A stretch of 64,000 nucleotides of DNA from Candidatus Obscuribacterales bacterium (GCA_965228855.1 CBDDIJ010000003.1:1504001-1568000); one strand, 5' to 3'; shown: positions 1-64,000, counted from the first letter of the stretch. Numbers and translations are program-made. The notes: a model not told the origin generated them from the letters alone.

Positions 1-496
1 CGAGCACTTTGACTTTCCAACTTCCGTTGGGTCTTTCTGAGATAGCAATATTGCCCGGCTTTATATCGCGGTGAACAATCGATTGTTTATGTGCATGAAT
101 AAGGGCATCGCAAACCTGAAAAAAGACTTCGAGGAACTCGGGTATCGTTAACGTCCTTTTTCTCTTCAAAAGTTGTTCGAGCGATTCGCCTTCAACAAAT
201 TCCATGCTGAGAAATGGGATGTCGTTATACAGACCAAAGTCATTTATCTTGGCGATGTTTTGATGATTCATTTTGCTCGCCAGCTTCGCTTCGCTCTGGA
301 AGCGAACGAGGTCGCGCTCATTGCGTGCGTCCGAAAGCATGACTTTGAGAGCGACTTCGGTGTCGAGTATCGTGTCTACGGCTCGGTAAACTCGGCCTTT
401 TGCACCAGAGGCGATCGGTTCCAAAATTCGAAAGCGCTCGAAAACGATCGCGCCAATGGCGAAATCGTTCAGGTCTCTCGGTCTGGATTCTGTCAT
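1..496 (-). CDS. Ser/Thr protein kinase (N-terminal part; runs off the window start)
   Basis: Manual translation from ATG 496 (ATGA overlap with upstream stop): MTESRPRDL...IASGAKGRVYRA...VALKV...HRDIKPGNI; Hanks-type motifs. Not in the ORF track because it is truncated. Confidence 0.9.
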   Translation of the reverse strand, partial: MTESRPRDLNDFAIGAIVFERFRILEPIASGAKGRVYRAVDTILDTEVALKVMLSDARNERDLVRFQSEAKLASKMNHQNIAKINDFGLYNDIPFLSMEFVEGESLEQLLKRKRTLTIPEFLEVFFQVCDALIHAHKQSIVHRDIKPGNIAISERPNGSWKVKVL

Positions 497-3234
497 TTTT
501 GTGATTGCTTTGGTTTTGTGGGAGTCGTTTCGGACGGTGGGTTTATACTTCGTTCGAGTTTGGCGGCTTGGACTTTAAATTCTGCCGCTTCCTTGTCGCG
601 ATGGAGTTGTTTCAAGATGGAAGCGCGTTGTCTGAAGAGAATAAATAGTTGGTCTTTATTTGGATTCTCGACTGAAGTGACAACATCAATTGCTTCGGTG
701 TTGAGTTTGAGAGCGTCGTCCAATTTTAATTCGTCGTGCAGAATTTGAACTTGCGCGGCGGCTGCAACGAAGAATAGTTGGCGAACTTCAGTGTTTGGAT
801 TTATTCGCAGTTGTTTTCGACTGAGTTCAATGGACTGTTTTATCAGTCTTCTGGCGTCGTCGATGCGCCCCTGGGCTCGATAAATCTCGGCGCGGCGAAC
901 GAGCGGAATGATTTGGTACTGACCATCTTCGCGTCTGCGTTTGTGAGTGGCGATTTGCGAAGCTTCCAGATAATACGATTCGGCCTTTGTGTAATTTTTG
1001 ATGCTCGCATAGAGGTCACCCAGTGCGATCGCCGAATAGAAGGTGTCCACCGCATTCTGGCCGAATCGGTCTCTGAAAATACGATGCAATGCTGCAGCAT
1101 ACTTAATACTACCAGCGGTATCATGATGGCGTTGGGCGAGTTTTTTAGCGCTATCGTACAAAACAATCGCAGACGTTTCCACACCTTGGGACTCGGCGGT
1201 TGTCGCATAAGATTCGAGCATTCGCAGTGCTTGTTGCCAATCGCCAAGTTTTTCATAGCAATCAGCTATTCGTCCCTGGTAATTGACGATTCGAATTTTT
1301 CCGCTTCCATTCTGCAGGCGAATGCAGCGTTTATACAGGCTGAGCGCGTCCTTGAAGTTCCCATCTTTGTATAGTTCTTCAGCCTTTAATTCTACTCCGT
1401 TCAGATTGCGCATACTTGCTGAAGGATCGAAGTCCACCTTGGGGAATTCGCGAGTGAGTTTTGCGACTTCCGCTACATCGAACTTAGGGCTGTCCGCTGT
1501 GTCGACGGCCATAACGTGTTTTAGACCGGAGACAAGCTTGCGCACACCACCAGGGGTGATGGCACTGTTTCCAATGTTGATGTAAGCCAAATGCTTTTGT
1601 CTAAGCAGGTCCGGTATACATGCATCAGTCAAGGACTGACCGCCGAAACTGACATCTGTCAGTCTGGGAAGTTCCGGAAGGTTAGCGAGAAACTTGTCCG
1701 TGATATCTGTCTTGCATATTCGCAGCCAGAAAAGCTTGTTGAGTCCCTTGAGATTTTTTGCAGATCCGTCTGTAATGGCCGTGCGGTTCAAGGAAAGCAA
1801 TTCAAGATTCGCGCATTGATTCACACCAGCTAAAGTTTCAACGCCTGTACCGTCCAGTTCGATACGCTTAAGGTTAGGAAGCGTTGCAAATGATTTGAAA
1901 CATTTGTCGCTTAAGCTCAAGCTGTCCGAAACCGCGATCTCCTGTATGTTGTTGTTGCCTTCGAGAACTTTCAAGTCTTCGTCGGTGCAGGAGTACGGGA
2001 GCTTGACTTTGGTAGTCTTATTTTGAACTGCGCTCTCGGCGACTCGCTTCCCATCTGACAGATCAGCCGTTAACCCGTCCGTCATTTGATTTGCATCTAT
2101 CGAATCCGGCAGGTAGGAGATTCGCGGAGACTCTGGTGGTTTCAACAGGGATTTCACGCCCCAGATTGCAAACGAGACGAGCACGAGACCGGCAACAATT
2201 CCGAATACCGTTAACTTTGAAATTGAATTGTTGGGTGCGTGATAGTTCTGAAACTCCCTGGACAGTTCTTTTGATATCGTCGAATTCCCCTCAATGAATT
2301 CGCCGTTGAAACGGATTTGCGAAGTGGAGGCACGGCTCGACAGTATACTGCCTGCGGTGTCACGTGGGGCGTCACTCACACAGAGTTTCAATTCTGCCAG
2401 CAACTCGCTCATTGTTGCATAGCGAGCATCGCGCTTTTTGCTCAGGCATCGCTCGATGACTTCGTTTAAACGATCCGATAATTCCGGAGTGAGTCGCTGT
2501 GGCGGAATAAGTTTTTCGTTAGCGTGCTTGTTTAAAACGTCCAGCGCAGTTTCTCCGAGAAAGGGCGGTCTGCCGGTAATGACCTCATACATCAGGCAGC
2601 CCATGGAGTACACTTCGGACCTCGCGTCGTATTTCTGACCAGCGACCTGGTCAGGGCTCATGTAGGCAGGTGTGCCGACAACAGTTCGTCCCTGAACAAC
2701 CGTCTTCGACTGAATATCCTGGCTAGTTTTCGACAAATTAAAATCAATCAGACGCACGCTCAGTTGCTTCTGGTCGTTTGAGCCAATGAGAATGTTCGAC
2801 GGTTTCAGATCCCGATGAAAGACACCATTCTCGTGCAAACACGCAAGCGCATCGGTTATCATCACGAACAAATCGAGAGCGTCTCGCTCTGGCAAGCGGC
2901 CCTCTGCGGCAAGAATATCTTCGAGGCTTTGACTGGGAAAATATTCCATGACCATAAATGGTCTGCCACCGTCAGTGACACCAAAGTCCAAGATTTGAAT
3001 TATGCTTTCGTGCCCTAAGCGACTGGCGATTCGCGCCTCATTTTGAAAAGACACCACTCTATCATCAGTCACGGACAGCAGCGTTTTAACAGCTACCGTC
3101 TTGCCCAGGTGCTTATCCATGCAAAGATATACGCGACCCAGCGCGCCCTGACCGAGTAACTCCAGCGGTTTATAGCGATCCGTGGGGACAGATGATGAAT
3201 CAATGTCGAGCGCAGCAGAGTTCTCGCCGTTCAT
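493..3234 (-). CDS. Membrane Ser/Thr kinase with leucine-rich repeats and TPRs
   Basis: GQGALGRVY, VAVK, HRDLKPSN, DFN, GTPAYMSPDQ; TM segment FGIVAGLVLVSFAIWGV; LxxLxL..T.ITD LRRs; C-terminal TPR-like helices. Confidence 0.92.
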   Translation of the reverse strand: MNGENSAALDIDSSSVPTDRYKPLELLGQGALGRVYLCMDKHLGKTVAVKTLLSVTDDRVVSFQNEARIASRLGHESIIQILDFGVTDGGRPFMVMEYFPSQSLEDILAAEGRLPERDALDLFVMITDALACLHENGVFHRDLKPSNILIGSNDQKQLSVRLIDFNLSKTSQDIQSKTVVQGRTVVGTPAYMSPDQVAGQKYDARSEVYSMGCLMYEVITGRPPFLGETALDVLNKHANEKLIPPQRLTPELSDRLNEVIERCLSKKRDARYATMSELLAELKLCVSDAPRDTAGSILSSRASTSQIRFNGEFIEGNSTISKELSREFQNYHAPNNSISKLTVFGIVAGLVLVSFAIWGVKSLLKPPESPRISYLPDSIDANQMTDGLTADLSDGKRVAESAVQNKTTKVKLPYSCTDEDLKVLEGNNNIQEIAVSDSLSLSDKCFKSFATLPNLKRIELDGTGVETLAGVNQCANLELLSLNRTAITDGSAKNLKGLNKLFWLRICKTDITDKFLANLPELPRLTDVSFGGQSLTDACIPDLLRQKHLAYINIGNSAITPGGVRKLVSGLKHVMAVDTADSPKFDVAEVAKLTREFPKVDFDPSASMRNLNGVELKAEELYKDGNFKDALSLYKRCIRLQNGSGKIRIVNYQGRIADCYEKLGDWQQALRMLESYATTAESQGVETSAIVLYDSAKKLAQRHHDTAGSIKYAAALHRIFRDRFGQNAVDTFYSAIALGDLYASIKNYTKAESYYLEASQIATHKRRREDGQYQIIPLVRRAEIYRAQGRIDDARRLIKQSIELSRKQLRINPNTEVRQLFFVAAAAQVQILHDELKLDDALKLNTEAIDVVTSVENPNKDQLFILFRQRASILKQLHRDKEAAEFKVQAAKLERSINPPSETTPTKPKQSQK

Positions 3235-3490
3235 TCCAAATTGACTCTCCCAATCACAGCTTTCAATCGGAGGACGAACACTCAGGCTAAAGGTCAGACC
3301 CTTGCAGCTATAAAACCGAATAGACTTATTGGACGCCCAGGCCGCTTGATGCGCAATATGGTTGTTCCCCGCTAGTGTGTCTGGCTACTCGCGACACGTA
3401 TTAAAGCTCATGAGCTTAAACCGCAAGAGCCTGAAAACAGGTCCTTGAAATGACTTGAAGGTGGAACCACCCGGACCCGGGCTATTGGGA

Positions 3491-3569
3491 GATCGTAAAC
3501 CGATATCGGTTTGCGATCTCCAATGGAGCGCAAACCGATATCGGTTTGCGATCTCCAATGGAGCGCAAA
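3491..3569. repeat. CGATATCG-core palindrome array, 2 copies (exact 35-bp tandem unit)
   Basis: AAACCGATATCGGTTTGCGATCTCCAATGGAGCGC at 3497-3531 and 3532-3566; cores at 3501 and 3536. Confidence 0.9.
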
Positions 3570-3805
3570 GCTTGTCACGGCAGGGCTTTCAGGACTCGTG
3601 CGCCAGACCTATTAAATCCCAGGGCAGTTTTAAGCGGTTCGCAGAACTTTCGCAAAGCCCGTCTGTATCTTCTTTCCAATTGCGCTGTTGGAATGGGACG
3701 GTATACAACGGAAGTAGATGCATTAGCCTTAGTAGTTATCTCGAATCCTCCCTCACTCTCACAAAAGTGAGCCCAGGCAGTGCGATAAGGAAAGTTGGAG
3801 GTTAT

Positions 3806-4429
3806 ATGGACGGAAAGAACCCCGCCGGACTTTTTTGTGCTCTGGCGAACCGGTTACTGGAATTTTGCGGTCTGTGCCCAAATCGCGATTCTGAGCGAAA
3901 ACGCCTGGCTAGTCTAGCCCGACCGAATCACGAGGACGGCTCGCAAGAGATCGGTCCGCATACGGTTGCGGTACCGACCTCTCAAGATGTCCGTGCGGCA
4001 TTCGGACACGATAAAGACAATTTCTTGAGGGGCGAGTTGATACATGGAAAACGTGACGAGGTGGCTCGTCACAGTCAAGAAATCGTGACTAATTGGTTGC
4101 ATCAAGGGGAGTGTTTGGGTTGCAAATCCAATGGAAGCTTTCGCGACCACGATTGCGGCAAGAATAGCCAGTGGGATGCCGAAGTGGCTTACGAGCAGAA
4201 AGAATCGAGGCTTGTGGATTTTAGCGAAATAGGGCTTGGCATGAGCCGAGACAATCTGACGCAGTTTGTATATCAATCCAGCAACGACGGAAAGCCTGTA
4301 CCGCGCGCGAACGAACATGCCTCGAAGAAAACTGTGCAAGACATACCAGCAATGCAGTTCAATTTCGATAGGGTGGAATCGATCCAGGCAGACGCGACAA
4401 ACCGCCAGGCAAGGACGCATCAGCCATAG
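3806..4429 (+). CDS. Hypothetical protein
   Basis: 3' part of ORF 3455..4429; GGAGG RBS just before ATG 3806 (MDGKNPAGLF...). No recognisable family. Confidence 0.55.
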   Translation: MDGKNPAGLFCALANRLLEFCGLCPNRDSERKRLASLARPNHEDGSQEIGPHTVAVPTSQDVRAAFGHDKDNFLRGELIHGKRDEVARHSQEIVTNWLHQGECLGCKSNGSFRDHDCGKNSQWDAEVAYEQKESRLVDFSEIGLGMSRDNLTQFVYQSSNDGKPVPRANEHASKKTVQDIPAMQFNFDRVESIQADATNRQARTHQP

Positions 4430-4484
4430 GTGGGGCTGATGCTGCCGGCGGTCCTGCCTCTGGATTCGCTAAACAGGGTAGTTC

Positions 4485-4676
4485 CTAAACCGATATCGGT
4501 ATGGGAGTAGATGAAATTCGTAGACCGATATCGGTTTGAGAAAATTGGTGATCGTAGACCGATATCGGTTTACGATCGTCGTGAAGACTGAAACTTTTTG
4601 ACTGCACAGCCGAAAGATTTGAGCCGGGAATTTGGACGGTCTTTTTGAGATCGTAAATCGATATCGGTTTATGATG
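4485..4676. repeat. CGATATCG-core palindrome array, 4 copies
   Basis: Cores at 4491, 4526, 4560, 4659 (spacings 35, 34, 99); near-perfect copy GATCGTAGACCGATATCGGTTTACGATC at 4550-4577. Confidence 0.9.
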
Positions 4677-4815
4677 TCGGTGAACTTGGGGTGAATTTGG
4701 GAGTGATTCTATAAAGAGATGATGAGTCTTCACGAACGGACTTTTGGCAATAAGGTTGTGGCACAATAAGTCGATGTAGGACCATTTTCGTCAAGTCTTC
4801 TTTGAAGAAGGAATC

Positions 4816-5520
4816 ATGAAATTAGAGTTGCGGGGCGTCTCCAAAAAGTACAGCGATCACGATGTGAATGCGCTGAGGGATGTGTCGCTTGCGCTTAACG
4901 GCGGGGATTTCGTCGCAATCTGTGGTCCGAGTGGGTGTGGAAAGAGCACTTTATTGAATATTGTCGGTTTGATTGATAAGCCGAGTAGCGGCTCCGTAAT
5001 ACTTGATGGTGAGGAACTCAATTCGCTTGATGACGAGAAGCTCACGGTTTTGCGTGGCAAAAGAATTGGTTTTGTTTTTCAGTTTTTCAATTTGCTGTCG
5101 ACGCTTACGATCGAAGAGAATGTCGCGTTGCCACTCGAGTTATCGGGGCAGACAAAAGAGGCAGACATCAGAAAGAAGGTCGGTGACCTGTTAGAAAGAG
5201 TAGGGATCGCGAAGCGAGCAAAGTTTTATCCTTCGCAATTGTCGGGGGGCGAGATGCAACGTGCTGCGATTGCCAGAGCGGTCATCCACGCTCCGCAGAT
5301 CCTGGTCGCGGATGAGCCCACTGGAAATTTGGACAGTGAGAGCGGTAAGGTGATCCTCGAACTATTGAAGCAGTTAAACGAGAGTGACAATCAAACGATC
5401 GTCATGGCTACACACAGTGCGGAAGCGGCTTCATATGCGTCCAGACGAGTTGATATGCGTGATGGTCGAATCGTAGTGGATCAAGCTAGTGAACTAAGAG
5501 TATCTGCCGGAGAAGGATGA
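4816..5520 (+). CDS. ABC transporter ATP-binding protein (LolD/MacB-type)
   Basis: Walker A GPSGCGKS, LSGGEMQR signature, ADEPTGNLD, H-loop ATHS. Confidence 0.95.
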   Translation: MKLELRGVSKKYSDHDVNALRDVSLALNGGDFVAICGPSGCGKSTLLNIVGLIDKPSSGSVILDGEELNSLDDEKLTVLRGKRIGFVFQFFNLLSTLTIEENVALPLELSGQTKEADIRKKVGDLLERVGIAKRAKFYPSQLSGGEMQRAAIARAVIHAPQILVADEPTGNLDSESGKVILELLKQLNESDNQTIVMATHSAEAASYASRRVDMRDGRIVVDQASELRVSAGEG

Positions 5521-8081
5521 TGAATCTTTCGGCGAAGTTATTTTTTTCGTTTATCGTACGTGATCTGCTTAAGAATTGGGTGCGGACGGCAATCACCGTA
5601 GGTGGTATCGCGCTTGGTGTCAGTGTATTTCTTGCGATTACACTGGCGAACGAAACGGCGTTGGGCAAGTTCAAAGAGACAGTTGATGTGATCTCCGGGA
5701 AAGCAAACCTGGAGGTTCGTTCGCAATCGGGACGGTATATATCGGCTTCGTATATGCGAGACCTTGACTGGCTTCAGCAATTAGGCGTACGAATGGCGCC
5801 GATGATTCAGGAAACTGTCGTATTCGGAACAGAAGGACAGGATCCCGTGCAGTTAGTCGGCGTAGATGTGCTTGCCGACCCGGACTTCTTTGCTGGTGGT
5901 GTCGGTACCAACGAGTCATACGATATGTTTGCGCCGGACTCGGCGCTGGTTGGTTGGAGACTGGCGGAAAAATACAAGCTCAAAGTCGGCTCGACGTTTG
6001 ATTTGTACGTGAATGATCGGGCTCGGCAGTTTAAGGTGGCTGGGTTATTGGAAAAGGGCGGACTCGGTGGCGCATTCAGTGGCAATGTAGTGGCAACTGA
6101 CATTGAAAACGCGCAAGCGGCACTGGATAGCGAAGGGAAAGTTTCAGAGATAGAATTGATAGTTCCGGAGGCGATAGTCGAACAAGTCAAACTTGACTTG
6201 GAAAGTTCGTTGCCACCGTCTGTGGTGGTGGACCGTCCGGAAGCACGCGGCAACAACGTCGAGAAAATGACGCGTTCGTTTCAATATAACTTGACGGCGC
6301 TAGCGTTCATCGCGCTCATTGTTGGGATGTTTCTGATCTACAACACGATCACAATTTCAGTGATTCGACGTCGCGGTGAAATTGGAACGTTGCGTGCTCT
6401 GGGACTCCGCCGCGGCCAGGTCAGTGTTCTTTTCCTTTGCGAGGCTGCCGCCTTTGGTATTGTAGGCAGTGCCCTTGGTGTCCTGGCGGGGCTTGGATTC
6501 TCAGATGGCGCTCTCACTGCGATTGCCGGCACGATGGAACATTTTTATTTCCAGCATCCATTCGGTTCAACAAGCGCGGATCCGTGGACACTTACCAGAG
6601 CGTTTTTAATCGGTTTCGTCATAACGGTGCTTGCTGCTATTCCGCCGGTGTGGGAATCAACCACCGTGCAGCCGGCCGAAGCGGTCCGCAGAAGCTCTTA
6701 CGAATCGAAAGTGCTCGGGTCTGCACTAAAATTATCGCTTATCGGTACAGGCTTATTTCTGGTGGCGGCGCTGTCCGCTCAGGCTCCGCCAATAGCCGGC
6801 TTCCCGTTTATGGGATATGTTTCTGCATTATGTACAATCCTCGGCACCGCATTTTGCACACCAATAATAGTAAGAGCGGCGTTTTCAAAGTTGGGCTCGT
6901 CTACTCTTCTCAAGAAGGTCGCCGGCACGGAAGGTTTGCTAGCCGCGCGTGCTCTTTATGGCGCGAGCGGTCGCACGTCGCTCGCGGTGGCGAGTTTGAT
7001 GATCGGAATTTCAATGATGATCAGTCTGGCAATTATGATTTCGAGTTTCAGAAGCACCGTGGTCGCGTGGGTCGATCAAACGCTAAAAGCGGATATCTGG
7101 ATTCAGTCGGCATCACGTGAGCGAGGAAGCAGGCAGTCGCGGCTCGATCAATCCGTTATGAACGATATCAAGGTTTTACCTTCCGTCGCGGCTGTAGATG
7201 TTTTTGTAGAACAGCGAATGCAATACAAGGGTGAACCATCTATAGTGGCCGGAGGAGACTTCGATGTTTTGCGGCGTTTCGGTTCCTTACGGGTGACGTC
7301 TGCGGAAACGCCGGAACAAGTTTTTGCTCGCATGGGTGATGATGGCTGTTTCGTATCTGAAGCATTCGCAATCAGGAAGAATGTAAAAACAGGAGATGTA
7401 ATCGAGTTGCCGACCGATAGAGGAATCGTGAGCCTCAAAATCGGTGCTATCTATTACGATTACTCGAGCGACCTGGGACATGTAGTTATCGATCGCGCGC
7501 TCTATGAAAAGCTTTTCGACGACCATTCGCTTACCAGTATCGCGGTTTATTTGAAACCGGACGCCGACCTCGAAGCCACTCGCACTCAGATATCTGACGC
7601 GGTAGCGGGGAAATCGCTCATCTCGATGCGCAGTACGAGGGAGTTGCGCAAAGAGGCGATGCGAGTTTTCGATCGCACATTTGCGGTCACTTACGCGCTT
7701 CATACGATTGCCGTCTCAGTTGCACTGCTATCCGTTATGAACGCTCTTCTGGCGCTTTCTTTCGAGTCGCGAAGAGACTTCGGAATTCTTCGTTATCTGG
7801 GAGCGCAACGTATCCAGATTGAAAAGATCGTACTCGGTCAGTCGTTCTTTCTTGGTTGCCTCGGGAATATAACCGGTCTGGGAGTGGGTGCGATCCTGTC
7901 GTTGCTTCTGGTCAACGTTATAAACCGGCAATCGTTCGGATGGACGGTTCAACTTGCCGTCCCATGGGATTTTATTCTTCAATCCGGCTTGCTGGTTATA
8001 GTGGCAGCGCTCGCGGCCGGCTACATACCGGCAAGGCAAGCGGCGAAAACTCTGGCACCGGAAGTGGTGCGCGATGAATGA
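5517..8081 (+). CDS. FtsX/MacB-type ABC permease (duplicated architecture)
   Basis: Two periplasmic-plus-TM halves; RRGEIGTLRALG and RRDFGILRYLG motifs; ATGA overlap with the ATPase gene. Confidence 0.92.
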   Translation: MMNLSAKLFFSFIVRDLLKNWVRTAITVGGIALGVSVFLAITLANETALGKFKETVDVISGKANLEVRSQSGRYISASYMRDLDWLQQLGVRMAPMIQETVVFGTEGQDPVQLVGVDVLADPDFFAGGVGTNESYDMFAPDSALVGWRLAEKYKLKVGSTFDLYVNDRARQFKVAGLLEKGGLGGAFSGNVVATDIENAQAALDSEGKVSEIELIVPEAIVEQVKLDLESSLPPSVVVDRPEARGNNVEKMTRSFQYNLTALAFIALIVGMFLIYNTITISVIRRRGEIGTLRALGLRRGQVSVLFLCEAAAFGIVGSALGVLAGLGFSDGALTAIAGTMEHFYFQHPFGSTSADPWTLTRAFLIGFVITVLAAIPPVWESTTVQPAEAVRRSSYESKVLGSALKLSLIGTGLFLVAALSAQAPPIAGFPFMGYVSALCTILGTAFCTPIIVRAAFSKLGSSTLLKKVAGTEGLLAARALYGASGRTSLAVASLMIGISMMISLAIMISSFRSTVVAWVDQTLKADIWIQSASRERGSRQSRLDQSVMNDIKVLPSVAAVDVFVEQRMQYKGEPSIVAGGDFDVLRRFGSLRVTSAETPEQVFARMGDDGCFVSEAFAIRKNVKTGDVIELPTDRGIVSLKIGAIYYDYSSDLGHVVIDRALYEKLFDDHSLTSIAVYLKPDADLEATRTQISDAVAGKSLISMRSTRELRKEAMRVFDRTFAVTYALHTIAVSVALLSVMNALLALSFESRRDFGILRYLGAQRIQIEKIVLGQSFFLGCLGNITGLGVGAILSLLLVNVINRQSFGWTVQLAVPWDFILQSGLLVIVAALAAGYIPARQAAKTLAPEVVRDE

Positions 8082-8117
8082 CGACAGCGAGGCGAAGTTG
8101 ACGAGAACAGGGTTATA

Positions 8118-8290
8118 CGGCAAATGAACGAAAGCAAGGTTTATCTGGCGCCGGAAGTAAGAGAACGAAAGCGTGGTTTATATGGTGCCGGAAGTGATGG
8201 AAACGAAAGCATGAAATATAAGGAGCCGGAAGTGATGGGAACGAAAGCATGAAATATATGGAGTCGGAAGTGATAAAAACTAAAGCACGC
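8118..8290 (+). repeat. Degenerate 37-38 bp tandem direct repeat, about 4-5 units
   Basis: Unit approximately GCCGGAAGTGATGGGAACGAAAGCATGAAATATATGGA, head-to-tail with no spacers. Confidence 0.85.
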
Positions 8291-9421
8291 ATTGTGCGGA
8301 GCCGCGAGGTTCGCATTAGTAGCAGTTCCGTAGCGTCCTGCATGCTGGTGTTTCTAGTTTCGCTCTTTGCGATTTCTCCGGCAGCAACCGCGAAGGAGTA
8401 TAAACAGGCTCTGCCTGGCTATCAGTATCAGTTTCCGCGCGATCATGGTTCTCACGAAGATTTCAAGACGGAATGGTGGTATTACACGGGGCACATGCAG
8501 ACCGAAAGCAACAAGAAGTTTGGTTATGAGCTCACATTTTTCAGACACGGAATAGAGCACGATTCGTCTCTAAAAACGAAGGAAGATAGGAACGTTTACC
8601 TTGCCCATTTCGCTCTCACTGATGAAACCGGCGGGAAGTTCAAGTACTTCGAGAAGTTGAGCAGGAGCGGCTTGCCGGTGGCTTTCGCTCGTTCGGACAT
8701 TCTGTCCGTTCAAAATCAGGGGTGGTCAGTTGAGCAACTTGGAGACCGATTTGTGTTGCGCGCTGATGGTGATAAATCCGGAATCAGATTGTTGCTCTCT
8801 CCTGCAAAGAAGCCGATTATTCACGGCAAAGATGGCGTTAGTCAGAAGGCCTCCTGCAAAGGGTGTGCGTCGCACTATTACTCTCTGACACGGCTGAAAA
8901 CCGAAGGGCTGGTCTACGTAGACGGAAAGCCGGAGCGCATCACATCCGGTTGGTCCTGGATGGATCATGAATTCGGCTCGAATCAACTGACGGCGGAGCA
9001 AATCGGTTGGGACTGGTTTAGCGTGCAGTTGGAAAACAACACGGAACTGATGTTGTATGTAATGCGCAGGCGCGATGGCTCTCTCGACAAAAATTCCAGT
9101 GGTACTATCATCGGTGCGGATGGCAGAGCGATTCACCTGGCCAAAGACGATTTCAAAATTTCCTCGACATCGAAGTGGACCAGTCCAAACAGCAATGGCG
9201 TTTATCCCATGGGCTGGACGGTCGAAGTTCCTAATCACCAGATCAAGCTGAACGTCAATCCGGTTTTAAAAGACCAGGAACTGTTGACAAAACGGTCGAC
9301 CGGCGTGACCTACTGGGAGGGGGCGGCGGAAGTTTCCGGGACAGTTGAGGGCAAGGCGGTCAAAGGTGAAAGCTACGTTGAGATGACAGGTTACGCTGAA
9401 GCGTTCAAGAAGAAGATTTAG
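8249..9421 (+). CDS. Secreted AttH/CrtC-like lipocalin-domain protein (true start may be later, e.g. ATG 8342)
   Basis: FPRDHGSH..FKTEWWYYTG, WMDHEF, GWDWFS, YWEGA, YVEMTGY; signal-peptide-like segment; usual partner of this ABC pair. Confidence 0.9.
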   Translation: MKYMESEVIKTKARIVRSREVRISSSSVASCMLVFLVSLFAISPAATAKEYKQALPGYQYQFPRDHGSHEDFKTEWWYYTGHMQTESNKKFGYELTFFRHGIEHDSSLKTKEDRNVYLAHFALTDETGGKFKYFEKLSRSGLPVAFARSDILSVQNQGWSVEQLGDRFVLRADGDKSGIRLLLSPAKKPIIHGKDGVSQKASCKGCASHYYSLTRLKTEGLVYVDGKPERITSGWSWMDHEFGSNQLTAEQIGWDWFSVQLENNTELMLYVMRRRDGSLDKNSSGTIIGADGRAIHLAKDDFKISSTSKWTSPNSNGVYPMGWTVEVPNHQIKLNVNPVLKDQELLTKRSTGVTYWEGAAEVSGTVEGKAVKGESYVEMTGYAEAFKKKI

Positions 9422-9581
9422 CGGTACAATAAACGCAACGTCGCGGCTTGAGTGCTGGAACGGATGCTTTTAATGCAACCAGGTTTCAACGCATGATGAT
9501 CGTTTTATCGAGCCGCCTGGCGTTTCGAAACCAGTTTCAGCACATCGGCATGGAACCTGCCGAGTGGAGATAAGTTAAGTT

Positions 9582-9974
9582 ATGGTCGAAATATTTGATC
9601 CGATCGGGGCAATTTATAAAGCGGTCGGCGATGACAAGCCGTTTTTCGATCTCGTCGACGAATTTTACAAGGGAGTCGAGAACGATTTGATCTTGAGACC
9701 TATGTACCCTGAAGATTTGACGGATGCGAAGAGAAAGCTGGCGCTGTTTATGATACAGAGAACCGGTGGTCGCACCACATATAGTGATGAGCGTGGTCAT
9801 CCACGCATGCGGCAAAGACACATGCCGTTCTCTATAGGGCTGAACGAGCGTAATGCCTGGATGAAAAACATGATGGTGGCGCTCGATAAAGTTCCTGAGC
9901 TGGCTCCGCATAAAGAGACGCTAACTGAGTTTTTCGAATCGTTCTCGACTTTCATGATCAATAAACAGCCTTAG
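9582..9974 (+). CDS. Group II truncated hemoglobin (GlbO-like)
   Basis: LVDEFY..V..D.ILRPMYP.DL, GG..TYS.ERGHPRMRQRHMPF. Confidence 0.92.
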   Translation: MVEIFDPIGAIYKAVGDDKPFFDLVDEFYKGVENDLILRPMYPEDLTDAKRKLALFMIQRTGGRTTYSDERGHPRMRQRHMPFSIGLNERNAWMKNMMVALDKVPELAPHKETLTEFFESFSTFMINKQP

Positions 9975-10034
9975 ATTGGCAGCGCAAGTTGTCGGGTAGA
10001 ACTTACTGGTAGTGGCAGCTGGCGGTAAGAGTTC

Positions 10035-10631
10035 ATGGCAATTCCGAAGGATATCAGCGAGCATTTGCATTCAGCTCTGACGGTGCGTCATACTGAATAT
10101 GGTGGCGCGATTTTCGATCGAACTCAAAAGTATCGCTATTTGTTGTGGAGGAAACTGGCTGGCGAAAACGTTCTTGAAGGAATTTCCGGTGGTCGGTCCA
10201 ACGCCGGGAGCGAGGCTTGCCGTAAGGTTTCTGACCGAATTTTGCTGGTGATGCTGAACCCGAATACGGCAGACGAGAGTCACAACGATCCGACGATTCG
10301 GCGGTGCATCGGATTTGCGAATTCATGGGGATACACGCAGGTTGAAGTTGTAAATCTGTTTGCGTACCGAGCCAAAGAGCCGCAGATGCTCAAAGGCGTA
10401 AGGAAACCGGTTGGAAGTTACAACGATGAAATCATACGGCAACGGGCTATCCATGCCGATCTTCGCATGATCGCATGGGGAAATCACGGGAAACTGATGG
10501 AACGTGATGCGGCGGTTTTGGAACTGCTTGCGGAATTCGGACCAGTCTACTGCCTGGGCACCACTAACTCCGGCGCGCCAAAGCACCCGCTGTATATAAA
10601 ATCTGATGTGAAACCGCTCGCATTTCACTGA
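10035..10631 (+). CDS. DUF1643 family protein
   Basis: YRYLLWR, MLNPNTAD..NDPTIRRC, VNLFAYRA, AWG, PKHPLY. Confidence 0.88.
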   Translation: MAIPKDISEHLHSALTVRHTEYGGAIFDRTQKYRYLLWRKLAGENVLEGISGGRSNAGSEACRKVSDRILLVMLNPNTADESHNDPTIRRCIGFANSWGYTQVEVVNLFAYRAKEPQMLKGVRKPVGSYNDEIIRQRAIHADLRMIAWGNHGKLMERDAAVLELLAEFGPVYCLGTTNSGAPKHPLYIKSDVKPLAFH

Positions 10632-10730
10632 GGCGAGCTGAAACCGCGCGTTTCGCTAAAGCAGTTTCGATCGGCTCAGCGTCGACAGTTTGCGATGAGC
10701 GGTTTAATCCACAATCGATTCTGTGCGCCT

Positions 10731-11486
10731 CTATTTTTCGTCGACCTCTTCAACGGTCACGGCATCAATTCCAGGTCCGGGCAATGCCTTCATCTCGTTC
10801 TCTCGCACTTCAATGAGCTTGGGCGAATCCTTTTGTTCCAGAACTTTCATCTTGAGTTTCAACAGTTCCGAGTCCAGATCAGAAGTAGCATCGAGCTCCT
10901 TGAGCTTGTCTTCAAGCGCCTTATCACCGCCAGCTCGCAAGTCGGCTATTGCTTCGTTTCGCAATTCGGTGGCTCTAATCTTGTCTTCGATTTTATCCAG
11001 GCTCGATGAGCCTCCGCTGCTGGAGAGCAGATCGTTTACCTTCGCAGTGGCGGTACTCGCATTGGCTCGGGCGATAATATCTTTCTTCTTGGTCGCGAAG
11101 TCGCGAAGCTTTTGCTCTTGCTCATTGTTTCTCTCGCGCAGCGCCTTGGTCGCAGATTTCTGCGCGTCAAGCTGAGTCTTCAGGTGCGCCAGCCCTTGTT
11201 CGGCTTCCTGGCGTTTCTGCAAGCATTGTTTCGCCAGGTCTTCGTCGCCTTTGGTGATTGCAAGTTCGGCGCGTTTTTGCCAGGTGGCGACATCTTCGGA
11301 GTCTTTCTGAATCTTCTGTTCCAGAGCCTTTTCAGCGGTAATCGCCGTGATCAATGCTTCTTTGAGCTGTTTCGCGGACGATTCGAGTTCCATTTGATGT
11401 TGCTCGGCAAGAATTTCCGGCGTTTCAACCTTGCTGATTCCCTGATTAAGGAGACCCTTAATCACATTCATTAATCGTCCAAACAT
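10731..11486 (-). CDS. pspA: PspA/IM30 family protein
   Basis: N-terminal MFGRL..VIKG, ETPE, W..RAELA...GDEDLAK..L, long coiled coil, DSELLKLK. Confidence 0.88.
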   Translation of the reverse strand: MFGRLMNVIKGLLNQGISKVETPEILAEQHQMELESSAKQLKEALITAITAEKALEQKIQKDSEDVATWQKRAELAITKGDEDLAKQCLQKRQEAEQGLAHLKTQLDAQKSATKALRERNNEQEQKLRDFATKKKDIIARANASTATAKVNDLLSSSGGSSSLDKIEDKIRATELRNEAIADLRAGGDKALEDKLKELDATSDLDSELLKLKMKVLEQKDSPKLIEVRENEMKALPGPGIDAVTVEEVDEK

Positions 11487-11591
11487 CTAAGACTGCTCCT
11501 GTTCTTCGATTCCTGCTCTCGTGATTCCTGGCTGCCATGAGCCACAATTTCTGGGCATTTAAGCATGATATCAGGCTTAAAACGCGATTTC

Positions 11592-12992
11592 CTACTTGCT
11601 TTTCGGTTGACTCTTGGTCTCCTCGAAGCTTTTGCCGGTCTTCTGGCATTTTTTTACCAGGGCAATCGCTTTGTCTTGCTTGAGTTCGCCAAGTTGGATC
11701 AAATGCTGCGCGGTTTTTGCGGCGATCAATGTATTGTTGTCAATTCTTCCGAGCAGTATCAATATTCTGCCCAGATCGCCGCCGTTCAACTGTTGAAAAT
11801 GCCGGGCGTTGTTCAAATCTTCCTCTGTCAGGATTCCGCTCAAGTTGAGGAGCTTGAGGACGTTCCAGTTAAACGACTTAAAAACTTGCGGATTCGAAAT
11901 CGTGCCGACGGCGAGAGTCGCAGCTGGACTCATCTTTTCGATTGCCGGCGCGGGCGGTTTAACTTTTGGAATTTCAAAAGAACCCGATGATGTCTCGTCA
12001 AACGGTTGAGCTCTCAGACTTTCCCACGGTAAAACCGAAAAATTCGTCGCTGTTCCCTCATCGGCGCCGCGAAATCTGCCGTCTAAGAGGTCTATTTTGA
12101 GCTTGTAGGCGTTTGCGTATCGATCGGCTGGATTCTTGGCCAGGGTCCTGAAAATTAGCTGTTCAAGCCATTTAGGAATGGATGCTTCCGGTACGATTTT
12201 AGAGAATGGGGGCGGCATTTCGTGCACCTGCATGTGCATGATGCGAAGCGAATTGCCTGCCCGAAAGGCACGCACGCCGGTGATCGCCTCGTACATCACA
12301 CATCCGAGCGAATAGAGATCGCTGCGAATGTCGATTTCGTTGCCTTCACACTGTTCAGGGCTCATATAACAGGGGCTGCCGATAAACTCACCGAGCACCG
12401 TAAGCTCTTGAGTGCCGCCGGAATCGTCGATTAGCTTGGCGACACCAAAATCCACGAGCTTGACGTTCTCACGGCCGCGGCTTGTCGGGCTGAACATAAT
12501 GTTGCTCGGTTTGATGTCGCGGTGCACGATTCCGAGTTCATGGGCATGAGACAGAGCACTGAGGACTTGTGCGAATGTAGTGATGAATCGTGCCAGCGTC
12601 AACGTGCCTGATTTCATCAGGATATCAGCCAGACTCTCACCTTGCAGATACTCCATAACCATGTAGGGAAGACCATCCGGCGTGGCGGAGAATTCGTGAA
12701 CCTGGACGATATGCGGATGATTGAGCATAAGAGACGCGCGCCCCTCGCGCACGAATCGCCGCCGCACCGCGACGTCCGATAACAGAGAATTTTGCAGAAC
12801 CTTGAGTGCTTTGGTGCTGTCGGTTTCGGTGTCAAAAATCCGATAAACACAGCCCATGCCTCCTATCCCGAGCAGGGCTTCGATAATATATCGGTCGGCA
12901 AAGCGCGAGCCGAGCTTGAGCACCGACGCCTGGTCGGCGTCGTAGAACTCCTCGGATGGGTCAAATTCGTAGTCTTCCTCTTTCCCGGACAT
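11592..12992 (-). CDS. Ser/Thr protein kinase with C-terminal MshEN-like helical domain
   Basis: GIGGMGCVY, HRDIKPSN, DFG, GSPCYMSPEQ; tail LLNLSGILTEEDL..A...Q...GGDLGRILILLGRI. Confidence 0.92.
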   Translation of the reverse strand: MSGKEEDYEFDPSEEFYDADQASVLKLGSRFADRYIIEALLGIGGMGCVYRIFDTETDSTKALKVLQNSLLSDVAVRRRFVREGRASLMLNHPHIVQVHEFSATPDGLPYMVMEYLQGESLADILMKSGTLTLARFITTFAQVLSALSHAHELGIVHRDIKPSNIMFSPTSRGRENVKLVDFGVAKLIDDSGGTQELTVLGEFIGSPCYMSPEQCEGNEIDIRSDLYSLGCVMYEAITGVRAFRAGNSLRIMHMQVHEMPPPFSKIVPEASIPKWLEQLIFRTLAKNPADRYANAYKLKIDLLDGRFRGADEGTATNFSVLPWESLRAQPFDETSSGSFEIPKVKPPAPAIEKMSPAATLAVGTISNPQVFKSFNWNVLKLLNLSGILTEEDLNNARHFQQLNGGDLGRILILLGRIDNNTLIAAKTAQHLIQLGELKQDKAIALVKKCQKTGKSFEETKSQPKSK

Positions 12993-13069
12993 CAAAGCCG
13001 CTGTAGTCAGTAAACGGTCGCGTCTGTGGTTCTATATAATCTCTACCATAGTTTCAAGCGAAATCTTAC

Positions 13070-14023
13070 ATGACCAGATGCACTTTCGTGACTTACAGTG
13101 GCTTGCCGGATCTCGATCCGGACGACCGGCGCGTGCTCGATATCTTGCGCGAGCGCGGTTTTGACTGCCAGGCAGCGGTCTGGGACGCGCCTGACGTTGA
13201 TTGGTCGAGCGCAGGTGTGGTCGTGGTGCGCTCGACCTGGGATTACAACTTGAAGTATGGCAAGTTCATGGAGTGGGTCGATCACGTTTCGCAAGTCGCT
13301 CAGCTGTTTAACCGCCCCAATTACATTCGTTGGAATTCGCATAAGGGCTATTTGCGCGATTTGAGCGAGGCGGGAATTGCGATTGTGCCAACCCACTGGT
13401 TCGAACGCGGCACGGAAGTAGATGTTGAAACTGAGTTGCGCAAACTACTGGATGAGGACCATTCCGGCAAGATAATCGTGAAACCGGCAATCGGGCTTGC
13501 TACAAGCGGAGTGATGCTGGTTGAGGACGCGAACTTCTCGGATGCTGTCAGTCATGTGCGGAAGCTACTGGAAGAATTCGACGTAATGATCCAGCCTTTT
13601 ATGACTTCAGTGCGCGATCCCGGTGAGCGCGCCTTGACTTTCGTAAATGGTCGATATTGTCACGCCGCTCAAAAGGCACCGTTTCAGAAACTGGCTGCAG
13701 CCGGTCACGCTGGAGAGAAACCGGTGGAGGCGACGGTTCGAGAGCTGGAGTTGGCAGAGAACGTTATGGGCGTGCTCGGCGAACTGGTTGGCAAGTATGA
13801 TAGTGCTGGCAATTTATCGGATGACGCTCCATTCCTTCCGCCGCCACTCTATGCTCGCGTTGATATCGTCCGTGGTGACAACGGCGAGCCGCTGCTGATC
13901 GAGTTGGAACTCGTCGAACCCTCGCTGTTCATGGGGTTTTATCCATTAACTGCCGACTTCTTCGCCGATGCGATCGAGAATTTGTTGAAACGTTACGATC
14001 GACTTGAGCTGGCGCAGAGCTAG
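13070..14023 (+). CDS. ATP-grasp ligase (glutathione synthetase/RimK-like)
   Basis: RSTWDY, WNSHKGYL, IVKPAIG, LYARVD, LIELELVEPSLF. Confidence 0.85.
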   Translation: MTRCTFVTYSGLPDLDPDDRRVLDILRERGFDCQAAVWDAPDVDWSSAGVVVVRSTWDYNLKYGKFMEWVDHVSQVAQLFNRPNYIRWNSHKGYLRDLSEAGIAIVPTHWFERGTEVDVETELRKLLDEDHSGKIIVKPAIGLATSGVMLVEDANFSDAVSHVRKLLEEFDVMIQPFMTSVRDPGERALTFVNGRYCHAAQKAPFQKLAAAGHAGEKPVEATVRELELAENVMGVLGELVGKYDSAGNLSDDAPFLPPPLYARVDIVRGDNGEPLLIELELVEPSLFMGFYPLTADFFADAIENLLKRYDRLELAQS

Positions 14024-15903
14024 CTGATTGAAACCGTTGATCTGGCAGCTGGAACGACGGCCGCTGTGAGCGGGAGCCAGGAAGCGCCCTCTTTTCCAAC
14101 GACAAGGCGCGCATTGAAACGCCCGTCGTTCCTCGCTGGATAATCAGAGCGCCAGTGAGCACCTCGCGATTCTTCTCTGAGCAATGCGGATTTTGCGATT
14201 AGAAGCCCGAGCGTGAACGGCACCGTCTGCGGTGCATCCCGATATGTGTTGATCAACGTCGTCAAACCTGATTCGCTTCTAACGAGACCGGCGGCGCCGA
14301 AGAGATCTCGGCGAAACGATTCCGCCAGTTTAGCTGGTGATTTACCGGACCAAGCACCGATGGAACCCGCGAGATTAAGGTAGAGTGAATCAGGGTCCGT
14401 GCTCTGATTGCGATACTCCAGAGGTCTGGTGGAAAGATTTAGCGATGCTCTAATTTCCTTTTCAAAACCTTTTGCAAGGAGTTGCGCAAGTTTCAATGCC
14501 ATCACGCCGCCCTCTAGCAGGGAGTTGCTGGCCAGCCGGTTTGCTCCATGGAGACCGGTGCTTGCGCATTCGCCTATTGCAAACAAGCCGGATAGCGTAG
14601 TACGCCCGATTTCATCAGTCAGAATTCCGCCCATGAAGTAGTGCGCGGCTGGAGATACTGGAACGCTTTCAACCAGTGGGTCTATGCCGAAGGTTCTCAG
14701 TTTCGCCACGATGTTGGGGAACTGTTCCAGAAGTTTCTCGGCGCCTATCGGACGCATGTCTAGCCAGGCGCAATCGGTTTTCTCCTCGATCATGTTTGAG
14801 AAGATTGCGCGTGAAACGATGTCGCGTGTTGCAAGTTCTCCGGAGGGATGATATTTGCGCATAAATCGATCGGCGTTCTTGTTTAAAAGAACCGCTCCGG
14901 CGCCTCGTGCGGCTTCAGAGATGAGAAAAGCGGGCGTGCCAGGGAGGTGCAGAGCTGTAGGGTGGAATTGCACGAATTCGAGGTCTGCCAGATGCGCGCC
15001 GGCCCGGAAAGCGGCAGCGATACCGTCGCCGGTGGCAGTGCTCGGGTTAGTTGTTCGAGAGTAGATTTGTCCTAAACCGCCGGTCGCAAGAACGATGATG
15101 TCACCTTCAATAACGATATCGCCTTCACTGGCACATCCGCTTTCGGCGTGGTCGGCTGATGAGGTTCGGAGAGCAGGAGCGTTGAATTGATTGAGCGTGC
15201 CACCAATGGCGGTGCCACCAGTTGCGGTGCCCGGAGCCGGGGTGACACCGGCAGCGATGCCACCAGTCGAGGTTCTACCAGTCGCGGTTTCACCTGTAGC
15301 GATGCGACCAAATGCGGCGCCCACAGTAGCGGCGCCACTAGTAGCGGCGCACACAGCCGTAGGACCCACAGTTATGGCGCACGAAGCGATTATGCCGCAG
15401 ACGCGATCGTTTTCTACCAGTATCTCTTTGAGCAAGCAGTTTTCGACAACCTTGACTCTCTTGCGTTGTTTTACTGCGGAAATCAGAGCATCCACGATCG
15501 CTCGACCGGTTGCATCCGCGCTATGCAAAACGCGCGCTAGACGGTGCCCACCTTCAAGTGCAAGTGAGCCCGCGTCGAAATGGACACCGTGGAGGGCGAG
15601 ACTGTTTACGAGTTTGGCACCATCGGCGATGATTCGTTCGGCAACGATTGGATCTGTCAAACCGTCCCCGGCAGCGATTGTGTCGGCGAGGTGTTGCTCC
15701 TTCGTGTCGGCTGTGTTCATATCGGTTACGGCTGCCAGACCGCCCTGCGCCCATGCGGTATTCGATTCCTCCAGGCGCCCCTTCGTGACCAGGATCACAT
15801 CGCGCCCCTCATCTGCGAGTTCGATGGAAAGAAGCAATCCAGCGATGCCGGAGCCGACTACGATAATTGGATTTCCGTTGAAGCGATCTACTCGATTTTT
15901 CAT
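14020..15903 (-). CDS. nadB: L-aspartate oxidase with a low-complexity insertion
   Basis: VVGSGIAGL, SNTAWAQGG, EGGH, QFHPT, AHYFMGG, HGANRLASNSLLE, REESRGAH; GGAGG before ATG 15903; follows nadA. Confidence 0.95.
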   Translation of the reverse strand: MKNRVDRFNGNPIIVVGSGIAGLLLSIELADEGRDVILVTKGRLEESNTAWAQGGLAAVTDMNTADTKEQHLADTIAAGDGLTDPIVAERIIADGAKLVNSLALHGVHFDAGSLALEGGHRLARVLHSADATGRAIVDALISAVKQRKRVKVVENCLLKEILVENDRVCGIIASCAITVGPTAVCAATSGAATVGAAFGRIATGETATGRTSTGGIAAGVTPAPGTATGGTAIGGTLNQFNAPALRTSSADHAESGCASEGDIVIEGDIIVLATGGLGQIYSRTTNPSTATGDGIAAAFRAGAHLADLEFVQFHPTALHLPGTPAFLISEAARGAGAVLLNKNADRFMRKYHPSGELATRDIVSRAIFSNMIEEKTDCAWLDMRPIGAEKLLEQFPNIVAKLRTFGIDPLVESVPVSPAAHYFMGGILTDEIGRTTLSGLFAIGECASTGLHGANRLASNSLLEGGVMALKLAQLLAKGFEKEIRASLNLSTRPLEYRNQSTDPDSLYLNLAGSIGAWSGKSPAKLAESFRRDLFGAAGLVRSESGLTTLINTYRDAPQTVPFTLGLLIAKSALLREESRGAHWRSDYPARNDGRFNARLVVGKEGASWLPLTAAVVPAARSTVSIS

Positions 15904-16001
15904 GAGACCCACCTCCTCTGAGGCGTTAATGGACTTGACAGACAAGGCGCTTCCGCACAAATGTGCTGCGGAGTGTATTGTTTAAAACACGAATCAAGCG
16001 A

Positions 16002-16982
16002 CTAGAATATATTGATCATTCGCTCGATCGATGTAAGGGCGCGGACCCGAATATCTTCGGGAACGGTTACTTGGAAGACATTCTCCTTAAGGGAATGATG
16101 GAGTTTTTCCAGCGTTATCATCTTCATGAATTGGCAGCTCATCTCGTTGTCGATTGGATAGAACGTCTTATCCGGATTCTCTTTCTTCAGTCGATGGAGA
16201 ATGCCAATTTCTGTGGCTACGACAAATTCTTCAGCGTCGGATTCAGAAGCGCGGCGAATCATCCCCTCAGTGGACGCCACTTTCAATGAGTCCGTGTTTC
16301 CTTGAGTGCGACATACACGATCAAGATACGGTGTTAAACAGCCGCATTCGGGATGTATAAGCAGTTCCGCTCTGGGATGCTCCCGTGTCATCTCGTCTAT
16401 CTTTCGCGGATGAACGGCGGCGTGAACGTGGCACTCACCCATCCAGATGTGCATATTTTTTCTGCCTGTCATTTTCTGACACCATGACCCCAAAAACTGG
16501 TCAGGAAGAAACAGAATTTCTTTATCCTCAGGTATTGATTGAACCACTTTCAGCGCATTACCGGAGGTGCAGCAATAATCGGTCTCCGCCTTGATCGCAG
16601 CAGTCGTATTGACGTAGGACACTACCACTGCATCGGGATGTTCTGTCTTCCAAGCCTTCAGCTGGTCAAGATCAATCGAGGCGGCTAGTGAGCAGCCGGC
16701 TTCAAGGTCAGGAATCAGCACCCGTTTTTCGGGACAAAGAATTGCTGCCGTCTCCGCCATGAAGTGAACGCCGCAGAAAACGATTGTGTCTGCTTGTGCT
16801 TTCGCCGCTTGTTGAGACAATCCAAGCGAGTCGCCTACGAAATCAGCAACATCTTGAATTTCGGCGATTTGATAGTTATGAGCGAGAATAACGGCGTTCT
16901 TTTTCTTGGCGATCTCCTTAATCTCATGAGAGAGGTCTCTCACGTAGGAGTCGTTTTTCATGGTGGCGATGGTTCTACTCAT
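16002..16982 (-). CDS. nadA: Quinolinate synthase
   Basis: LAHNYQ, FCGVHFMAE, AGCSLA, YVNT, CTSGNA, HPEC, CQFMK; GGAGG before ATG 16982. Confidence 0.96.
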   Translation of the reverse strand: MSRTIATMKNDSYVRDLSHEIKEIAKKKNAVILAHNYQIAEIQDVADFVGDSLGLSQQAAKAQADTIVFCGVHFMAETAAILCPEKRVLIPDLEAGCSLAASIDLDQLKAWKTEHPDAVVVSYVNTTAAIKAETDYCCTSGNALKVVQSIPEDKEILFLPDQFLGSWCQKMTGRKNMHIWMGECHVHAAVHPRKIDEMTREHPRAELLIHPECGCLTPYLDRVCRTQGNTDSLKVASTEGMIRRASESDAEEFVVATEIGILHRLKKENPDKTFYPIDNEMSCQFMKMITLEKLHHSLKENVFQVTVPEDIRVRALTSIERMINIF

Positions 16983-17036
16983 TTTTATGACCTCCACCGA
17001 GCTTGTTTGGATTGCATTTGAGAAACTCTTACTCGG

Positions 17037-17057
17037 TAAACGTATTTTTGACGCTAA
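17037..17057. promoter_or_regulatory. Candidate NrtR operator upstream of nadA
   Basis: Imperfect palindrome TAAACGT-ATTTTTG-ACGCTAA matches the GT-N7-AC NrtR core; lies just downstream of a TGnTAAAGT extended -10-like motif (17062-17070, minus strand). Confidence 0.65.
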
Positions 17058-17261
17058 TTGCACTTTATCACAGTTTTAAACAGTCGGCACTCCTTCGTAA
17101 CGTCTATGCAAAGAATTAAGCATTCTCCGGGGTTTGTCGGATGGACGCCTTCGGATCTCGTCTCGCAAGTATCCAGCATTCCTACGTTTACGAGTGCGAG
17201 TCATGGCAAACTAATTGACGCCTGTTCCCGGACGGCCCTGCCACCATCGCCCCTCGCCTTT

Positions 17262-17322
17262 TTCTGTATACCGATATCGGTATACGATCTTTTGATCGCA
17301 GTCCGATATCGGTATACGATGA
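17262..17322. repeat. CGATATCG-core palindrome array, 2 copies
   Basis: GTATACCGATATCGGTATACGATC and GATCGCAGTCCGATATCGGTATACGAT; cores 17272 and 17304 (32 bp apart). Confidence 0.9.
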
Positions 17323-17378
17323 CAGAAAACCGTAAACGACCAGCAGAGTGGCGTTTGCGACGACGCTAAAACTGAGGT

Positions 17379-18056
17379 CTAAAAAACGAACACCGGCCGG
17401 TCCGGCAGTTTTTCAAAATCGGGCTCGCTAAATTCGTACAGCCTGGCCGGGCGGAATGAGCCCTCCTGGCTTGTCTCGTCAAGTTGCTTAAGGATGCCGG
17501 CGCCCAGAAACTTTTTGCGAAAGTTTCGATTATCGATTTCGTGATCAAGAATGGCTTCGTAAACGACTTGTAGATCGCGCAGCGTGAATTTCTTTGGTAA
17601 TAGCGAAAAGGCTGCGGGCGTGTATTCGATTTTGTATTTCAGTCGCTTGAGACCATACGCGATAATTTCAGCATGATCGAAGGCAAGTGCGGGAAGTTCT
17701 TTAAGCGGCCACCAGGCGACGCCCGAGGCGTCGGAACTTGCTTTGATCTCTAGCTCTTCTTCTCGAAGGAGGGCGAGGTAAGAAACGGTGACGACTCGTC
17801 CTCGGGGATCACGTCCCTGATCGCCAAAAGAATAAAGCTGCTCCAGATAGACTCGCGATACGTTTGTCTCCTCGAATAGCTCTCGTTCGGCTGCCGCATC
17901 GAGCGTTCTGTCGGCATCCGTGACAAAACCGCCAGGTAGCGCCCATGACGATTTGAATGGATCGTATTTCCTCTTAACGAGGAGAATCTCGAGCGCACCT
18001 TGCTGGACGGCAAAAGCCAGGATATCAACGGTTACTTTTACGGGTTCGGTTGCCAT
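17379..18056 (-). CDS. nrtR: NrtR-family regulator (NUDIX plus winged helix)
   Basis: WALPGGFV..AAERELFEET, RDPRGRVVTVSY, LAFDH, NFRKK, RPARLY; directly upstream of nadAB. Confidence 0.92.
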   Translation of the reverse strand: MATEPVKVTVDILAFAVQQGALEILLVKRKYDPFKSSWALPGGFVTDADRTLDAAAERELFEETNVSRVYLEQLYSFGDQGRDPRGRVVTVSYLALLREEELEIKASSDASGVAWWPLKELPALAFDHAEIIAYGLKRLKYKIEYTPAAFSLLPKKFTLRDLQVVYEAILDHEIDNRNFRKKFLGAGILKQLDETSQEGSFRPARLYEFSEPDFEKLPDRPVFVF

Positions 18057-18125
18057 GTTTCGATGTCAAGCTTTAAATCATCAGACCAGCGTCTACTGAC
18101 TTTATCACGTTGAGATTTTAGCCAG

Positions 18126-19271
18126 TCAAACTTTATAACACACTGATTGATCGAAAGATCTCATTTGTCCGGTCTTAACTATGGCCTCAAACACGAGATC
18201 GCGCACAGGCAGGACGAGTATGCTCTCTTGTTGACCAACTTCACCGGCACGTCTGGAGTCCATGATAATCTGCGCGGTCCGTTTCTTTCTAAGTCGTGAA
18301 TAACGAGCAAACGCATATCTGTAGTCGGTGTGTTTTTGCAGGCAAGCTGTTATGACGGCTGCATCTTCAAGAGCCATGCATGCTCCTTGACCGAGATTCG
18401 GGGTTGTCGGATGTGCGGCATCACCCATCAACAGAACGCGCTCATTTATCCAGCGTCCGACGGGATCGCGATCGTAAATGTCGTTTTTAAGATAATCATC
18501 ACTCTCGGTATGTTTGAAAATGGAAGTAACCTCGTCCGGGTAATCGGCGAAACGTTCAAGCACGTCATGTTTTCGTTCGTCACCGCTGTCTTTTTTTCCA
18601 GCGGATACATTTGCCGTTGCGTACCAGCACACAGTGTCGTATCCGACGTCAAATATTCCTACTTGCGCGCCCGGTCCGATGTAGTGCTTGATGTCACCGC
18701 GGGCGGTGACACCAGATGGAACTCTCGTCACTCCTCGCCAGCAGGTATAGCCGGAATATTTTTTATTATCGTGATTGAGTATCGACTTGCGTGCCTTTGA
18801 ATGAAATCCTTCGCAATCGAGAAGGATGTCGCCGGACTCGACATGACCGTTGGCAAAATGAGCATGAACAGTTGATCCGTTTTGAGTGTATGAAACAAAT
18901 TCGTGGTTGAATTTTATCGAGTCCGGGGATTCGAGTTGACTTTCCAGAGCCTGCATCAGTCGCATTCTATGAATGGATAGATGACAAACCCCCATTGACG
19001 ATTCGCTTTTCTTCAGGTCAACTGTGCCGAGACTGCGACCTTTTGAGTTTAGAAATTCGAAGTGCTGCACGACTTGACCAGCTTCCAATACTGGCTCGTG
19101 GAGTGCCATTCGCTTAAGTGCATAGATGCCATTGGACCACAATGTCAAGCCGGCGCCGACCTCACGGAAAGAATCATTGCGTTCAAAAAGCGCAACAGCG
19201 AAACCAGCTTTCGTTAGCGAAAGTGCGGTCGCCAAGCCACAAATTCCGCCGCCTACAATAATTACTTTCAT
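18126..19271 (-). CDS. FAD-dependent monooxygenase
   Basis: IVGGGICGL, CEGFHS, GDAAHPTTPNLGQGACMALEDA. Confidence 0.92.
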   Translation of the reverse strand: MKVIIVGGGICGLATALSLTKAGFAVALFERNDSFREVGAGLTLWSNGIYALKRMALHEPVLEAGQVVQHFEFLNSKGRSLGTVDLKKSESSMGVCHLSIHRMRLMQALESQLESPDSIKFNHEFVSYTQNGSTVHAHFANGHVESGDILLDCEGFHSKARKSILNHDNKKYSGYTCWRGVTRVPSGVTARGDIKHYIGPGAQVGIFDVGYDTVCWYATANVSAGKKDSGDERKHDVLERFADYPDEVTSIFKHTESDDYLKNDIYDRDPVGRWINERVLLMGDAAHPTTPNLGQGACMALEDAAVITACLQKHTDYRYAFARYSRLRKKRTAQIIMDSRRAGEVGQQESILVLPVRDLVFEAIVKTGQMRSFDQSVCYKV

Positions 19272-19277
19272 GGACAA

Positions 19278-19337
19278 ACGCGTATTCCGATATCGATGTG
19301 AGTTTTGAGTCTAAACATAACCGATTTCGGTTTCAAA
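19278..19337. repeat. CGATATCG-core palindrome array, 2 degenerate copies
   Basis: CGTATTCCGATATCGAT (core 19288) and AACCGATTTCGGTT (core 19322), 34 bp apart. Confidence 0.7.
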
Positions 19338-19595
19338 CTGTTGTCTGTTCATGGATGATTGCGGCGGGCTTTATCTCTTACTACGGCTAAGCTGCGAGTC
19401 TGTCTTTTAACAGGCGTTGCAAGGATTCAGTCGCTTTATGTTTGTAAAACGGCTACGACACAGTGTCAGGCAGTATCCTTAATTATGACCGCGACTTTGG
19501 CGGCTGTTTTCAAACTTTCGCCTCTGTGGGGTTGAACAATCTGCTCCGTTCGACCATGCTATTAAAACGCCTGTGGCGTTTTCAAGGAGGTCTCG

Positions 19596-20069
19596 ATGAG
19601 TAACGAGGGCGATCACGGGAAAATACACGATTCGCTCACAGCTCGGCTGTTTGTGCTCGTCGACGATGAAGACCGCACGCGCGCAACGATGGAAACGCGC
19701 GACAAAGGGAATGCGGTTTTGACGCTGCTGGATGTCAATGAACGGCCAAGAATCGAGCTTGGTGTTGGGAATGACGGCAAGGGTTTGATTACTCTCTGGG
19801 ACGCGAGTTCACGTCCACGAGCCTTTATGACGGTTGACCCGCGCTCCGACGATTTCGTTTTTGCGGCACTGGATGGCACTGGTGAAACGCGATTCACGCT
19901 TCAGGTTCGAGGTGACGGCAGTGCGGCGCAGCTCGGACTGGGAGGTAAAGAATTGTCGGTATTGCTCAGTCACGCCGAAGGGCGTGCCGGGCGGATTATT
20001 ACTTGCGATCCGGATGGCGAAGTCAAGTTTTGTTCGGAAACCCTGGAGGACGATGCCGAAACCGTTTAG
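19596..20069 (+). CDS. Hypothetical protein with internal L.D...R.R beta-type repeats
   Basis: AAGGAGG RBS; repeated LVDDEDRTR / LLDVNERPR / LWDASSRPR / ALDGTGETR. Confidence 0.75.
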   Translation: MSNEGDHGKIHDSLTARLFVLVDDEDRTRATMETRDKGNAVLTLLDVNERPRIELGVGNDGKGLITLWDASSRPRAFMTVDPRSDDFVFAALDGTGETRFTLQVRGDGSAAQLGLGGKELSVLLSHAEGRAGRIITCDPDGEVKFCSETLEDDAETV

Positions 20070-20084
20070 TCCGCCGCGAGTTCT

Positions 20085-21719
20085 TTACTTTCCTTCGTTA
20101 TCCAAAAGTGCAGTGAGCGCGCTTATCGAGTCTGCGTCTTGAATTGTTTTGTCAGTCCGCCAGCGCAGAATACGCGGGAATCGCACAGCCACTCCTGACT
20201 TGTGACGCGTCGATGCCTGAATTCCTTCAAACGCGATCTCGAAAACGAGTTCGGGTTTGACGGTGCGTACCGGACCGAATTTTTCCAGTGTGTTTTTGCG
20301 AACAAAAGCATCAACCTGTCGAATCTCAGCGTCAGTTAGCCCGCTGTATGCCTTCGCCACTGATACCAGTTTTCCGTCCCGCCACACGCCGAACGTATAA
20401 TCAGTGTAGAGACTCGCGCGTTTGCCGGAGCCTTTTTGAGCCGAGATCAAAACGGCGTCCACCGAGTAAGGATCGATTTTCCACTTCCACCAGTCGCCTT
20501 TTCGTCGACCTACTCCATACTTGGACGTGGCTCGCTTGAGCATCAATCCCTCGACCTTCAGAGCGCGCGAGGTTTCACGCATAGCAGCAAGTTCAGTCCA
20601 GCTAGTTCCACCTGTAAGTGGGGAAACGCGAAGCACCGGATTTAGTTGCGCGCGACAACTCGGGGCCTCATCCAGCGCGCCTGGAGTAAGAAGTCCCGTC
20701 AATAAGCGACGGCGAACCGCAAGCGATTCGGCGCGTTTATCCTCGCCGTTCAGTTCCAAAAGATCGAAGCACATGAAAATTACAGGAGCTTCGGCAAGCA
20801 GTTTTTTAGAAACCGTTTTTCTGGTAATTCTGGTCTGCAAATCATGAAACGGCAAGACTTCCGCGTCCTTCCAGGCCAGAATTTCGCCATCAAGGACGGT
20901 GCCGTTCGGTAAACACTCCGCCGCGTCGGTTATCTCAGGGAATCTTTCTGTGACAAGCTCTTCACCGCGTGACCAGATGAAAACCTGACCGTCTCGCTTG
21001 ACCAGTTGCGCTCTGATTCCGTCCCATTTCCATTCGGCGTACCATTCGGAAAAGTCACCGAGGATTTCAGACGGATTTTCGAGAGGATAAGACAGAAAGA
21101 ATGGATAGGGCTTGCTCGATTCGGTGTCGCCTGTGTCTTCATGAACAAGAGCTTTGAAAAATTCTTCTGTCGGTTTCCATTCACCCATGAGACGATGGGC
21201 GATGGTTGCTTCATCTAGACCGGAGGATTTTGCGAGTGCATTTATGACCAGTTGCTGCGAAACACCGAGGCGCAAAGAACCATTGATGATTTTGTTGAGA
21301 ACGAAACGTCCCGTCTCTGAAAGTTTCATCCAGAGATTGACGATACCGGCACGCTGCTCTTCAGGCGTTGAGTCGCGCAGTGGAAGCAGATGTTCCTCAA
21401 CCAGTTGCGACAGTGGGATATCGATTGTTGCGCTTGAGGGAACGGGTGGAAGCAACAAAGCCAGGGTCTCACCGAGGTCGCCGACTGAGTCGTAGCACTC
21501 TTGAAACATCCAGGGCGCTATACCGGAAAGCTCCATGGTCCATTCAGCCAGACGAGCGCGCGGGATGAGTTGGCGGATTTTTCTACCGGTCAAAAAATAG
21601 ACGCCCCAAGCAGCGTCCGCAGGCGGAGCGCTCTCAAAATAGTCACGAAGAATGGCTGTCTTCTCGCTCGTTTTGTTGGTTTCATCCAGAGAGATAAAGA
21701 GCTGCGAGAATCTATTCAT
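20085..21719 (-). CDS. ATP-dependent DNA ligase
   Basis: EWKWDGIRAQ adenylation motif, LDGE, EGLMLKR, WWKWK, AVRFPRI; ATG 21719 overlaps the end of the upstream gene. Confidence 0.95.
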   Translation of the reverse strand: MNRFSQLFISLDETNKTSEKTAILRDYFESAPPADAAWGVYFLTGRKIRQLIPRARLAEWTMELSGIAPWMFQECYDSVGDLGETLALLLPPVPSSATIDIPLSQLVEEHLLPLRDSTPEEQRAGIVNLWMKLSETGRFVLNKIINGSLRLGVSQQLVINALAKSSGLDEATIAHRLMGEWKPTEEFFKALVHEDTGDTESSKPYPFFLSYPLENPSEILGDFSEWYAEWKWDGIRAQLVKRDGQVFIWSRGEELVTERFPEITDAAECLPNGTVLDGEILAWKDAEVLPFHDLQTRITRKTVSKKLLAEAPVIFMCFDLLELNGEDKRAESLAVRRRLLTGLLTPGALDEAPSCRAQLNPVLRVSPLTGGTSWTELAAMRETSRALKVEGLMLKRATSKYGVGRRKGDWWKWKIDPYSVDAVLISAQKGSGKRASLYTDYTFGVWRDGKLVSVAKAYSGLTDAEIRQVDAFVRKNTLEKFGPVRTVKPELVFEIAFEGIQASTRHKSGVAVRFPRILRWRTDKTIQDADSISALTALLDNEGK

Positions 21720-22860
21720 TGGCAGTATTCCCGTCGAAGATTTTATTTTCAGAAGTGTTAGTCTGTTCACCTTCCATGTCAGAAGCGTTGACGTCCGTTT
21801 CCGAAGCACTGACGTCGGTCTCCGAAGCGTTGACGTCGGTTTCCGAAGCTATGCCTTGTTCAACTTCGGCTTCTTCCGCTTCTCCGGCAAACTGGGTTTC
21901 CATGGTATCGGCATCGATACCATGATCTTTCAGATAGCGAACGAGCACGTCGCTGTAACCGTGAGTAACAAATATTTTCTTCGCGCCCGTTTCCTTTATC
22001 GTGCGCAGAAGTGAATACCAGTCAGCATGATCGGAGAGCGTAAAGCCACGATCGACAGCATGACGTCGCCGCATTCCGCGAATGCGCATCCAGCCGGAGG
22101 CAAACGCCGTTGAAACCGTTCCGAACCTCCGTGTCCAGGCGCTGCCCAGCACTGCCGGCGGTGCCACGATCAAAGCACCGGAATAATCGATCTTCTGTTT
22201 CGTCAACGGCACGCGAGTCGTTTCGGGGATGGGAACGCCGGAGAGACGGTAAATTTCGTTGATCGGCTCGATCGCGCCATGGGTGTAGATAGGTCCAATG
22301 GAGCTATCTACTCCGAGGAGCAATCGCTGTGCTTTGCCGAGAGAGTAGCCGAGTAAGAGGCTTGATTTGCCTTCGTCGCGATTTTTGCGCCACCAGCTGT
22401 TTATCGCCTCAAATACTTCTGTATCCGGCGTCCATGAATAAATTGGCAAACCGAAAGTCGACTCGGTGATGAATGTATCACACGGAACAACTTCAAATGG
22501 CTCGCAGGTCGGATCGGGATCGCGTTTATAGTCGCCGGAAACGACCCATACTTCACCATCATGCTGGACACGCACCTGCGCGGAGCCGAGTATGTGACCG
22601 GCAGGATGGAGTGAAACCTCGACGCCATTGAACTTTATCGTCTGTCCGTACTCGAGCGCGTGGATGTTCAAATCTTCGCCCAGACGGTATCGCAAGATTC
22701 CGGAACCGCGATCTACACAGTAATAGGCAGTGTTATATCTACGAGCGTGGTCCGAGTGGGCATGAGTGACGACGGCCCGCTCGACTGGGCGCCAGGGATC
22801 TATGTAAAAGTCCCCGGCCGGACAATACAGACCTTTATTAGTTGCGACTATCATCGGCAT
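21712..22860 (-). CDS. Ligase-associated DNA-damage-response exonuclease (metallo-beta-lactamase/beta-CASP)
   Basis: IDPWRPV..AVVTHAHSDH, AGHILGSAQ, SGDYK, ESTFGLP, FASGWM, LSDHADW, THG. Confidence 0.93.
   Translation of the reverse strand: MPMIVATNKGLYCPAGDFYIDPWRPVERAVVTHAHSDHARRYNTAYYCVDRGSGILRYRLGEDLNIHALEYGQTIKFNGVEVSLHPAGHILGSAQVRVQHDGEVWVVSGDYKRDPDPTCEPFEVVPCDTFITESTFGLPIYSWTPDTEVFEAINSWWRKNRDEGKSSLLLGYSLGKAQRLLLGVDSSIGPIYTHGAIEPINEIYRLSGVPIPETTRVPLTKQKIDYSGALIVAPPAVLGSAWTRRFGTVSTAFASGWMRIRGMRRRHAVDRGFTLSDHADWYSLLRTIKETGAKKIFVTHGYSDVLVRYLKDHGIDADTMETQFAGEAEEAEVEQGIASETDVNASETDVSASETDVNASDMEGEQTNTSENKIFDGNTANE
21779..21849 (-). repeat. 21-bp coding tandem repeat (ASETDV[N/S]) x3 in the exonuclease tail
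   Basis: Translation ASETDVN-ASETDVS-ASETDVN-ASD. Confidence 0.85.
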
Positions 22861-22919
22861 GTCTATAGGATAACAATTGAACGAGGGAATTGGGTGAACG
22901 CTGCGGTACAATCTGGGAT

Positions 22920-23864
22920 ATGAATAAACCGAAAACTCTGGTATCAGCGAAAGCCGCTCGCCCGGCACGCAAGACTCAAAAGGAAGTTTATGCTGGTAAA
23001 TCTTCGCCTCGTGATGCTGCCTATCCAATTATTGGAGCCCACACCAATGGTGGTATCACCGGCTCAGTCGCCAAAGCCTTAGAAATTGGCGCACAGTCCA
23101 TGCAAATCTTTATCGGCTCGCCGCAAACGTGGAAACCTCCACAGCCGGCGCCCGCTGATATTAAGAAGTTTCGAGAAGATGTCGCTCGCGAAAATCTGGG
23201 ACCAGTGTTTGTGCACGGAAATTATCTCGTAAATCTGGCGACGTTGTCCCTGGAGAATTTGCAAAAATCCGTTTTGAACCTGCACACGGCACTTCGTCTC
23301 TCTGATGCTATCGGCGCCGAAGGATTGATTTTTCACCCGGGCTCCGCCGGCAGTGCCAAGCGGTCTGAGGCCATTGACAGAGTGCTCGCAGCCATGACAG
23401 TTGTGCTTAAAGATTACGATGGTCAATGTCGGCTTCTAATGGAGGTTTGCGCGGGACAGGGACAAACCATCGGCGATGATTTTGGAGAGCTTGGAACAAT
23501 CATAGAGGAATTGAACTACGATAAACGCGTCGGTGTGGCGTGGGACACATGCCATTTGTACAACGCCGGTTTCGACGTTGCGACAGAGAAGGGGCTGGCA
23601 AAAACAGTTTCAGAATTCGATAAACTTGTCGGCTTCGAGTGGTTGTTTGCGGTACACGCAAACGATTCGAAGAATCCGCTGGGCTCGCGCAAGGACCGGC
23701 ATGAAAACATTGGTCAAGGCTACATCGGCGAAGAAGGCTTTCGTCGTATGTTGCATCATCCGGAATTGCGTTCGCTTCCATGGATGTTGGAAGTTCCCGG
23801 TTTTGATGAGAAAGGTCCCGATAGGAAAAATATTGAAATTTTGCATCGCTTGTCTGCGATCTAG
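22920..23864 (+). CDS. nfo: Endonuclease IV
   Basis: IGAH, HGNYLVNL, HPGS, E..AGQG, DTCH, HANDSK, DRHENIG.GYIG, LEVP. Confidence 0.94.
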   Translation: MNKPKTLVSAKAARPARKTQKEVYAGKSSPRDAAYPIIGAHTNGGITGSVAKALEIGAQSMQIFIGSPQTWKPPQPAPADIKKFREDVARENLGPVFVHGNYLVNLATLSLENLQKSVLNLHTALRLSDAIGAEGLIFHPGSAGSAKRSEAIDRVLAAMTVVLKDYDGQCRLLMEVCAGQGQTIGDDFGELGTIIEELNYDKRVGVAWDTCHLYNAGFDVATEKGLAKTVSEFDKLVGFEWLFAVHANDSKNPLGSRKDRHENIGQGYIGEEGFRRMLHHPELRSLPWMLEVPGFDEKGPDRKNIEILHRLSAI

Positions 23865-23930
23865 CAACTTGCGCCAGCGCAATTGATTGAAGGGACGCCC
23901 TAGCGAACGCAAGGCGGCAATCGCGCCCCA

Positions 23931-24056
23931 ACGCGTAAACCGATATCGGTTCAAAATTTCCCATTCGTAAATCGATATCGGAATACGATCTTTAGTTCGT
24001 ATTCCGATATCGAACTAAGATCTTCAATTATTAAAATCCGACATCGATTTACGACT
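23931..24056. repeat. CGATATCG-core palindrome array, 4 copies
   Basis: Cores at 23941, 23973, 24005 and 24039 (last is CGACATCG); spacings 32, 32, 34; between convergent genes. Confidence 0.9.
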
Positions 24057-24106
24057 TTCGGCGAGAGTGCCTGGGTGCGGCCCGCGTAAATTCGGATCCA
24101 CTTAAT

Positions 24107-24148
24107 TCTGGTCAAAGCCGCAAGCGTAAACGTTGCGGCTTCACCAGA
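24107..24148. terminator. Stem-loop between convergent nfo and sigma genes
   Basis: TCTGGT..AAGCCGCAA / TTGCGGCTT.ACCAGA inverted repeat; no clear U-tract. Confidence 0.5.
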
Positions 24149-24169
24149 TCGAAGGAATCGGTCACAAAT

Positions 24170-25192
24170 TCAGTTGATAAACTCGCGTAGTGATGTCCAG
24201 CGCGGATCGTTTTTCAGCTTTTTCATCGCTTTCTTTTCGACCTGGCGAACGCGTTCACGGCTGACGTTGAGCTGCCGGCTGCAGTAGTCTAGAGATCGCT
24301 CTTCTCCATCCTTGAGACCAAAACGAAGCTCGAGAACGACTTGCTCCTGAGGTTTTAAATTTTCCAAAGCAAGTCGCAGGCCCTTTTGAAGAATCGCTAT
24401 CTCAGCTTTCTCCTCGGGTTTCGGTGCCTCTATGTCCTCAAGAAGGTTTATAAACGGGGTATCTTCCTCGTTTCCAAAACATTTATCTAGAGACAGTATC
24501 GTCTTGTCTGTATCGAGAATTAACGAAACCTGCTCTTCTGAGAGTCCAGCTTCTTTTGCTATTTCACCAGGTTCCGGTCGTCGTTCCAGCTGAAAGTACA
24601 GCTTCGAGATGGCACGGCGTACCTTCAATTTGCGCTCTTGCACGTGAACCGGAATCCGAATGGGCTGAGACTTGTCATGCAGGGCTCGTGTGATTACCTG
24701 CTTTATCCACCAGGTCGCGTAAGTGGAGAATTTATAACCGAGTTCCGGATCGAATTTTTCCGAAGCTTTTATTAGACCGATACTGCCCTCCTGAATCAAA
24801 TCTAGGAAAGGCAGTCCCTGACCGCGGTAACGTTTCGCTATGCTAACCACCAACCGTAGATTCGATTGGATTATTTTGCGTCGCGCACTTGCGTCTCCAG
24901 AGCGTGCGGCTCGGGACAGTTCGATCTCTTCTTTGCCTGATAGTAATCGATGGCGGCTAAGTTCGCGCATGTAAATCGCGGTCGGGTCCTCGTCTTTCGT
25001 GGGAGCATCGGCTTTGGCGATCGCATCTTCCTCACTATTTTCAGACAATGACTCGCTATCATCTTCATCGATCACGAATTGATCGACATCTTCGGATAGC
25101 TCGTCCGCATAAGTTAAAGAGTCTTTTTTATAGGTTTTGTTTTTCATCCACGATTGAACGGCGCCTGTAAGCGCCGCACCCTTCATAAGCAC
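24170..25192 (-). CDS. RNA polymerase sigma-70 factor, RpoD/SigA-like (probably group 2; alternative start 25147)
   Basis: [52 protein letters not shown]. Confidence 0.95.
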
Positions 25193-25449
25193 CTTCTAAT
25201 TCAAGAGTAATAAAAAAAATCTGCTTATGGTTGGCGCGGACTAAGGTTTTACTGTATACGCAACACTTTTTAATCGACGATGAAAGTTTCGATTGAAAGG
25301 TCGGCTAATCGACCTGATCTAAGGAGCAACTATGAGCAACTATGACTGAAATGCAGTTCAAGGATCCGACTTCAAAGTATTCAGTGGCGTTGCAAGATAA
25401 CCTATACTATCGATGTTAAGCGGACAATTACCACCCTGGAGGGGCAAAA

Positions 25450-25665
25450 TTGAAAGGCTATATTGAAGTCACTTATCGCGGCTCCGAAGAAAAGCATCTT
25501 ATCAATCTGGCTTACGTTCGTTTATTTCGAGCACATATCAGTGGTCCAGGACAGCACGAGGCCGACCAGCCAGCTGTCATTCAATTTGCTGACGGCAAGG
25601 AACAGCAGCTTCTCGAGTCCTACGGCGACATTTTTGACCGAGTAAGAACAGCAACCATCGAGTAG
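25450..25665 (+). CDS. Small hypothetical protein
   Basis: 71 aa; GGAGG upstream of TTG; globular-looking composition. Confidence 0.6.
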   Translation: MKGYIEVTYRGSEEKHLINLAYVRLFRAHISGPGQHEADQPAVIQFADGKEQQLLESYGDIFDRVRTATIE

Positions 25666-25761
25666 GTTGGCTTGCTTTGGCAATGCACAGTCACAGTGAG
25701 TGGCGCACTTTAATCTGATTAACGCGAAGGAAACGCAATCGACTGCCTGGATAATTGCTAA

Positions 25762-25832
25762 CGCCGAGGGGTGGAATTGAACCACCGTTCCGACGTTCAG
25801 AGCGTCGTGTCCTGCCGTTGAACGACCTCGGT
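25762..25832 (-). tRNA. tRNA-Gln(CTG), A1:C72 mismatch, CCA not encoded
   Basis: Cloverleaf ACCGAGG/CCTCGGC; anticodon arm CGACG-CTCTGAA-CGTCG; T arm GGTGG-TTCAATT-CCACC. Confidence 0.88.
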
Positions 25833-25992
25833 ATGATACAAACTTGGTACTACAGATTTAGGACTTTTCCAGCACTTGTCGCAAGAGCCATTTGTCGAGC
25901 ATCATCCTTTTATATAGGTCTCAGTCCAATAAGTGCAGCCGCTTAAACACTTCAGAGCAATTTTCTGCGAGGCACACCACATAGTTAAGTAG

Positions 25993-26063
25993 TTCCGAGG
26001 GATGGGGTCGAACCACCGTACCGACATTCAAAGTGTCGTGTCCTGCCATTAGACGACCTCGGA
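25993..26063 (-). tRNA. tRNA-Gln(TTG), CCA not encoded
   Basis: TCCGAGG/CCTCGGA; CGACA-CTTTGAA-TGTCG; GGTGG-TTCGACC-CCATC. Confidence 0.92.
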
Positions 26064-26067
26064 CCAA

Positions 26068-26141
26068 TACCCGAAAGTGGATTCGAACCACCAACCTCCT
26101 GTTTCTAAGACAGGCGTCTCTGCCAGTTGGACTACTCGGGC
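26068..26141 (-). tRNA. tRNA-Leu(TAG) with a short variable loop, CCA not encoded
   Basis: GCCCGAG/TTCGGGT-A; CCTGT-CTTAGAA-ACAGG; 5-nt variable region AGGTT; GGTGG-TTCGAAT-CCACT. Confidence 0.88.
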
Positions 26142-26193
26142 GAGTATTCAGTTGTTTTTTTTCAGCGCCACCTGCGTTTTGAGACCTCCGTTG

Positions 26194-26319
26194 TTTCGTA
26201 ATTCGATATCGGAGTACGTTTTAAATTTCGTCTTCCGATATCGGACTAAATTCAATGGATTCGTAATTCGATATCGGTTTACGCTGGCGAAGTTCGTATT
26301 CCGATATCGGATTAAGTTC
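26194..26319. repeat. CGATATCG-core palindrome array, 4 copies, inside the tRNA cluster
   Basis: Cores at 26204, 26236, 26269, 26302 (spacings 32, 33, 33). Confidence 0.9.
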
Positions 26320-26424
26320 TTAAATTTGCTCCACCGTAATCCATCATCAAATTTAAACCTGGGAGGAACACGGTCCGCGCGAGCGTTTCAGCGTTTTAAC
26401 AACCTCGCGCGAGCCGTTCCGATC

Positions 26425-26499
26425 TGGTCTGAGTGGGACGTGCTGCCCGTCCGGCCTCCCGCTTCCAAGGCGGGCGCTCTACTGTTGAGCTACACCCAG
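26425..26499 (-). tRNA. tRNA-Pro(TGG) with non-canonical T-loop, CCA encoded
   Basis: CTGGGTG/CACTCAG-A-CCA; CCCGC-CTTGGAA-GCGGG; GGACG-GGCAGCA-CGTCC. Confidence 0.85.
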
Positions 26500-26500
26500 T

Positions 26501-26576
26501 TGGGGGATTGGACGGGATTCGCACCCGCGTCTTTGGTCTCACAAACCAAGGTCCTAACTACTGGACGACCTATCCC
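26501..26576 (-). tRNA. tRNA-His(GTG) with G-1:C73, CCA encoded
   Basis: G-GGATAGG/CCAATCC-C-CCA; TTGGT-TTGTGAG-ACCAA; GCGGG-TGCGAAT-CCCGT. Confidence 0.88.
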
Positions 26577-26577
26577 A

Positions 26578-26653
26578 TGGCGGTGCTGAGGGGACTCGAA
26601 CCCCCGGTCTCTGCGCTGACAACGCATTACTCTAGCCGCTGAGTTACAGCACC
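26578..26653 (-). tRNA. tRNA-Asp(GTC), CCA encoded
   Basis: GGTGCTG/CAGCACC-G-CCA; TGCG-TTGTCAG-CGCA; GGGGG-TTCGAGT-CCCCT. Confidence 0.93.
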
Positions 26654-26907
26654 GTGTATTCAAATTTGTTTCCGCGATTTTTTTAGAAGCTTCAATCAAG
26701 AACACGGAAGTTTCGATATTCACCACACAGATACGCTGACGGTCACTGAAAGCCGTAGGGTGATTTAAATCGCTGAGCGCAGAATCGTTTGCCTTTGGCA
26801 GCAAAAAATCTGCCGAAGCGAAAATACAAAAATGCAGCGCTCTTAAAACGTTGAGGCAAAACTCATAGACTGCGCTATTCCAGCAGCCAGAACGAGTTTC
26901 GGTCGCT

Positions 26908-27111
26908 TTAGCGCTGCAGAAGTAATTTGTCTTTGAGTTGAACTTGATGAACATGATCGGAATCCGCTCCATTTGGAAAACTATCCAGCACGAGTTGCAG
27001 CCTTGTCGGCTGGCTATCGTTTTGATGCTGGAATGGGAGTCGGAACACGATGTTCACCTTGTTTATGAAACTCGTCAGAAACGAATGCGGACCGCTCAGA
27101 GCCGTCTGCAT
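26908..27111 (-). other. Structured leader of the tRNA cluster containing a possible leaderless 67-aa ORF
   Basis: ATG coincides with the predicted +1; nested inverted segments span 26915-27110. Confidence 0.4.
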
Positions 27112-27117
27112 ATTTCC

Positions 27118-27147
27118 AGTCTATACAGGGACCATGATTTTTGTCAA
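27118..27147 (-). promoter_or_regulatory. Sigma-70 promoter pointing at the tRNA cluster
   Basis: TTGACA (27147-27142), 18-bp spacer, TAGACT (27123-27118). Confidence 0.7.
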
Positions 27148-27677
27148 CAAGTATTTCCCCCAGTTGCTATTCGAAACCGGCTTGGCTAGCGATGATCAGA
27201 TCTAAGCTCTAAGATCTGGTTTTATATAGGAGATTTCCAGATAGATTACGAACTGATTCTACAAAATCGTTATGGTGTTATATCTAGTGGCAACGTTTTT
27301 AATATTTGTCGAAAAGTTTCAGTTTGTAGAACATAGCCAACACATTCTCCGAGAAGGTCTGGAACCAGCACTACCGGCGGTGCATTTTCGTTAAACATGA
27401 CCTTGCTGTGAAACGTTTTTATAGCCTTAATAAACAGATTTATGCTTGGCCCTTCTGCCAACTTATCGAAACACCCGTCGCCGATAGCCTTCGAAACTAA
27501 CCAGTCCACGGAATTTTGAAAGATACATTTACATTCGCACCATGAGGGTGAGTGCAGGTTCACCCAAAACGGTGATTACCGGATTCGGAACCGAAGTTTA
27601 GAATGCAAATAAGGCAACTTCGCGTCGCAGCACTGGGAGCAGTGCTGGTGGTGCTTACAGGATATTATGGTGAACGA

Positions 27678-28094
27678 ATGGCTAATGAACTCATCTATTC
27701 AGCTGACAAACAGCGATTGCTGGAGGAACTGAAGTCAGCATCAGTCAGCTCTACACGCCTTCCCGCGCTAGAGAACCCCGAGCATGTCGAAGCGCTTCAC
27801 GATCTGTTCGGACAGGTAGTTGGACTTCCAAAAGACGCCGAACCTGAAGTAAAACAGAAATCGCCACGAATGACCCACAACGAGTTAAAGGCGATGAAGG
27901 TGGTTTCGAGCAAAGTGCAGGACCCGAAGGTTAATGTAATCCAACGCGTCTCTCAATCTCTTATACAAGGCTGGTGCGCCGTTCGGAGTTTGTTCTCTTT
28001 TACACCGCGAAAGACCAACGCGCTCACGTGTGTTCAGAACGGCCATGAATGTTCGCATTGTGGAACCAAAATTCCATATGAAAACCGCAGATAA
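27678..28094 (+). CDS. Hypothetical protein with a C-terminal Cys/His (zinc-ribbon-like) motif
   Basis: Within ORF 27603..28094; C..NGHECSHCG near the C-terminus; start uncertain. Confidence 0.55.
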   Translation: MANELIYSADKQRLLEELKSASVSSTRLPALENPEHVEALHDLFGQVVGLPKDAEPEVKQKSPRMTHNELKAMKVVSSKVQDPKVNVIQRVSQSLIQGWCAVRSLFSFTPRKTNALTCVQNGHECSHCGTKIPYENRR

Positions 28095-28299
28095 CCTAGC
28101 CAGTCTTTGCAGGTCCGGGCAGTAGTCGTCGCACTCTGACTTGGCTGATGATCTTGACCGAACAAACACGAGTTTCCCCTTCGATCACTAATTCGAGTGA
28201 TGGAAAGAGATCGTGATGGAAAGAGATCGCGACTTGCTCAATAAAACAAATCCGGAACGCGCGCAGTAACGATCCGCGAAGTGTTTACTTCGTTGAAGC

Positions 28300-28779
28300 T
28301 TAGGCTTTAGCGGACAAAACTCTGCAATACGGTCCAACCAGGTCAGCAACTTCCAGAAGAAGTTTCTCGTCCTGCTCACTGAAATTTGCGGCATTGTCGC
28401 TGTCTACGTCGAACTGACCGACTACCTGATCTTGATAGCGGATTAGCACAACAATTTCAGATTTTGTGTTCGGAGCGCAAGCGATGTAGTTCTCGATCGT
28501 CGACACATCGTTGACGATCATATTCTTGTTCTCTTTTATAGCTGTGCCGCAAACGCCTTCGCCGACCTTGATTTTCTCATGCTCCGTTTCCGGCCCCTGG
28601 TACGGACCAAGAATCAGCTGATCACCTTGTAAGAAGTAGATTCCTACCCAGCTCCAATTCGGCATCGTATCGTGGAGAAGATCGCAGGTAGCCTGCAGTA
28701 TGACTTCCGGCGAGCCATTGAGGTCGAGGACCTGGTCAATTACGTTTTCATGAAGCTCGCTGATTCCATTGGAGGACAT
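28300..28779 (-). CDS. msrC: GAF-domain protein, free methionine-R-sulfoxide reductase-like
   Basis: WVGIY, LGPYQG, GEGVCGTA, YIACAPNTKSEIVV, DVDS. Confidence 0.8.
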   Translation of the reverse strand: MSSNGISELHENVIDQVLDLNGSPEVILQATCDLLHDTMPNWSWVGIYFLQGDQLILGPYQGPETEHEKIKVGEGVCGTAIKENKNMIVNDVSTIENYIACAPNTKSEIVVLIRYQDQVVGQFDVDSDNAANFSEQDEKLLLEVADLVGPYCRVLSAKA

Positions 28780-29255
28780 TGTTCGGTCAATCCTTCTGCC
28801 TGTGGCGGTGTTAACAAGTACAAACGATCATAAGCTTAGCACTATATTTTGGAATCAATGGGGGCAAGCCCTTTAATTGAGGTCAAAAGTAACAGCATGC
28901 TGGAAACGCTCACCCAGTGCCCTCTTGGTTTGTCCAAAATTGTGAAGACTCCTATTCAGAATAATTTGCTGCGCCACGGGCGGGCAGTTTTCGCAATGCC
29001 TACTTGTCAGGAAATGCGGATTGTTCCTTAGATATGGTTCTCAATGGATAGCAAAAGAAATTTCATTCGCTTGTTATTTTTTGTCGAAAGGAAACGAAAC
29101 AAAATCTTTTGGGCTCTTCTGTGAGCCGGTCTTATCGATTTTTCGCGAACTAAATCCGCGCATGTTGGCACCACGGGCGGTTGTATTTGAATAAGCGAGC
29201 TCAGTGCTGGCAATGGTTACGAGCGTCTTGCGAGAGACTTTCTGGAGTTTGCGAT

Positions 29256-29315
29256 GTTCGTCAACCGATATCGGTTTGCGAAAACAGGATCGTCAACCGA
29301 TATCGGTTTACGATC
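29256..29315. repeat. CGATATCG-core palindrome array, 2 copies
   Basis: TTCGTCAACCGATATCGGTTTGCGA and GATCGTCAACCGATATCGGTTTACGATC; cores 29266 and 29298. Confidence 0.9.
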
Positions 29316-29444
29316 TCAGACCTTGGCTAATTAAGGCGCCTGAAAGGTCAAAGCTTCCAACACTTTCGCTTCGGTCGACCAAGTTGCGCGAGTACCTCTG
29401 AACTTACGTTATGATGTGAAGCTAAATGTGCTGCTGGAGGGGGC

Positions 29445-30377
29445 GTGGCTTTCTATTTTGCGCCAATTTCGAACGGTCTGGGAGATTTGATAGTATCCAT
29501 TCCGATTTTGCAGTCGCTTATATCGACAGGTAGCCCAACTTATCTGATTATGCGTTCGCCGGCACAATGGGGCTTATCCGATTCTCTTGAAGGATTGGCC
29601 GGCAGCATCCGCGAGGATGAATTCGAACCACTATCGCTAGGCTCGCAGGATAAATTCTTCAATTTTCGAGACCATCCGCTCCAATCCGATTTTATCTGGG
29701 GCTCTGGTGAGTTCGAGGAGCGATATCCTGGTTACAAGATCAATGACGTTTTGAAAGGTATTTGTGCCGATTGGGGCATAGAAGCGGACTTCGAGAACTT
29801 GAATCCGTTGCCTTTCAGAAAGCGAGCAGAGTGTTCTGATCGCGTTTTACTAATTCCAGGGTCTTCCGGCAGATTTAAGTGCTGGCCCGTAAAACATTGG
29901 CTCGATTTGAACGATAAATTACAGGACTCAGGTCTCAAAACACTTATCATTGGACAGCCGGACCGCTCCGATGTCGTAGGAACACTTGTGAAAGTCGGTT
30001 TAGATCATATTGAGACGCCAACTCTGAAGGATGCGTTGGATGTAGTTAGTAGTTCCCTGTGTGCTGTTTCTGTTGATACCGGTCTGATGCATCTGAGTGT
30101 TCATCAGGGAATCCCGATAGTCGCTCTGTTTCGTTACAATAATATGTTTATGCGTCCGTACTCAAAAACGCGGAACTTTATAGCTCCGATCTGCGCGCCG
30201 GAGTGTATCGAAGCTGAGTTCGAAGGGGCGCCAAATGAAAAATTGGAATATAAAGTTTGGGAACATTGGGCTCCAATGACTTGCGCTCTGCAAGATCCGG
30301 CATTGAGTTGTATGTCGAAGATCACTCCTGACGGAGTTTTCGAAGCCGTAACCGGCTTACTTGCCAATAAGGTTTAA
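29445..30377 (+). CDS. Glycosyltransferase family 9 (heptosyltransferase-like)
   Basis: GLGDLI, PGSS..KCWP..HW, VSVDTGLMHLS, CM..ITPD.V. Confidence 0.88.
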   Translation: MAFYFAPISNGLGDLIVSIPILQSLISTGSPTYLIMRSPAQWGLSDSLEGLAGSIREDEFEPLSLGSQDKFFNFRDHPLQSDFIWGSGEFEERYPGYKINDVLKGICADWGIEADFENLNPLPFRKRAECSDRVLLIPGSSGRFKCWPVKHWLDLNDKLQDSGLKTLIIGQPDRSDVVGTLVKVGLDHIETPTLKDALDVVSSSLCAVSVDTGLMHLSVHQGIPIVALFRYNNMFMRPYSKTRNFIAPICAPECIEAEFEGAPNEKLEYKVWEHWAPMTCALQDPALSCMSKITPDGVFEAVTGLLANKV

Positions 30378-30505
30378 GTTCAGCTTATCTAATCGCACGG
30401 GCGATTGAGTAATCAACTTATTTAGAAAAATCGCGAGCGAAGTTCTGGTAAGTTTATACAATTCTCTTAAGTGCTGCTCCGAGACTGCGAAAAGGCAAAT
30501 TGACG

Positions 30506-31588
30506 ATGAGTATCTTGGATGCAAACGAACTCGAGGCGAAACTCGCGAATGCGAAAAAGGAGTTTGGAGAAGACGACACTCGTCTTGTAAAACCGCTTGA
30601 ACAGCTCGCCTATTCTTACCATACTCTGGGAGAGTACTCGAAAGCGGAAGAATGTTACCGGCAAGTCGTTTTACTGCGCGAAACCAAACTACAAAGTGAA
30701 ACATCCGCGCTCATCGATGTTTTGCATGGTCTGGCAATTTTGATGAGAATTCAAGATAGGTTTGAAGAGGCCGAGCCGTATTATCAAAAAGCGACTGAAC
30801 TGACCGGCTCCTCACTCGGAGAGCTTCATCCGGAGACGCTTACACGCAAAAACTATCTTGCCGGTCTGTATTTCGCCTGGGGCAGATACGAGCCGGCTCG
30901 TGCGCTTGTCGAGGAATCGAAGTCGGTTTACGGTGCGGTTTTTGGTGATAAGCACGAACTCGTCGGTATCTCGGCGATGGGTTTGGCGTTGATATGCAAC
31001 CGACAAGGTGATGCTGACGCCGCCAATCGATTTTTCAAGGAAGCGGTTCGATTGCTTCCAGCCGGTCCGCGAGCCTCAGTGATGCTGGACTTTAGGGACC
31101 TGGCGGCCAGTCTGTTTTTTCTTTCCAAAGAAAAATACAAACTGGGCATGATCGAGGAGGCTGAAACCTTATTTCGTTACTCGTTGATAATCGAAACGGA
31201 TAGACTCTGGCCGGGTCATCGAATAGTTGGTGACAACGTTCAGCTACTGGGAGACCTGTACCGATCGCAATATATGCCGACTGAAGCCGAGTTTCTCTAC
31301 CGCAGGGCGCTTGAGATACGCCGAAACGTTATGGGCAGCGAACATCTTGATGTTGCCGTCAGTGCTAACTCACTGGGAACACTTCTTTTCGATAACAGGC
31401 GTTACGAAGAAGCTGCAACTTTTCTAATGGACGCTTGTGATATTCGCGGCAAGGCCGGTTTCCCGCCACTGTTCGCTAACTCGCTGAGAGCTTATGCAGC
31501 CTGCCTCCGTCAATTGCATCGCAGCGAGGAGGCCGATCAGTGCGAATTGAAGGCACGGAATATCTATGAACGCTACAATCCCGCTTGA
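30506..31588 (+). CDS. Tetratricopeptide repeat protein
   Basis: Kinesin-light-chain-type TPRs (AE.LY.RALEI....G.EH.DVA). Confidence 0.9.
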   Translation: MSILDANELEAKLANAKKEFGEDDTRLVKPLEQLAYSYHTLGEYSKAEECYRQVVLLRETKLQSETSALIDVLHGLAILMRIQDRFEEAEPYYQKATELTGSSLGELHPETLTRKNYLAGLYFAWGRYEPARALVEESKSVYGAVFGDKHELVGISAMGLALICNRQGDADAANRFFKEAVRLLPAGPRASVMLDFRDLAASLFFLSKEKYKLGMIEEAETLFRYSLIIETDRLWPGHRIVGDNVQLLGDLYRSQYMPTEAEFLYRRALEIRRNVMGSEHLDVAVSANSLGTLLFDNRRYEEAATFLMDACDIRGKAGFPPLFANSLRAYAACLRQLHRSEEADQCELKARNIYERYNPA

Positions 31589-31675
31589 GCGCATATTTCT
31601 CTTTGCATCTGTTAAGATCTGTTTTTTGAAAAACATTGGCAATGCAGGTTTTGAGCACTCGCAGAGGGAGTTATC

Positions 31676-32773
31676 ATGCGGATTGTAGTATTCGGTGGCG
31701 GCATGCAGGGGCGAGTGATTGCCAGAAATCTGGCAGCACGAGACGAACAGCCGGAAGTAATCATCGCGGATTTGAACGAAGTCGCTGGTCTCGAGTCCAA
31801 TATCAAGTCGGTCAAAGCAAATGTATTGAATAGAGCAGAAGTGGGCAATGTTCTTAAAGGCGCCGATGCTGCAGTTCTTGCAGTTCCAAGTAGTATCGCC
31901 CATGATGCGCTTCGAAATTTGATCGAAACGGGCGTCGCCATTGTCGATGTCAGTTTCACGCCGGACCCGCCTCTCAGTCTCAATGCCGAAGCCGTTAAAA
32001 GTGGCTCGTGCGTGGTTGTCGATTGCGGAGTGGCACCCGGTCTGAGCCACCTGCTCGTAGGACGAGCCTACGCAGAACTTGGTGGTCTCGACAAAGTTCG
32101 CATACTGGTTGGAGGAATGGCACAGAATCCGCCACCGGTCTTCCATCATGCCGTGTATTTCAATGCTTCTGATTTGCTCGCCGAATACGTCCGTCCAGCG
32201 CGCGCCCGCATAAGTGGGAAAGATATTGCCCCCAATCCATTTGATGCCGCGATTGAGCAACATCAGGATCATGAGGCAGGAAGACTAGATGCCTTCCTCA
32301 GTGACGGTCTGCGTTCGCTCCTCGACTCTTATCCGGATGTTCCTGATATGGTGGAGCGCACCTTGCGACTCGATGGACACATGGAAACGATGCGCCGTTT
32401 GAATGAACTTGGATTGTTCGATGACGACAGCATACACGCGACCGCTAAGAAGCTTGGCAGCAAATACTCTGCCGATAAGTATCCGGACTTCCTCCTGATG
32501 GTTGTAGAGGCGACTCGTGGCAACAAGACGCTTGCCTGGCGCCTGATGGATCGCGCGACCAATTGCGAATCTGCAATGAGTAGAACGACTGGCTACACCA
32601 CTGCTGCTATGGCGATGGTCTTAGCTAGAAAGCAGTTTGCCAGGCCCGGCGTTTACGCTCCTGAGAAAGTTGGAGAGGAAGCTGGAATCGCTCAAATCAT
32701 AGTTGACGATCTCAAAGAACGCGGTGTAAAAACCGAAGCCGTGGAAGCCACGCTGGGAGCACCCACTCGCTGA
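31676..32773 (+). CDS. Saccharopine/lysine 6-dehydrogenase family oxidoreductase
   Basis: GGGMQG, VDVSF, DCGVAPGLS, SAMSRTTG, PGVYAPE. Confidence 0.88.
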   Translation: MRIVVFGGGMQGRVIARNLAARDEQPEVIIADLNEVAGLESNIKSVKANVLNRAEVGNVLKGADAAVLAVPSSIAHDALRNLIETGVAIVDVSFTPDPPLSLNAEAVKSGSCVVVDCGVAPGLSHLLVGRAYAELGGLDKVRILVGGMAQNPPPVFHHAVYFNASDLLAEYVRPARARISGKDIAPNPFDAAIEQHQDHEAGRLDAFLSDGLRSLLDSYPDVPDMVERTLRLDGHMETMRRLNELGLFDDDSIHATAKKLGSKYSADKYPDFLLMVVEATRGNKTLAWRLMDRATNCESAMSRTTGYTTAAMAMVLARKQFARPGVYAPEKVGEEAGIAQIIVDDLKERGVKTEAVEATLGAPTR

Positions 32774-32794
32774 CTTCCGCTTCGACGTTCAATC

Positions 32795-33469
32795 CTACTG
32801 TTGTTTACGTCTATTTAAATCGACGCCTTGATAATCGCGCTTTAAATAGGCACGATTGCTCTTAATTACTGATACCAGTGACGGTGACCGTTTTTCATCA
32901 GATACGGAGTAGGCGAGAAGGAAAACCTGGCGACTGCGTTCAAGTAATTTGTCACGCTCTCTAGCGTCTTTCTGTAAATTTGCCTGCAGATAGAGTGAAA
33001 CTGCAAGATTATTGGCATCTCTCACAACTCTGGAGTCGGTTTTGTCCAGCCGGTTTATCTCGTAGCTCAAAATTGACTCGTAGCATTCGCTGGCATGCTT
33101 GAATGTCCCTTGAGATTGGTAGATTTCAGCCAGCATTAGAGCGTCCGAAACAAATCGTGGATTATAGTTTTTCTGTTCCGCCTGAGCATCGAATGCCCAG
33201 AACGGAAACATAACTTTGCTTGCCTCATGAGTCTTGCCTTCCAGCCACAGGACATTGGCAAACTTTCTGAGCAGTTCGGGATCTGACTTGAGACAGGCGT
33301 CTTTGCCACCGGCTTTGGTGACTTGCAATTGCAGGGAACTCTCTTGTTTTTCGAGTTGTTCCCAGTGATTCGGAGAGGGAACATTGTCGTTGGCGGCAAG
33401 CAGACTCTGGATTGTCGCCACGGACAGAAGTGACAGAGCAATAATCGTAGATGGTCGAGGCAGCCTCAA
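32795..33469 (-). CDS. Secreted TPR-like protein
   Basis: Signal-peptide-like N-terminus; LAEIY..QG and RDANNLAV helices. Confidence 0.7.
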   Translation of the reverse strand: MRLPRPSTIIALSLLSVATIQSLLAANDNVPSPNHWEQLEKQESSLQLQVTKAGGKDACLKSDPELLRKFANVLWLEGKTHEASKVMFPFWAFDAQAEQKNYNPRFVSDALMLAEIYQSQGTFKHASECYESILSYEINRLDKTDSRVVRDANNLAVSLYLQANLQKDARERDKLLERSRQVFLLAYSVSDEKRSPSLVSVIKSNRAYLKRDYQGVDLNRRKQQ

Positions 33470-33644
33470 ATTTACGCTCCTGATAGCGTGGGTTGCTCCC
33501 TTTAGTTTACCCGGTCGCTCAAGATCTAACTGTGATAGGCTTATGTTGCTTTATCTCTTGTTAATAGAGGTCATTTGATCAAGCCTCGTAGGGAGATAAA
33601 TGACGCTTCGAAAATGCAACATCTGACAAGTAGGGCTATCAGAA

Positions 33645-34295
33645 ATGAGTCGCGGCGACGACGATTTGAACAAGGCTAGATCGGAAACCGATATCGATTT
33701 ACGATCGACCGATGCCCAGGAATGTTTGCCAGTGAAGGAACCGGGGACTCGGCGCTTCTTTGAAATTTTGCAGACAATCGCCACGGTTATTTTCCTGGTG
33801 GTCACGGCGTTCTGGTTGACACCTGACAAGGCACCGAGTGCGGTGCTGAAGCAGACCATCGTCAATCCTATAAAAACGTTTTGGTTGTTCTGGGGATTGG
33901 AACAGAATTGGGCTTTGTTTTCGCCAATTATCAAGGATATCAACTATCACACGGTTGGCATCATCACCAGACAAGACGGCTCCAATGAGATCTGGGAAGC
34001 GCCACGCATGGACAAACTAGACCTGCTCGAACGGTTTCGCCAGGAGAAATACAGAAAATGGAGTATAGACAGTCTTCCGTGGCCGGACCACAAAGAATTC
34101 TGGCCTTATATCGCACGCTATGTGGGAAGGCAAAAGTATAGAGCGGACAATCCGCCGGCTAAGTTTACGCTCCTCTTGTTCTGGACTAAGATACCGCCGC
34201 CACTGACCTCATTCACAAGCCGAGGGAAACTGCCTCCACACACCAGTTGCAATAACGTGTTTACTTACGAATATTCCGCGGAGGATTTCCGCTGA
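33645..34295 (+). CDS. Membrane-anchored protein, SdpA/DUF5819-like partner of HTTM proteins
   Basis: One TM helix followed by GLEQNWALFSP; directly upstream of the HTTM gene (TGATG overlap). Confidence 0.7.
   Translation: MSRGDDDLNKARSETDIDLRSTDAQECLPVKEPGTRRFFEILQTIATVIFLVVTAFWLTPDKAPSAVLKQTIVNPIKTFWLFWGLEQNWALFSPIIKDINYHTVGIITRQDGSNEIWEAPRMDKLDLLERFRQEKYRKWSIDSLPWPDHKEFWPYIARYVGRQKYRADNPPAKFTLLLFWTKIPPPLTSFTSRGKLPPHTSCNNVFTYEYSAEDFR
33679..33706. repeat. Single CGATATCG-core palindrome within the 5' end of ORF 33645
   Basis: GATCGGAAACCGATATCGATTTACGATC, 2 mismatches to the consensus. Confidence 0.85.
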
Positions 34296-35236
34296 TGTGG
34301 AAGAGCATCTGGGATTTGTGGCGCGGCTTTTGGTTTGAGCCGCAATCGATGACTACCCTGGCACTTTACAGAATCTGTTTCGGAATTCTGATCTTGCAAA
34401 CCTATGTGATTCATATCGGATTCGAGTTCTTAAACTGGTACGGACCGAACGCGGTTATTCCGATCGAGTCGGTAAGACAGTTTTTCTGGTGGAATGAGCC
34501 TCGTTTTGATTTGCTCCTTCTTCTCCCTCAGACCGATGCCTGGTACGTGGCGTTTTATGTTTCGTTCGTAATTGCCATCGCGTGCGCGACCGTAGGGTTA
34601 TGCACCAGAGTAAGTATGGCGTTCGTCTGCATGAGCCTAATAAGCCTGCACCATCATGATCCATTTAACATCAATGGCGGTGACACGTTTCTGCGCTTAA
34701 CCAGTATTTTTCTGGCATTCTCACACTGCGGTGAAGCCTGGTCTCTCGACAATTTGATTAAAAGAAAACGGGGAATCGCAATTCAACAATTACATAACCC
34801 ATGGGCTTGGCGAATGATTCAAGTTCAGCTTGCAATCGCTTATTGCGATACGTTTTGGTGCAAGATAGTAGGCCAGCAGTGGTTGGATGGCACCGCTGTT
34901 TACTACGCCACCCGGCTAGAAGATATGTACAGATTCGAGCTTCCTTTTCTTTTCGACAATCTATGGTTCTGCAAAATATTGTCCTGGTACACACTGGTCA
35001 TTGAATTTGCCATGTGGACCTTCGTATGGTTCAGAGAAACTAGATACTACATTCTCATCGGCACGCTCTTTCTTCACCTGGGAATAGACGTAGCAATCAA
35101 TTTGCCCGTGTTCGAGTGGGCATTTATCGCTGGTCTGGCGGCGTTTATCTATCCAGACGATCTTGACCAGATCAAGACCTGGTTAATCACCACGGTCAGG
35201 TCGCGGATAAAACCGAACCCGAACATGACTGCATAA
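34295..35236 (+). CDS. HTTM-domain membrane protein (SdpB-like)
   Basis: LALYRI.FG, NGGD..LR, SLD, IQVQL.I.Y, K..G..WLDGTAVYY, E, LHLGI. Confidence 0.88.
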   Translation: MWKSIWDLWRGFWFEPQSMTTLALYRICFGILILQTYVIHIGFEFLNWYGPNAVIPIESVRQFFWWNEPRFDLLLLLPQTDAWYVAFYVSFVIAIACATVGLCTRVSMAFVCMSLISLHHHDPFNINGGDTFLRLTSIFLAFSHCGEAWSLDNLIKRKRGIAIQQLHNPWAWRMIQVQLAIAYCDTFWCKIVGQQWLDGTAVYYATRLEDMYRFELPFLFDNLWFCKILSWYTLVIEFAMWTFVWFRETRYYILIGTLFLHLGIDVAINLPVFEWAFIAGLAAFIYPDDLDQIKTWLITTVRSRIKPNPNMTA

Positions 35237-35344
35237 TTTCCGGGAGCCTCAACCTGAAGTATTAGAAGCAGCGGGCACGTTCACATCGATGGACATAAGG
35301 GAACATTGTTTATGTCCTAGATAGAATCAGAGGCACCGGTAAGC

Positions 35345-36142
35345 ATGCAGGCGGCATCGAAGGCTGATGTAATCAAGAAACATTTCAGTTTGCTTTGCGA
35401 ACTGAGAAAAAAGTACAGGATAGAAGTCGTTACTGATGAGGCTCTGAGCGATCCGGTCATTAGCTACAAACTATCGGATGTTTATGGGTCGACTCGGTAC
35501 CTCGAGTTCCTTAGTCATGAACTGGCGATTTATCCGATCTCAATCTTTGCTAGACTGCAGCTAGATCGGATAGTCTTATGCAGCGATCTGCAGAAACACG
35601 ACAAGCCGGTATCGGGCTGTGCAAGTATGTCTCTGTTTCCGGATAATCTGGCGCTGCGAATGTTATTCCGGAAAAACACAATTTATCTTGATATCAAATA
35701 CGATGGCACCGTCGACGGACTCGTCACCATTCATCATGAGCTATTTCATGCCATCGAGTCCCACGATTACAGCTGGCCACCATATGTAGATGCTTATTGG
35801 AACAGGCTCAATCCTGCGAATTTTCAGTATAAATCGGAAATGTTGGCTGATGACTATAATCCATCGCTCGATTTCGAAGGCTTTTTGACCGACTACTCGA
35901 TGCAGTCAGTTCGAGAGGACAAAGCTGAACTCTTCAGTCACATGATAGTGAATTTGCCACGACTGGAAGCACTTGCGAAGAATGATCAGATACTCGCGCA
36001 TAAGATTTTGCGACTTAAAAAGATACTGGGCAAATTTAGTCCGGATTTTGATGAGCAATTCTGGACGACAAGACAAGAGTGCGCAGTAACGGGTTTGCTC
36101 AAGGCGGAGTATGAGGACCTGTTACTGCCGCGCTTGCGTTAA
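35345..36142 (+). CDS. Putative zinc metallopeptidase (HExxH)
   Basis: IHHELFHAIE, W..LNP..F.Y, GFLTDYS..SVREDKAELF. Confidence 0.8.
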   Translation: MQAASKADVIKKHFSLLCELRKKYRIEVVTDEALSDPVISYKLSDVYGSTRYLEFLSHELAIYPISIFARLQLDRIVLCSDLQKHDKPVSGCASMSLFPDNLALRMLFRKNTIYLDIKYDGTVDGLVTIHHELFHAIESHDYSWPPYVDAYWNRLNPANFQYKSEMLADDYNPSLDFEGFLTDYSMQSVREDKAELFSHMIVNLPRLEALAKNDQILAHKILRLKKILGKFSPDFDEQFWTTRQECAVTGLLKAEYEDLLLPRLR

Positions 36143-36412
36143 AGACGGTTCTCCAATGCTGCGGTCATAGGTGATTGAATCATTCTAAATATGATTGCTT
36201 GTCCATTTTCTCATGATTTTTGTCTAATATTAACACTTGGTATCTTGAATTATTTGAACGCTCTAATCGGGACCCCTGCTGTATTAACGGAGATTTACTT
36301 TTGTGGTTGTCAGAAAGTATTTTGGATAACATTTCAAGCGTAGCTATGAATGCCCGTTAATGATAATCTTACATTCATCGGCAATATACATTCATAAACG
36401 GCGGTCAGCGGC

Positions 36413-37213
36413 ATGGCATCTAGCATTGGCTCGCACAGAAACGTGCGATGGAAACGTGTACTCGATTTTTTGGCTGTGGCCGGACCTATTATCTGTTTGA
36501 TCGACTGCGTTGTATTGCCAGTGGCGAGTGCGTTGTTGCCGTTTCTAGGCATGACGGAATTCGGTCATGGAATAAATGATCAGCAATTGTTCTTGCTTAT
36601 CATTGCCATATGCGGACCGATTATTATTCCAGGCTACCTCAAGCACCGAAACAAGCGCGTTCTAACGATGTTCGCAGTCGCAATCAGTATGATGTTCATT
36701 GTCAATTTTGTTGATCTAATTGCTGACGAAACCGTTCACGCAATAATTTCTCTGAGCGCCGCATGTTTGCTAATTAAAGCTAATCGAGACAATAAAAAAC
36801 TGCTCTCGTGTGCGTGTTCAATGCATCACCACGGCGCAGATCATCAAACTCCGGCAGCGCAGGCGAGCAACGCATTCAGTCAACTGATCCACGTGCAAGG
36901 TGAACATATCCATTCTGATGCATGTTCAGGAGTGCATGATCACTCCATTCCTGAGAGCTCGGTTAATACGGCGCGCACATTCGCGCATGTTCATTCATTC
37001 CATTCCCGCTCATATACCTCCGAGGGAGAACAGCAGCTTGAGCACGATCACGCTGCCTGTCTCCATGAGGTCGTGGTAGCTCTTGATCGTCATAATCACG
37101 GACTTGACCCGAATCACTTTGAACCGCGAAACAATCTCAACTTTGAACCGGTAGCCGGAGCAGAAGCACTACATGCGGTGCAGGCTCCGCACACCGCAAA
37201 TTGCTGCGGCTAG
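36413..37213 (+). CDS. MerC-like membrane protein with a His/Cys-rich tail
   Basis: LDFLA...PIICLIDCVVLP, GYLKHR, about 4 TM helices; long His-rich C-terminus ending in CCG. Confidence 0.8.
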   Translation: MASSIGSHRNVRWKRVLDFLAVAGPIICLIDCVVLPVASALLPFLGMTEFGHGINDQQLFLLIIAICGPIIIPGYLKHRNKRVLTMFAVAISMMFIVNFVDLIADETVHAIISLSAACLLIKANRDNKKLLSCACSMHHHGADHQTPAAQASNAFSQLIHVQGEHIHSDACSGVHDHSIPESSVNTARTFAHVHSFHSRSYTSEGEQQLEHDHAACLHEVVVALDRHNHGLDPNHFEPRNNLNFEPVAGAEALHAVQAPHTANCCG

Positions 37214-37273
37214 TCGGCAAATTATCTTCGAGCCTCCACTGCGTGCTTCCATCTGATAGTCTCACGTTCTGGT

Positions 37274-38377
37274 CTAGGCCACTGCAGGCGCTTTGAGATT
37301 GACCACAGTCAGAACTTGCGGCGACACATAGCTTCTTATGTCGCCATCTGTAACTGGTGGTGACGCTAGTATTTTGTCTAGCAGTTTTCCCTGGGACCAA
37401 TATTCTCGATCATTACTGATCCAGTGCAGCGCAAGGTAGAGCTGAGATGCTTTCTGGCTGATTCCTCCAAACACCTCCAGGATGAAACTCAAGATCGATC
37501 TTCTTAAGTTCGGATCTAAATCTGCACCAATTGCTTTGGCTTTTGGAATCGAGTTAGGATGTCGGTAGAGATAATCGAGTTTGCGAGCCACCAAACCAAC
37601 GACCTCCAGAGTGGATTGCTTGATCGCCACATCCATGCTCCATTCGTCCTTAAACCGCGCACAAAGATCATCAAAATAGCAAGGGCTCTCGGCGATTGTC
37701 GCAAAAATCTCCAGGTGCTGAGCGGTCAGCTCAGCCAACTCCTTTTCCAAAATTTCGGGAAACTCGTAAGAGAAAACTTCTCCTGTGCTTTCAATCGTAA
37801 TTTGTTTGGTGATCGTCTTTGGCGGAATTGTGTCTTCCGGTGAAGGCTCTTGTTGCTCTGCTTTCGGATGCTCGCGAGCAGGTGTTTCGGAACTTCTTCG
37901 AGCTATCGCTCTTTCGATTTCCGTACAATGTACCAGCTTCAACACGTCGTCGCTAGGAAACGACTGGATGATTACAAACGCGCATTTCTTCAACATGTTA
38001 AGGCTCGTTGAATAAACCACAGTGGAATGTCGGCTGAACTCGCTGGCGCTGAATTGCAGCCCTTCCTCAAGCAAAGTGACAAGGAAGAGATATTCAAGCG
38101 TAGAGGCTCTTCGTGTGTCTTCCAAAAACGTGCCGGTAGTGAAGGACTGTTTTCGGCCACAGCTGAGACATAGAATTTTTCGTTTGTTGTCGCAACGTAC
38201 GAATGTCTGCTTGAAACAATTCAAGCAGCGCAGAATCTGTTTGTCTGTCAGCATCTTGAACAAATAGGCCTCTCCAGACTCCACGCTCACAAATGTTTTA
38301 TCGAACGATTTGCGCCTCAACGCTATCAATTTTTCGTTGTCGGATATTTCGGTTGGTTTCTTCGATTTGTTTTTCAT
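37274..38377 (-). CDS. IS1595-transposase-derived protein: Zn ribbon/HTH plus winged-helix-like segment, no visible DDE core (alternative start 38428)
   Basis: CLNC...CLSCGRKQSFTTGTFLEDTR, SASEFSR..V.YST...MLKK, C-terminal F.GIS.K.SQLYL. Confidence 0.75.
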   Translation of the reverse strand: MKNKSKKPTEISDNEKLIALRRKSFDKTFVSVESGEAYLFKMLTDKQILRCLNCFKQTFVRCDNKRKILCLSCGRKQSFTTGTFLEDTRRASTLEYLFLVTLLEEGLQFSASEFSRHSTVVYSTSLNMLKKCAFVIIQSFPSDDVLKLVHCTEIERAIARRSSETPAREHPKAEQQEPSPEDTIPPKTITKQITIESTGEVFSYEFPEILEKELAELTAQHLEIFATIAESPCYFDDLCARFKDEWSMDVAIKQSTLEVVGLVARKLDYLYRHPNSIPKAKAIGADLDPNLRRSILSFILEVFGGISQKASQLYLALHWISNDREYWSQGKLLDKILASPPVTDGDIRSYVSPQVLTVVNLKAPAVA

Positions 38378-38541
38378 AGTCGGAACCAGGACGGTGAACA
38401 AAACGGTTATAAAGTATCTTGTTCGCATCGTGAAGTAGCAAAACCCGCCATTTCATGGGGGTCTTGACGGTCGCTTTACGCGAAAGGGGGATTGACAGTC
38501 AAGCTTTCAGAAAGATTTAATCGAACGTCGAAGTCATAATT

Positions 38542-38635
38542 GATCGTAGTCCGATATCGGAAATTGAAGTCGAAAAACGTAGACCGATATCGAATTGAGA
38601 AGATAAGAGTCTCAATCCGATATCGGAATACGATT
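38542..38635. repeat. CGATATCG-core palindrome array, 3 copies
   Basis: Cores at 38552, 38585, 38618 (spacings 33, 33). Confidence 0.9.
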
Positions 38636-38668
38636 AACGGAGACTGGAACCGCTCAATGGTAGAGCGT

Positions 38669-40003
38669 TCAGTGCATCCTCACCAAATCTTTTTCAAGCG
38701 CCTCGAGCGATTTCCCTTTTGTCTCAGGCATCAACTTCCAAACAAAAAGAATTTGAAGGAGCATCATGAACGCGAAAAATCCAAATACCGCGGGCTCGCC
38801 AGCGGCGGATACCACAACCGGGAATGAACCGGCGATGACGAAATTCCAAAACCAGTGTGTGAATGAGCCGACCGATTGACCATGGTTTCTTAATTGGTTT
38901 GGGAAAACCTCGGCCAAGAAAACCCACATAACCGCGCCTTGCGACATTGCAAAAGATGCGATGAAGGCAACCAACGCGATCAAAATGGCAATTTTGTCGA
39001 ATGACCCTGATGCGAAAATGACCGACATTCCGGACAGCGAAAAGAACAGACCGAAGGAGCCAATCCACATTAATGTCTTACGTCCGAATTTATCGATTGC
39101 CATCATGGCGCCGATAGTGGCAACCAGGTTTGTGACGCCTATAGCAAGGAACGTGAGACCGAGAGCTTCCTTCGTCGGCATGCCTGTTTTCTCTAGTATT
39201 CTCGGTGCGTAGTAGATGAAAACGTTTATGCCTGTGAACTGATTCAACGTTCCGAAAAAGAACGCGAGCATCGTGATGAATCGGTATTTCTTATCGAAAA
39301 GTGTCCAGAACGATGCCTGTGATTCTGACTCGATCAGAGTCTCTTTGATGTCTTGAATGATCACTTTGGGTTCTTCGGGATCCTTATAGATCGTTTCAAG
39401 CGTTTTCAAAGCCTCCGCATCGCGCCCTTTGCTTACCAACCAGCGGGGACTTTCCGGGACAAGGAACAATAGCGCGACAAACAGGAACGACGGAATCATC
39501 ATCGCTCCGAACATGTATCTCCAATTATCATCGAGTTTGCTCAGCGCTTCATTCGAAAAGTAAGCAACTAAAATTCCGATGACAATGTTTAGTTGTGCAA
39601 CCCCGACTAGTCGTCCGCGAATCCTGGCCGGAGACATTTCCGCGATGAACATGGGCGAAAGAACAGAAGCAAGACCTACTCCAATGCCTCCGATAAAACG
39701 TGAAAGGACAAGAATGTTCCAGGTAGGCGCAAGTGCACAACCAAGAGAAGAGATGAAATATAGAATGCCGGTTATGAACAAAGAATTTTTGCGACCGAGT
39801 GCACGCGCAGGAAAACCAGCGACGATAGCGCCGATTATCGTTCCAAGCAGGGCGCTGCTTACCGTCCATCCCCACTCGGCATCGTTTAGTTTAAAATACG
39901 GCACCACAAACGGATCTGTACCGGAAATCACAGCTGTATCGAATCCGAAGAGAAATCCACCCAGCGCTGCCACAAAGGTAATGAAAAATAGAATTGGTTT
40001 CAT
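38669..40003 (-). CDS. Sugar porter family MFS transporter (XylE/GalP-like)
   Basis: GGFLFGFDTAVISG, GRK, AEMSPARIRGRL, PESPRWL, QFTGIN..IYY, DKFGRK, PETKGKSLE. Confidence 0.95.
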   Translation of the reverse strand: MKPILFFITFVAALGGFLFGFDTAVISGTDPFVVPYFKLNDAEWGWTVSSALLGTIIGAIVAGFPARALGRKNSLFITGILYFISSLGCALAPTWNILVLSRFIGGIGVGLASVLSPMFIAEMSPARIRGRLVGVAQLNIVIGILVAYFSNEALSKLDDNWRYMFGAMMIPSFLFVALLFLVPESPRWLVSKGRDAEALKTLETIYKDPEEPKVIIQDIKETLIESESQASFWTLFDKKYRFITMLAFFFGTLNQFTGINVFIYYAPRILEKTGMPTKEALGLTFLAIGVTNLVATIGAMMAIDKFGRKTLMWIGSFGLFFSLSGMSVIFASGSFDKIAILIALVAFIASFAMSQGAVMWVFLAEVFPNQLRNHGQSVGSFTHWFWNFVIAGSFPVVVSAAGEPAVFGFFAFMMLLQILFVWKLMPETKGKSLEALEKDLVRMH

Positions 40004-40176
40004 TGCAAGTTTCTGTACTGGACTTGTCAGGGTTGCCGTCGCCGCAGTTGAAGGCAAATCAGGCAGACAAGACTCTAAGGTCAACCGACCTGATTGCAGG
40101 TCCTGACTTTAGCACGTTTTGGCAGGCGGCGGTGTGGTCTGCAAGCCGATCGGCATTGACTGTATAATCTCTTTCC

Positions 40177-43083
40177 ATGGAGTTGAATATTACATTCGGG
40201 TGGCATCTTGACGGTCCCTCGTTTCCCGAAGAACCAGGTCTCGGTCAGTTGACCGCAGGTCCAATTGGCATGTTGAATCAGCTCTGTCTTCGCCTGGGAT
40301 TGATTACGAGATACCCTGCTCAAGCGGTGCGCATTGCTCAGTACCTCTCCCTGTTGAAGGCTAGCGACGACGGCAGCTATTTTTACTCGCAGTCGCTCAA
40401 AACAGACTCATGGGGAACTGCTAAAGCTATTTTGTCATTGCGAGATGATCTTCTCGCTAATGGATGGAAACCACTGGCAGCGAGCGAGGCCAACGTCGAT
40501 GTTCCTGCCAGACTTGCCGCCATATCTCAAATCGAAAAGCGCGCCGGTAATAAACTAACCTGTTTGACAGATATGATCGGTCCAATACTCGAGGCGCTCG
40601 ATACTGTAGATGACGTGAGAATATCTTCTATATCAATCTTGGACGGAATCGAACTTCTTCCGCCCATCTGGCAAAAGTTATTTTTGAAACTGGAATCGAA
40701 GAATGTACAGATTAAAGAATGGTTCGGATGCGACGAGAACAGCACCCCGATATCAGAGGATGTTTCTGAACAGCTTATATCGAGTCAAGCAAGCGCTGAT
40801 TCAGGGCTGGGAACCAGGAGTTTATCCGATGTCGCTAAACTGGGTGCGTTTCTGAACGCCAATGAGAAACTGAAATTTACAGGCGATGGTTCTCTTCTGA
40901 TTCTTGAGTCTGATGATGAGGTTCAGGCAGCCGACTACATTGCAAATTTACTCCCGCAATTAGCCGGGCAGAGACAAACGGTGATTATCCGCGGAGCGTC
41001 GACATCCTTTCTGGATAAGATGTTGAAGCATCAAAATCTGCCTGCTATTGGAGGTCCGAGGAAGTCGGCGCTGCGAGGTTATCTGCAACTATTGCCTCTG
41101 GCGCTGGAGCTTCTCTGGGAGCCCTTTGATCCGGTGAGAATGATTGAGTTTCTCTTGCTTCCGTATGGACCAATCCCCCCGTCGATAGCCAGGAGTTTTA
41201 CCTATGCGCTGAGCCGCGAGCCTGGTATCGGGGGTAGTGCCTGGGAAAAAGCCTGGAGAGACACGCGAGAACAACTGAAGAAATGGCAGACTGAGGACAA
41301 AAAAGAGCATTTCGTATGTTTTGAGACTGAAACGACTATTACCGAACCGAACAAGAAAGCCGATAATGTAGAGACCGATGCTCCGCTTGCGCGTGAACTG
41401 AGCCTGAAGAAATGGTTGGAATCAGAGAGATTCGACATCTCTTCCGGCATTCCTACTTCGGTAGTTCTCGATCTGTGTCGGCGGGTCAAGCAGCATGCTC
41501 ACCTCCGCCTTAATACAGTTTTTCCAGAATCGTTATCCTCAGAGAATCTCGTGTTCTTGCAGACAGCCGTCTGTGCAGAAACGCTTGTATCGACGGTCTC
41601 CGCGATGAATGTCGAATCGATATCGCGATCGCAGTTGATGCGCATCATCGAGTCCGTAATGGGCGAAGGATATTCGCCCGACAACCCTGAAGCCTCGGAA
41701 TGGTCGTCGGTCGATCATCCCGGACAGATAACGGCGCACGCAGATACAGTTATCTGGTGGGGATTTGTAGATAACGAGAAGCATGGTTTTACTACTCCCT
41801 GGTCTGCCGGTGAGTCTGCGTATCTGGAAAGCGTTGGCGTTCACGTCGACACGGCGCAGAGTGCTGTCGTTCGTGAAGCCAAAAGTTGGTGCCGTCCGAT
41901 TTTCACTTCTGCAAAACAGTTGTTGCTGGTAAAACCACGCGCAGTTGCTGGCAGAACTGTCGCGGCTCATCCTTTTTACCACGAAATATCAGCGGCACTG
42001 GAATTCACCCCGCACCGGACACGCTCGTCATTAATCAAACAAGCTCATCAGATTTACGAAGGAGCTTTTACCGACTGTTTGAACATATGCATAAAAAGTG
42101 AGCTGGTTAAACACACGGAACTCCCATCAAAGCGTCCACGCTGGAACATATCCGCTCACGCAATTGAACCGTCGAAAGAATCTGCAACCAGCCTGCAACG
42201 CTTGCTTGGCTGTCCACTTAATTGGATGCTGGAGCACAAAGCAAAATTCAAATTTGGACATTTGCTTTCTATCAGTGCAGGAGAGCAACTGGCTGGCAAT
42301 CTGGCACATGCGGTTTTTGCCCGAGTCTTCAATAACGCGAACTATTCGACTAATGCAGCTCAATCTGCGCAAATGTATTTCGATCAGTTGTGCCCTCAGG
42401 TCGCAGCACCTCTAATGTTGCCCGGAAACAGTTTGGAGAGGCAGCGCCTCAGGCAAGCGGTTGTCGAAGGTGCCGACTCACTTGCGCGCATGATCGATGA
42501 CGCTAAATTTTCCAAGGTTATCTGTGAAGTTGAACAGAACGTTACGCTTGACGGTGTTTCACTAACAGGTCGTCCTGACATGGTGCTCATCCACCCGGAT
42601 AATTCGGATTATGTCATAGACCTGAAGTGGACAAGGCGTGCGCCCTATCGACGACGAGAAATCAGTGAGGGGCGAGCAATTCAGTTGGCTCTTTATGCAA
42701 CACTGATTAGAAAAGATAGCGGTCTTGCCACAGAGGGCGGTTACTTTATGATCGCGCAAAAACAGTTATATTCGACCAGCGCGAAACTGTTTCCCGAACA
42801 CATGTACGTAGAGGGATTATCGCTGCGACACACCTTTGAAAACGTACTCCAGAACTATAAAACGCACCTCGAGATACTCGAAGGGGGCACCATATATGCC
42901 ACCGGTGTAAGTGTCGGCAGCAATGATGTTATTGAAACTGACGACGGCGGTATCGACATCTATCTGGACGATGAGCCCGAACATCCATCTCAGAAAGTTC
43001 CCGGAATCACACTTGCCCTCGAGCCGCCATGTCGGATTTGCAACTTCGCGCGCTTGTGCGGTTACAAGGAGTATCAATCGTGA
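40177..43083 (+). CDS. AddB-like PD-(D/E)XK nuclease subunit
   Basis: C-terminal SATSL..LLGCP, GRPD, IDLK, IQLALY, PCRICNFARLC (1+3 Cys, Fe-S type arrangement). Confidence 0.85.
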   Translation: MELNITFGWHLDGPSFPEEPGLGQLTAGPIGMLNQLCLRLGLITRYPAQAVRIAQYLSLLKASDDGSYFYSQSLKTDSWGTAKAILSLRDDLLANGWKPLAASEANVDVPARLAAISQIEKRAGNKLTCLTDMIGPILEALDTVDDVRISSISILDGIELLPPIWQKLFLKLESKNVQIKEWFGCDENSTPISEDVSEQLISSQASADSGLGTRSLSDVAKLGAFLNANEKLKFTGDGSLLILESDDEVQAADYIANLLPQLAGQRQTVIIRGASTSFLDKMLKHQNLPAIGGPRKSALRGYLQLLPLALELLWEPFDPVRMIEFLLLPYGPIPPSIARSFTYALSREPGIGGSAWEKAWRDTREQLKKWQTEDKKEHFVCFETETTITEPNKKADNVETDAPLARELSLKKWLESERFDISSGIPTSVVLDLCRRVKQHAHLRLNTVFPESLSSENLVFLQTAVCAETLVSTVSAMNVESISRSQLMRIIESVMGEGYSPDNPEASEWSSVDHPGQITAHADTVIWWGFVDNEKHGFTTPWSAGESAYLESVGVHVDTAQSAVVREAKSWCRPIFTSAKQLLLVKPRAVAGRTVAAHPFYHEISAALEFTPHRTRSSLIKQAHQIYEGAFTDCLNICIKSELVKHTELPSKRPRWNISAHAIEPSKESATSLQRLLGCPLNWMLEHKAKFKFGHLLSISAGEQLAGNLAHAVFARVFNNANYSTNAAQSAQMYFDQLCPQVAAPLMLPGNSLERQRLRQAVVEGADSLARMIDDAKFSKVICEVEQNVTLDGVSLTGRPDMVLIHPDNSDYVIDLKWTRRAPYRRREISEGRAIQLALYATLIRKDSGLATEGGYFMIAQKQLYSTSAKLFPEHMYVEGLSLRHTFENVLQNYKTHLEILEGGTIYATGVSVGSNDVIETDDGGIDIYLDDEPEHPSQKVPGITLALEPPCRICNFARLCGYKEYQS

Positions 43084-46000
43084 GCATGGATGATGCGATT
43101 ATCGAACCGGTCGACACTGTTTCAATCAAACCGATAACAGTCATAGCCGCCAGTGCCGGCACTGGCAAAACCTACCGGCTGTCTCAAGAGTATCTGAAAG
43201 GTCTGGAGGCGACGACCAGGAACGATTCGGGCATTATAGCCACCACCTTCACGAATAAAGCCGCCGACGAATTGCTCGAGCGCATTCGACGCCTGCTTCT
43301 CGCCGAAGGCAACTGGCTTGCAGCGCAGGGCGTTTTAAGTGGTTACCTGGGAACAGTAAATGCTCTCTGCGGCCGCTTCTTAGCCGAACACGCCATCGAC
43401 GCCGGTCTGTCGCCGGATTTAACGATTATCGCAGAAGACCGATTACAAGCCGTTTTTGCAATTGCAGTGGACTCGGTCATTCATGAATTTGCCGGGCAAA
43501 TGCACGGACCGACAACACGCCTTCAGCTCGACAACTGGAGGCGCGATGTGCAAACAGTAATCGACCTCGCCCGCGACAATAACATCGAAGCGGAGGAACT
43601 CGAGAATCTTGCCGAGCAGTCCTGGCAAACCCTGAAAAAACTTCTTCCGATATCGGACTGTGAACATGCCGACAATCTCGATGCCGTAATAGCGCAGAAG
43701 ATCGACGAAATTTTGAAACAGCTTCCCGGCAAAGACGACCACACAAAAGGTACTCAGTCCGTCATCGAAAAACTAAAAGATGTTCGTTTGAAAATTAAGA
43801 GCGGTTCGCACATCGTTTGGCAGTCATGGGCGGATATGTCCAAACTGGCGGTCGGAAAGAATAGTCGAGAAATCATCGAACCGCTTGTGCAGGCCGCTCA
43901 AGTATACGCGCGGCATCCGCGCCTGCACGATGACATTAAGACTGTCATCTTTGGCGTGTTTCGTTGCGCCGCAGCTGCTATGAAAACCTACGAGGCTTAT
44001 AAGCGAGAGCACGGTCTGATTGACTTTGTCGACCAGATGCTGCTTACGCTCAAACTTCTGCAAAACCCTCAAGTCAGAGAGGCACTGCAGTCGAGGACAC
44101 ACCTTCTACTCGTAGACGAGTTTCAAGATACAAGTCCAATTCAGTTATCGATATTTCTGGAGCTCGCAAAACTGGTCGAATACTCCGTGTGGGTCGGCGA
44201 TGAGAAGCAGTCTATTTTTGGGTTCCGAGGGTCGGATCCCGAACTCATGCGCCAGGCAATTGAGACCCTTGTCACCAAAACTGGTGGCAGCAAAGATGTA
44301 TTGGTACGATCGTATCGGTCAAGACCAAAGCTAGTCGGTTTTACCAACGCCTTATTTTCCAGATGCGACCAGCTGCGCCTCATAACATCGACTAGCTCGA
44401 TCATCGAAGAAGTAAACCGCACTGAGTTCGAAGAACAGAATGATCCGTTGCACGTTTGGTGGCTGAAGGGCAAGCGGCAGGAGCAGTCATTCGCCTGTCT
44501 GGCAGCGGGGATCCGGGAGGTTCTGGACAATCCGGAAAAATGGCAGGTCCTTGACCGACACACCCAACAGCTTCGCCCAATCACAGGTTCGGACATAGCG
44601 ATTCTTTGCACGCGAAACACCAACCGCATAAAGGCCGCTAAAGCTCTGGTTGCTGTCGGGCTCACTGTAGCGACTGAGCGCGACGGCTTGCTCGACACAC
44701 CGGAGTGCGTTCTGGCTTGCGCGGCACTGAGAATAATCGTAGACGAAACCGATACACTGTCAGTTGCGGAACTCGCTAATCTGCTCTCTGACAGTTCCGG
44801 CGCCTGGCTAGATGACGCTATCAAATTGCGAGGGAAGACCAGGTCGAAAAACTGGCAGTCTGTTGAATCTCCGCAGTTATCTAAAACCAATCAGTGTCTG
44901 GACGATTTGAACCGGATAAAGTCAGCTTGCCTCGATCGCACACCTTCGGAGGTTCTCGAGAGTGCCATCAATGCCGATGGCATCATGAACACGATTATCT
45001 CGTGGGGCAATGTGCGTCAACGTCTGGCGAACCTTGATTCACTTCGGGGAATCGCCAAAACATACGAGGACTTATGCACTTCGTCAAGGATGCCCGCCAC
45101 AGCAGCTGGTCTGATTTTGCACCTGCATAAGTTCGTCGTGAATGGTGGCAGTCAATCAGCGAATCCAGATGAGAACGGCATTCACATACTCACGTATCAC
45201 AAGTCAAAAGGTCTTGAGTGGCCGATGGTCATACTTTGTGATCTGGACAGAGCGATTCCAGGCAACCCGTTCGGAGTCAAAGTTGAATCTAACAAGGCTG
45301 AACTCGATCCACTCAATCCACTACTAGGCAGAACGATTCGTTACTGGCCGTGGCCGTTCGGGAAGCAGCGATCCAAAATTGCACTGAATGATCAGGCTAT
45401 GAAAACCCCGCAAGGAAAAATTGCCGCCAAGCAGACCGCATCTGAAAACGTTCGCCTTCTCTACGTAGGTATGACGAGAGCACGTGACTACTTGGTTTTC
45501 GGGTGTCGTCCATATGGTTATGGCCCGCAATGGTTGAAATGTTTAACGGACAAAGAGTACGACTTGCCGCTCATGACCCTGTCCGATCGCGGCATCGCCT
45601 ATAAAGCCGAACTGATAGAAGAGGTTCCAGAATCGCTGACGCAGTTTACACCAATTGAAGAGCCGTCACCGGAGCAGTACTCGTCTATGAAGACCTCAGA
45701 TTGGTATTCCCCAATTCCCGTCCCGCAAGATAAAACAACAAAACATCCTCGCTATTACCTAAATCCCAGTGCAGCTTCCGATACTGACTTCGCGCTGGTC
45801 GCCGGCAGTAAAACCGAAACATACATAATCGGCGAGCGAATTCCCCTCAAGGGGACTCCTGACATGCTTACTGTCGGAGACTGCGTTCACGCGTTCCTGG
45901 CAGTTGATGATCAATCATCTGCCATGGAGAAGCGTATGGAAACGGCATCAAGGGTGGTGGCAGGTTTCAACGTCGAGAACCTGGAATTGCAGTCGTTGCC

Positions 46001-46355
46001 TGAGATGACCGATCGCTTGATGAAGTTCCTCGTCACTCGTTACCCGAAAATCATATTGGGTCATGAGATGCCTATACAGGGAAACCTTGGGCTGCGAAGA
46101 ATTCGGGGAACGATAGATCTTCTGGGTGAGACCGACGAAGGTTTTATCCTGATCGACCACAAAAGCTTCCCCGGGAGATTCGAAGAATGGGAAAGTAAAG
46201 CACTTTCACATGCAGCCCAACTGGCGCTATACAAACACGTGATCGAACAAGCGACTGGAAAGCCTTGCATAGCGCAATACATTCACATGCCAGTCGTCGG
46301 CGCGATCATCAGTCTCGATTTCCGACTGCAGCCGCTTTCCGGATGTAAACCATAG
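43080..46355 (+). CDS. AddA-like UvrD helicase with a C-terminal nuclease
   Basis: ASAGTGKT, TFTNKAA.EL, VDEFQDT, VGDEKQSIFGFRG, SYRS, TYHKSKGLEW, YVGMTRAR; GTIDLL..IDHK..QLALY; GTGA overlap with the upstream gene. Confidence 0.92.
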   Translation: MSMDDAIIEPVDTVSIKPITVIAASAGTGKTYRLSQEYLKGLEATTRNDSGIIATTFTNKAADELLERIRRLLLAEGNWLAAQGVLSGYLGTVNALCGRFLAEHAIDAGLSPDLTIIAEDRLQAVFAIAVDSVIHEFAGQMHGPTTRLQLDNWRRDVQTVIDLARDNNIEAEELENLAEQSWQTLKKLLPISDCEHADNLDAVIAQKIDEILKQLPGKDDHTKGTQSVIEKLKDVRLKIKSGSHIVWQSWADMSKLAVGKNSREIIEPLVQAAQVYARHPRLHDDIKTVIFGVFRCAAAAMKTYEAYKREHGLIDFVDQMLLTLKLLQNPQVREALQSRTHLLLVDEFQDTSPIQLSIFLELAKLVEYSVWVGDEKQSIFGFRGSDPELMRQAIETLVTKTGGSKDVLVRSYRSRPKLVGFTNALFSRCDQLRLITSTSSIIEEVNRTEFEEQNDPLHVWWLKGKRQEQSFACLAAGIREVLDNPEKWQVLDRHTQQLRPITGSDIAILCTRNTNRIKAAKALVAVGLTVATERDGLLDTPECVLACAALRIIVDETDTLSVAELANLLSDSSGAWLDDAIKLRGKTRSKNWQSVESPQLSKTNQCLDDLNRIKSACLDRTPSEVLESAINADGIMNTIISWGNVRQRLANLDSLRGIAKTYEDLCTSSRMPATAAGLILHLHKFVVNGGSQSANPDENGIHILTYHKSKGLEWPMVILCDLDRAIPGNPFGVKVESNKAELDPLNPLLGRTIRYWPWPFGKQRSKIALNDQAMKTPQGKIAAKQTASENVRLLYVGMTRARDYLVFGCRPYGYGPQWLKCLTDKEYDLPLMTLSDRGIAYKAELIEEVPESLTQFTPIEEPSPEQYSSMKTSDWYSPIPVPQDKTTKHPRYYLNPSAASDTDFALVAGSKTETYIIGERIPLKGTPDMLTVGDCVHAFLAVDDQSSAMEKRMETASRVVAGFNVENLELQSLPEMTDRLMKFLVTRYPKIILGHEMPIQGNLGLRRIRGTIDLLGETDEGFILIDHKSFPGRFEEWESKALSHAAQLALYKHVIEQATGKPCIAQYIHMPVVGAIISLDFRLQPLSGCKP

Positions 46356-46367
46356 ATACTGATTGCA

Positions 46368-46838
46368 TTACCAACGATGGAAGGCAGGGTGCCCCTCTTT
46401 TACGGCCACAAAAACAGACGTGCAGGTCGCACAGACTTTTCCGCCAGCAACTAATTCCCCATATACAGTCGCTCTATCCTCTTTCGAATCGACGACCCGT
46501 GCCACCATTGTAATTGCACCATCACATGGCGTCGGTCTCTTGAATTTCACATTATGCTCCGCCGTAACAGTACACGGAGGCGAGCTCAGACCATTTTGCT
46601 GCATAATGTGCCAGGACGCCATCCAGTTGCAATGACAATCTAAAAGACTGCAAACCATACCGCCATATATGATTCCTGGAAAGGCCTGGAACTTCGTCTC
46701 AGGCTGCCACGAGGCTACCAGGCTCCCGTCATCCTGAGGGAAGCTACTTATATGCAGACCATCCGGGTTAGCCGGACCGCATCCGTAGCAAATGCTCTTA
46801 GGCGCGTATTGTACCTGCAGGCAAATTTTTTCAGACAA
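46368..46838 (-). CDS. PaaI family thioesterase
   Basis: CYGCGPANPDGL, PGIIYGG..SLLDCH, VTA..VKFKRPTP. Confidence 0.88.
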   Translation of the reverse strand: MSEKICLQVQYAPKSICYGCGPANPDGLHISSFPQDDGSLVASWQPETKFQAFPGIIYGGMVCSLLDCHCNWMASWHIMQQNGLSSPPCTVTAEHNVKFKRPTPCDGAITMVARVVDSKEDRATVYGELVAGGKVCATCTSVFVAVKEGHPAFHRW

Positions 46839-46895
46839 GTTGAAATCCTCTCAGTAACGCAAACCATAGCCTAGCATGCCATTCATCGATTCCTA

Positions 46896-46923
46896 GTTCG
46901 TAAACCGATATCGATTTACGATA
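46896..46923. repeat. Single CGATATCG-core palindrome
   Basis: TTCGTAAACCGATATCGATTTACGAT. Confidence 0.85.
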
Positions 46924-47186
46924 AGCGCCGACTGTAATCTCGCAAAGCAAATCACCTGAAAGGTCATATCCCTTCGGTTTTCAGCGTTCCATTGCCGGCA
47001 ACACTCCATCCCTCGTCTGCTAGTTAAGTAAATAAGTTACCGAATGCCTAGCATCTGGCTCGGGAATTTGAAGAAGCGCATGCAAAGAATGCCGACAACT
47101 TAAATCGAAATTGTTGAATACAGAGCGGAGCCGGCATGAATTGAACCGCGAGCCCAGAGAAAACTAAGACAAGCAGTTTATTGAGT

Positions 47187-47750
47187 ATGAAACCAATCGA
47201 AGTCACCCACTTCACCAAGCGGCTTGTGCTGGAGCCGCTAACTAAGCAGCATGCAAGCAAACTCTTTGAAGGGTTTAGCTCCCCTAAGTTATACGAATAT
47301 ATCCCGCAGAATCCACCGGCTTCGACGTCTGAATTGGAGACTCGGTACGGACACCTGGAAAAACGCACTTCTCCTGATGGTGGCAGCCTGTGGTTGAACT
47401 GGGCTTGCCGGTTGATAGCGAGTGACATTTATATAGGATTAGTTGAGGTAACATTAGACATTCACTCAATCGATGCGGCATTGGCGTACTTCATTTTCTC
47501 AGATCATCAGCACCTTGGATACGCAAGAGAGGCATGCGAGGCAGTACTTGAGCATATTTTCAGAGACTACGAGGCAGTGTCTTCGACATCTGAAATTGAC
47601 GACCTAAATGAAGCATCGATAGCCCTCGCTCATAGACTAGGTTTTCGGAAACTGGGGGACTCAAGAGCCGTTACTCCTTATAAAGGGAAAGCTCATTCTG
47701 AGGGAAGATATTCACTAACTCGCGAACGTTGGATGAGTCGCTCAACGTAG
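47187..47750 (+). CDS. GNAT N-acetyltransferase (RimJ/RimL-like)
   Basis: TKRLVLEPL, LAY.I....GYAREA, NEASIALA.RLGF. Confidence 0.88.
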   Translation: MKPIEVTHFTKRLVLEPLTKQHASKLFEGFSSPKLYEYIPQNPPASTSELETRYGHLEKRTSPDGGSLWLNWACRLIASDIYIGLVEVTLDIHSIDAALAYFIFSDHQHLGYAREACEAVLEHIFRDYEAVSSTSEIDDLNEASIALAHRLGFRKLGDSRAVTPYKGKAHSEGRYSLTRERWMSRST

Positions 47751-47826
47751 TGCTTATAGAGCTATGGGTCGTCGCAGTTCGCGAGAGTTGACGAACACAT
47801 TCGTGTCAAGAAAATAAACGAGCTTA

Positions 47827-48405
47827 CTAGTCTCGTGAGATGAAAAAGGCTCTTCTTAGTTTCTCCTTGCCGACAATAGTACCGACGGCTCGGAACGAGA
47901 AGAACACAATGAAAGTCACGAAGAACGCAAGTTGATGAGCAAGAAAACAAGGCCAGAATGTTTGAGGATTAGACGCTGGTGTAGCTCCCTTCTCGTGGTG
48001 AAAGAAACGTTCCTCGAAATGCATAATCACGTTTACGAGCGCAGTGAACAAAATTGACTTGTAAAGAACAGGATAGATAAAGGGTTTGTGCTCGAATCTT
48101 TTAGCCAGAGGCATTTTTTCGAGAACAAAAACAAACTTACCCAGGGCTACTGAACCGACCAGTGCAGTAGCATAGCTGGTAAGAAAATCGTTCTGAGAAC
48201 AGGCTACTAGCAGCGTCGTACAGCGAAATGTTTGCAGAATGCAAAAGGAGACGGCGAGGTATGCCATCACTGTTCCAACTTCGATAGCCTCTTCTCGTAA
48301 CTTCTCCTTCCAGGATTTTTTTTCGATGATAGTGCCTGAATCGCTCACAGATGAGGATTCAATCGAAGGCGTCTCTTGATCGGCTAGGGGCACAGATTCG
48401 TTCAT
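47827..48405 (-). CDS. Hypothetical membrane protein (about 4 TM)
   Basis: Four hydrophobic segments; no family recognised. Confidence 0.75.
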   Translation of the reverse strand: MNESVPLADQETPSIESSSVSDSGTIIEKKSWKEKLREEAIEVGTVMAYLAVSFCILQTFRCTTLLVACSQNDFLTSYATALVGSVALGKFVFVLEKMPLAKRFEHKPFIYPVLYKSILFTALVNVIMHFEERFFHHEKGATPASNPQTFWPCFLAHQLAFFVTFIVFFSFRAVGTIVGKEKLRRAFFISRD

Positions 48406-48539
48406 ACTTGATGGCGGCGGAGGACATGGGGACCGGCAGGTGCATCATTTTAGCAGTCCAATTCTTCAAGCGCGCTAGTCAGCATCGATAGGTGACGAAT
48501 TGAAGGGCGGACGTGAAGTTTACGTTTCGTTTAAAATGC

Positions 48540-48568
48540 TTGAAAACCATTCAGTCCTGGGTTAACCT
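48540..48568 (+). promoter_or_regulatory. Candidate sigma-70 promoter of the his operon
   Basis: TTGAAA, 17-bp spacer, TAACCT, upstream of the leader ORF. Confidence 0.45.
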
Positions 48569-48601
48569 CCCAGTACTAGTTGCGCAAGGACTGCTATCGA
48601 C

Positions 48602-48700
48602 ATGGTTGTCGGACTCCCACAAAACTTGAATCTGGCGGTTGATGCCCACGGACATCACCATCATCATCATGTTTTCCGGCGGAGCGGCCTGAACGGATAG
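48602..48700 (+). CDS. hisL: his operon leader peptide (32 aa)
   Basis: Manual translation MVVGLPQNLNLAVDAHGHHHHHHVFRRSGLNG*; six consecutive His codons. Confidence 0.88.
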   Translation: MVVGLPQNLNLAVDAHGHHHHHHVFRRSGLNG

Positions 48701-48726
48701 ACACAGCATTGTGCTAGACCTTCTTC

Positions 48727-48756
48727 AAGAGCCCGCTCCGGCGGGCTCTTTTTGTT
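48727..48756 (+). terminator. his attenuator terminator
   Basis: AAGAGCCCGC-TCCG-GCGGGCTCTT followed by TTTGTT; antiterminator partner CCGGCGGAGCGG at 48676-48687. Confidence 0.9.
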
Positions 48757-48774
48757 CTTCAAGGGGATAAATCT

Positions 48775-49713
48775 ATGACTGTAAAATCGGCACCCGGTAA
48801 GGAGAAGGAAACTTCGACAACGAACTGCAACAAAGAAAGTGCTGAAAATGTGCTTTCCATGACGCTTCCAACGGGGCGAATTCAAAATAAGGTTCTCGAA
48901 CTCCTGACCCAAATCGGAATAAACGTAAACAAGAGTGAGCGGTCCTACAAGCCTACTGTTTCTGCCGACGGCATTCAGGTCAAAATGTTGAAAGGACAGA
49001 ATATTCCAGAACTGGTTGCGCTTGGAAGGCACGATTGCGGATTCTGCGGCTACGACTGGATCGTTGAACGAGAAGCTGATGTTGTAGATTTACTCGATCT
49101 GGGTTTTGACCCTGTGAGAATTGTCGCAGCGGTTCCGGAAGATCTTGTAGCAGATAGAGCAAACGGTTTTAAAAATCTGGGGCGGCAACTTATCGTGGCT
49201 TCCGAATATCGTGGACTCACACAAAAATACATCGAGGAGCAAGGACTCGAAGCAGTTTACTTACAGACCTTCGGCGCGACAGAAGCATTGCCTCCGGAAG
49301 ACGCGGACATGATTATCGACAATACGGCCACCGGCACGACCCTGAAGCAGAATCGATTGACGATTATCGATGACTTGCTTCGTTCCACAACTCGATTCAT
49401 CTGTAATAAAAAGGCCCTGGAAAATCAGGTAAAAAAGAAGATGCTTGAAGAGATGGTCATGCTGATGGAAAGTTGCTTGCGCGCTCGCAACAAAGTTTTG
49501 CTTGAGATGCATTTCAGCTGCGAAGATTTCGAAACGGTGATCAAGCAGCTGCCGTGTATGAAAGCACCGACCATAAGCAAACTATACGGAGAAGAAGGTT
49601 ACGCTGTAAAAATCGCTGTGGAAAATCGGGAAATTCCTACGCTGATTCCGAAACTCGTGTCCATGGGCGCACGCGACATTTTAGAATTTCGTCTGGAGAA
49701 AATTGTCATATGA
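48775..49713 (+). CDS. hisG: ATP phosphoribosyltransferase (long form)
   Basis: LP.GR, IP..V..G..D.G..G.D, FGATE, ADMIID..ATGTTLKQN.L, C-terminal PTIS.L...GARDIL. Confidence 0.95.
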   Translation: MTVKSAPGKEKETSTTNCNKESAENVLSMTLPTGRIQNKVLELLTQIGINVNKSERSYKPTVSADGIQVKMLKGQNIPELVALGRHDCGFCGYDWIVEREADVVDLLDLGFDPVRIVAAVPEDLVADRANGFKNLGRQLIVASEYRGLTQKYIEEQGLEAVYLQTFGATEALPPEDADMIIDNTATGTTLKQNRLTIIDDLLRSTTRFICNKKALENQVKKKMLEEMVMLMESCLRARNKVLLEMHFSCEDFETVIKQLPCMKAPTISKLYGEEGYAVKIAVENREIPTLIPKLVSMGARDILEFRLEKIVI

Positions 49714-51764
49714 TGAACGGACAGGCACCCGAAGGTAAAAAGACAGATCGTAATCCGATATCGGACTACGAAAATGAGGATCGTAATCCGATATCGGACT
49801 GCGAAACTGGAAACCGTACTCCGATATCGGAATTGAAATACCCGGGACGGGTAAAGCCCCGCCAGGCAGTACTTTCCAGCCAACCCTACGATGCACCGAT
49901 GGAGGGCCGCGCTCGCGCGATTCGGTTTGACTTTAACGAGAGTACGGGGCCAATTGAAGGTTGCTATCCGGAAGGACTGCCAGCAGAACTCGTGAGCATG
50001 TATCCGGAGTACGGCGAACTTCTTCAAAAGTTGGCGGAGCGATTCGAACTCAGTCGTGAAAATTTCACTCTCACAAATGGAAGCGACGAAGCTATCTCGT
50101 TGATCTCCAATACATTTATCGAGCACGGTCAAGATACCGCGCTAATTTCGACGCCGTGCTTTTTTATGATCAAACAATGCTTGCGACTTGCCGGAGCGAA
50201 ATTGCAAGAGGTTTCCGTCGACAAAGAATTGCAATTTGACCTTGACGAAATAGACGCTCAGCTTAAATTAAGCCCGAAATTGGCGATGTTTGCAACGCCG
50301 GACAACCCGACTGGAAGCGTCATTCCGCCTAATACGATTGAAACCTGGTGCCAACTCTACCCAGACGTACTCATCGTTATTGACGAAGCATATGGTGAGT
50401 TCGCAGGGACGAGCGTGATACCACTAATAAATAAGTACGATAATCTTTTAGTGCTGAAGACTTTCTCCAAAGCTTGGGGGATGGCAGGGTTTCGCTTGGG
50501 AATGGTTGTAGGGAACGCGCACCTGATCGAGTTTTTGAAGCGTGTCAAATTGCCTTACAGCGTAAATTCGGCAGCTGTTTTCACGGCGTTGCGGCTGCTC
50601 GATCGTGAACACGACATGGCAGCGCGTGTCGCCGAAACCGTAAGACTGCGCACGCGATTATCTAAATTTCTTGATGATCGCGGATATAAAGTTCGGGAAA
50701 CTAGTGCGAATTGGTGTCTGCTCGGCACAGGGTTTCTCGCAAGGAAGTTCTCAGAATTTACTGCGTCAAGAAATTTGCTGGTTCGCAACCGCAGCACATC
50801 CGAATTTTCCAGATTTGCCGGCGCGAGTTCACCCAATAGTGAGCAAACGATGACTTCTTCTACTTTCGAGCCAATGTGGGGGCAGATTCGCGTTTCAGCA
50901 GGAAACGCGGACGAAGTCGCAGTCTTTGAAAAGATCGTCGATCAGTTTCGAGATAGCTATGCATTGATCTTTGACCTCGACGGGACACTGGTCGACACTT
51001 CGAAAAGCTTCGACAAAACCGTCGAGTATCTTGTCGAAAAATATAGTGGAGAGAAGCTCGATCTCAGCGAATTGGCCGAACTCAGGCGTGAAGGTGGTTT
51101 CAATGACGATTGGGTCGCTTCGCGAGAATTACTCAAACGTCGCGGTTTTGATATATCACTGGCAAAGATCGCGCGCGACGGTGAGAGTTTCTATCTATCA
51201 ATTGCCAGAGACAACGAAGAGCTCTTGTTGCCGCTGTCTCTTTTAAAGCAACTTAGAAAGCGCCATCCACTGTTCATTGTAACAGGCAGAACGCGTGCCG
51301 AATACGCTCCTGTCTGGGGCGAGCGATTCGATCCCCTGTTTGATCGCGTATATTGCGTCGACGACGTTCCCGGTTGTCGAGCTAAACCGCATCCGGACTA
51401 TCTGCTACAGGTATTAAAAGATTCCGGCATCACCTGTGGTGCATACATCGGAAACGCGGTAGACGACATGCAAGCAGCGTGTGCCGCCGGTCTTACTGCG
51501 ATAGGTGTGGCCGAGGTACTTGTCGGCAAGCCGGCTATATCAGTTGTGACCGGCGGTTCAGACCGTCGCGAGCCGGGCACGAAAGTTGAGGGCGAGTATT
51601 TTGATAATACCGAGGAAGAGTCCAAAACTTCTTCAAGTGCCCACGAGCAGCTTTGCCAGCGAACCGCGCTGAAACGTGCCGGAGCACACGCCATAATCTC
51701 GAACTGCTCAGAACTCGAGGAACTTCTCATGGTGTCGTCAGCTCCGCAGTCGTCCCAAACGTAA
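49710..51764 (+). CDS. hisC: Histidinol-phosphate aminotransferase fused to a HAD-superfamily phosphatase
   Basis: DFNE, NGSDE.I, PDNPTG, DEAYGEF, KTFSKAWGMAGFRLG; then FDLDGTLVD, VTGR, KP.P, GNAVDD; ATGA overlap with hisG. Confidence 0.9.
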   Translation: MMNGQAPEGKKTDRNPISDYENEDRNPISDCETGNRTPISELKYPGRVKPRQAVLSSQPYDAPMEGRARAIRFDFNESTGPIEGCYPEGLPAELVSMYPEYGELLQKLAERFELSRENFTLTNGSDEAISLISNTFIEHGQDTALISTPCFFMIKQCLRLAGAKLQEVSVDKELQFDLDEIDAQLKLSPKLAMFATPDNPTGSVIPPNTIETWCQLYPDVLIVIDEAYGEFAGTSVIPLINKYDNLLVLKTFSKAWGMAGFRLGMVVGNAHLIEFLKRVKLPYSVNSAAVFTALRLLDREHDMAARVAETVRLRTRLSKFLDDRGYKVRETSANWCLLGTGFLARKFSEFTASRNLLVRNRSTSEFSRFAGASSPNSEQTMTSSTFEPMWGQIRVSAGNADEVAVFEKIVDQFRDSYALIFDLDGTLVDTSKSFDKTVEYLVEKYSGEKLDLSELAELRREGGFNDDWVASRELLKRRGFDISLAKIARDGESFYLSIARDNEELLLPLSLLKQLRKRHPLFIVTGRTRAEYAPVWGERFDPLFDRVYCVDDVPGCRAKPHPDYLLQVLKDSGITCGAYIGNAVDDMQAACAAGLTAIGVAEVLVGKPAISVVTGGSDRREPGTKVEGEYFDNTEEESKTSSSAHEQLCQRTALKRAGAHAIISNCSELEELLMVSSAPQSSQT
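49746..49839. repeat. CGATATCG-core palindrome array, 3 copies, in frame in hisC
   Basis: Cores 49756, 49789, 49822 (spacings 33, 33); reads DRNPISDYENE-DRNPISDCETG-NRTPISELK. Confidence 0.9.
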
Positions 51765-51836
51765 CGGTCCAAGATATAGCAGTCCGACACCAATCGTTTA
51801 ACAGCCCCAAAAAAAACACACAGCGGAGCATAAGAA

Positions 51837-52466
51837 ATGTCCACTCCACAATCACCGCAGAACTCAACCAAACCGGCTCGCATTGGTAGTGTTCGCCGCA
51901 GCACAAAAGAGACTAACCTCTTTATTGAGGTAAATCTCGACGACTCATCGCGACGCGAAATTCGAACATCCTTGCCATTCCTCAATCATATGCTCGACGC
52001 ATTGGCTTGCCACGGGCGTTTCGGTTTGGTCGTCACCGCCGACGGTGACATCGATGTAGACCCTCACCACCTGATCGAAGATACGGGCATAGTTCTCGGA
52101 GAAGCGATCTATGAAGCACTAGGGAGCTTGAAAGGCATCGAACGCGCAGCCAGTTTCACCTATCCAATGGACGGCACGCTCGTTCAAGTCGCACTGGACA
52201 TTTGCGGTCGCCGTAATCTGGTCTGGAACATCAGCTTCGGAAATTTCACTGTCGGCAATCTGGATCCAAACCTGTTCCGCGAATTCTTCAAGGGTTTCGT
52301 CGACGGAATGAAAACAACGCTACACGTTAACTGCCTCTACCGCGATAACGATCACCACGCCATCGAGGCTACATTTAAAGCGCTCGCCCGCGCTTTGAGA
52401 GAGGCCGTTAAGCGCCTCGATACAGACGAATATCTGAGCACCAAAGGCGTCCTGGACGAGAAATAG
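51837..52466 (+). CDS. hisB: Imidazoleglycerol-phosphate dehydratase (monofunctional)
   Basis: R.TKET, FLNHML, GDIDVDPHHLIED, PMD, NDHHAIEA.FKA, STKGVL. Confidence 0.96.
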   Translation: MSTPQSPQNSTKPARIGSVRRSTKETNLFIEVNLDDSSRREIRTSLPFLNHMLDALACHGRFGLVVTADGDIDVDPHHLIEDTGIVLGEAIYEALGSLKGIERAASFTYPMDGTLVQVALDICGRRNLVWNISFGNFTVGNLDPNLFREFFKGFVDGMKTTLHVNCLYRDNDHHAIEATFKALARALREAVKRLDTDEYLSTKGVLDEK

Positions 52467-52510
52467 GTACTGAAAGAATTAACTGCGGGAAACAACTTAA
52501 AGCCGAAACC

Positions 52511-53125
52511 ATGCCTACAGAGAACATATCCATTGAAGTCATCGACGCCGCCGGCGGAAACATCGGCAGCCTCTGCCGTGCACTGGACCGGCTCGGAGCT
52601 ACGTACACGCTGGTGAACGGCGAGTCGCCGCCAACCGGAACAAAGCCCCTGATTTTACCTGGAGTCGGAAACTTCGGCGCCGTTATGAAACGCCTTCGTG
52701 ACGCGAGGCTGGACACACGAATCGTTGATATCGCAGGTAGTGGCGTTCCCTTGCTCGGCATTTGCGTCGGTCTGCAAGTTTTGTTCGATGGCAGCGAGGA
52801 ATCACCGGGCATCAATGGGTTAGGACTTCTGGAGGGAACCGTAGTAAAATTTACTGAGGGAAAGGTTCCTCAAATAGGCTGGAATAGCGTCAAATCTCAG
52901 GCGCCAGACTGGCAATCCGGTTTCGTGTACTTCGTCAACTCCTACTTTGCCGCACCAAAGCAACCGGATGTGGTGCTTTATCAGTCCGAATACTTTAAGC
53001 CGTTCTGCGCTGCCGTGAAAAAAGGAAACATAACGGCGTTTCAGTTCCACCCCGAGAAAAGCGGACAGTTCGGCATCGGACTTCTGAAACACTGGCTCGA
53101 CGACGCAGCTCTCTGGAAGGAATAA
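52511..53125 (+). CDS. hisH: Imidazole glycerol phosphate synthase glutaminase subunit
   Basis: LPGVG.FG, GICVGLQ, VPQIGWN, YFVNSY, QFHPEKSG. Confidence 0.96.
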   Translation: MPTENISIEVIDAAGGNIGSLCRALDRLGATYTLVNGESPPTGTKPLILPGVGNFGAVMKRLRDARLDTRIVDIAGSGVPLLGICVGLQVLFDGSEESPGINGLGLLEGTVVKFTEGKVPQIGWNSVKSQAPDWQSGFVYFVNSYFAAPKQPDVVLYQSEYFKPFCAAVKKGNITAFQFHPEKSGQFGIGLLKHWLDDAALWKE

Positions 53126-53130
53126 GTGAA

Positions 53131-53245
53131 AAGCAACAGCAATAAACGGCAACGATAGACGACAACGCTAAACAACAGCAATAAACATCAGCAATAAGCA
53201 ACACAATAAACGACAGCGATAAACCACTACAAAACGACAACGGTT
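53131..53245 (+). repeat. Degenerate 13-bp tandem repeat (about 9 units) between hisH and hisF
   Basis: AAGCAACAGCAAT, AAACGGCAACGAT, AGACGACAACGCT, AAACAACAGCAAT, AAACATCAGCAAT and further units. Confidence 0.75.
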
Positions 53246-53290
53246 AAAACCAAATCCCTCATCATCCTAAATAGCTACAGACAAGCCTAA

Positions 53291-54097
53291 ATGCACCCTG
53301 TTGAAACAACTATGAACGAAGAAGTTATCACAGCCTCCGGTCTGTGCAAGCGCATAATTCCCTGCATGGACATCGCCGATGGACGAATCGTCAAAGGAGT
53401 TAAGTTTACAAACCTGCGCGACGCCGGCGACCCCGTCGAACAGGCAATTGCTTATGAGAATCAAGGCGCCGACGAGTTGATGTTCCTGGATATCACCGCA
53501 TCACATGAAGGAAGAAAAACCACCAGAGAGCTCGTTCGCCATGTCGCAGAACAACTCAGCATTCCCCTGACCGTCGGCGGTGGCATCTCTCAGGTATCAG
53601 ATGTGGAGGCGCTTCTAAATGCCGGCGCCGATAAAGTCTCCATGAACACCGCGGCTGTGCTGAATCCTCATCTTATCGATGGCGTAGCAAATGCCTTCGG
53701 CTCTCAATGCTGCGTCGTCGCAATCGACGCTCGCTTGAACAAACAGACCGGGCGCTGGAAAGTCCTCATCAGGGGCGGTCGGGAAGATACGGAACTGGAT
53801 GCTCTTGAGTGGGCAAAAGAATGCATCGCCCGTGGTGCCGGCGAAATTCTACTCACCTCATGGGATTTTGATGGAACCAAACAAGGTTTCGATCTGAAAT
53901 TGACAAGCACATTCGCTGATTTACCAGTCCCAATCATCGCCTCCGGTGGTGCCGCCGGCGCCGACTGCTTCGTGGACGTTTTCCAGGAAGGCAAAGCTGA
54001 CGCAGCTTTGGCGGCCAGCATATTCCACTTCTCGGAGTGCACGGTAGGACAGATAAAGGAAGTTCTGAAACAGAAGGGAGTCAAGGTCAGAATATGA
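53291..54097 (+). CDS. hisF: Imidazole glycerol phosphate synthase cyclase subunit (alternative start 53312)
   Basis: [48 protein letters not shown]. Confidence 0.96.
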
Positions 54098-55335
54098 TCA
54101 TTCCAAGCATCGACATAATGGACGGAAGAGCGGTCCAGCTGAGACAGGGGCGCACGCACGTTCTGACCAGTGATAAATCACCTGTGGAACTTGCAAAGGA
54201 GTTCAACCGCTACGGCGAAGTTGCAGTGATCGATTTGGACGCGGCGCTCGGCTCCGGTAGCAATCGAGAACTCGTGAAGGAGCTTTGCCGCGTTGCAGAT
54301 GTGCGCGCCGGAGGTGGCGTGAGAGACGTGGAGTCTGCCCGCGACCTGCTCCGTGCCGGCGCAAAGAAGGTGATCATTGGGACAGCCGCAGAGCCCGAAC
54401 TCCTCTCCAAACTGCCGGCAGACCGCGTAATGGTGGCTCTCGACCAGGTCGACGGGAAGGTAGTAGATCACGGTTGGAAGACTTCTACAGGTGAGTCTGT
54501 TTTCGAACGAGCCGAGCGGCTATCTCCATTTTGCAGCAGTTTCCTCAGTACCTTCGTCCAGGGAGAAGGCTGCATGGAGGGCGTGGACGAAAACATGGTC
54601 GTCGAACTTCGTGATGGTCTGAAACGCCCCCTCACCATCGCTGGTGGCGTTTCCAGTACAAGCGATGCCGTCAGTTTGAATAAGCTGGGCGTCGACGTTC
54701 AAGTAGGTATGGCGCTCTATACTGGAAAACTGGATCTTGGAGAATCACTTTCCGACTCGTTAAAATGGACCGCGGATGGTTTGATTCCGACAATCGTACA
54801 GGACACTTTCGGGAATGTGCTCATGGTGGCATACAGCTCGAAAGAATCGCTCATAGCAGCTCTTGCGGATGGAACCGGAACATACTTCAGCCGGTCCAGG
54901 AATCAAATCTGGAAAAAGGGTGAAACCTCCGGTAATCTGCAAACACTTATTTCCTGCCGAACCGACTGTGACAGCGACGCGCTCGTCTTTACCGTAATCC
55001 AGGACGGCGTCGCCTGCCACAACGGCAGCTATACATGTTTCAACAACGATACCGTCCGACCATTCGACCTGCAGAGTTTGTTTAACATCATCGCCGAGCG
55101 AAAAGCCTCTATTACAGAAGGTCAGGAACTCTCCTACACTCAAAAGTTGTTGACAAAACGCTCGATGCTCAACAAGAAAATTATGGAAGAAGCGTATGAA
55201 GTGGTATCACATACGGACCGCGAAAATTTGAAGTGGGAAATCGCCGATTTGCTCTACTTCGTCTCAGTCCTGGCAAGCGCAGAAGGGATTTCCTGGAAGG
55301 AGATTCAAAATGAACTCGGAGGCCGCCACAAATGA
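54094..55335 (+). CDS. HisA-HisI-HisE trifunctional fusion
   Basis: [31 protein letters not shown] (HisA); [26 protein letters not shown] (HisI); [22 protein letters not shown] (HisE). Confidence 0.92.
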
Positions 55336-56735
55336 TTAAAGTATTGCAGAAAAGCGACGCGTACAAATTTATCGCTCAACTTACGGGAACAGGCGCACCC
55401 GAAAATACTTCCCCCGAAACTGTGCGCGATGGAAATGAAGAGACTGACACAGACGAAACAAGCAAAGTCTCCGACGCGGTTGCACTCAACGCAACCCGCA
55501 ATCAGGCGGCCGACACAACTGGCACGGATAACCAACGCTCGATCGAAAGTGCCGTTCGCAACATAATCTCCACTGTCCGCCGAGACGGCGACGCCGGACT
55601 TCGTGACATCGCGCGCCAACTCGGGGATGCCGCTCCGTTTCGCCTGTCCGAAGATGCAATCGAAAAGGCCCTGAGTGAAACTGATTCAGCCACCAAAAAC
55701 ACTCTGGAGACAGCAGCCCGACGCATCCGCAACTTCGGTAAAGCCATCGTAGATAGTGTCACGCCGGTCACCGTCGACTGTGGCGAATTTCAAACCGGTA
55801 TCGACTACCGTCCGGTTCGGCGTGTGGCGTGCTACGTTCCGGCTGGGCGGTATCCATTGCCTTCGACAGCGCTAATGACTGCAGTCACTGCCCGCGTAGC
55901 CGGGGTCGACGAAGTCGTAATTGTTTCTCCTCAACTGAAAAATGAAATAGTTGCTGCCGGCACCATGGCCGGTGTCACCGAGTTTTACCAGATCGGCGGC
56001 GCCCAGGCTGTCGCGGCTATGACATTTGGAACAGACACAATCGATGCCGTCGACATGATTGTCGGCCCAGGCAACGCATATGTCACTGAGGCAAAACGAC
56101 AACTACAGGGCAAAGTCGGGATCGATATGCTCGCCGGACCAAGCGAAATTTGCGTTATCGCTGACGACACGGCAAACCCGGAATGGCTCAGCCTTGACCT
56201 CCTTTCGCAAGCAGAACATGATCCCGATGCGCGCGCCTACCTCCTGACAAACAGCATCACCGTCGCTAATAAAGTCGCAGAGCTGGTGGAGCGCGACGTA
56301 AAAAAGCTGAAATTGCCTGCGTTTCTAAAAGAGTCGCTCGGTGCAAGCGCCATCATCGTTCTCAACGACACCAAAGACTGCATCGACGCCGCAAATAAAA
56401 TTGCGCCTGAACACCTACTTCTTGCTGTCGAAAGCCCAGAAGTGCTGAAGCCGGAACTTACAAGCTACGGTGCGCTGTTTATGGGACACGGATGTACTGT
56501 CGCATTCGGCGATTACATGGCCGGGCCAAACCACACCCTGCCAACCAACCGCTCGGCAAAGTTTCAAGGTTGCCTGTCTCCGCTGACCTTCCTGCGCCCC
56601 CAATCATGGATTAAGGTCGCGACAACCGCCCGGGAACTCGCGAATGAAACGACCGATTTCGCCAATATCGAAGGGCTGACAGCGCACGCCGCTGCCGCAT
56701 CGGCTCGGGCGAGCCAGACTTCGCCATCAAGCTGA
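55332..56735 (+). CDS. hisD: Histidinol dehydrogenase
   Basis: YVPAG..PLPST, GGAQAVAA, GPGNAYV..AK, IDMLAGPSE, QAEHD, APEHL, GDY.AGPNHTLPT. Confidence 0.96.
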   Translation: MIKVLQKSDAYKFIAQLTGTGAPENTSPETVRDGNEETDTDETSKVSDAVALNATRNQAADTTGTDNQRSIESAVRNIISTVRRDGDAGLRDIARQLGDAAPFRLSEDAIEKALSETDSATKNTLETAARRIRNFGKAIVDSVTPVTVDCGEFQTGIDYRPVRRVACYVPAGRYPLPSTALMTAVTARVAGVDEVVIVSPQLKNEIVAAGTMAGVTEFYQIGGAQAVAAMTFGTDTIDAVDMIVGPGNAYVTEAKRQLQGKVGIDMLAGPSEICVIADDTANPEWLSLDLLSQAEHDPDARAYLLTNSITVANKVAELVERDVKKLKLPAFLKESLGASAIIVLNDTKDCIDAANKIAPEHLLLAVESPEVLKPELTSYGALFMGHGCTVAFGDYMAGPNHTLPTNRSAKFQGCLSPLTFLRPQSWIKVATTARELANETTDFANIEGLTAHAAAASARASQTSPSS

Positions 56736-56746
56736 GCCAGCACCGA

Positions 56747-57829
56747 TTATCTGAAACGTATCGGAGCCGCTGTCTTGTCTTCGTTAATCGGTGCCACGCT
56801 CGAATAAGTTCGATGCGGTTTCTGCCCAGCCAGAACGCCCTCACTGTCGTCTTCCAGCGTGGGCTCTTGATGGAAGCTGGCGAGAATTCGCTTACGATAT
56901 TTGTACGCCAATAGCGCCATAACCGGAGTTCCAACACAAACGACCATGCCCACGACCACAATCGCAAGCAAAATCAGATTACTCGTGACATTTACGGAAT
57001 GGCTGAGCGATTGGAGATTGTCTTCAAGATTGGCAAGGTGCTCCTCAACGCCCGCAACCGGCTTCGGCAAATCTTGAATCGGAGCGCGCAATTGACGCAC
57101 AGTGTCTTCCAGTTCATCAAGTTTTTTGCCCATTTTCGCGATCGTGGTATGCACTTCACGCATCTGGTTGTTGGTCTCAGCCAACTCATGATTGGTTGAC
57201 TGCACCGCGCGCGTCGTCGCTAGAATCTCGTTCTTAGTGTTCTGCACAGCAATCTTCGTGTTAACCAGTTCGCCCTTGGTGGCAACGACTTCATTTTTGG
57301 TTGCTAGCAGCTCGTTTCTCGTTGTCGACATCACACCACGAACATCCTTGATAGCATCCTTGGTATCGGACACCTCGGTAACCGTGGTTTTGAGCATCGA
57401 ATTGATCTTGTTCATATCTTCACGAACGTCGTGAATCTCGCGATCGATACCTTTGATGTCTCGCCGCAATCCGAGCATCGGCTTCTGCAGCCCGACTATA
57501 GGAGCTTGAAGTCGCACGATTTGCTGTTCGAGTTTGACGACGGTTTCCTGCATGTCATGAATAGGGTCATAAACCCACTGCAGCGGATTTAAACTGAAAC
57601 CTTTGTGCTGCTTCTTTACCTGGTCGAAAGACGGCAGCTTCTTAGGCTCCATGTCCTTTCTGGTGAGCGAAACACCATCAACTTCGCGTGCGGCCTCGAT
57701 GACATTGTCGTCTTCGCTGTCATCGGGCTCGAGCGCCAGAGCTGGCGCTCCCAGGAGAAAGCAGCCAGTAGCGAGCATGACCATACCCGCCCGACCGGCG
57801 ACCTTCAGATTTCTAGGATAACCCCTCAT
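56747..57829 (-). CDS. Exported coiled-coil protein with a C-terminal membrane anchor
   Basis: Signal peptide, long heptad region (NELLATK/NEVVATK/GELVNTK), TM segment LILLAIVVVGMVVCVG. Confidence 0.8.
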   Translation of the reverse strand: MRGYPRNLKVAGRAGMVMLATGCFLLGAPALALEPDDSEDDNVIEAAREVDGVSLTRKDMEPKKLPSFDQVKKQHKGFSLNPLQWVYDPIHDMQETVVKLEQQIVRLQAPIVGLQKPMLGLRRDIKGIDREIHDVREDMNKINSMLKTTVTEVSDTKDAIKDVRGVMSTTRNELLATKNEVVATKGELVNTKIAVQNTKNEILATTRAVQSTNHELAETNNQMREVHTTIAKMGKKLDELEDTVRQLRAPIQDLPKPVAGVEEHLANLEDNLQSLSHSVNVTSNLILLAIVVVGMVVCVGTPVMALLAYKYRKRILASFHQEPTLEDDSEGVLAGQKPHRTYSSVAPINEDKTAAPIRFR

Positions 57830-58084
57830 TCCGCCTCCGCAGTGGCTCTTGATAGATGTTTATAATCAACTCGAGCCGTTCATACCGTAAGCTTCATGAA
57901 ACGATATGTTCTAACCACATAGCACTATAGAGATCAATGGGTGCCGCCCGCCAGCCGGTTTCCCCCATAAAGGTCCGGATGCGTCCGGAAACCCTGACAA
58001 GTTCAGCTTTTCCGTCTGGATAAATTCGCGATAAAATTTGAAGGTTGAAACTGCAAACACGCCTCCATCACAAGCGAGAAAAGA

Positions 58085-58849
58085 ATGAAGTCCACTGAAC
58101 GCTTTTCCGGGTTAGCAAACATATACGCTGCTTCCCGACCTACATATCCGCCGGAGGCGGTCGACTTCATCATGTCGGTCTGCAAAATATCAGGCTCTAC
58201 GGTTATGGTGGATGTCGGTTGTGGAACCGGAATTTCAACCAGGCTTTTCACCGAACGTGGTGTCAAGGTGATTGGTCTTGAACCTAATGACGACATGCGA
58301 CAATCTGCGGAGAACCAGTCTGTATCTCACGATTGCGAAGTTAAACCAGAGTACAGACCTGGCACCGCAGAAGATACCAATTTGCCCGACGCATTTGCTG
58401 ACGTTCTACTCTCTGCCCAGGCATTTCACTGGTTCGACCCGGACCGAGCCCTGACCGAATTTCACCGAGTCATCAAGCCTGACGGATACGTGGTCTTGAT
58501 GTGGAATGAACGTGACGAGTCTACTCCGTTCGCCCACGGCTACGGAGAACTATTTCGAGAATTACCTGAAACTGCCGGAGTCGAAATGAAACGAGGTATA
58601 GCCGGAGAGCCTCTTTTGACAAACCCTTTGTTTGTTGATGCCCAAAGGACTAACTTCAAAAACGTTCAACGAATGAATCTGGAAGGTGTTCTCGGTCGCG
58701 CCTTCTCTGCATCGTATGCCCCCAGAGATGGTGCCGCGGCAAAACGTTTGAAAGACGGATTGACCGCACTGTTCGAAAAACTTCAAGTAAACGGGTTTGT
58801 AGATATGCAATATGAAGTCTCAGTCTACACAGCAAGGAGACCGGCATGA
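58085..58849 (+). CDS. Class I SAM-dependent methyltransferase
   Basis: Y...RPTYP, VDVGCGTG, GLEPN..M, GTAE, AQAFHWFD. Confidence 0.92.
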   Translation: MKSTERFSGLANIYAASRPTYPPEAVDFIMSVCKISGSTVMVDVGCGTGISTRLFTERGVKVIGLEPNDDMRQSAENQSVSHDCEVKPEYRPGTAEDTNLPDAFADVLLSAQAFHWFDPDRALTEFHRVIKPDGYVVLMWNERDESTPFAHGYGELFRELPETAGVEMKRGIAGEPLLTNPLFVDAQRTNFKNVQRMNLEGVLGRAFSASYAPRDGAAAKRLKDGLTALFEKLQVNGFVDMQYEVSVYTARRPA

Positions 58850-59466
58850 TAATTGAGTGCAAAGAGGAAAACTCTCAGGACCTCTATAAAATTCTTCTGG
58901 GCTGTGTCGTTCCCCGTCCGATCGCCTGGGTCTCCAGCCAAAGTAACGACGGAGTTCTGAATCTTGCCCCCTTTTCTTTTTTCAACGCCTTTTCCGCCGA
59001 CCCTCCTATTATCGGACTGGGCATAGGGATGAAGACCAGGAAAAGCGAAGACGGATCACGCACGCTTGTGCCCAAGGACACATTGAAAAACATTCTCGAA
59101 ACAAAAGAGTTTGTCGTGAATGTTGTTTCCTACCAACATGCAGACAAAATGAACCGCTCGAGCGCCGAATACGACCCTGCTGTCAGCGAATTCGAGCAGT
59201 CCGGTCTAACACCCTCGCCTTCGAAACTAGTGAAACCTCCCTGCCTCCAGGAGTCGATGGTTTCGATGGAATGCCGACTGTTTCAACAAATCGACCTGCC
59301 TCGCTCAAGTATCATTCTCGGCGAGGTTTTGTGTTTCCACATCAAGGATGAAGCCTGGGACGGACATGGTATCATCCACGATGTTCTACAGCCCATCGGC
59401 AGGTTGGCTGGTTCAGCATATTGCAAAACCGACTCGGTTTTCGACATGACCAGACCTCGCGTTTAA
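58846..59466 (+). CDS. Flavin reductase-like family protein
   Basis: VPRPIAWVS, NLAPFSFFN, KDTLKNI..TKEFVVN, IGRLAG..Y. Confidence 0.92.
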   Translation: MIIECKEENSQDLYKILLGCVVPRPIAWVSSQSNDGVLNLAPFSFFNAFSADPPIIGLGIGMKTRKSEDGSRTLVPKDTLKNILETKEFVVNVVSYQHADKMNRSSAEYDPAVSEFEQSGLTPSPSKLVKPPCLQESMVSMECRLFQQIDLPRSSIILGEVLCFHIKDEAWDGHGIIHDVLQPIGRLAGSAYCKTDSVFDMTRPRV

Positions 59467-59539
59467 AATCTGCTGCGCTGGCTTTTCAGGCGCAATTAGA
59501 TGCGCAAACCGCCCACAGCCTTGAGTAATTGGAATCAGA

Positions 59540-60457
59540 ATGTCATCACGCGAAATAGTCTTTCTCGGCACTAGCAGTCAAGTTCCGACCCGCACACGCA
59601 ATCACAATGCGATGTTTTTATTCTGGGACGAACTTGGAATCCTTTTCGACCCGGGCGAAGGAACTCAGCGCCAGATGACACTCGCCGGAATCAGCGCTAG
59701 AAGAATTACTCATATCGCAATCACTCACTTTCACGGAGACCATTGTCTTGGTTTAGCCGGTGTGATTCAGAGACTATCTCTCGATCAGGCACCACATGCG
59801 GTGGAGGTCTTCTTTCCCGCCAGCGGTCAAGTGTTTTTCGACAGACTGCGAAACGCTTCGATCTTCTACGATGGCGCCGAGATCATCCCGCGCCCAATCA
59901 AAATCAACGGCAACGAGATCGTCGAACTTCTAAAGACGGATAGTATAAGCCTGCACGCAGCGGCTCTCGAGCACAGTGTCGAGTGCTATGGCTACCGCCT
60001 GCAAGAAGCTGATGGTCGATCCATGGTACCGGCAAAACTTAAGGAGAAAGGACTGGCCGGACCGATCGTAGGTCAATTGCAACGGGAGGGTTCTGTCAAG
60101 ATTAACAACGAGACCGTCACAATTGAAGATGTCAGCGTCGTTCGCCATGGTCAGTCTGTAGCAGTGGTTATGGATACGCGTCCATGCGCCGGCTCCAGAC
60201 TGCTCGCCCAGGGGGCGACGCTGCTTGTTTCCGAAGCCACATATTTGAACAGCGAAGCTACCGAAGCGCACGAACATTTTCACATGACCGCACACCAAGC
60301 CGCACAGCTTGCCATGGACGCCGGTGTCCAACAGCTCGCTATCACTCACTTTTCACCACGATACACTTCGCATCAAGACTTCGTAGACGAAGCCACTTCG
60401 GTGTTTGATAACGTTTGCGTCGCCGACGATCTCGTTAGAGTCAAAGTCACTCGTTGA
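59540..60457 (+). CDS. rnz: Ribonuclease Z
   Basis: LGTSS.VPT..RN, FDPGEGTQRQ, THFHGDHCLG, GP exosite, DTRPC, EATY, HMTA, THFSPRY. Confidence 0.95.
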   Translation: MSSREIVFLGTSSQVPTRTRNHNAMFLFWDELGILFDPGEGTQRQMTLAGISARRITHIAITHFHGDHCLGLAGVIQRLSLDQAPHAVEVFFPASGQVFFDRLRNASIFYDGAEIIPRPIKINGNEIVELLKTDSISLHAAALEHSVECYGYRLQEADGRSMVPAKLKEKGLAGPIVGQLQREGSVKINNETVTIEDVSVVRHGQSVAVVMDTRPCAGSRLLAQGATLLVSEATYLNSEATEAHEHFHMTAHQAAQLAMDAGVQQLAITHFSPRYTSHQDFVDEATSVFDNVCVADDLVRVKVTR

Positions 60458-61096
60458 TCAAATCTCAATCACAGTCGCAGGATTGGTGGGTTGATATTCT
60501 TCGTCGCACACGGAGACATTGTAATACCAGGTTTTATCCGTAATGTGACAGCCGTGTCCCTCGTGTATATGTCCGAATGCGTGAAACCGTGGTGGCGACT
60601 TTAGTTCCTCAGTCAACACTCGCAGAAGTTCCTCACAACCTACATGCTGTTTCGCATGTCGACCGACGTCATCTAGAATTCCCCACGGCGGTCCATGAGT
60701 AATTAGCAAGTCTAAACCGTCCGGTATCAAATCCCAATAGTGGCGAATCTGTTCTCCGCGATCCTTCATAAACGCCCAGTTGAAAAACGTCGGCGTCCAC
60801 GGACTTCCATAAATCTTCTTGCCGTCAAGCACCAACATCTGATCTTCCAGATAAACACAAGAGGTAAGCAAACTTTCCGCACGACTACGGTCGGTTTCAA
60901 ACATAAAGTCATGATTTCCTGCTACAGCAACAGGCTTATGCTTGTATTTATGCGAGTGCCCGGCAATCCAATCATTGAACATCGAAATCTGACTTTTCGT
61001 GCCGTTTTTCGTCAGGTCGCCGGCAATGATCAAGACGTCTCCTTCCGGTAAATCAATCTCTCTATTATGCGTGTCGCTGATTAGAACAACTTTCAT
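60458..61096 (-). CDS. Calcineurin-like metallophosphoesterase
   Basis: ISDTH, AGD, AGNHD, YGSPW.P, LITHGPP, FGHIHE. Confidence 0.92.
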   Translation of the reverse strand: MKVVLISDTHNREIDLPEGDVLIIAGDLTKNGTKSQISMFNDWIAGHSHKYKHKPVAVAGNHDFMFETDRSRAESLLTSCVYLEDQMLVLDGKKIYGSPWTPTFFNWAFMKDRGEQIRHYWDLIPDGLDLLITHGPPWGILDDVGRHAKQHVGCEELLRVLTEELKSPPRFHAFGHIHEGHGCHITDKTWYYNVSVCDEEYQPTNPATVIEI

Positions 61097-61108
61097 ACTT
61101 CCATTCCA

Positions 61109-61921
61109 TCACTCGGCGTCGCTTTTTTCGCTGCCAGGTTGAGATTTGGCCTCGCCACCATCCTCAGTATCATCACTTACGAACTGCAGCTTAGGCGCCT
61201 TCTTCACCGAGTCCATATCGACGCGAACTTCCAACAGCTTTGTTTTCGAGACGTCGTGGTTTTTCAAGCGAACATGTCCGCCTGTGATGGGCAAATCACT
61301 ATTCTGTACTTCGCCAAGAAATGCACGGTAACTCTCAGACACTTTCTCCGGCAGCTTCGGAATCTGACCACTCATGACAATTGCGACATCGTCCTTCTTA
61401 AGCTCGCCTTCTCCTACTTTCACAACTTTGCCGTCAGGACCGAGCGAAACTGTTTGATCATTGGACGTCACACTCTTAGCGCTGCTCGGCGTGAGTACGG
61501 TGCCGCGGAAGAAGATTTCATTCACCAGATCTCTCGTGTCACCTGGCACCGATGGCGGTGTCGCCACCTCGAGAAAACTCTTGACCAGATCTCGTGCGAA
61601 TATATTGGTTTTCGGATCATCTATAAAGTCGCGCCCTACTACCATCGCCATTTGCAGAATCTTGTTCTGCTTATCCGTATCGATGCACACCACAACATCA
61701 TTGCGCGATCCCGGTCGAAAGTAATGAGTAGCCAGTTCTTCATGTTCATCAATCGCACGTTCTCTCAGGTGGAAAAACGTGAAGAAATCGCGTTTAATCG
61801 CGTCATCTAAAATTTGTCCCTGGATGGAAGGAGTGACAGTCTGCCCAAACGACGGCAGTGATGACGATGCGAACAAAATCGTCGCAGCCAATAAACTCAG
61901 AACGGTTCGTCTTATACCCAT
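61109..61921 (-). CDS. Exported hypothetical protein
   Basis: Signal-peptide-like N-terminus; no family recognised. Confidence 0.7.
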   Translation of the reverse strand: MGIRRTVLSLLAATILFASSSLPSFGQTVTPSIQGQILDDAIKRDFFTFFHLRERAIDEHEELATHYFRPGSRNDVVVCIDTDKQNKILQMAMVVGRDFIDDPKTNIFARDLVKSFLEVATPPSVPGDTRDLVNEIFFRGTVLTPSSAKSVTSNDQTVSLGPDGKVVKVGEGELKKDDVAIVMSGQIPKLPEKVSESYRAFLGEVQNSDLPITGGHVRLKNHDVSKTKLLEVRVDMDSVKKAPKLQFVSDDTEDGGEAKSQPGSEKSDAE

Positions 61922-62213
61922 CAGTTCAACCCAAACGTCAGGACCTTATTAATAACGTCCAACTTCAACATTCAGATTAACACGCAAACATGTGCAATAT
62001 AACTTTTCCTTTGTCGTCAGGAGAGCAACGCAATTTATCCGCACCTGCTTACAACTTGGAAGCGTTCCCTGGCGAGCTTAACTTCCTCTAACGGTATAGC
62101 CACTACTCGGCACTCTACCACATGACATATAATGCCCGCTCTGACAGGACGGCGTTTTTGCGCGAATAATGAGCGCTGGTTTATAACCGAAATTACCTAC
62201 ATTGAAATTTGAT

Positions 62214-63119
62214 ATGACTTCAAACGGAAACGGCGGACCCACATCGAATACCATAGCCTTTCGACTTCGCCCGGCGAATAATACCGTATGCGAGTTTAAC
62301 GAATCACTTTTAGACTTCGGCGTGAATGAGTCAACGGCTGTGGAGCCGACGGTAACGGCAATTAGCCCGCTCCACCTTCACGTCAATAAAACTTGCACTG
62401 CTGAGAGCGATTACGCCCAAACTATTTCGTTCTGTGCAGGCATCGAAGCGCTCAACAGACGTGTCGAATCGATGAGCAGGAAAGGTTTCGGCATTGTGGC
62501 TATAGCCGGATACGAGGGCAAATTTGTCACCGCCTTTTCGCGGATGAAAACCGCAAGCGACGTCACGCTCATCGACGAGGATGCCGCAGAGCCGGGTATC
62601 AGTCACAGTTATCGCTTGAGCGCTAATACTCTTCAGCATGTAGCGCACAACGGTCATAGCTGGATGTTCACATACCTGACCGAAAAACAAAGCGCGCCCC
62701 AAACCATTATCAAATGTCAAACCCTCGAGGCGCTACTCGCCCAGATAAAAGTGGTCTGGAAGCGCAACTACCGAGTCAGTTCTCTCACATATGGTGCGGG
62801 TCACTGGGTCGCCGTCGCCACACAATCGTTCGCACCAGACGAACAAAGCTACTTCACCGCACCCGATACTGACTCGCTTCAGGACAAGACCAGAACCGCC
62901 TGGGACGAAGGGCGTCGTATCGCTGCCATCACCTATGGTGCCGACCGCTGGCTCGTCATCCTCAATAAATCCGGAGAAACCGACTCTCAGAAATGGGTGT
63001 CTAGAAAAAACTTCGTCGACCTGAGAACGAAGATTCGCGAGGAATGGCTGCGCGGCTTTCAGGTTACTTCGCTGACGCGCGGGGCAGACGTGTGGCTGGC
63101 GGTTTTGACCAGAAGCTAG
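62214..63119 (+). CDS. Hypothetical protein with W..(G/N)Y.(V/I).SL.YG...W repeats (DUF7477-like)
   Basis: WKRNYRVSSLTYGAGHW, WDEGRRIAAITYGADRW, WLRGFQVTSLTRGADVW. Confidence 0.7.
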   Translation: MTSNGNGGPTSNTIAFRLRPANNTVCEFNESLLDFGVNESTAVEPTVTAISPLHLHVNKTCTAESDYAQTISFCAGIEALNRRVESMSRKGFGIVAIAGYEGKFVTAFSRMKTASDVTLIDEDAAEPGISHSYRLSANTLQHVAHNGHSWMFTYLTEKQSAPQTIIKCQTLEALLAQIKVVWKRNYRVSSLTYGAGHWVAVATQSFAPDEQSYFTAPDTDSLQDKTRTAWDEGRRIAAITYGADRWLVILNKSGETDSQKWVSRKNFVDLRTKIREEWLRGFQVTSLTRGADVWLAVLTRS

Positions 63120-63134
63120 TCGCCGCAATATCTT

Positions 63135-64000
63135 TTACTTCGAATCCTTGGGGCTATCAACTACTTCGGCAAGAGGTATTCCGACCGATGCTGAAGGCGG
63201 TTTGATGCCTATAAACGTAGAAATCGTCGGAGCTATATCTTGCGGTCCGACCGGTCGAGAACAAACTTTGGGCACTACCCCCGGTGCTACGATGAAGATA
63301 GGAACGTAAGTGTCATATGTCCAAACCGACCCGTGCATTCCAGTCTTAAGGTTCCAGGGATAGTGCATTAGCAGCGCATGCTGATTTGCCACGACATGAA
63401 CGTTGCCGGAGCGACGAGGATGGAATGTATTCGTCACTCTCTGCATAAATGGCAGTGCCGGAACATGTCCGGTCATGATGTCACCCCTGGTGGCAGCAAA
63501 ATAAATGCCGGGAAATTTCATTGCAACCGTAGCGGCGGCATGTTCAACCTCCTCAAGATTTAGATTTAACTTCGACACCGTGTCCGTGTTCAAATAAATG
63601 TAAGGATAGGTGAATGTTTGAACAAGATCGAGATCAGTCGAAAAGCGCTTCTTGAGCGCATCATTGACCTCTTTGGGCAGAGCCTGTGGGTCGACTCGTA
63701 AGGCGGGAAAACCCAGCTGCTGGACGTACTCGGTCACATCTGCGACGCCATGGTCGGCGGACAAGACGATCAATGTTTTGTCCAATCCGACAGATTTGTC
63801 AACGTAAGCGAACAGTTCGCAAAGATTACGGTCTACACGAAGAATATTGTCTTCTGCCTCCAAACTCCCAACTCCCCAGGTATGACCAACCATATCGGTC
63901 GAAGAAAAACTAACGGACAAGTAGTCGATGGATGATCCTCGACCGAGCTTTTCGCGTTGAATCAAGTCTTTCGTGAAAGCAAGAACTAATTCATCGCCCA
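63135..64000 (-). CDS. Alkaline phosphatase family protein, PafA-like (C-terminal part; starts beyond the window)
   Basis: SFSSTDMVGH.WG, LSADHG, HGS...YDTYVP, DIAPT; frame stays open to the window edge. Confidence 0.9.
   Translation of the reverse strand, partial: GDELVLAFTKDLIQREKLGRGSSIDYLSVSFSSTDMVGHTWGVGSLEAEDNILRVDRNLCELFAYVDKSVGLDKTLIVLSADHGVADVTEYVQQLGFPALRVDPQALPKEVNDALKKRFSTDLDLVQTFTYPYIYLNTDTVSKLNLNLEEVEHAAATVAMKFPGIYFAATRGDIMTGHVPALPFMQRVTNTFHPRRSGNVHVVANQHALLMHYPWNLKTGMHGSVWTYDTYVPIFIVAPGVVPKVCSRPVGPQDIAPTISTFIGIKPPSASVGIPLAEVVDSPKDSK

Follow-up and report, generated by a model that had tools for sequence, protein, structure and literature searches.

Palindromic sites clustered around copies of an IS1595-related gene with a DprA-type winged helix

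Results

Palindromic arrays in the window

The window, i.e., the whole 64,000-nucleotide stretch of DNA analysed here, belongs to the genome G000 and contains a family of palindromes, occurring in arrays or as single sites, together with a gene that lies behind one of the arrays (Table 1).

Table 1. Palindromic sites and the associated gene in the window
Feature	Position	Strand	Remarks
Satellite array, 2 copies	3491, 3526 (3491..3553)	.	35-bp tandem duplication; G007 has 1 copy
Satellite array, 4 copies	4481, 4516, 4550, 4649 (4481..4676)	.	Spacing 35, 34, 99 bp
Satellite array, 2 copies	17262, 17294 (17262..17321)	.	Between nrtR and nadA; orthologous place in G001 empty
One site (19278) and one degenerate copy	19278..19338	.	
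Satellite array, 4 copies	23931, 23963, 23995, 24029 (23931..24056)	.	G007 has 5
Satellite array, 4 copies	26194, 26226, 26259, 26292 (26194..26319)	.	Between tRNAs of a tRNA cluster
Satellite array, 2 copies	29256, 29288 (29256..29315)	.	
Single site	33679..33706	.	N-terminal part of ORF 33645-34295
Cognate gene	37274..38428	-	Zn ribbon and HTH (IS1595-type), RRSxETPxxHP motif, DprA-type winged helix
Cognate protein, C-terminus			IS1595-like helix GISxKxxQLY
Upstream ("master") array, 3 copies	38542, 38575, 38608 (38542..38635)	.	33-bp spacing; 165-258 bp before the probable start of the 37274-38428 gene
Single site	43638..43665	.	Inside addA (UvrD-type helicase), in frame over conserved Leu-Leu-Pro codons
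Single site	46896..46923	.	Two copies each in G007 and a run X5 contig
Satellite array, 3 copies	49746, 49779, 49812 (49746..49839)	.	33-bp spacing; in-frame N-terminal extension of HisC

A position weight matrix trained on 26 window copies, with a call threshold of at least 20 bits in the window, detected 28 sites at 12 loci. The initial annotation had listed 28 copies at 11 loci; the copy number stood, but the site at 43638 had been overlooked and the second copy at 19.3k fell below the threshold, being a degenerate AACCGATTTCGGTT about 33 bp beyond 19278 that scored less than 8 bits. Since scoring the copies from which the matrix had been built is circular, chance expectation was tested separately. 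Under an order-5 Markov model, CCGATATCGG was observed 18 times in the window against 0.11 expected, and the exact 14-mer core AWCCGATATCGGWT 32 times in the whole genome against 0.24 expected, which places the repeat family well above background. At a threshold of at least 18 bits the genome contained 64 sites, compared to one after 6-mer block shuffling. Contigs from sequencing runs agreed with the assembly (run X3 may be its source), and a gene-free joint was found in none of the contigs examined. At the gathering score, Rfam detected only six tRNAs in the window, and the palindromes matched no RNA family. A literature search, for which subscription papers and bioRxiv supplements were largely outside reach, returned no description of the repeat or the protein family.

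Core spacing of 32-35 bp, plus one interval of 99 bp, was confirmed for the window cluster, as was the location of arrays within the tRNA cluster and within ORFs. Phasing by three helical turns is, however, not a rule, because other clusters use 36, 38-42, 46, 65-66 or 80-84 bp. Conservation of the palindrome is highest over its central 10 bp. The positions between the conserved centre and ends had been described as varying, often with loss of pairing. Of 114 non-consensus pairs, 64 were symmetric against 56 expected (z 1.8 in a conditional test, not significant), and in the window cluster alone 9 of 16 against 8.7. With all sites pooled, symmetric arm positions were in excess (513 vs 464), but this came mostly from mixing strong and weak sites, and hairpin covariation was rejected. 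Since positional conservation is accompanied by no excess of compensatory pairing, a protein site fits better than a hairpin. A dif-like 11-6-11 site was also rejected, given that conservation peaks in the central 10 bp, where such a site has its variable spacer, that there are 28 copies instead of a single one, and that all 17 PF00589 matches are at least 350 kb away from the window.

The cognate gene and its protein

The gene behind the upstream array probably starts at 38377, giving a protein of 367 aa. Its Zn ribbon and HTH (residues 18-145) were matched by hhalign to an IS1595 transposase of G100 with a probability of 98.7%, and the alignment to the intact transposase ended at residue 145. 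PF12760 was matched by 6 of 36 family members, and four Cys were conserved at 99% in an alignment of 160 rows. Neither a conserved Asp pair of a DDE core nor an invariant Tyr or HUH pair was present in these 160 rows, and Foldseek returned no RNase H-fold match. By eye, the C-terminal helix resembles that of IS1595.

By its sequence, the winged helix belongs to the DprA type and is half identical to host DprA in some members: PF17782 was matched by 28 of 36 members, and up to 31 of 60 residues were identical (median 23). Leu257 and Glu258 are conserved in 92% and 90% of the 160 rows, and E258/259 of the family may correspond to E353/L354 of V. cholerae. The winged helix of the window protein itself has diverged (17/60 identical to host DprA, no Pfam match) and the C5 paralogue is without the conserved Glu; nonetheless, all three G000 clusters are maintained. 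Foldseek against the PDB gave no match at E 0.001 or better, the matches being winged-helix regulators, all at E >0.1, and a PDB sequence search gave weak winged-helix matches only, with DprA 3maj at E 0.024. Three runs of a complex prediction for the window winged helix (208-276) and host ComM (190-520) disagreed with each other (0.73, 0.00, 0.00) and speak neither for nor against binding.

The window gene differs from that of G007 by 39 synonymous vs 20 non-synonymous codon changes, and the paralogues are, as far as codon changes tell, under purifying selection, so a host function would fit too. The family comprises 695 clusters at 50% identity, and its members are multicopy with varied host neighbours. 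Fixed element ends or cargo were sought and none were found; the nine paralogue loci of G030 share no common ends, but the copies are 50-81% identical in protein, so the ends may have decayed. Derivation of the half-site from IS1595 ends was rejected, as the putative inverted ends of two IS1595 loci were dissimilar. The initial annotation had suggested phased sites for a dimeric protein. Genome-wide phasing did not hold. Sites for a dedicated and probably dimeric protein are likely, the gene directly behind the 38.5k array being the candidate.

Sites surround the paralogues of the gene

The family had been called dispersed; instead, the sites form three clusters of about 60-130 kb, with one paralogue inside each. 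In G000, 58 of the 64 sites and 35 of the 40 loci lie within 60 kb of three paralogues, a span that makes up 4.4% of the genome, and long ORFs contain 14 of the 61 cluster sites. All 20 sites of G012 lie within 70 kb of its three full-length paralogues, and G002 has two clusters with two variants. The complete genome G061 carries three clusters, each with the variant seen upstream of its own gene, and leave-one-out assignment of variants was correct for 34 of 36 sites. In other relatives, likely Obscuribacterales, paralogues are also preceded by a palindrome variant of their own, and around many of them the same variant recurs on all sides. An upstream palindrome was present 45-320 bp upstream at 56 of 79 homologue loci, the remaining 23 having none under the filter applied. 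In a profile of 11 genes from 5 genomes, all chosen for having clusters, the density of site loci per 10 kb was 2.2 at 1-10 kb from the gene and then 1.7, 0.75, 0.62 and 0.30 (50-100 kb), against a background of 0.04.

Locality is not strict, since just 28 of 61 WCCGATATCGGW occurrences in G061 are near the two GATATC paralogues; the same genome has 13 well-paired sites far from every full-length paralogue. In G019 and G030, 10-12 paralogues with canonical winged helices have nearly no satellites, and variants of different clusters were only partly separable in G000 (26/39) and G012 (13/20). In G082, satellites occur within 20 kb at 3 of 4 full-length paralogues vs none of 5 without the winged helix, a contrast of nine genes in one genome. 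The gene and its sites occur together in cis, each paralogue having a specific variant, and gain or loss of the one goes with gain or loss of the other. The palindromes are very probably cis-acting binding sites of the paralogue's protein.

The position of the window could suggest that the gene is a domesticated chromosome organiser (parS-, matS- or Ter-like) with a role in compaction, anchoring or fork arrest in one region, here the terminus. The window lies at a skew switch opposite dnaA, the combined GC and TA skew reaches its maximum no more than 50 bp from the master array in G000 and no more than 10 bp from it in G007, no ParB is encoded on the main contigs, and purifying selection would agree with such a role. 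We consider it highly improbable, however, as GC skew alone peaks 13 kb away, the skew switch is absent at the other two G000 clusters and at the six G061 and G012 stretches (with G013 ambiguous), the G061 clusters are far from the expected terminus, four congeners have the same region without gene and sites, and the gene is freely gained and lost. A terminus or fork-trap role as a general rule was rejected: the terminus position, raised through the proposed ori-ter distribution, is true for one of three G000 clusters and the G007 orthologue, not for G061 or G012. The parS/ParB candidate was also discarded, with PF02195 found only on contig C4 and the clusters far from dnaA, and the suggested genome-wide nucleoid- or parS-like role does not agree with sites confined to the surroundings of each paralogue.

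Gain, loss and origin of the sites

Synteny with the window extends over 221 kb in the genomes G001, G002, G005 and G006; in these, the gene is missing between the merC-like and sugar-porter genes, and sites of the window type are absent. The array in the HisC extension is absent in 6/6 more distant congeners. In the sister genome G022, the gene is missing at the G061 locus and none of the six sites is intact, with relic half-sites remaining; the same six sites are all kept in G061, G062 and G065, and five of them in the more distant G063.

Comparison of empty and filled orthologous loci, as proposed initially, showed that intragenic sites are in register with their orthologues, with no indel, and target duplication was not seen at the sites. 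In-gene sites occupy codons already half matching and arose by in-frame substitution, and some change residues in host enzymes. A REP/BIME-like spread by insertion is therefore not supported, the in-gene sites having no indel and the protein no recognisable catalytic core. Core substitution relative to G007 was 1.7% against 8.4% in distant non-coding DNA, a comparison biased by the picking of sites in G000. Third-position divergence between G000 and G007 showed no local dip or rise around the genes.

One way to such sites would be enzymatic writing, in which template switching at protein-blocked forks, or else a catalytic partner, copies the upstream palindrome onto nearby DNA that already matches in part; single sites would then be under no selection. 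In the GTTAAC cluster of G061, 7 of 9 sites are perfect over 28 bp, one of them inside a gene; the arms of the upstream palindromes of G019 are perfect and locus-specific over as much as 32 bp; substitutions are more frequent at a distance of 10-30 bp from sites (12-14% vs 8.4%); and tandem copy number varies. We nevertheless regard writing as distinctly improbable, because a conserved catalytic set is absent (no DDE, no invariant Tyr), symmetric non-consensus pairs are not in significant excess, satellites show no symmetry past 14 bp, and in-gene sites lie on half-matched codons with no target duplication.

Alternatively, the sites could be auxiliary operators or a local sponge: the upstream palindrome would serve autorepression, nearby sites selected by the host would loop or soak up a costly protein, and the winged helix would provide oligomerisation or DNA contact unrelated to ComM. 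The frequent upstream palindrome, the cluster-specific array periods (which suggest cooperative binding), the decay following gene loss, the diverged winged helix of the window protein and the winged-helix regulators among the Foldseek matches all agree with this. However, 10-45 sites over ±50 kb, some altering residues of host enzymes, go far beyond the needs of autoregulation, deletion of the gene would be simpler for the host, and the capture and conservation of a DprA-type domain and the repeated expansions within genomes are left unexplained. Thus, we find this explanation unlikely.

Discussion

The genome of the window carries comM, dprA and comEC, competence being predicted from these genes, and ComM passed the cut-off in 94 of 104 family genomes. 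The winged helix of DprA recruits, rather than inhibits, ComM (PMC12012524). According to the accessible part of PMC11441513, ComM loss strongly lowers the deletion of inserts and comM-disrupting islands escape curing; as far as the available texts go, recombination events have a median of 6 kb with imports up to tens of kb (PMC13663708, PMC11441513), and insertion of heterologous DNA requires ComM (PMC13663708). An arms race with ComM was rejected: across 32 genomes, divergence of the ComM C-terminus does not track site load and is no lower where sites are lacking (G011, G023, G024) than where they are numerous.

We tentatively favour the reading that a dead-transposase selfish gene blocks its own deletion by natural transformation via the palindromes. 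In all likelihood, the protein would bind the palindrome as a dimer through the IS1595-derived Zn ribbon and HTH and the C-terminal helix. By analogy with IS1 transposase, whose action is stronger in cis (PMC12903888, accessible part), it may act preferentially in cis. The winged helix, from its resemblance to DprA, may still bind ComM, and would capture or block this helicase near its own gene. Bound sites within one transformation-tract length would resist replacement and protect the linked gene; deletion of the locus through recombination with DNA taken up from gene-free neighbours would then be hindered. Near-matches in flanking host DNA, including coding DNA, would be improved by point changes, multiplied by tandem duplication at a spacing suiting the paralogue, and would decay after gene loss. 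Arrival at new loci could possibly occur through IS1595 transposase in trans or illegitimate recombination.

The same ingredients would permit a drive, in which the protein loads ComM at the sites, lengthens tracts and favours transfer or copying of its own locus, e.g., between chromosome copies after uptake. Recruitment rather than inhibition of ComM, the need for ComM in heterologous insertion, and the profile matches, which number up to 19-20 in a genome and group by genome in the tree, point in this direction. However, a gene-free recipient has no protein when single-stranded donor DNA comes in, and G000-G007 divergence does not dip around the genes; we consider a drive quite unlikely.

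If deletion is indeed blocked, the gene might be, and we propose this with the same reserve, a new kind of selfish element: a dead transposase with the ComM-docking domain of host DprA, tethered to private palindromes, that turns about 100 kb of host chromosome, essential coding DNA included, into a site field locally excluding curing, with paralogues repeatedly switching specificity and keeping separate territories.

Irrespective of how it works, the system is a clear example from nature of a single dispensable gene that has reshaped the host sequence around it over about 100 kb, and sister genomes supply gain and loss controls. With its 695 clusters, the family may hold many protein-site pairs of differing specificity, which would help in the study of switches in DNA recognition and might serve as orthogonal binders. 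If the ComM link is true, chromosome curing would be countered at a specific locus, the debated view of transformation as a means of purging selfish DNA could be tested directly, and site fields would mark past curing pressure, their width reporting tract length in mostly uncultured bacteria.

Comparison with known systems

The REP/REPIN-RAYT systems, as described in the accessible parts of their literature, also link a transposase-derived gene to its own short palindromes, variant-specific per gene and often located between or after genes. RAYT (TnpA-REP) is, by the same sources, a catalytic HUH nuclease, whereas the protein here is IS1595-derived and without a catalytic core. REPINs are there reported to spread genome-wide as insertions, with hundreds of dispersed extragenic copies; here 64 sites, 58 of them within 60 kb of three genes and 14/61 in long ORFs, lie within tens of kb of the gene, arose by in-frame substitution and show no hairpin-type covariation. 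The family shares with IS1595 (ISXO2-like) elements the N-terminal Zn ribbon and HTH, a C-terminal helix that looks similar by eye, multiple copies and varied host neighbours. It differs in lacking the DDE core, which is replaced by a DprA winged helix, in having a central palindrome upstream, and in that terminal inverted repeats or fixed ends were not found at the nine G030 loci, where they may have decayed.

DUS/USS and Chi are short motifs built by point change in coding DNA through recombination or uptake bias. They are genome-wide, non-palindromic and read by the host, whereas the present sites are palindromes of local range that go with a multicopy gene, itself dispensable. ParB/parS, MatP/matS, Noc/NBS and RTP or Tus/Ter use dimer-type palindromes clustered regionally near the gene. 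The family is unrelated in fold to ParB, MatP, Noc, RTP and Tus, is not bound to one position relative to ori or ter, has 1-19 paralogues whose sites differ, and is freely gained and lost.

The family shares the Pfam winged helix PF17782, the ComM recruiter, with DprA-ComM recruitment (PMC12012524). The accessible part of a review on such strategies mentions no locus-tethered captured partner domain. The proposed gain, escape from curing, is the same as that of AbaR-type comM-disabling elements in the available parts of PMC11441513 and PMC12378983; those elements, as described there, break or repress competence genes cell-wide, whereas here a captured partner domain would act on one locus.

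Clustering of the palindromes around a transposase-derived gene

The palindrome family described in the initial annotation proved to be real: a matrix derived from the window returned 28 sites. The count of copies held, but the loci number 12, since the one at 43638 had been overlooked. When the comparison with a Markov background proposed at that stage was run, an order-5 model predicted 0.11 occurrences of the motif in the window, where 18 were observed, and 0.24 occurrences of the exact 14-mer in the host genome (G000; 8.2 Mb, 6 contigs), where 32 were observed, and block shuffling of this genome yielded 1 site against 64 real ones. Both controls were far below the observed counts, and chance is therefore excluded. 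Homologues of host proteins carry the labels Candidatus Obscuribacterales and Melainabacteria, which suggests that lineage. The exact 14-mer was also found in 25 of 36 other family genomes and in 0 of 24 outside the family. The family had been called dispersed, which was not borne out: the 64 strong sites of G000 fall into three clusters (see table), and three full-length, putatively cognate genes have 58 of these sites, and 35 of the 40 loci, no more than 60 kb away, in a region comprising 4.4% of the genome. G000 also carries, genome-wide, a second repeat family with CTGCAAACAAGATTG and TGCAAATTGGTTTGCAGC in 13-29 copies, and in the window Rfam detected a sixth tRNA (26428-26499) missed by ARAGORN.

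Site clusters of the host genome (contigs C3 and C5) and a palindrome-bearing gene of the window
Feature	Position	Remark
Site cluster	C3 0.955-1.050 Mb	
Site cluster	C3 1.499-1.627 Mb	Holds the window
Site cluster	C5 1.113-1.209 Mb	
HisC-like aminotransferase	Window 49554-51764	N-terminus with three palindrome copies, read as DRNPISD-type repeats

The candidate cognate gene of the window (ORF 37274-38428, minus strand) adjoins the 38.5k array, directly behind it. G000 has three full-length copies, one per cluster, and one weak short relative. A short relative at C3:1367200-1368592 lacks the winged helix, is preceded by a different tandem repeat with units starting TCGCTCAGGGAACCTGAA and has no palindrome cluster. 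Across genomes, an upstream palindrome was present at 56 of 79 non-redundant homologue loci, including 10/10 in both G019 and G030. Each of the three paralogues of G061, a single-contig genome, lies within a cluster of its own variant (AAAATAAACCGATATC, AAACGTAATCCGATATC and AAACCATATCCGTTAAC), with 34 of 36 sites assigned to the correct cluster in a leave-one-out analysis; in G002 two variants occur, in two clusters, and all 20 sites of G012 lie at most 70 kb from three full-length genes. The clusters within G000, and likewise within G012, are only slightly different from one another, a point against strict locality. With distance from the gene, site loci per 10 kb dropped from 2.2 to 0.30 against a background of 0.04, the clusters having been pre-selected.

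Gain and loss follow the same pattern. Four congeners (G001, G002, G005 and G006) keep the gene order of the window over 221 kb without the gene and without sites, and the array in the HisC-like gene is missing in 6/6 congeners of that kind. At one G061 locus G022 lacks the gene, and over 20 kb none of the 6 sites has survived intact, each having been deleted, reduced to a half or recoded; G062, at a similar distance from G061, retains 6/6 of them. Such gain and loss speak against a stable host gene. Also against strict locality, 33 of the 61 12-mer cores in G061 are not near either of the two GATATC genes, and 13 of these distant cores are well paired; about a dozen well-paired sites of the type AAAACCTNAACCGATATCGGTT (L158-L176) are scattered far from full-length paralogues. 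G019 and G030 have many genes with hardly any satellite sites. We conclude that the palindromes are very probably the cognate sites of the predicted transposase-derived protein. A small GTTAAC cluster surrounds a split paralogue at 3.965 Mb of G061, and in G091 (loci L053, L063 and L067) palindromes with other cores (TCGTTAACGA, ATCGGTACCGAT) occur downstream of paralogues and none upstream.

Origin and change of the sites

Sites in coding DNA are in register with orthologues, with no indel, over codons that already half match. The addA site at 43638 is built over Leu-Leu-Pro codons, and in the G061 group a Tyr-Arg-Phe site and a moeA site are likewise in register; 4/5 coding sites of G061 with an aligned orthologue are so, the fifth falling at a ragged alignment end. 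Arrays lengthen and shorten through unit duplication. The 32-35 bp period reported earlier holds in the window cluster and fails as a general rule: arrays of the C5 cluster of G000 have periods of 38-42 bp, those of G002 36 and about 70, or 65-66, and those of G013 40-41, 46 and 80-84, and the sites of G061 are almost all single. Core substitution between G000 and its relative G007 was 1.7%, compared with 8.4% in distant non-coding DNA, a difference biased by the picking of sites in G000, and non-consensus arm bases were not significantly paired. Taken together, the in-register coding sites, unit duplication, conserved core and lack of significant pairing among non-consensus arm bases form the pattern of a protein site that selection or a bias in conversion would maintain; an inserted hairpin would not fit it. 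The HisC-like aminotransferase appears, from a reading by eye, to be joined to a HAD-type domain.

Templated writing of the sites would suit the near-perfect GTTAAC cluster and the long perfect arms of G019; overall we consider it improbable. In G019 (L137-L146) the upstream palindromes lie about 93-149 bp before each paralogue, and their arms are perfect over 26-32 bp at 7/10 loci, with outer parts that vary between loci. One arm may be repeatedly copied onto the other, or a long hairpin may be selected.

Anatomy and relatives of the protein

The window protein itself had no Pfam match. When 36 relatives were aligned, the N-terminal part proved to be a zinc ribbon and HTH of the IS1595 type, followed by an invariant RRSxETPxxHPxxE motif and a variable linker, and 28/36 carry a DprA winged helix. 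The IS1595 part matched an intact IS1595 transposase with an hhalign probability of 98.7% over residues 18-145, where the alignment ends; a GISRKYLQxY helix of the family resembles the IS1595 C-terminus. Among 160 aligned rows neither the DDE triad nor an invariant tyrosine is kept. The predicted structure of the window protein is confident (pLDDT 94, pTM 0.85), and its only matches, weak ones, are winged-helix regulators. That the palindromes act as an operator or sponge is unlikely in our estimation.

A single-protein search found relatives in 30/36 family genomes and 0/24 others. Among 300 genomes of the phylum that do not belong to the family, the profile gave no match at E 1e-25, and in a large library it gave 695 clusters at 50% identity; at E 1e-15 it matched in 103/103 family genomes, weak matches included, the latter probably being ordinary IS1595 or DprA genes. 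In a quick tree of 70 rows the paralogues mostly cluster by genome, and the GTTAAC core takes 5 changes for 6 rows, 3 of them forced by strong branches; thus expansions and specificity switches recur. Between G000 and G007, synonymous exceeds non-synonymous change in all three full-length G000 genes. A scan of 58 neighbouring proteins showed that paralogues sit beside housekeeping genes of various kinds, and no fixed element ends were found around the paralogues. The 3' end of the gene often faces a convergent host gene (9/10 in G019 by ORF calls, also window 36413-38428), which suggests insertion at convergent junctions.

Position at the terminus

The window lies at the skew switch opposite dnaA, and the maximum of the combined GC+TA cumulative skew is less than 50 bp from the upstream array in both G000 (window 38542) and G007 (C5:76700); GC skew alone and skewed 8-mers place it about 13 kb further on. 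A function of the sites in organising the chromosome is nevertheless highly improbable, as coincidence with the terminus is not general, and for the window cluster it is probably due to chance. The sole ParB match in G000 sits on contig C4. GC content is far off on C4 (0.29-0.66) and at the start of C2 (C2:1-50000, 0.66), both of which are probably contamination.

A possible link to transformation

The winged helix is a clue to mechanism. It shares up to 31/60 residues with the host DprA C-terminus (median 23; window copy 17), this domain of DprA being the recruiter of the transformation helicase ComM (PMC12012524). PMC13663708 gives a median tract length of 6.0 kb with ComM and 2.0 kb without, and PMC11441513 states that efficient deletion of inserts requires ComM, so that AbaR islands profit from disrupting comM (PMC11441513; reviewed in PMC12378983); chromosome curing in general is treated in PMC12637031. 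G000 contains comM, dprA and comEC, and ComM is above the cut-off in 94/104 family genomes, while 8 gave no ComM match. In G082, satellites occur at 0/5 paralogues without the winged helix versus 3/4 full-length ones. A preference for cis action, described for IS1 transposase in PMC12903888, would account for locality and paralogue-specific territories if shared by the protein, and a selfish gene with local sites would counter curing at its own locus.

Because of the DprA-type winged helix, the role of ComM in deletion, the competence genes of G000, the G082 contrast and IS1 cis action, our best reading, tentatively held from sequence, is a selfish, locally acting system that may protect against curing. 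Its weak points are the diverged winged helix of the window protein and a ComM divergence unrelated to site load, as divergence like that of the G000 ComM (L206) also occurs in genomes without sites. A drive assisted by ComM is rather improbable, marginally less so than templated writing. Residues about 470-482 of L206 read WLAREVSNRGFTA, against the family consensus LLARAVxQLGLSA, near the V. cholerae ComM-DprA contact region.

Comparison with known systems

A literature search found no description of the palindrome family or of the protein family. Palindromes and gene do not belong to REP/RAYT, and membership of parS, Ter/matS and dif fails as well. Membership of IS1595 also fails, though part of the protein is IS1595-derived; the protein of the palindrome family borrows parts from both IS1595 and DprA.
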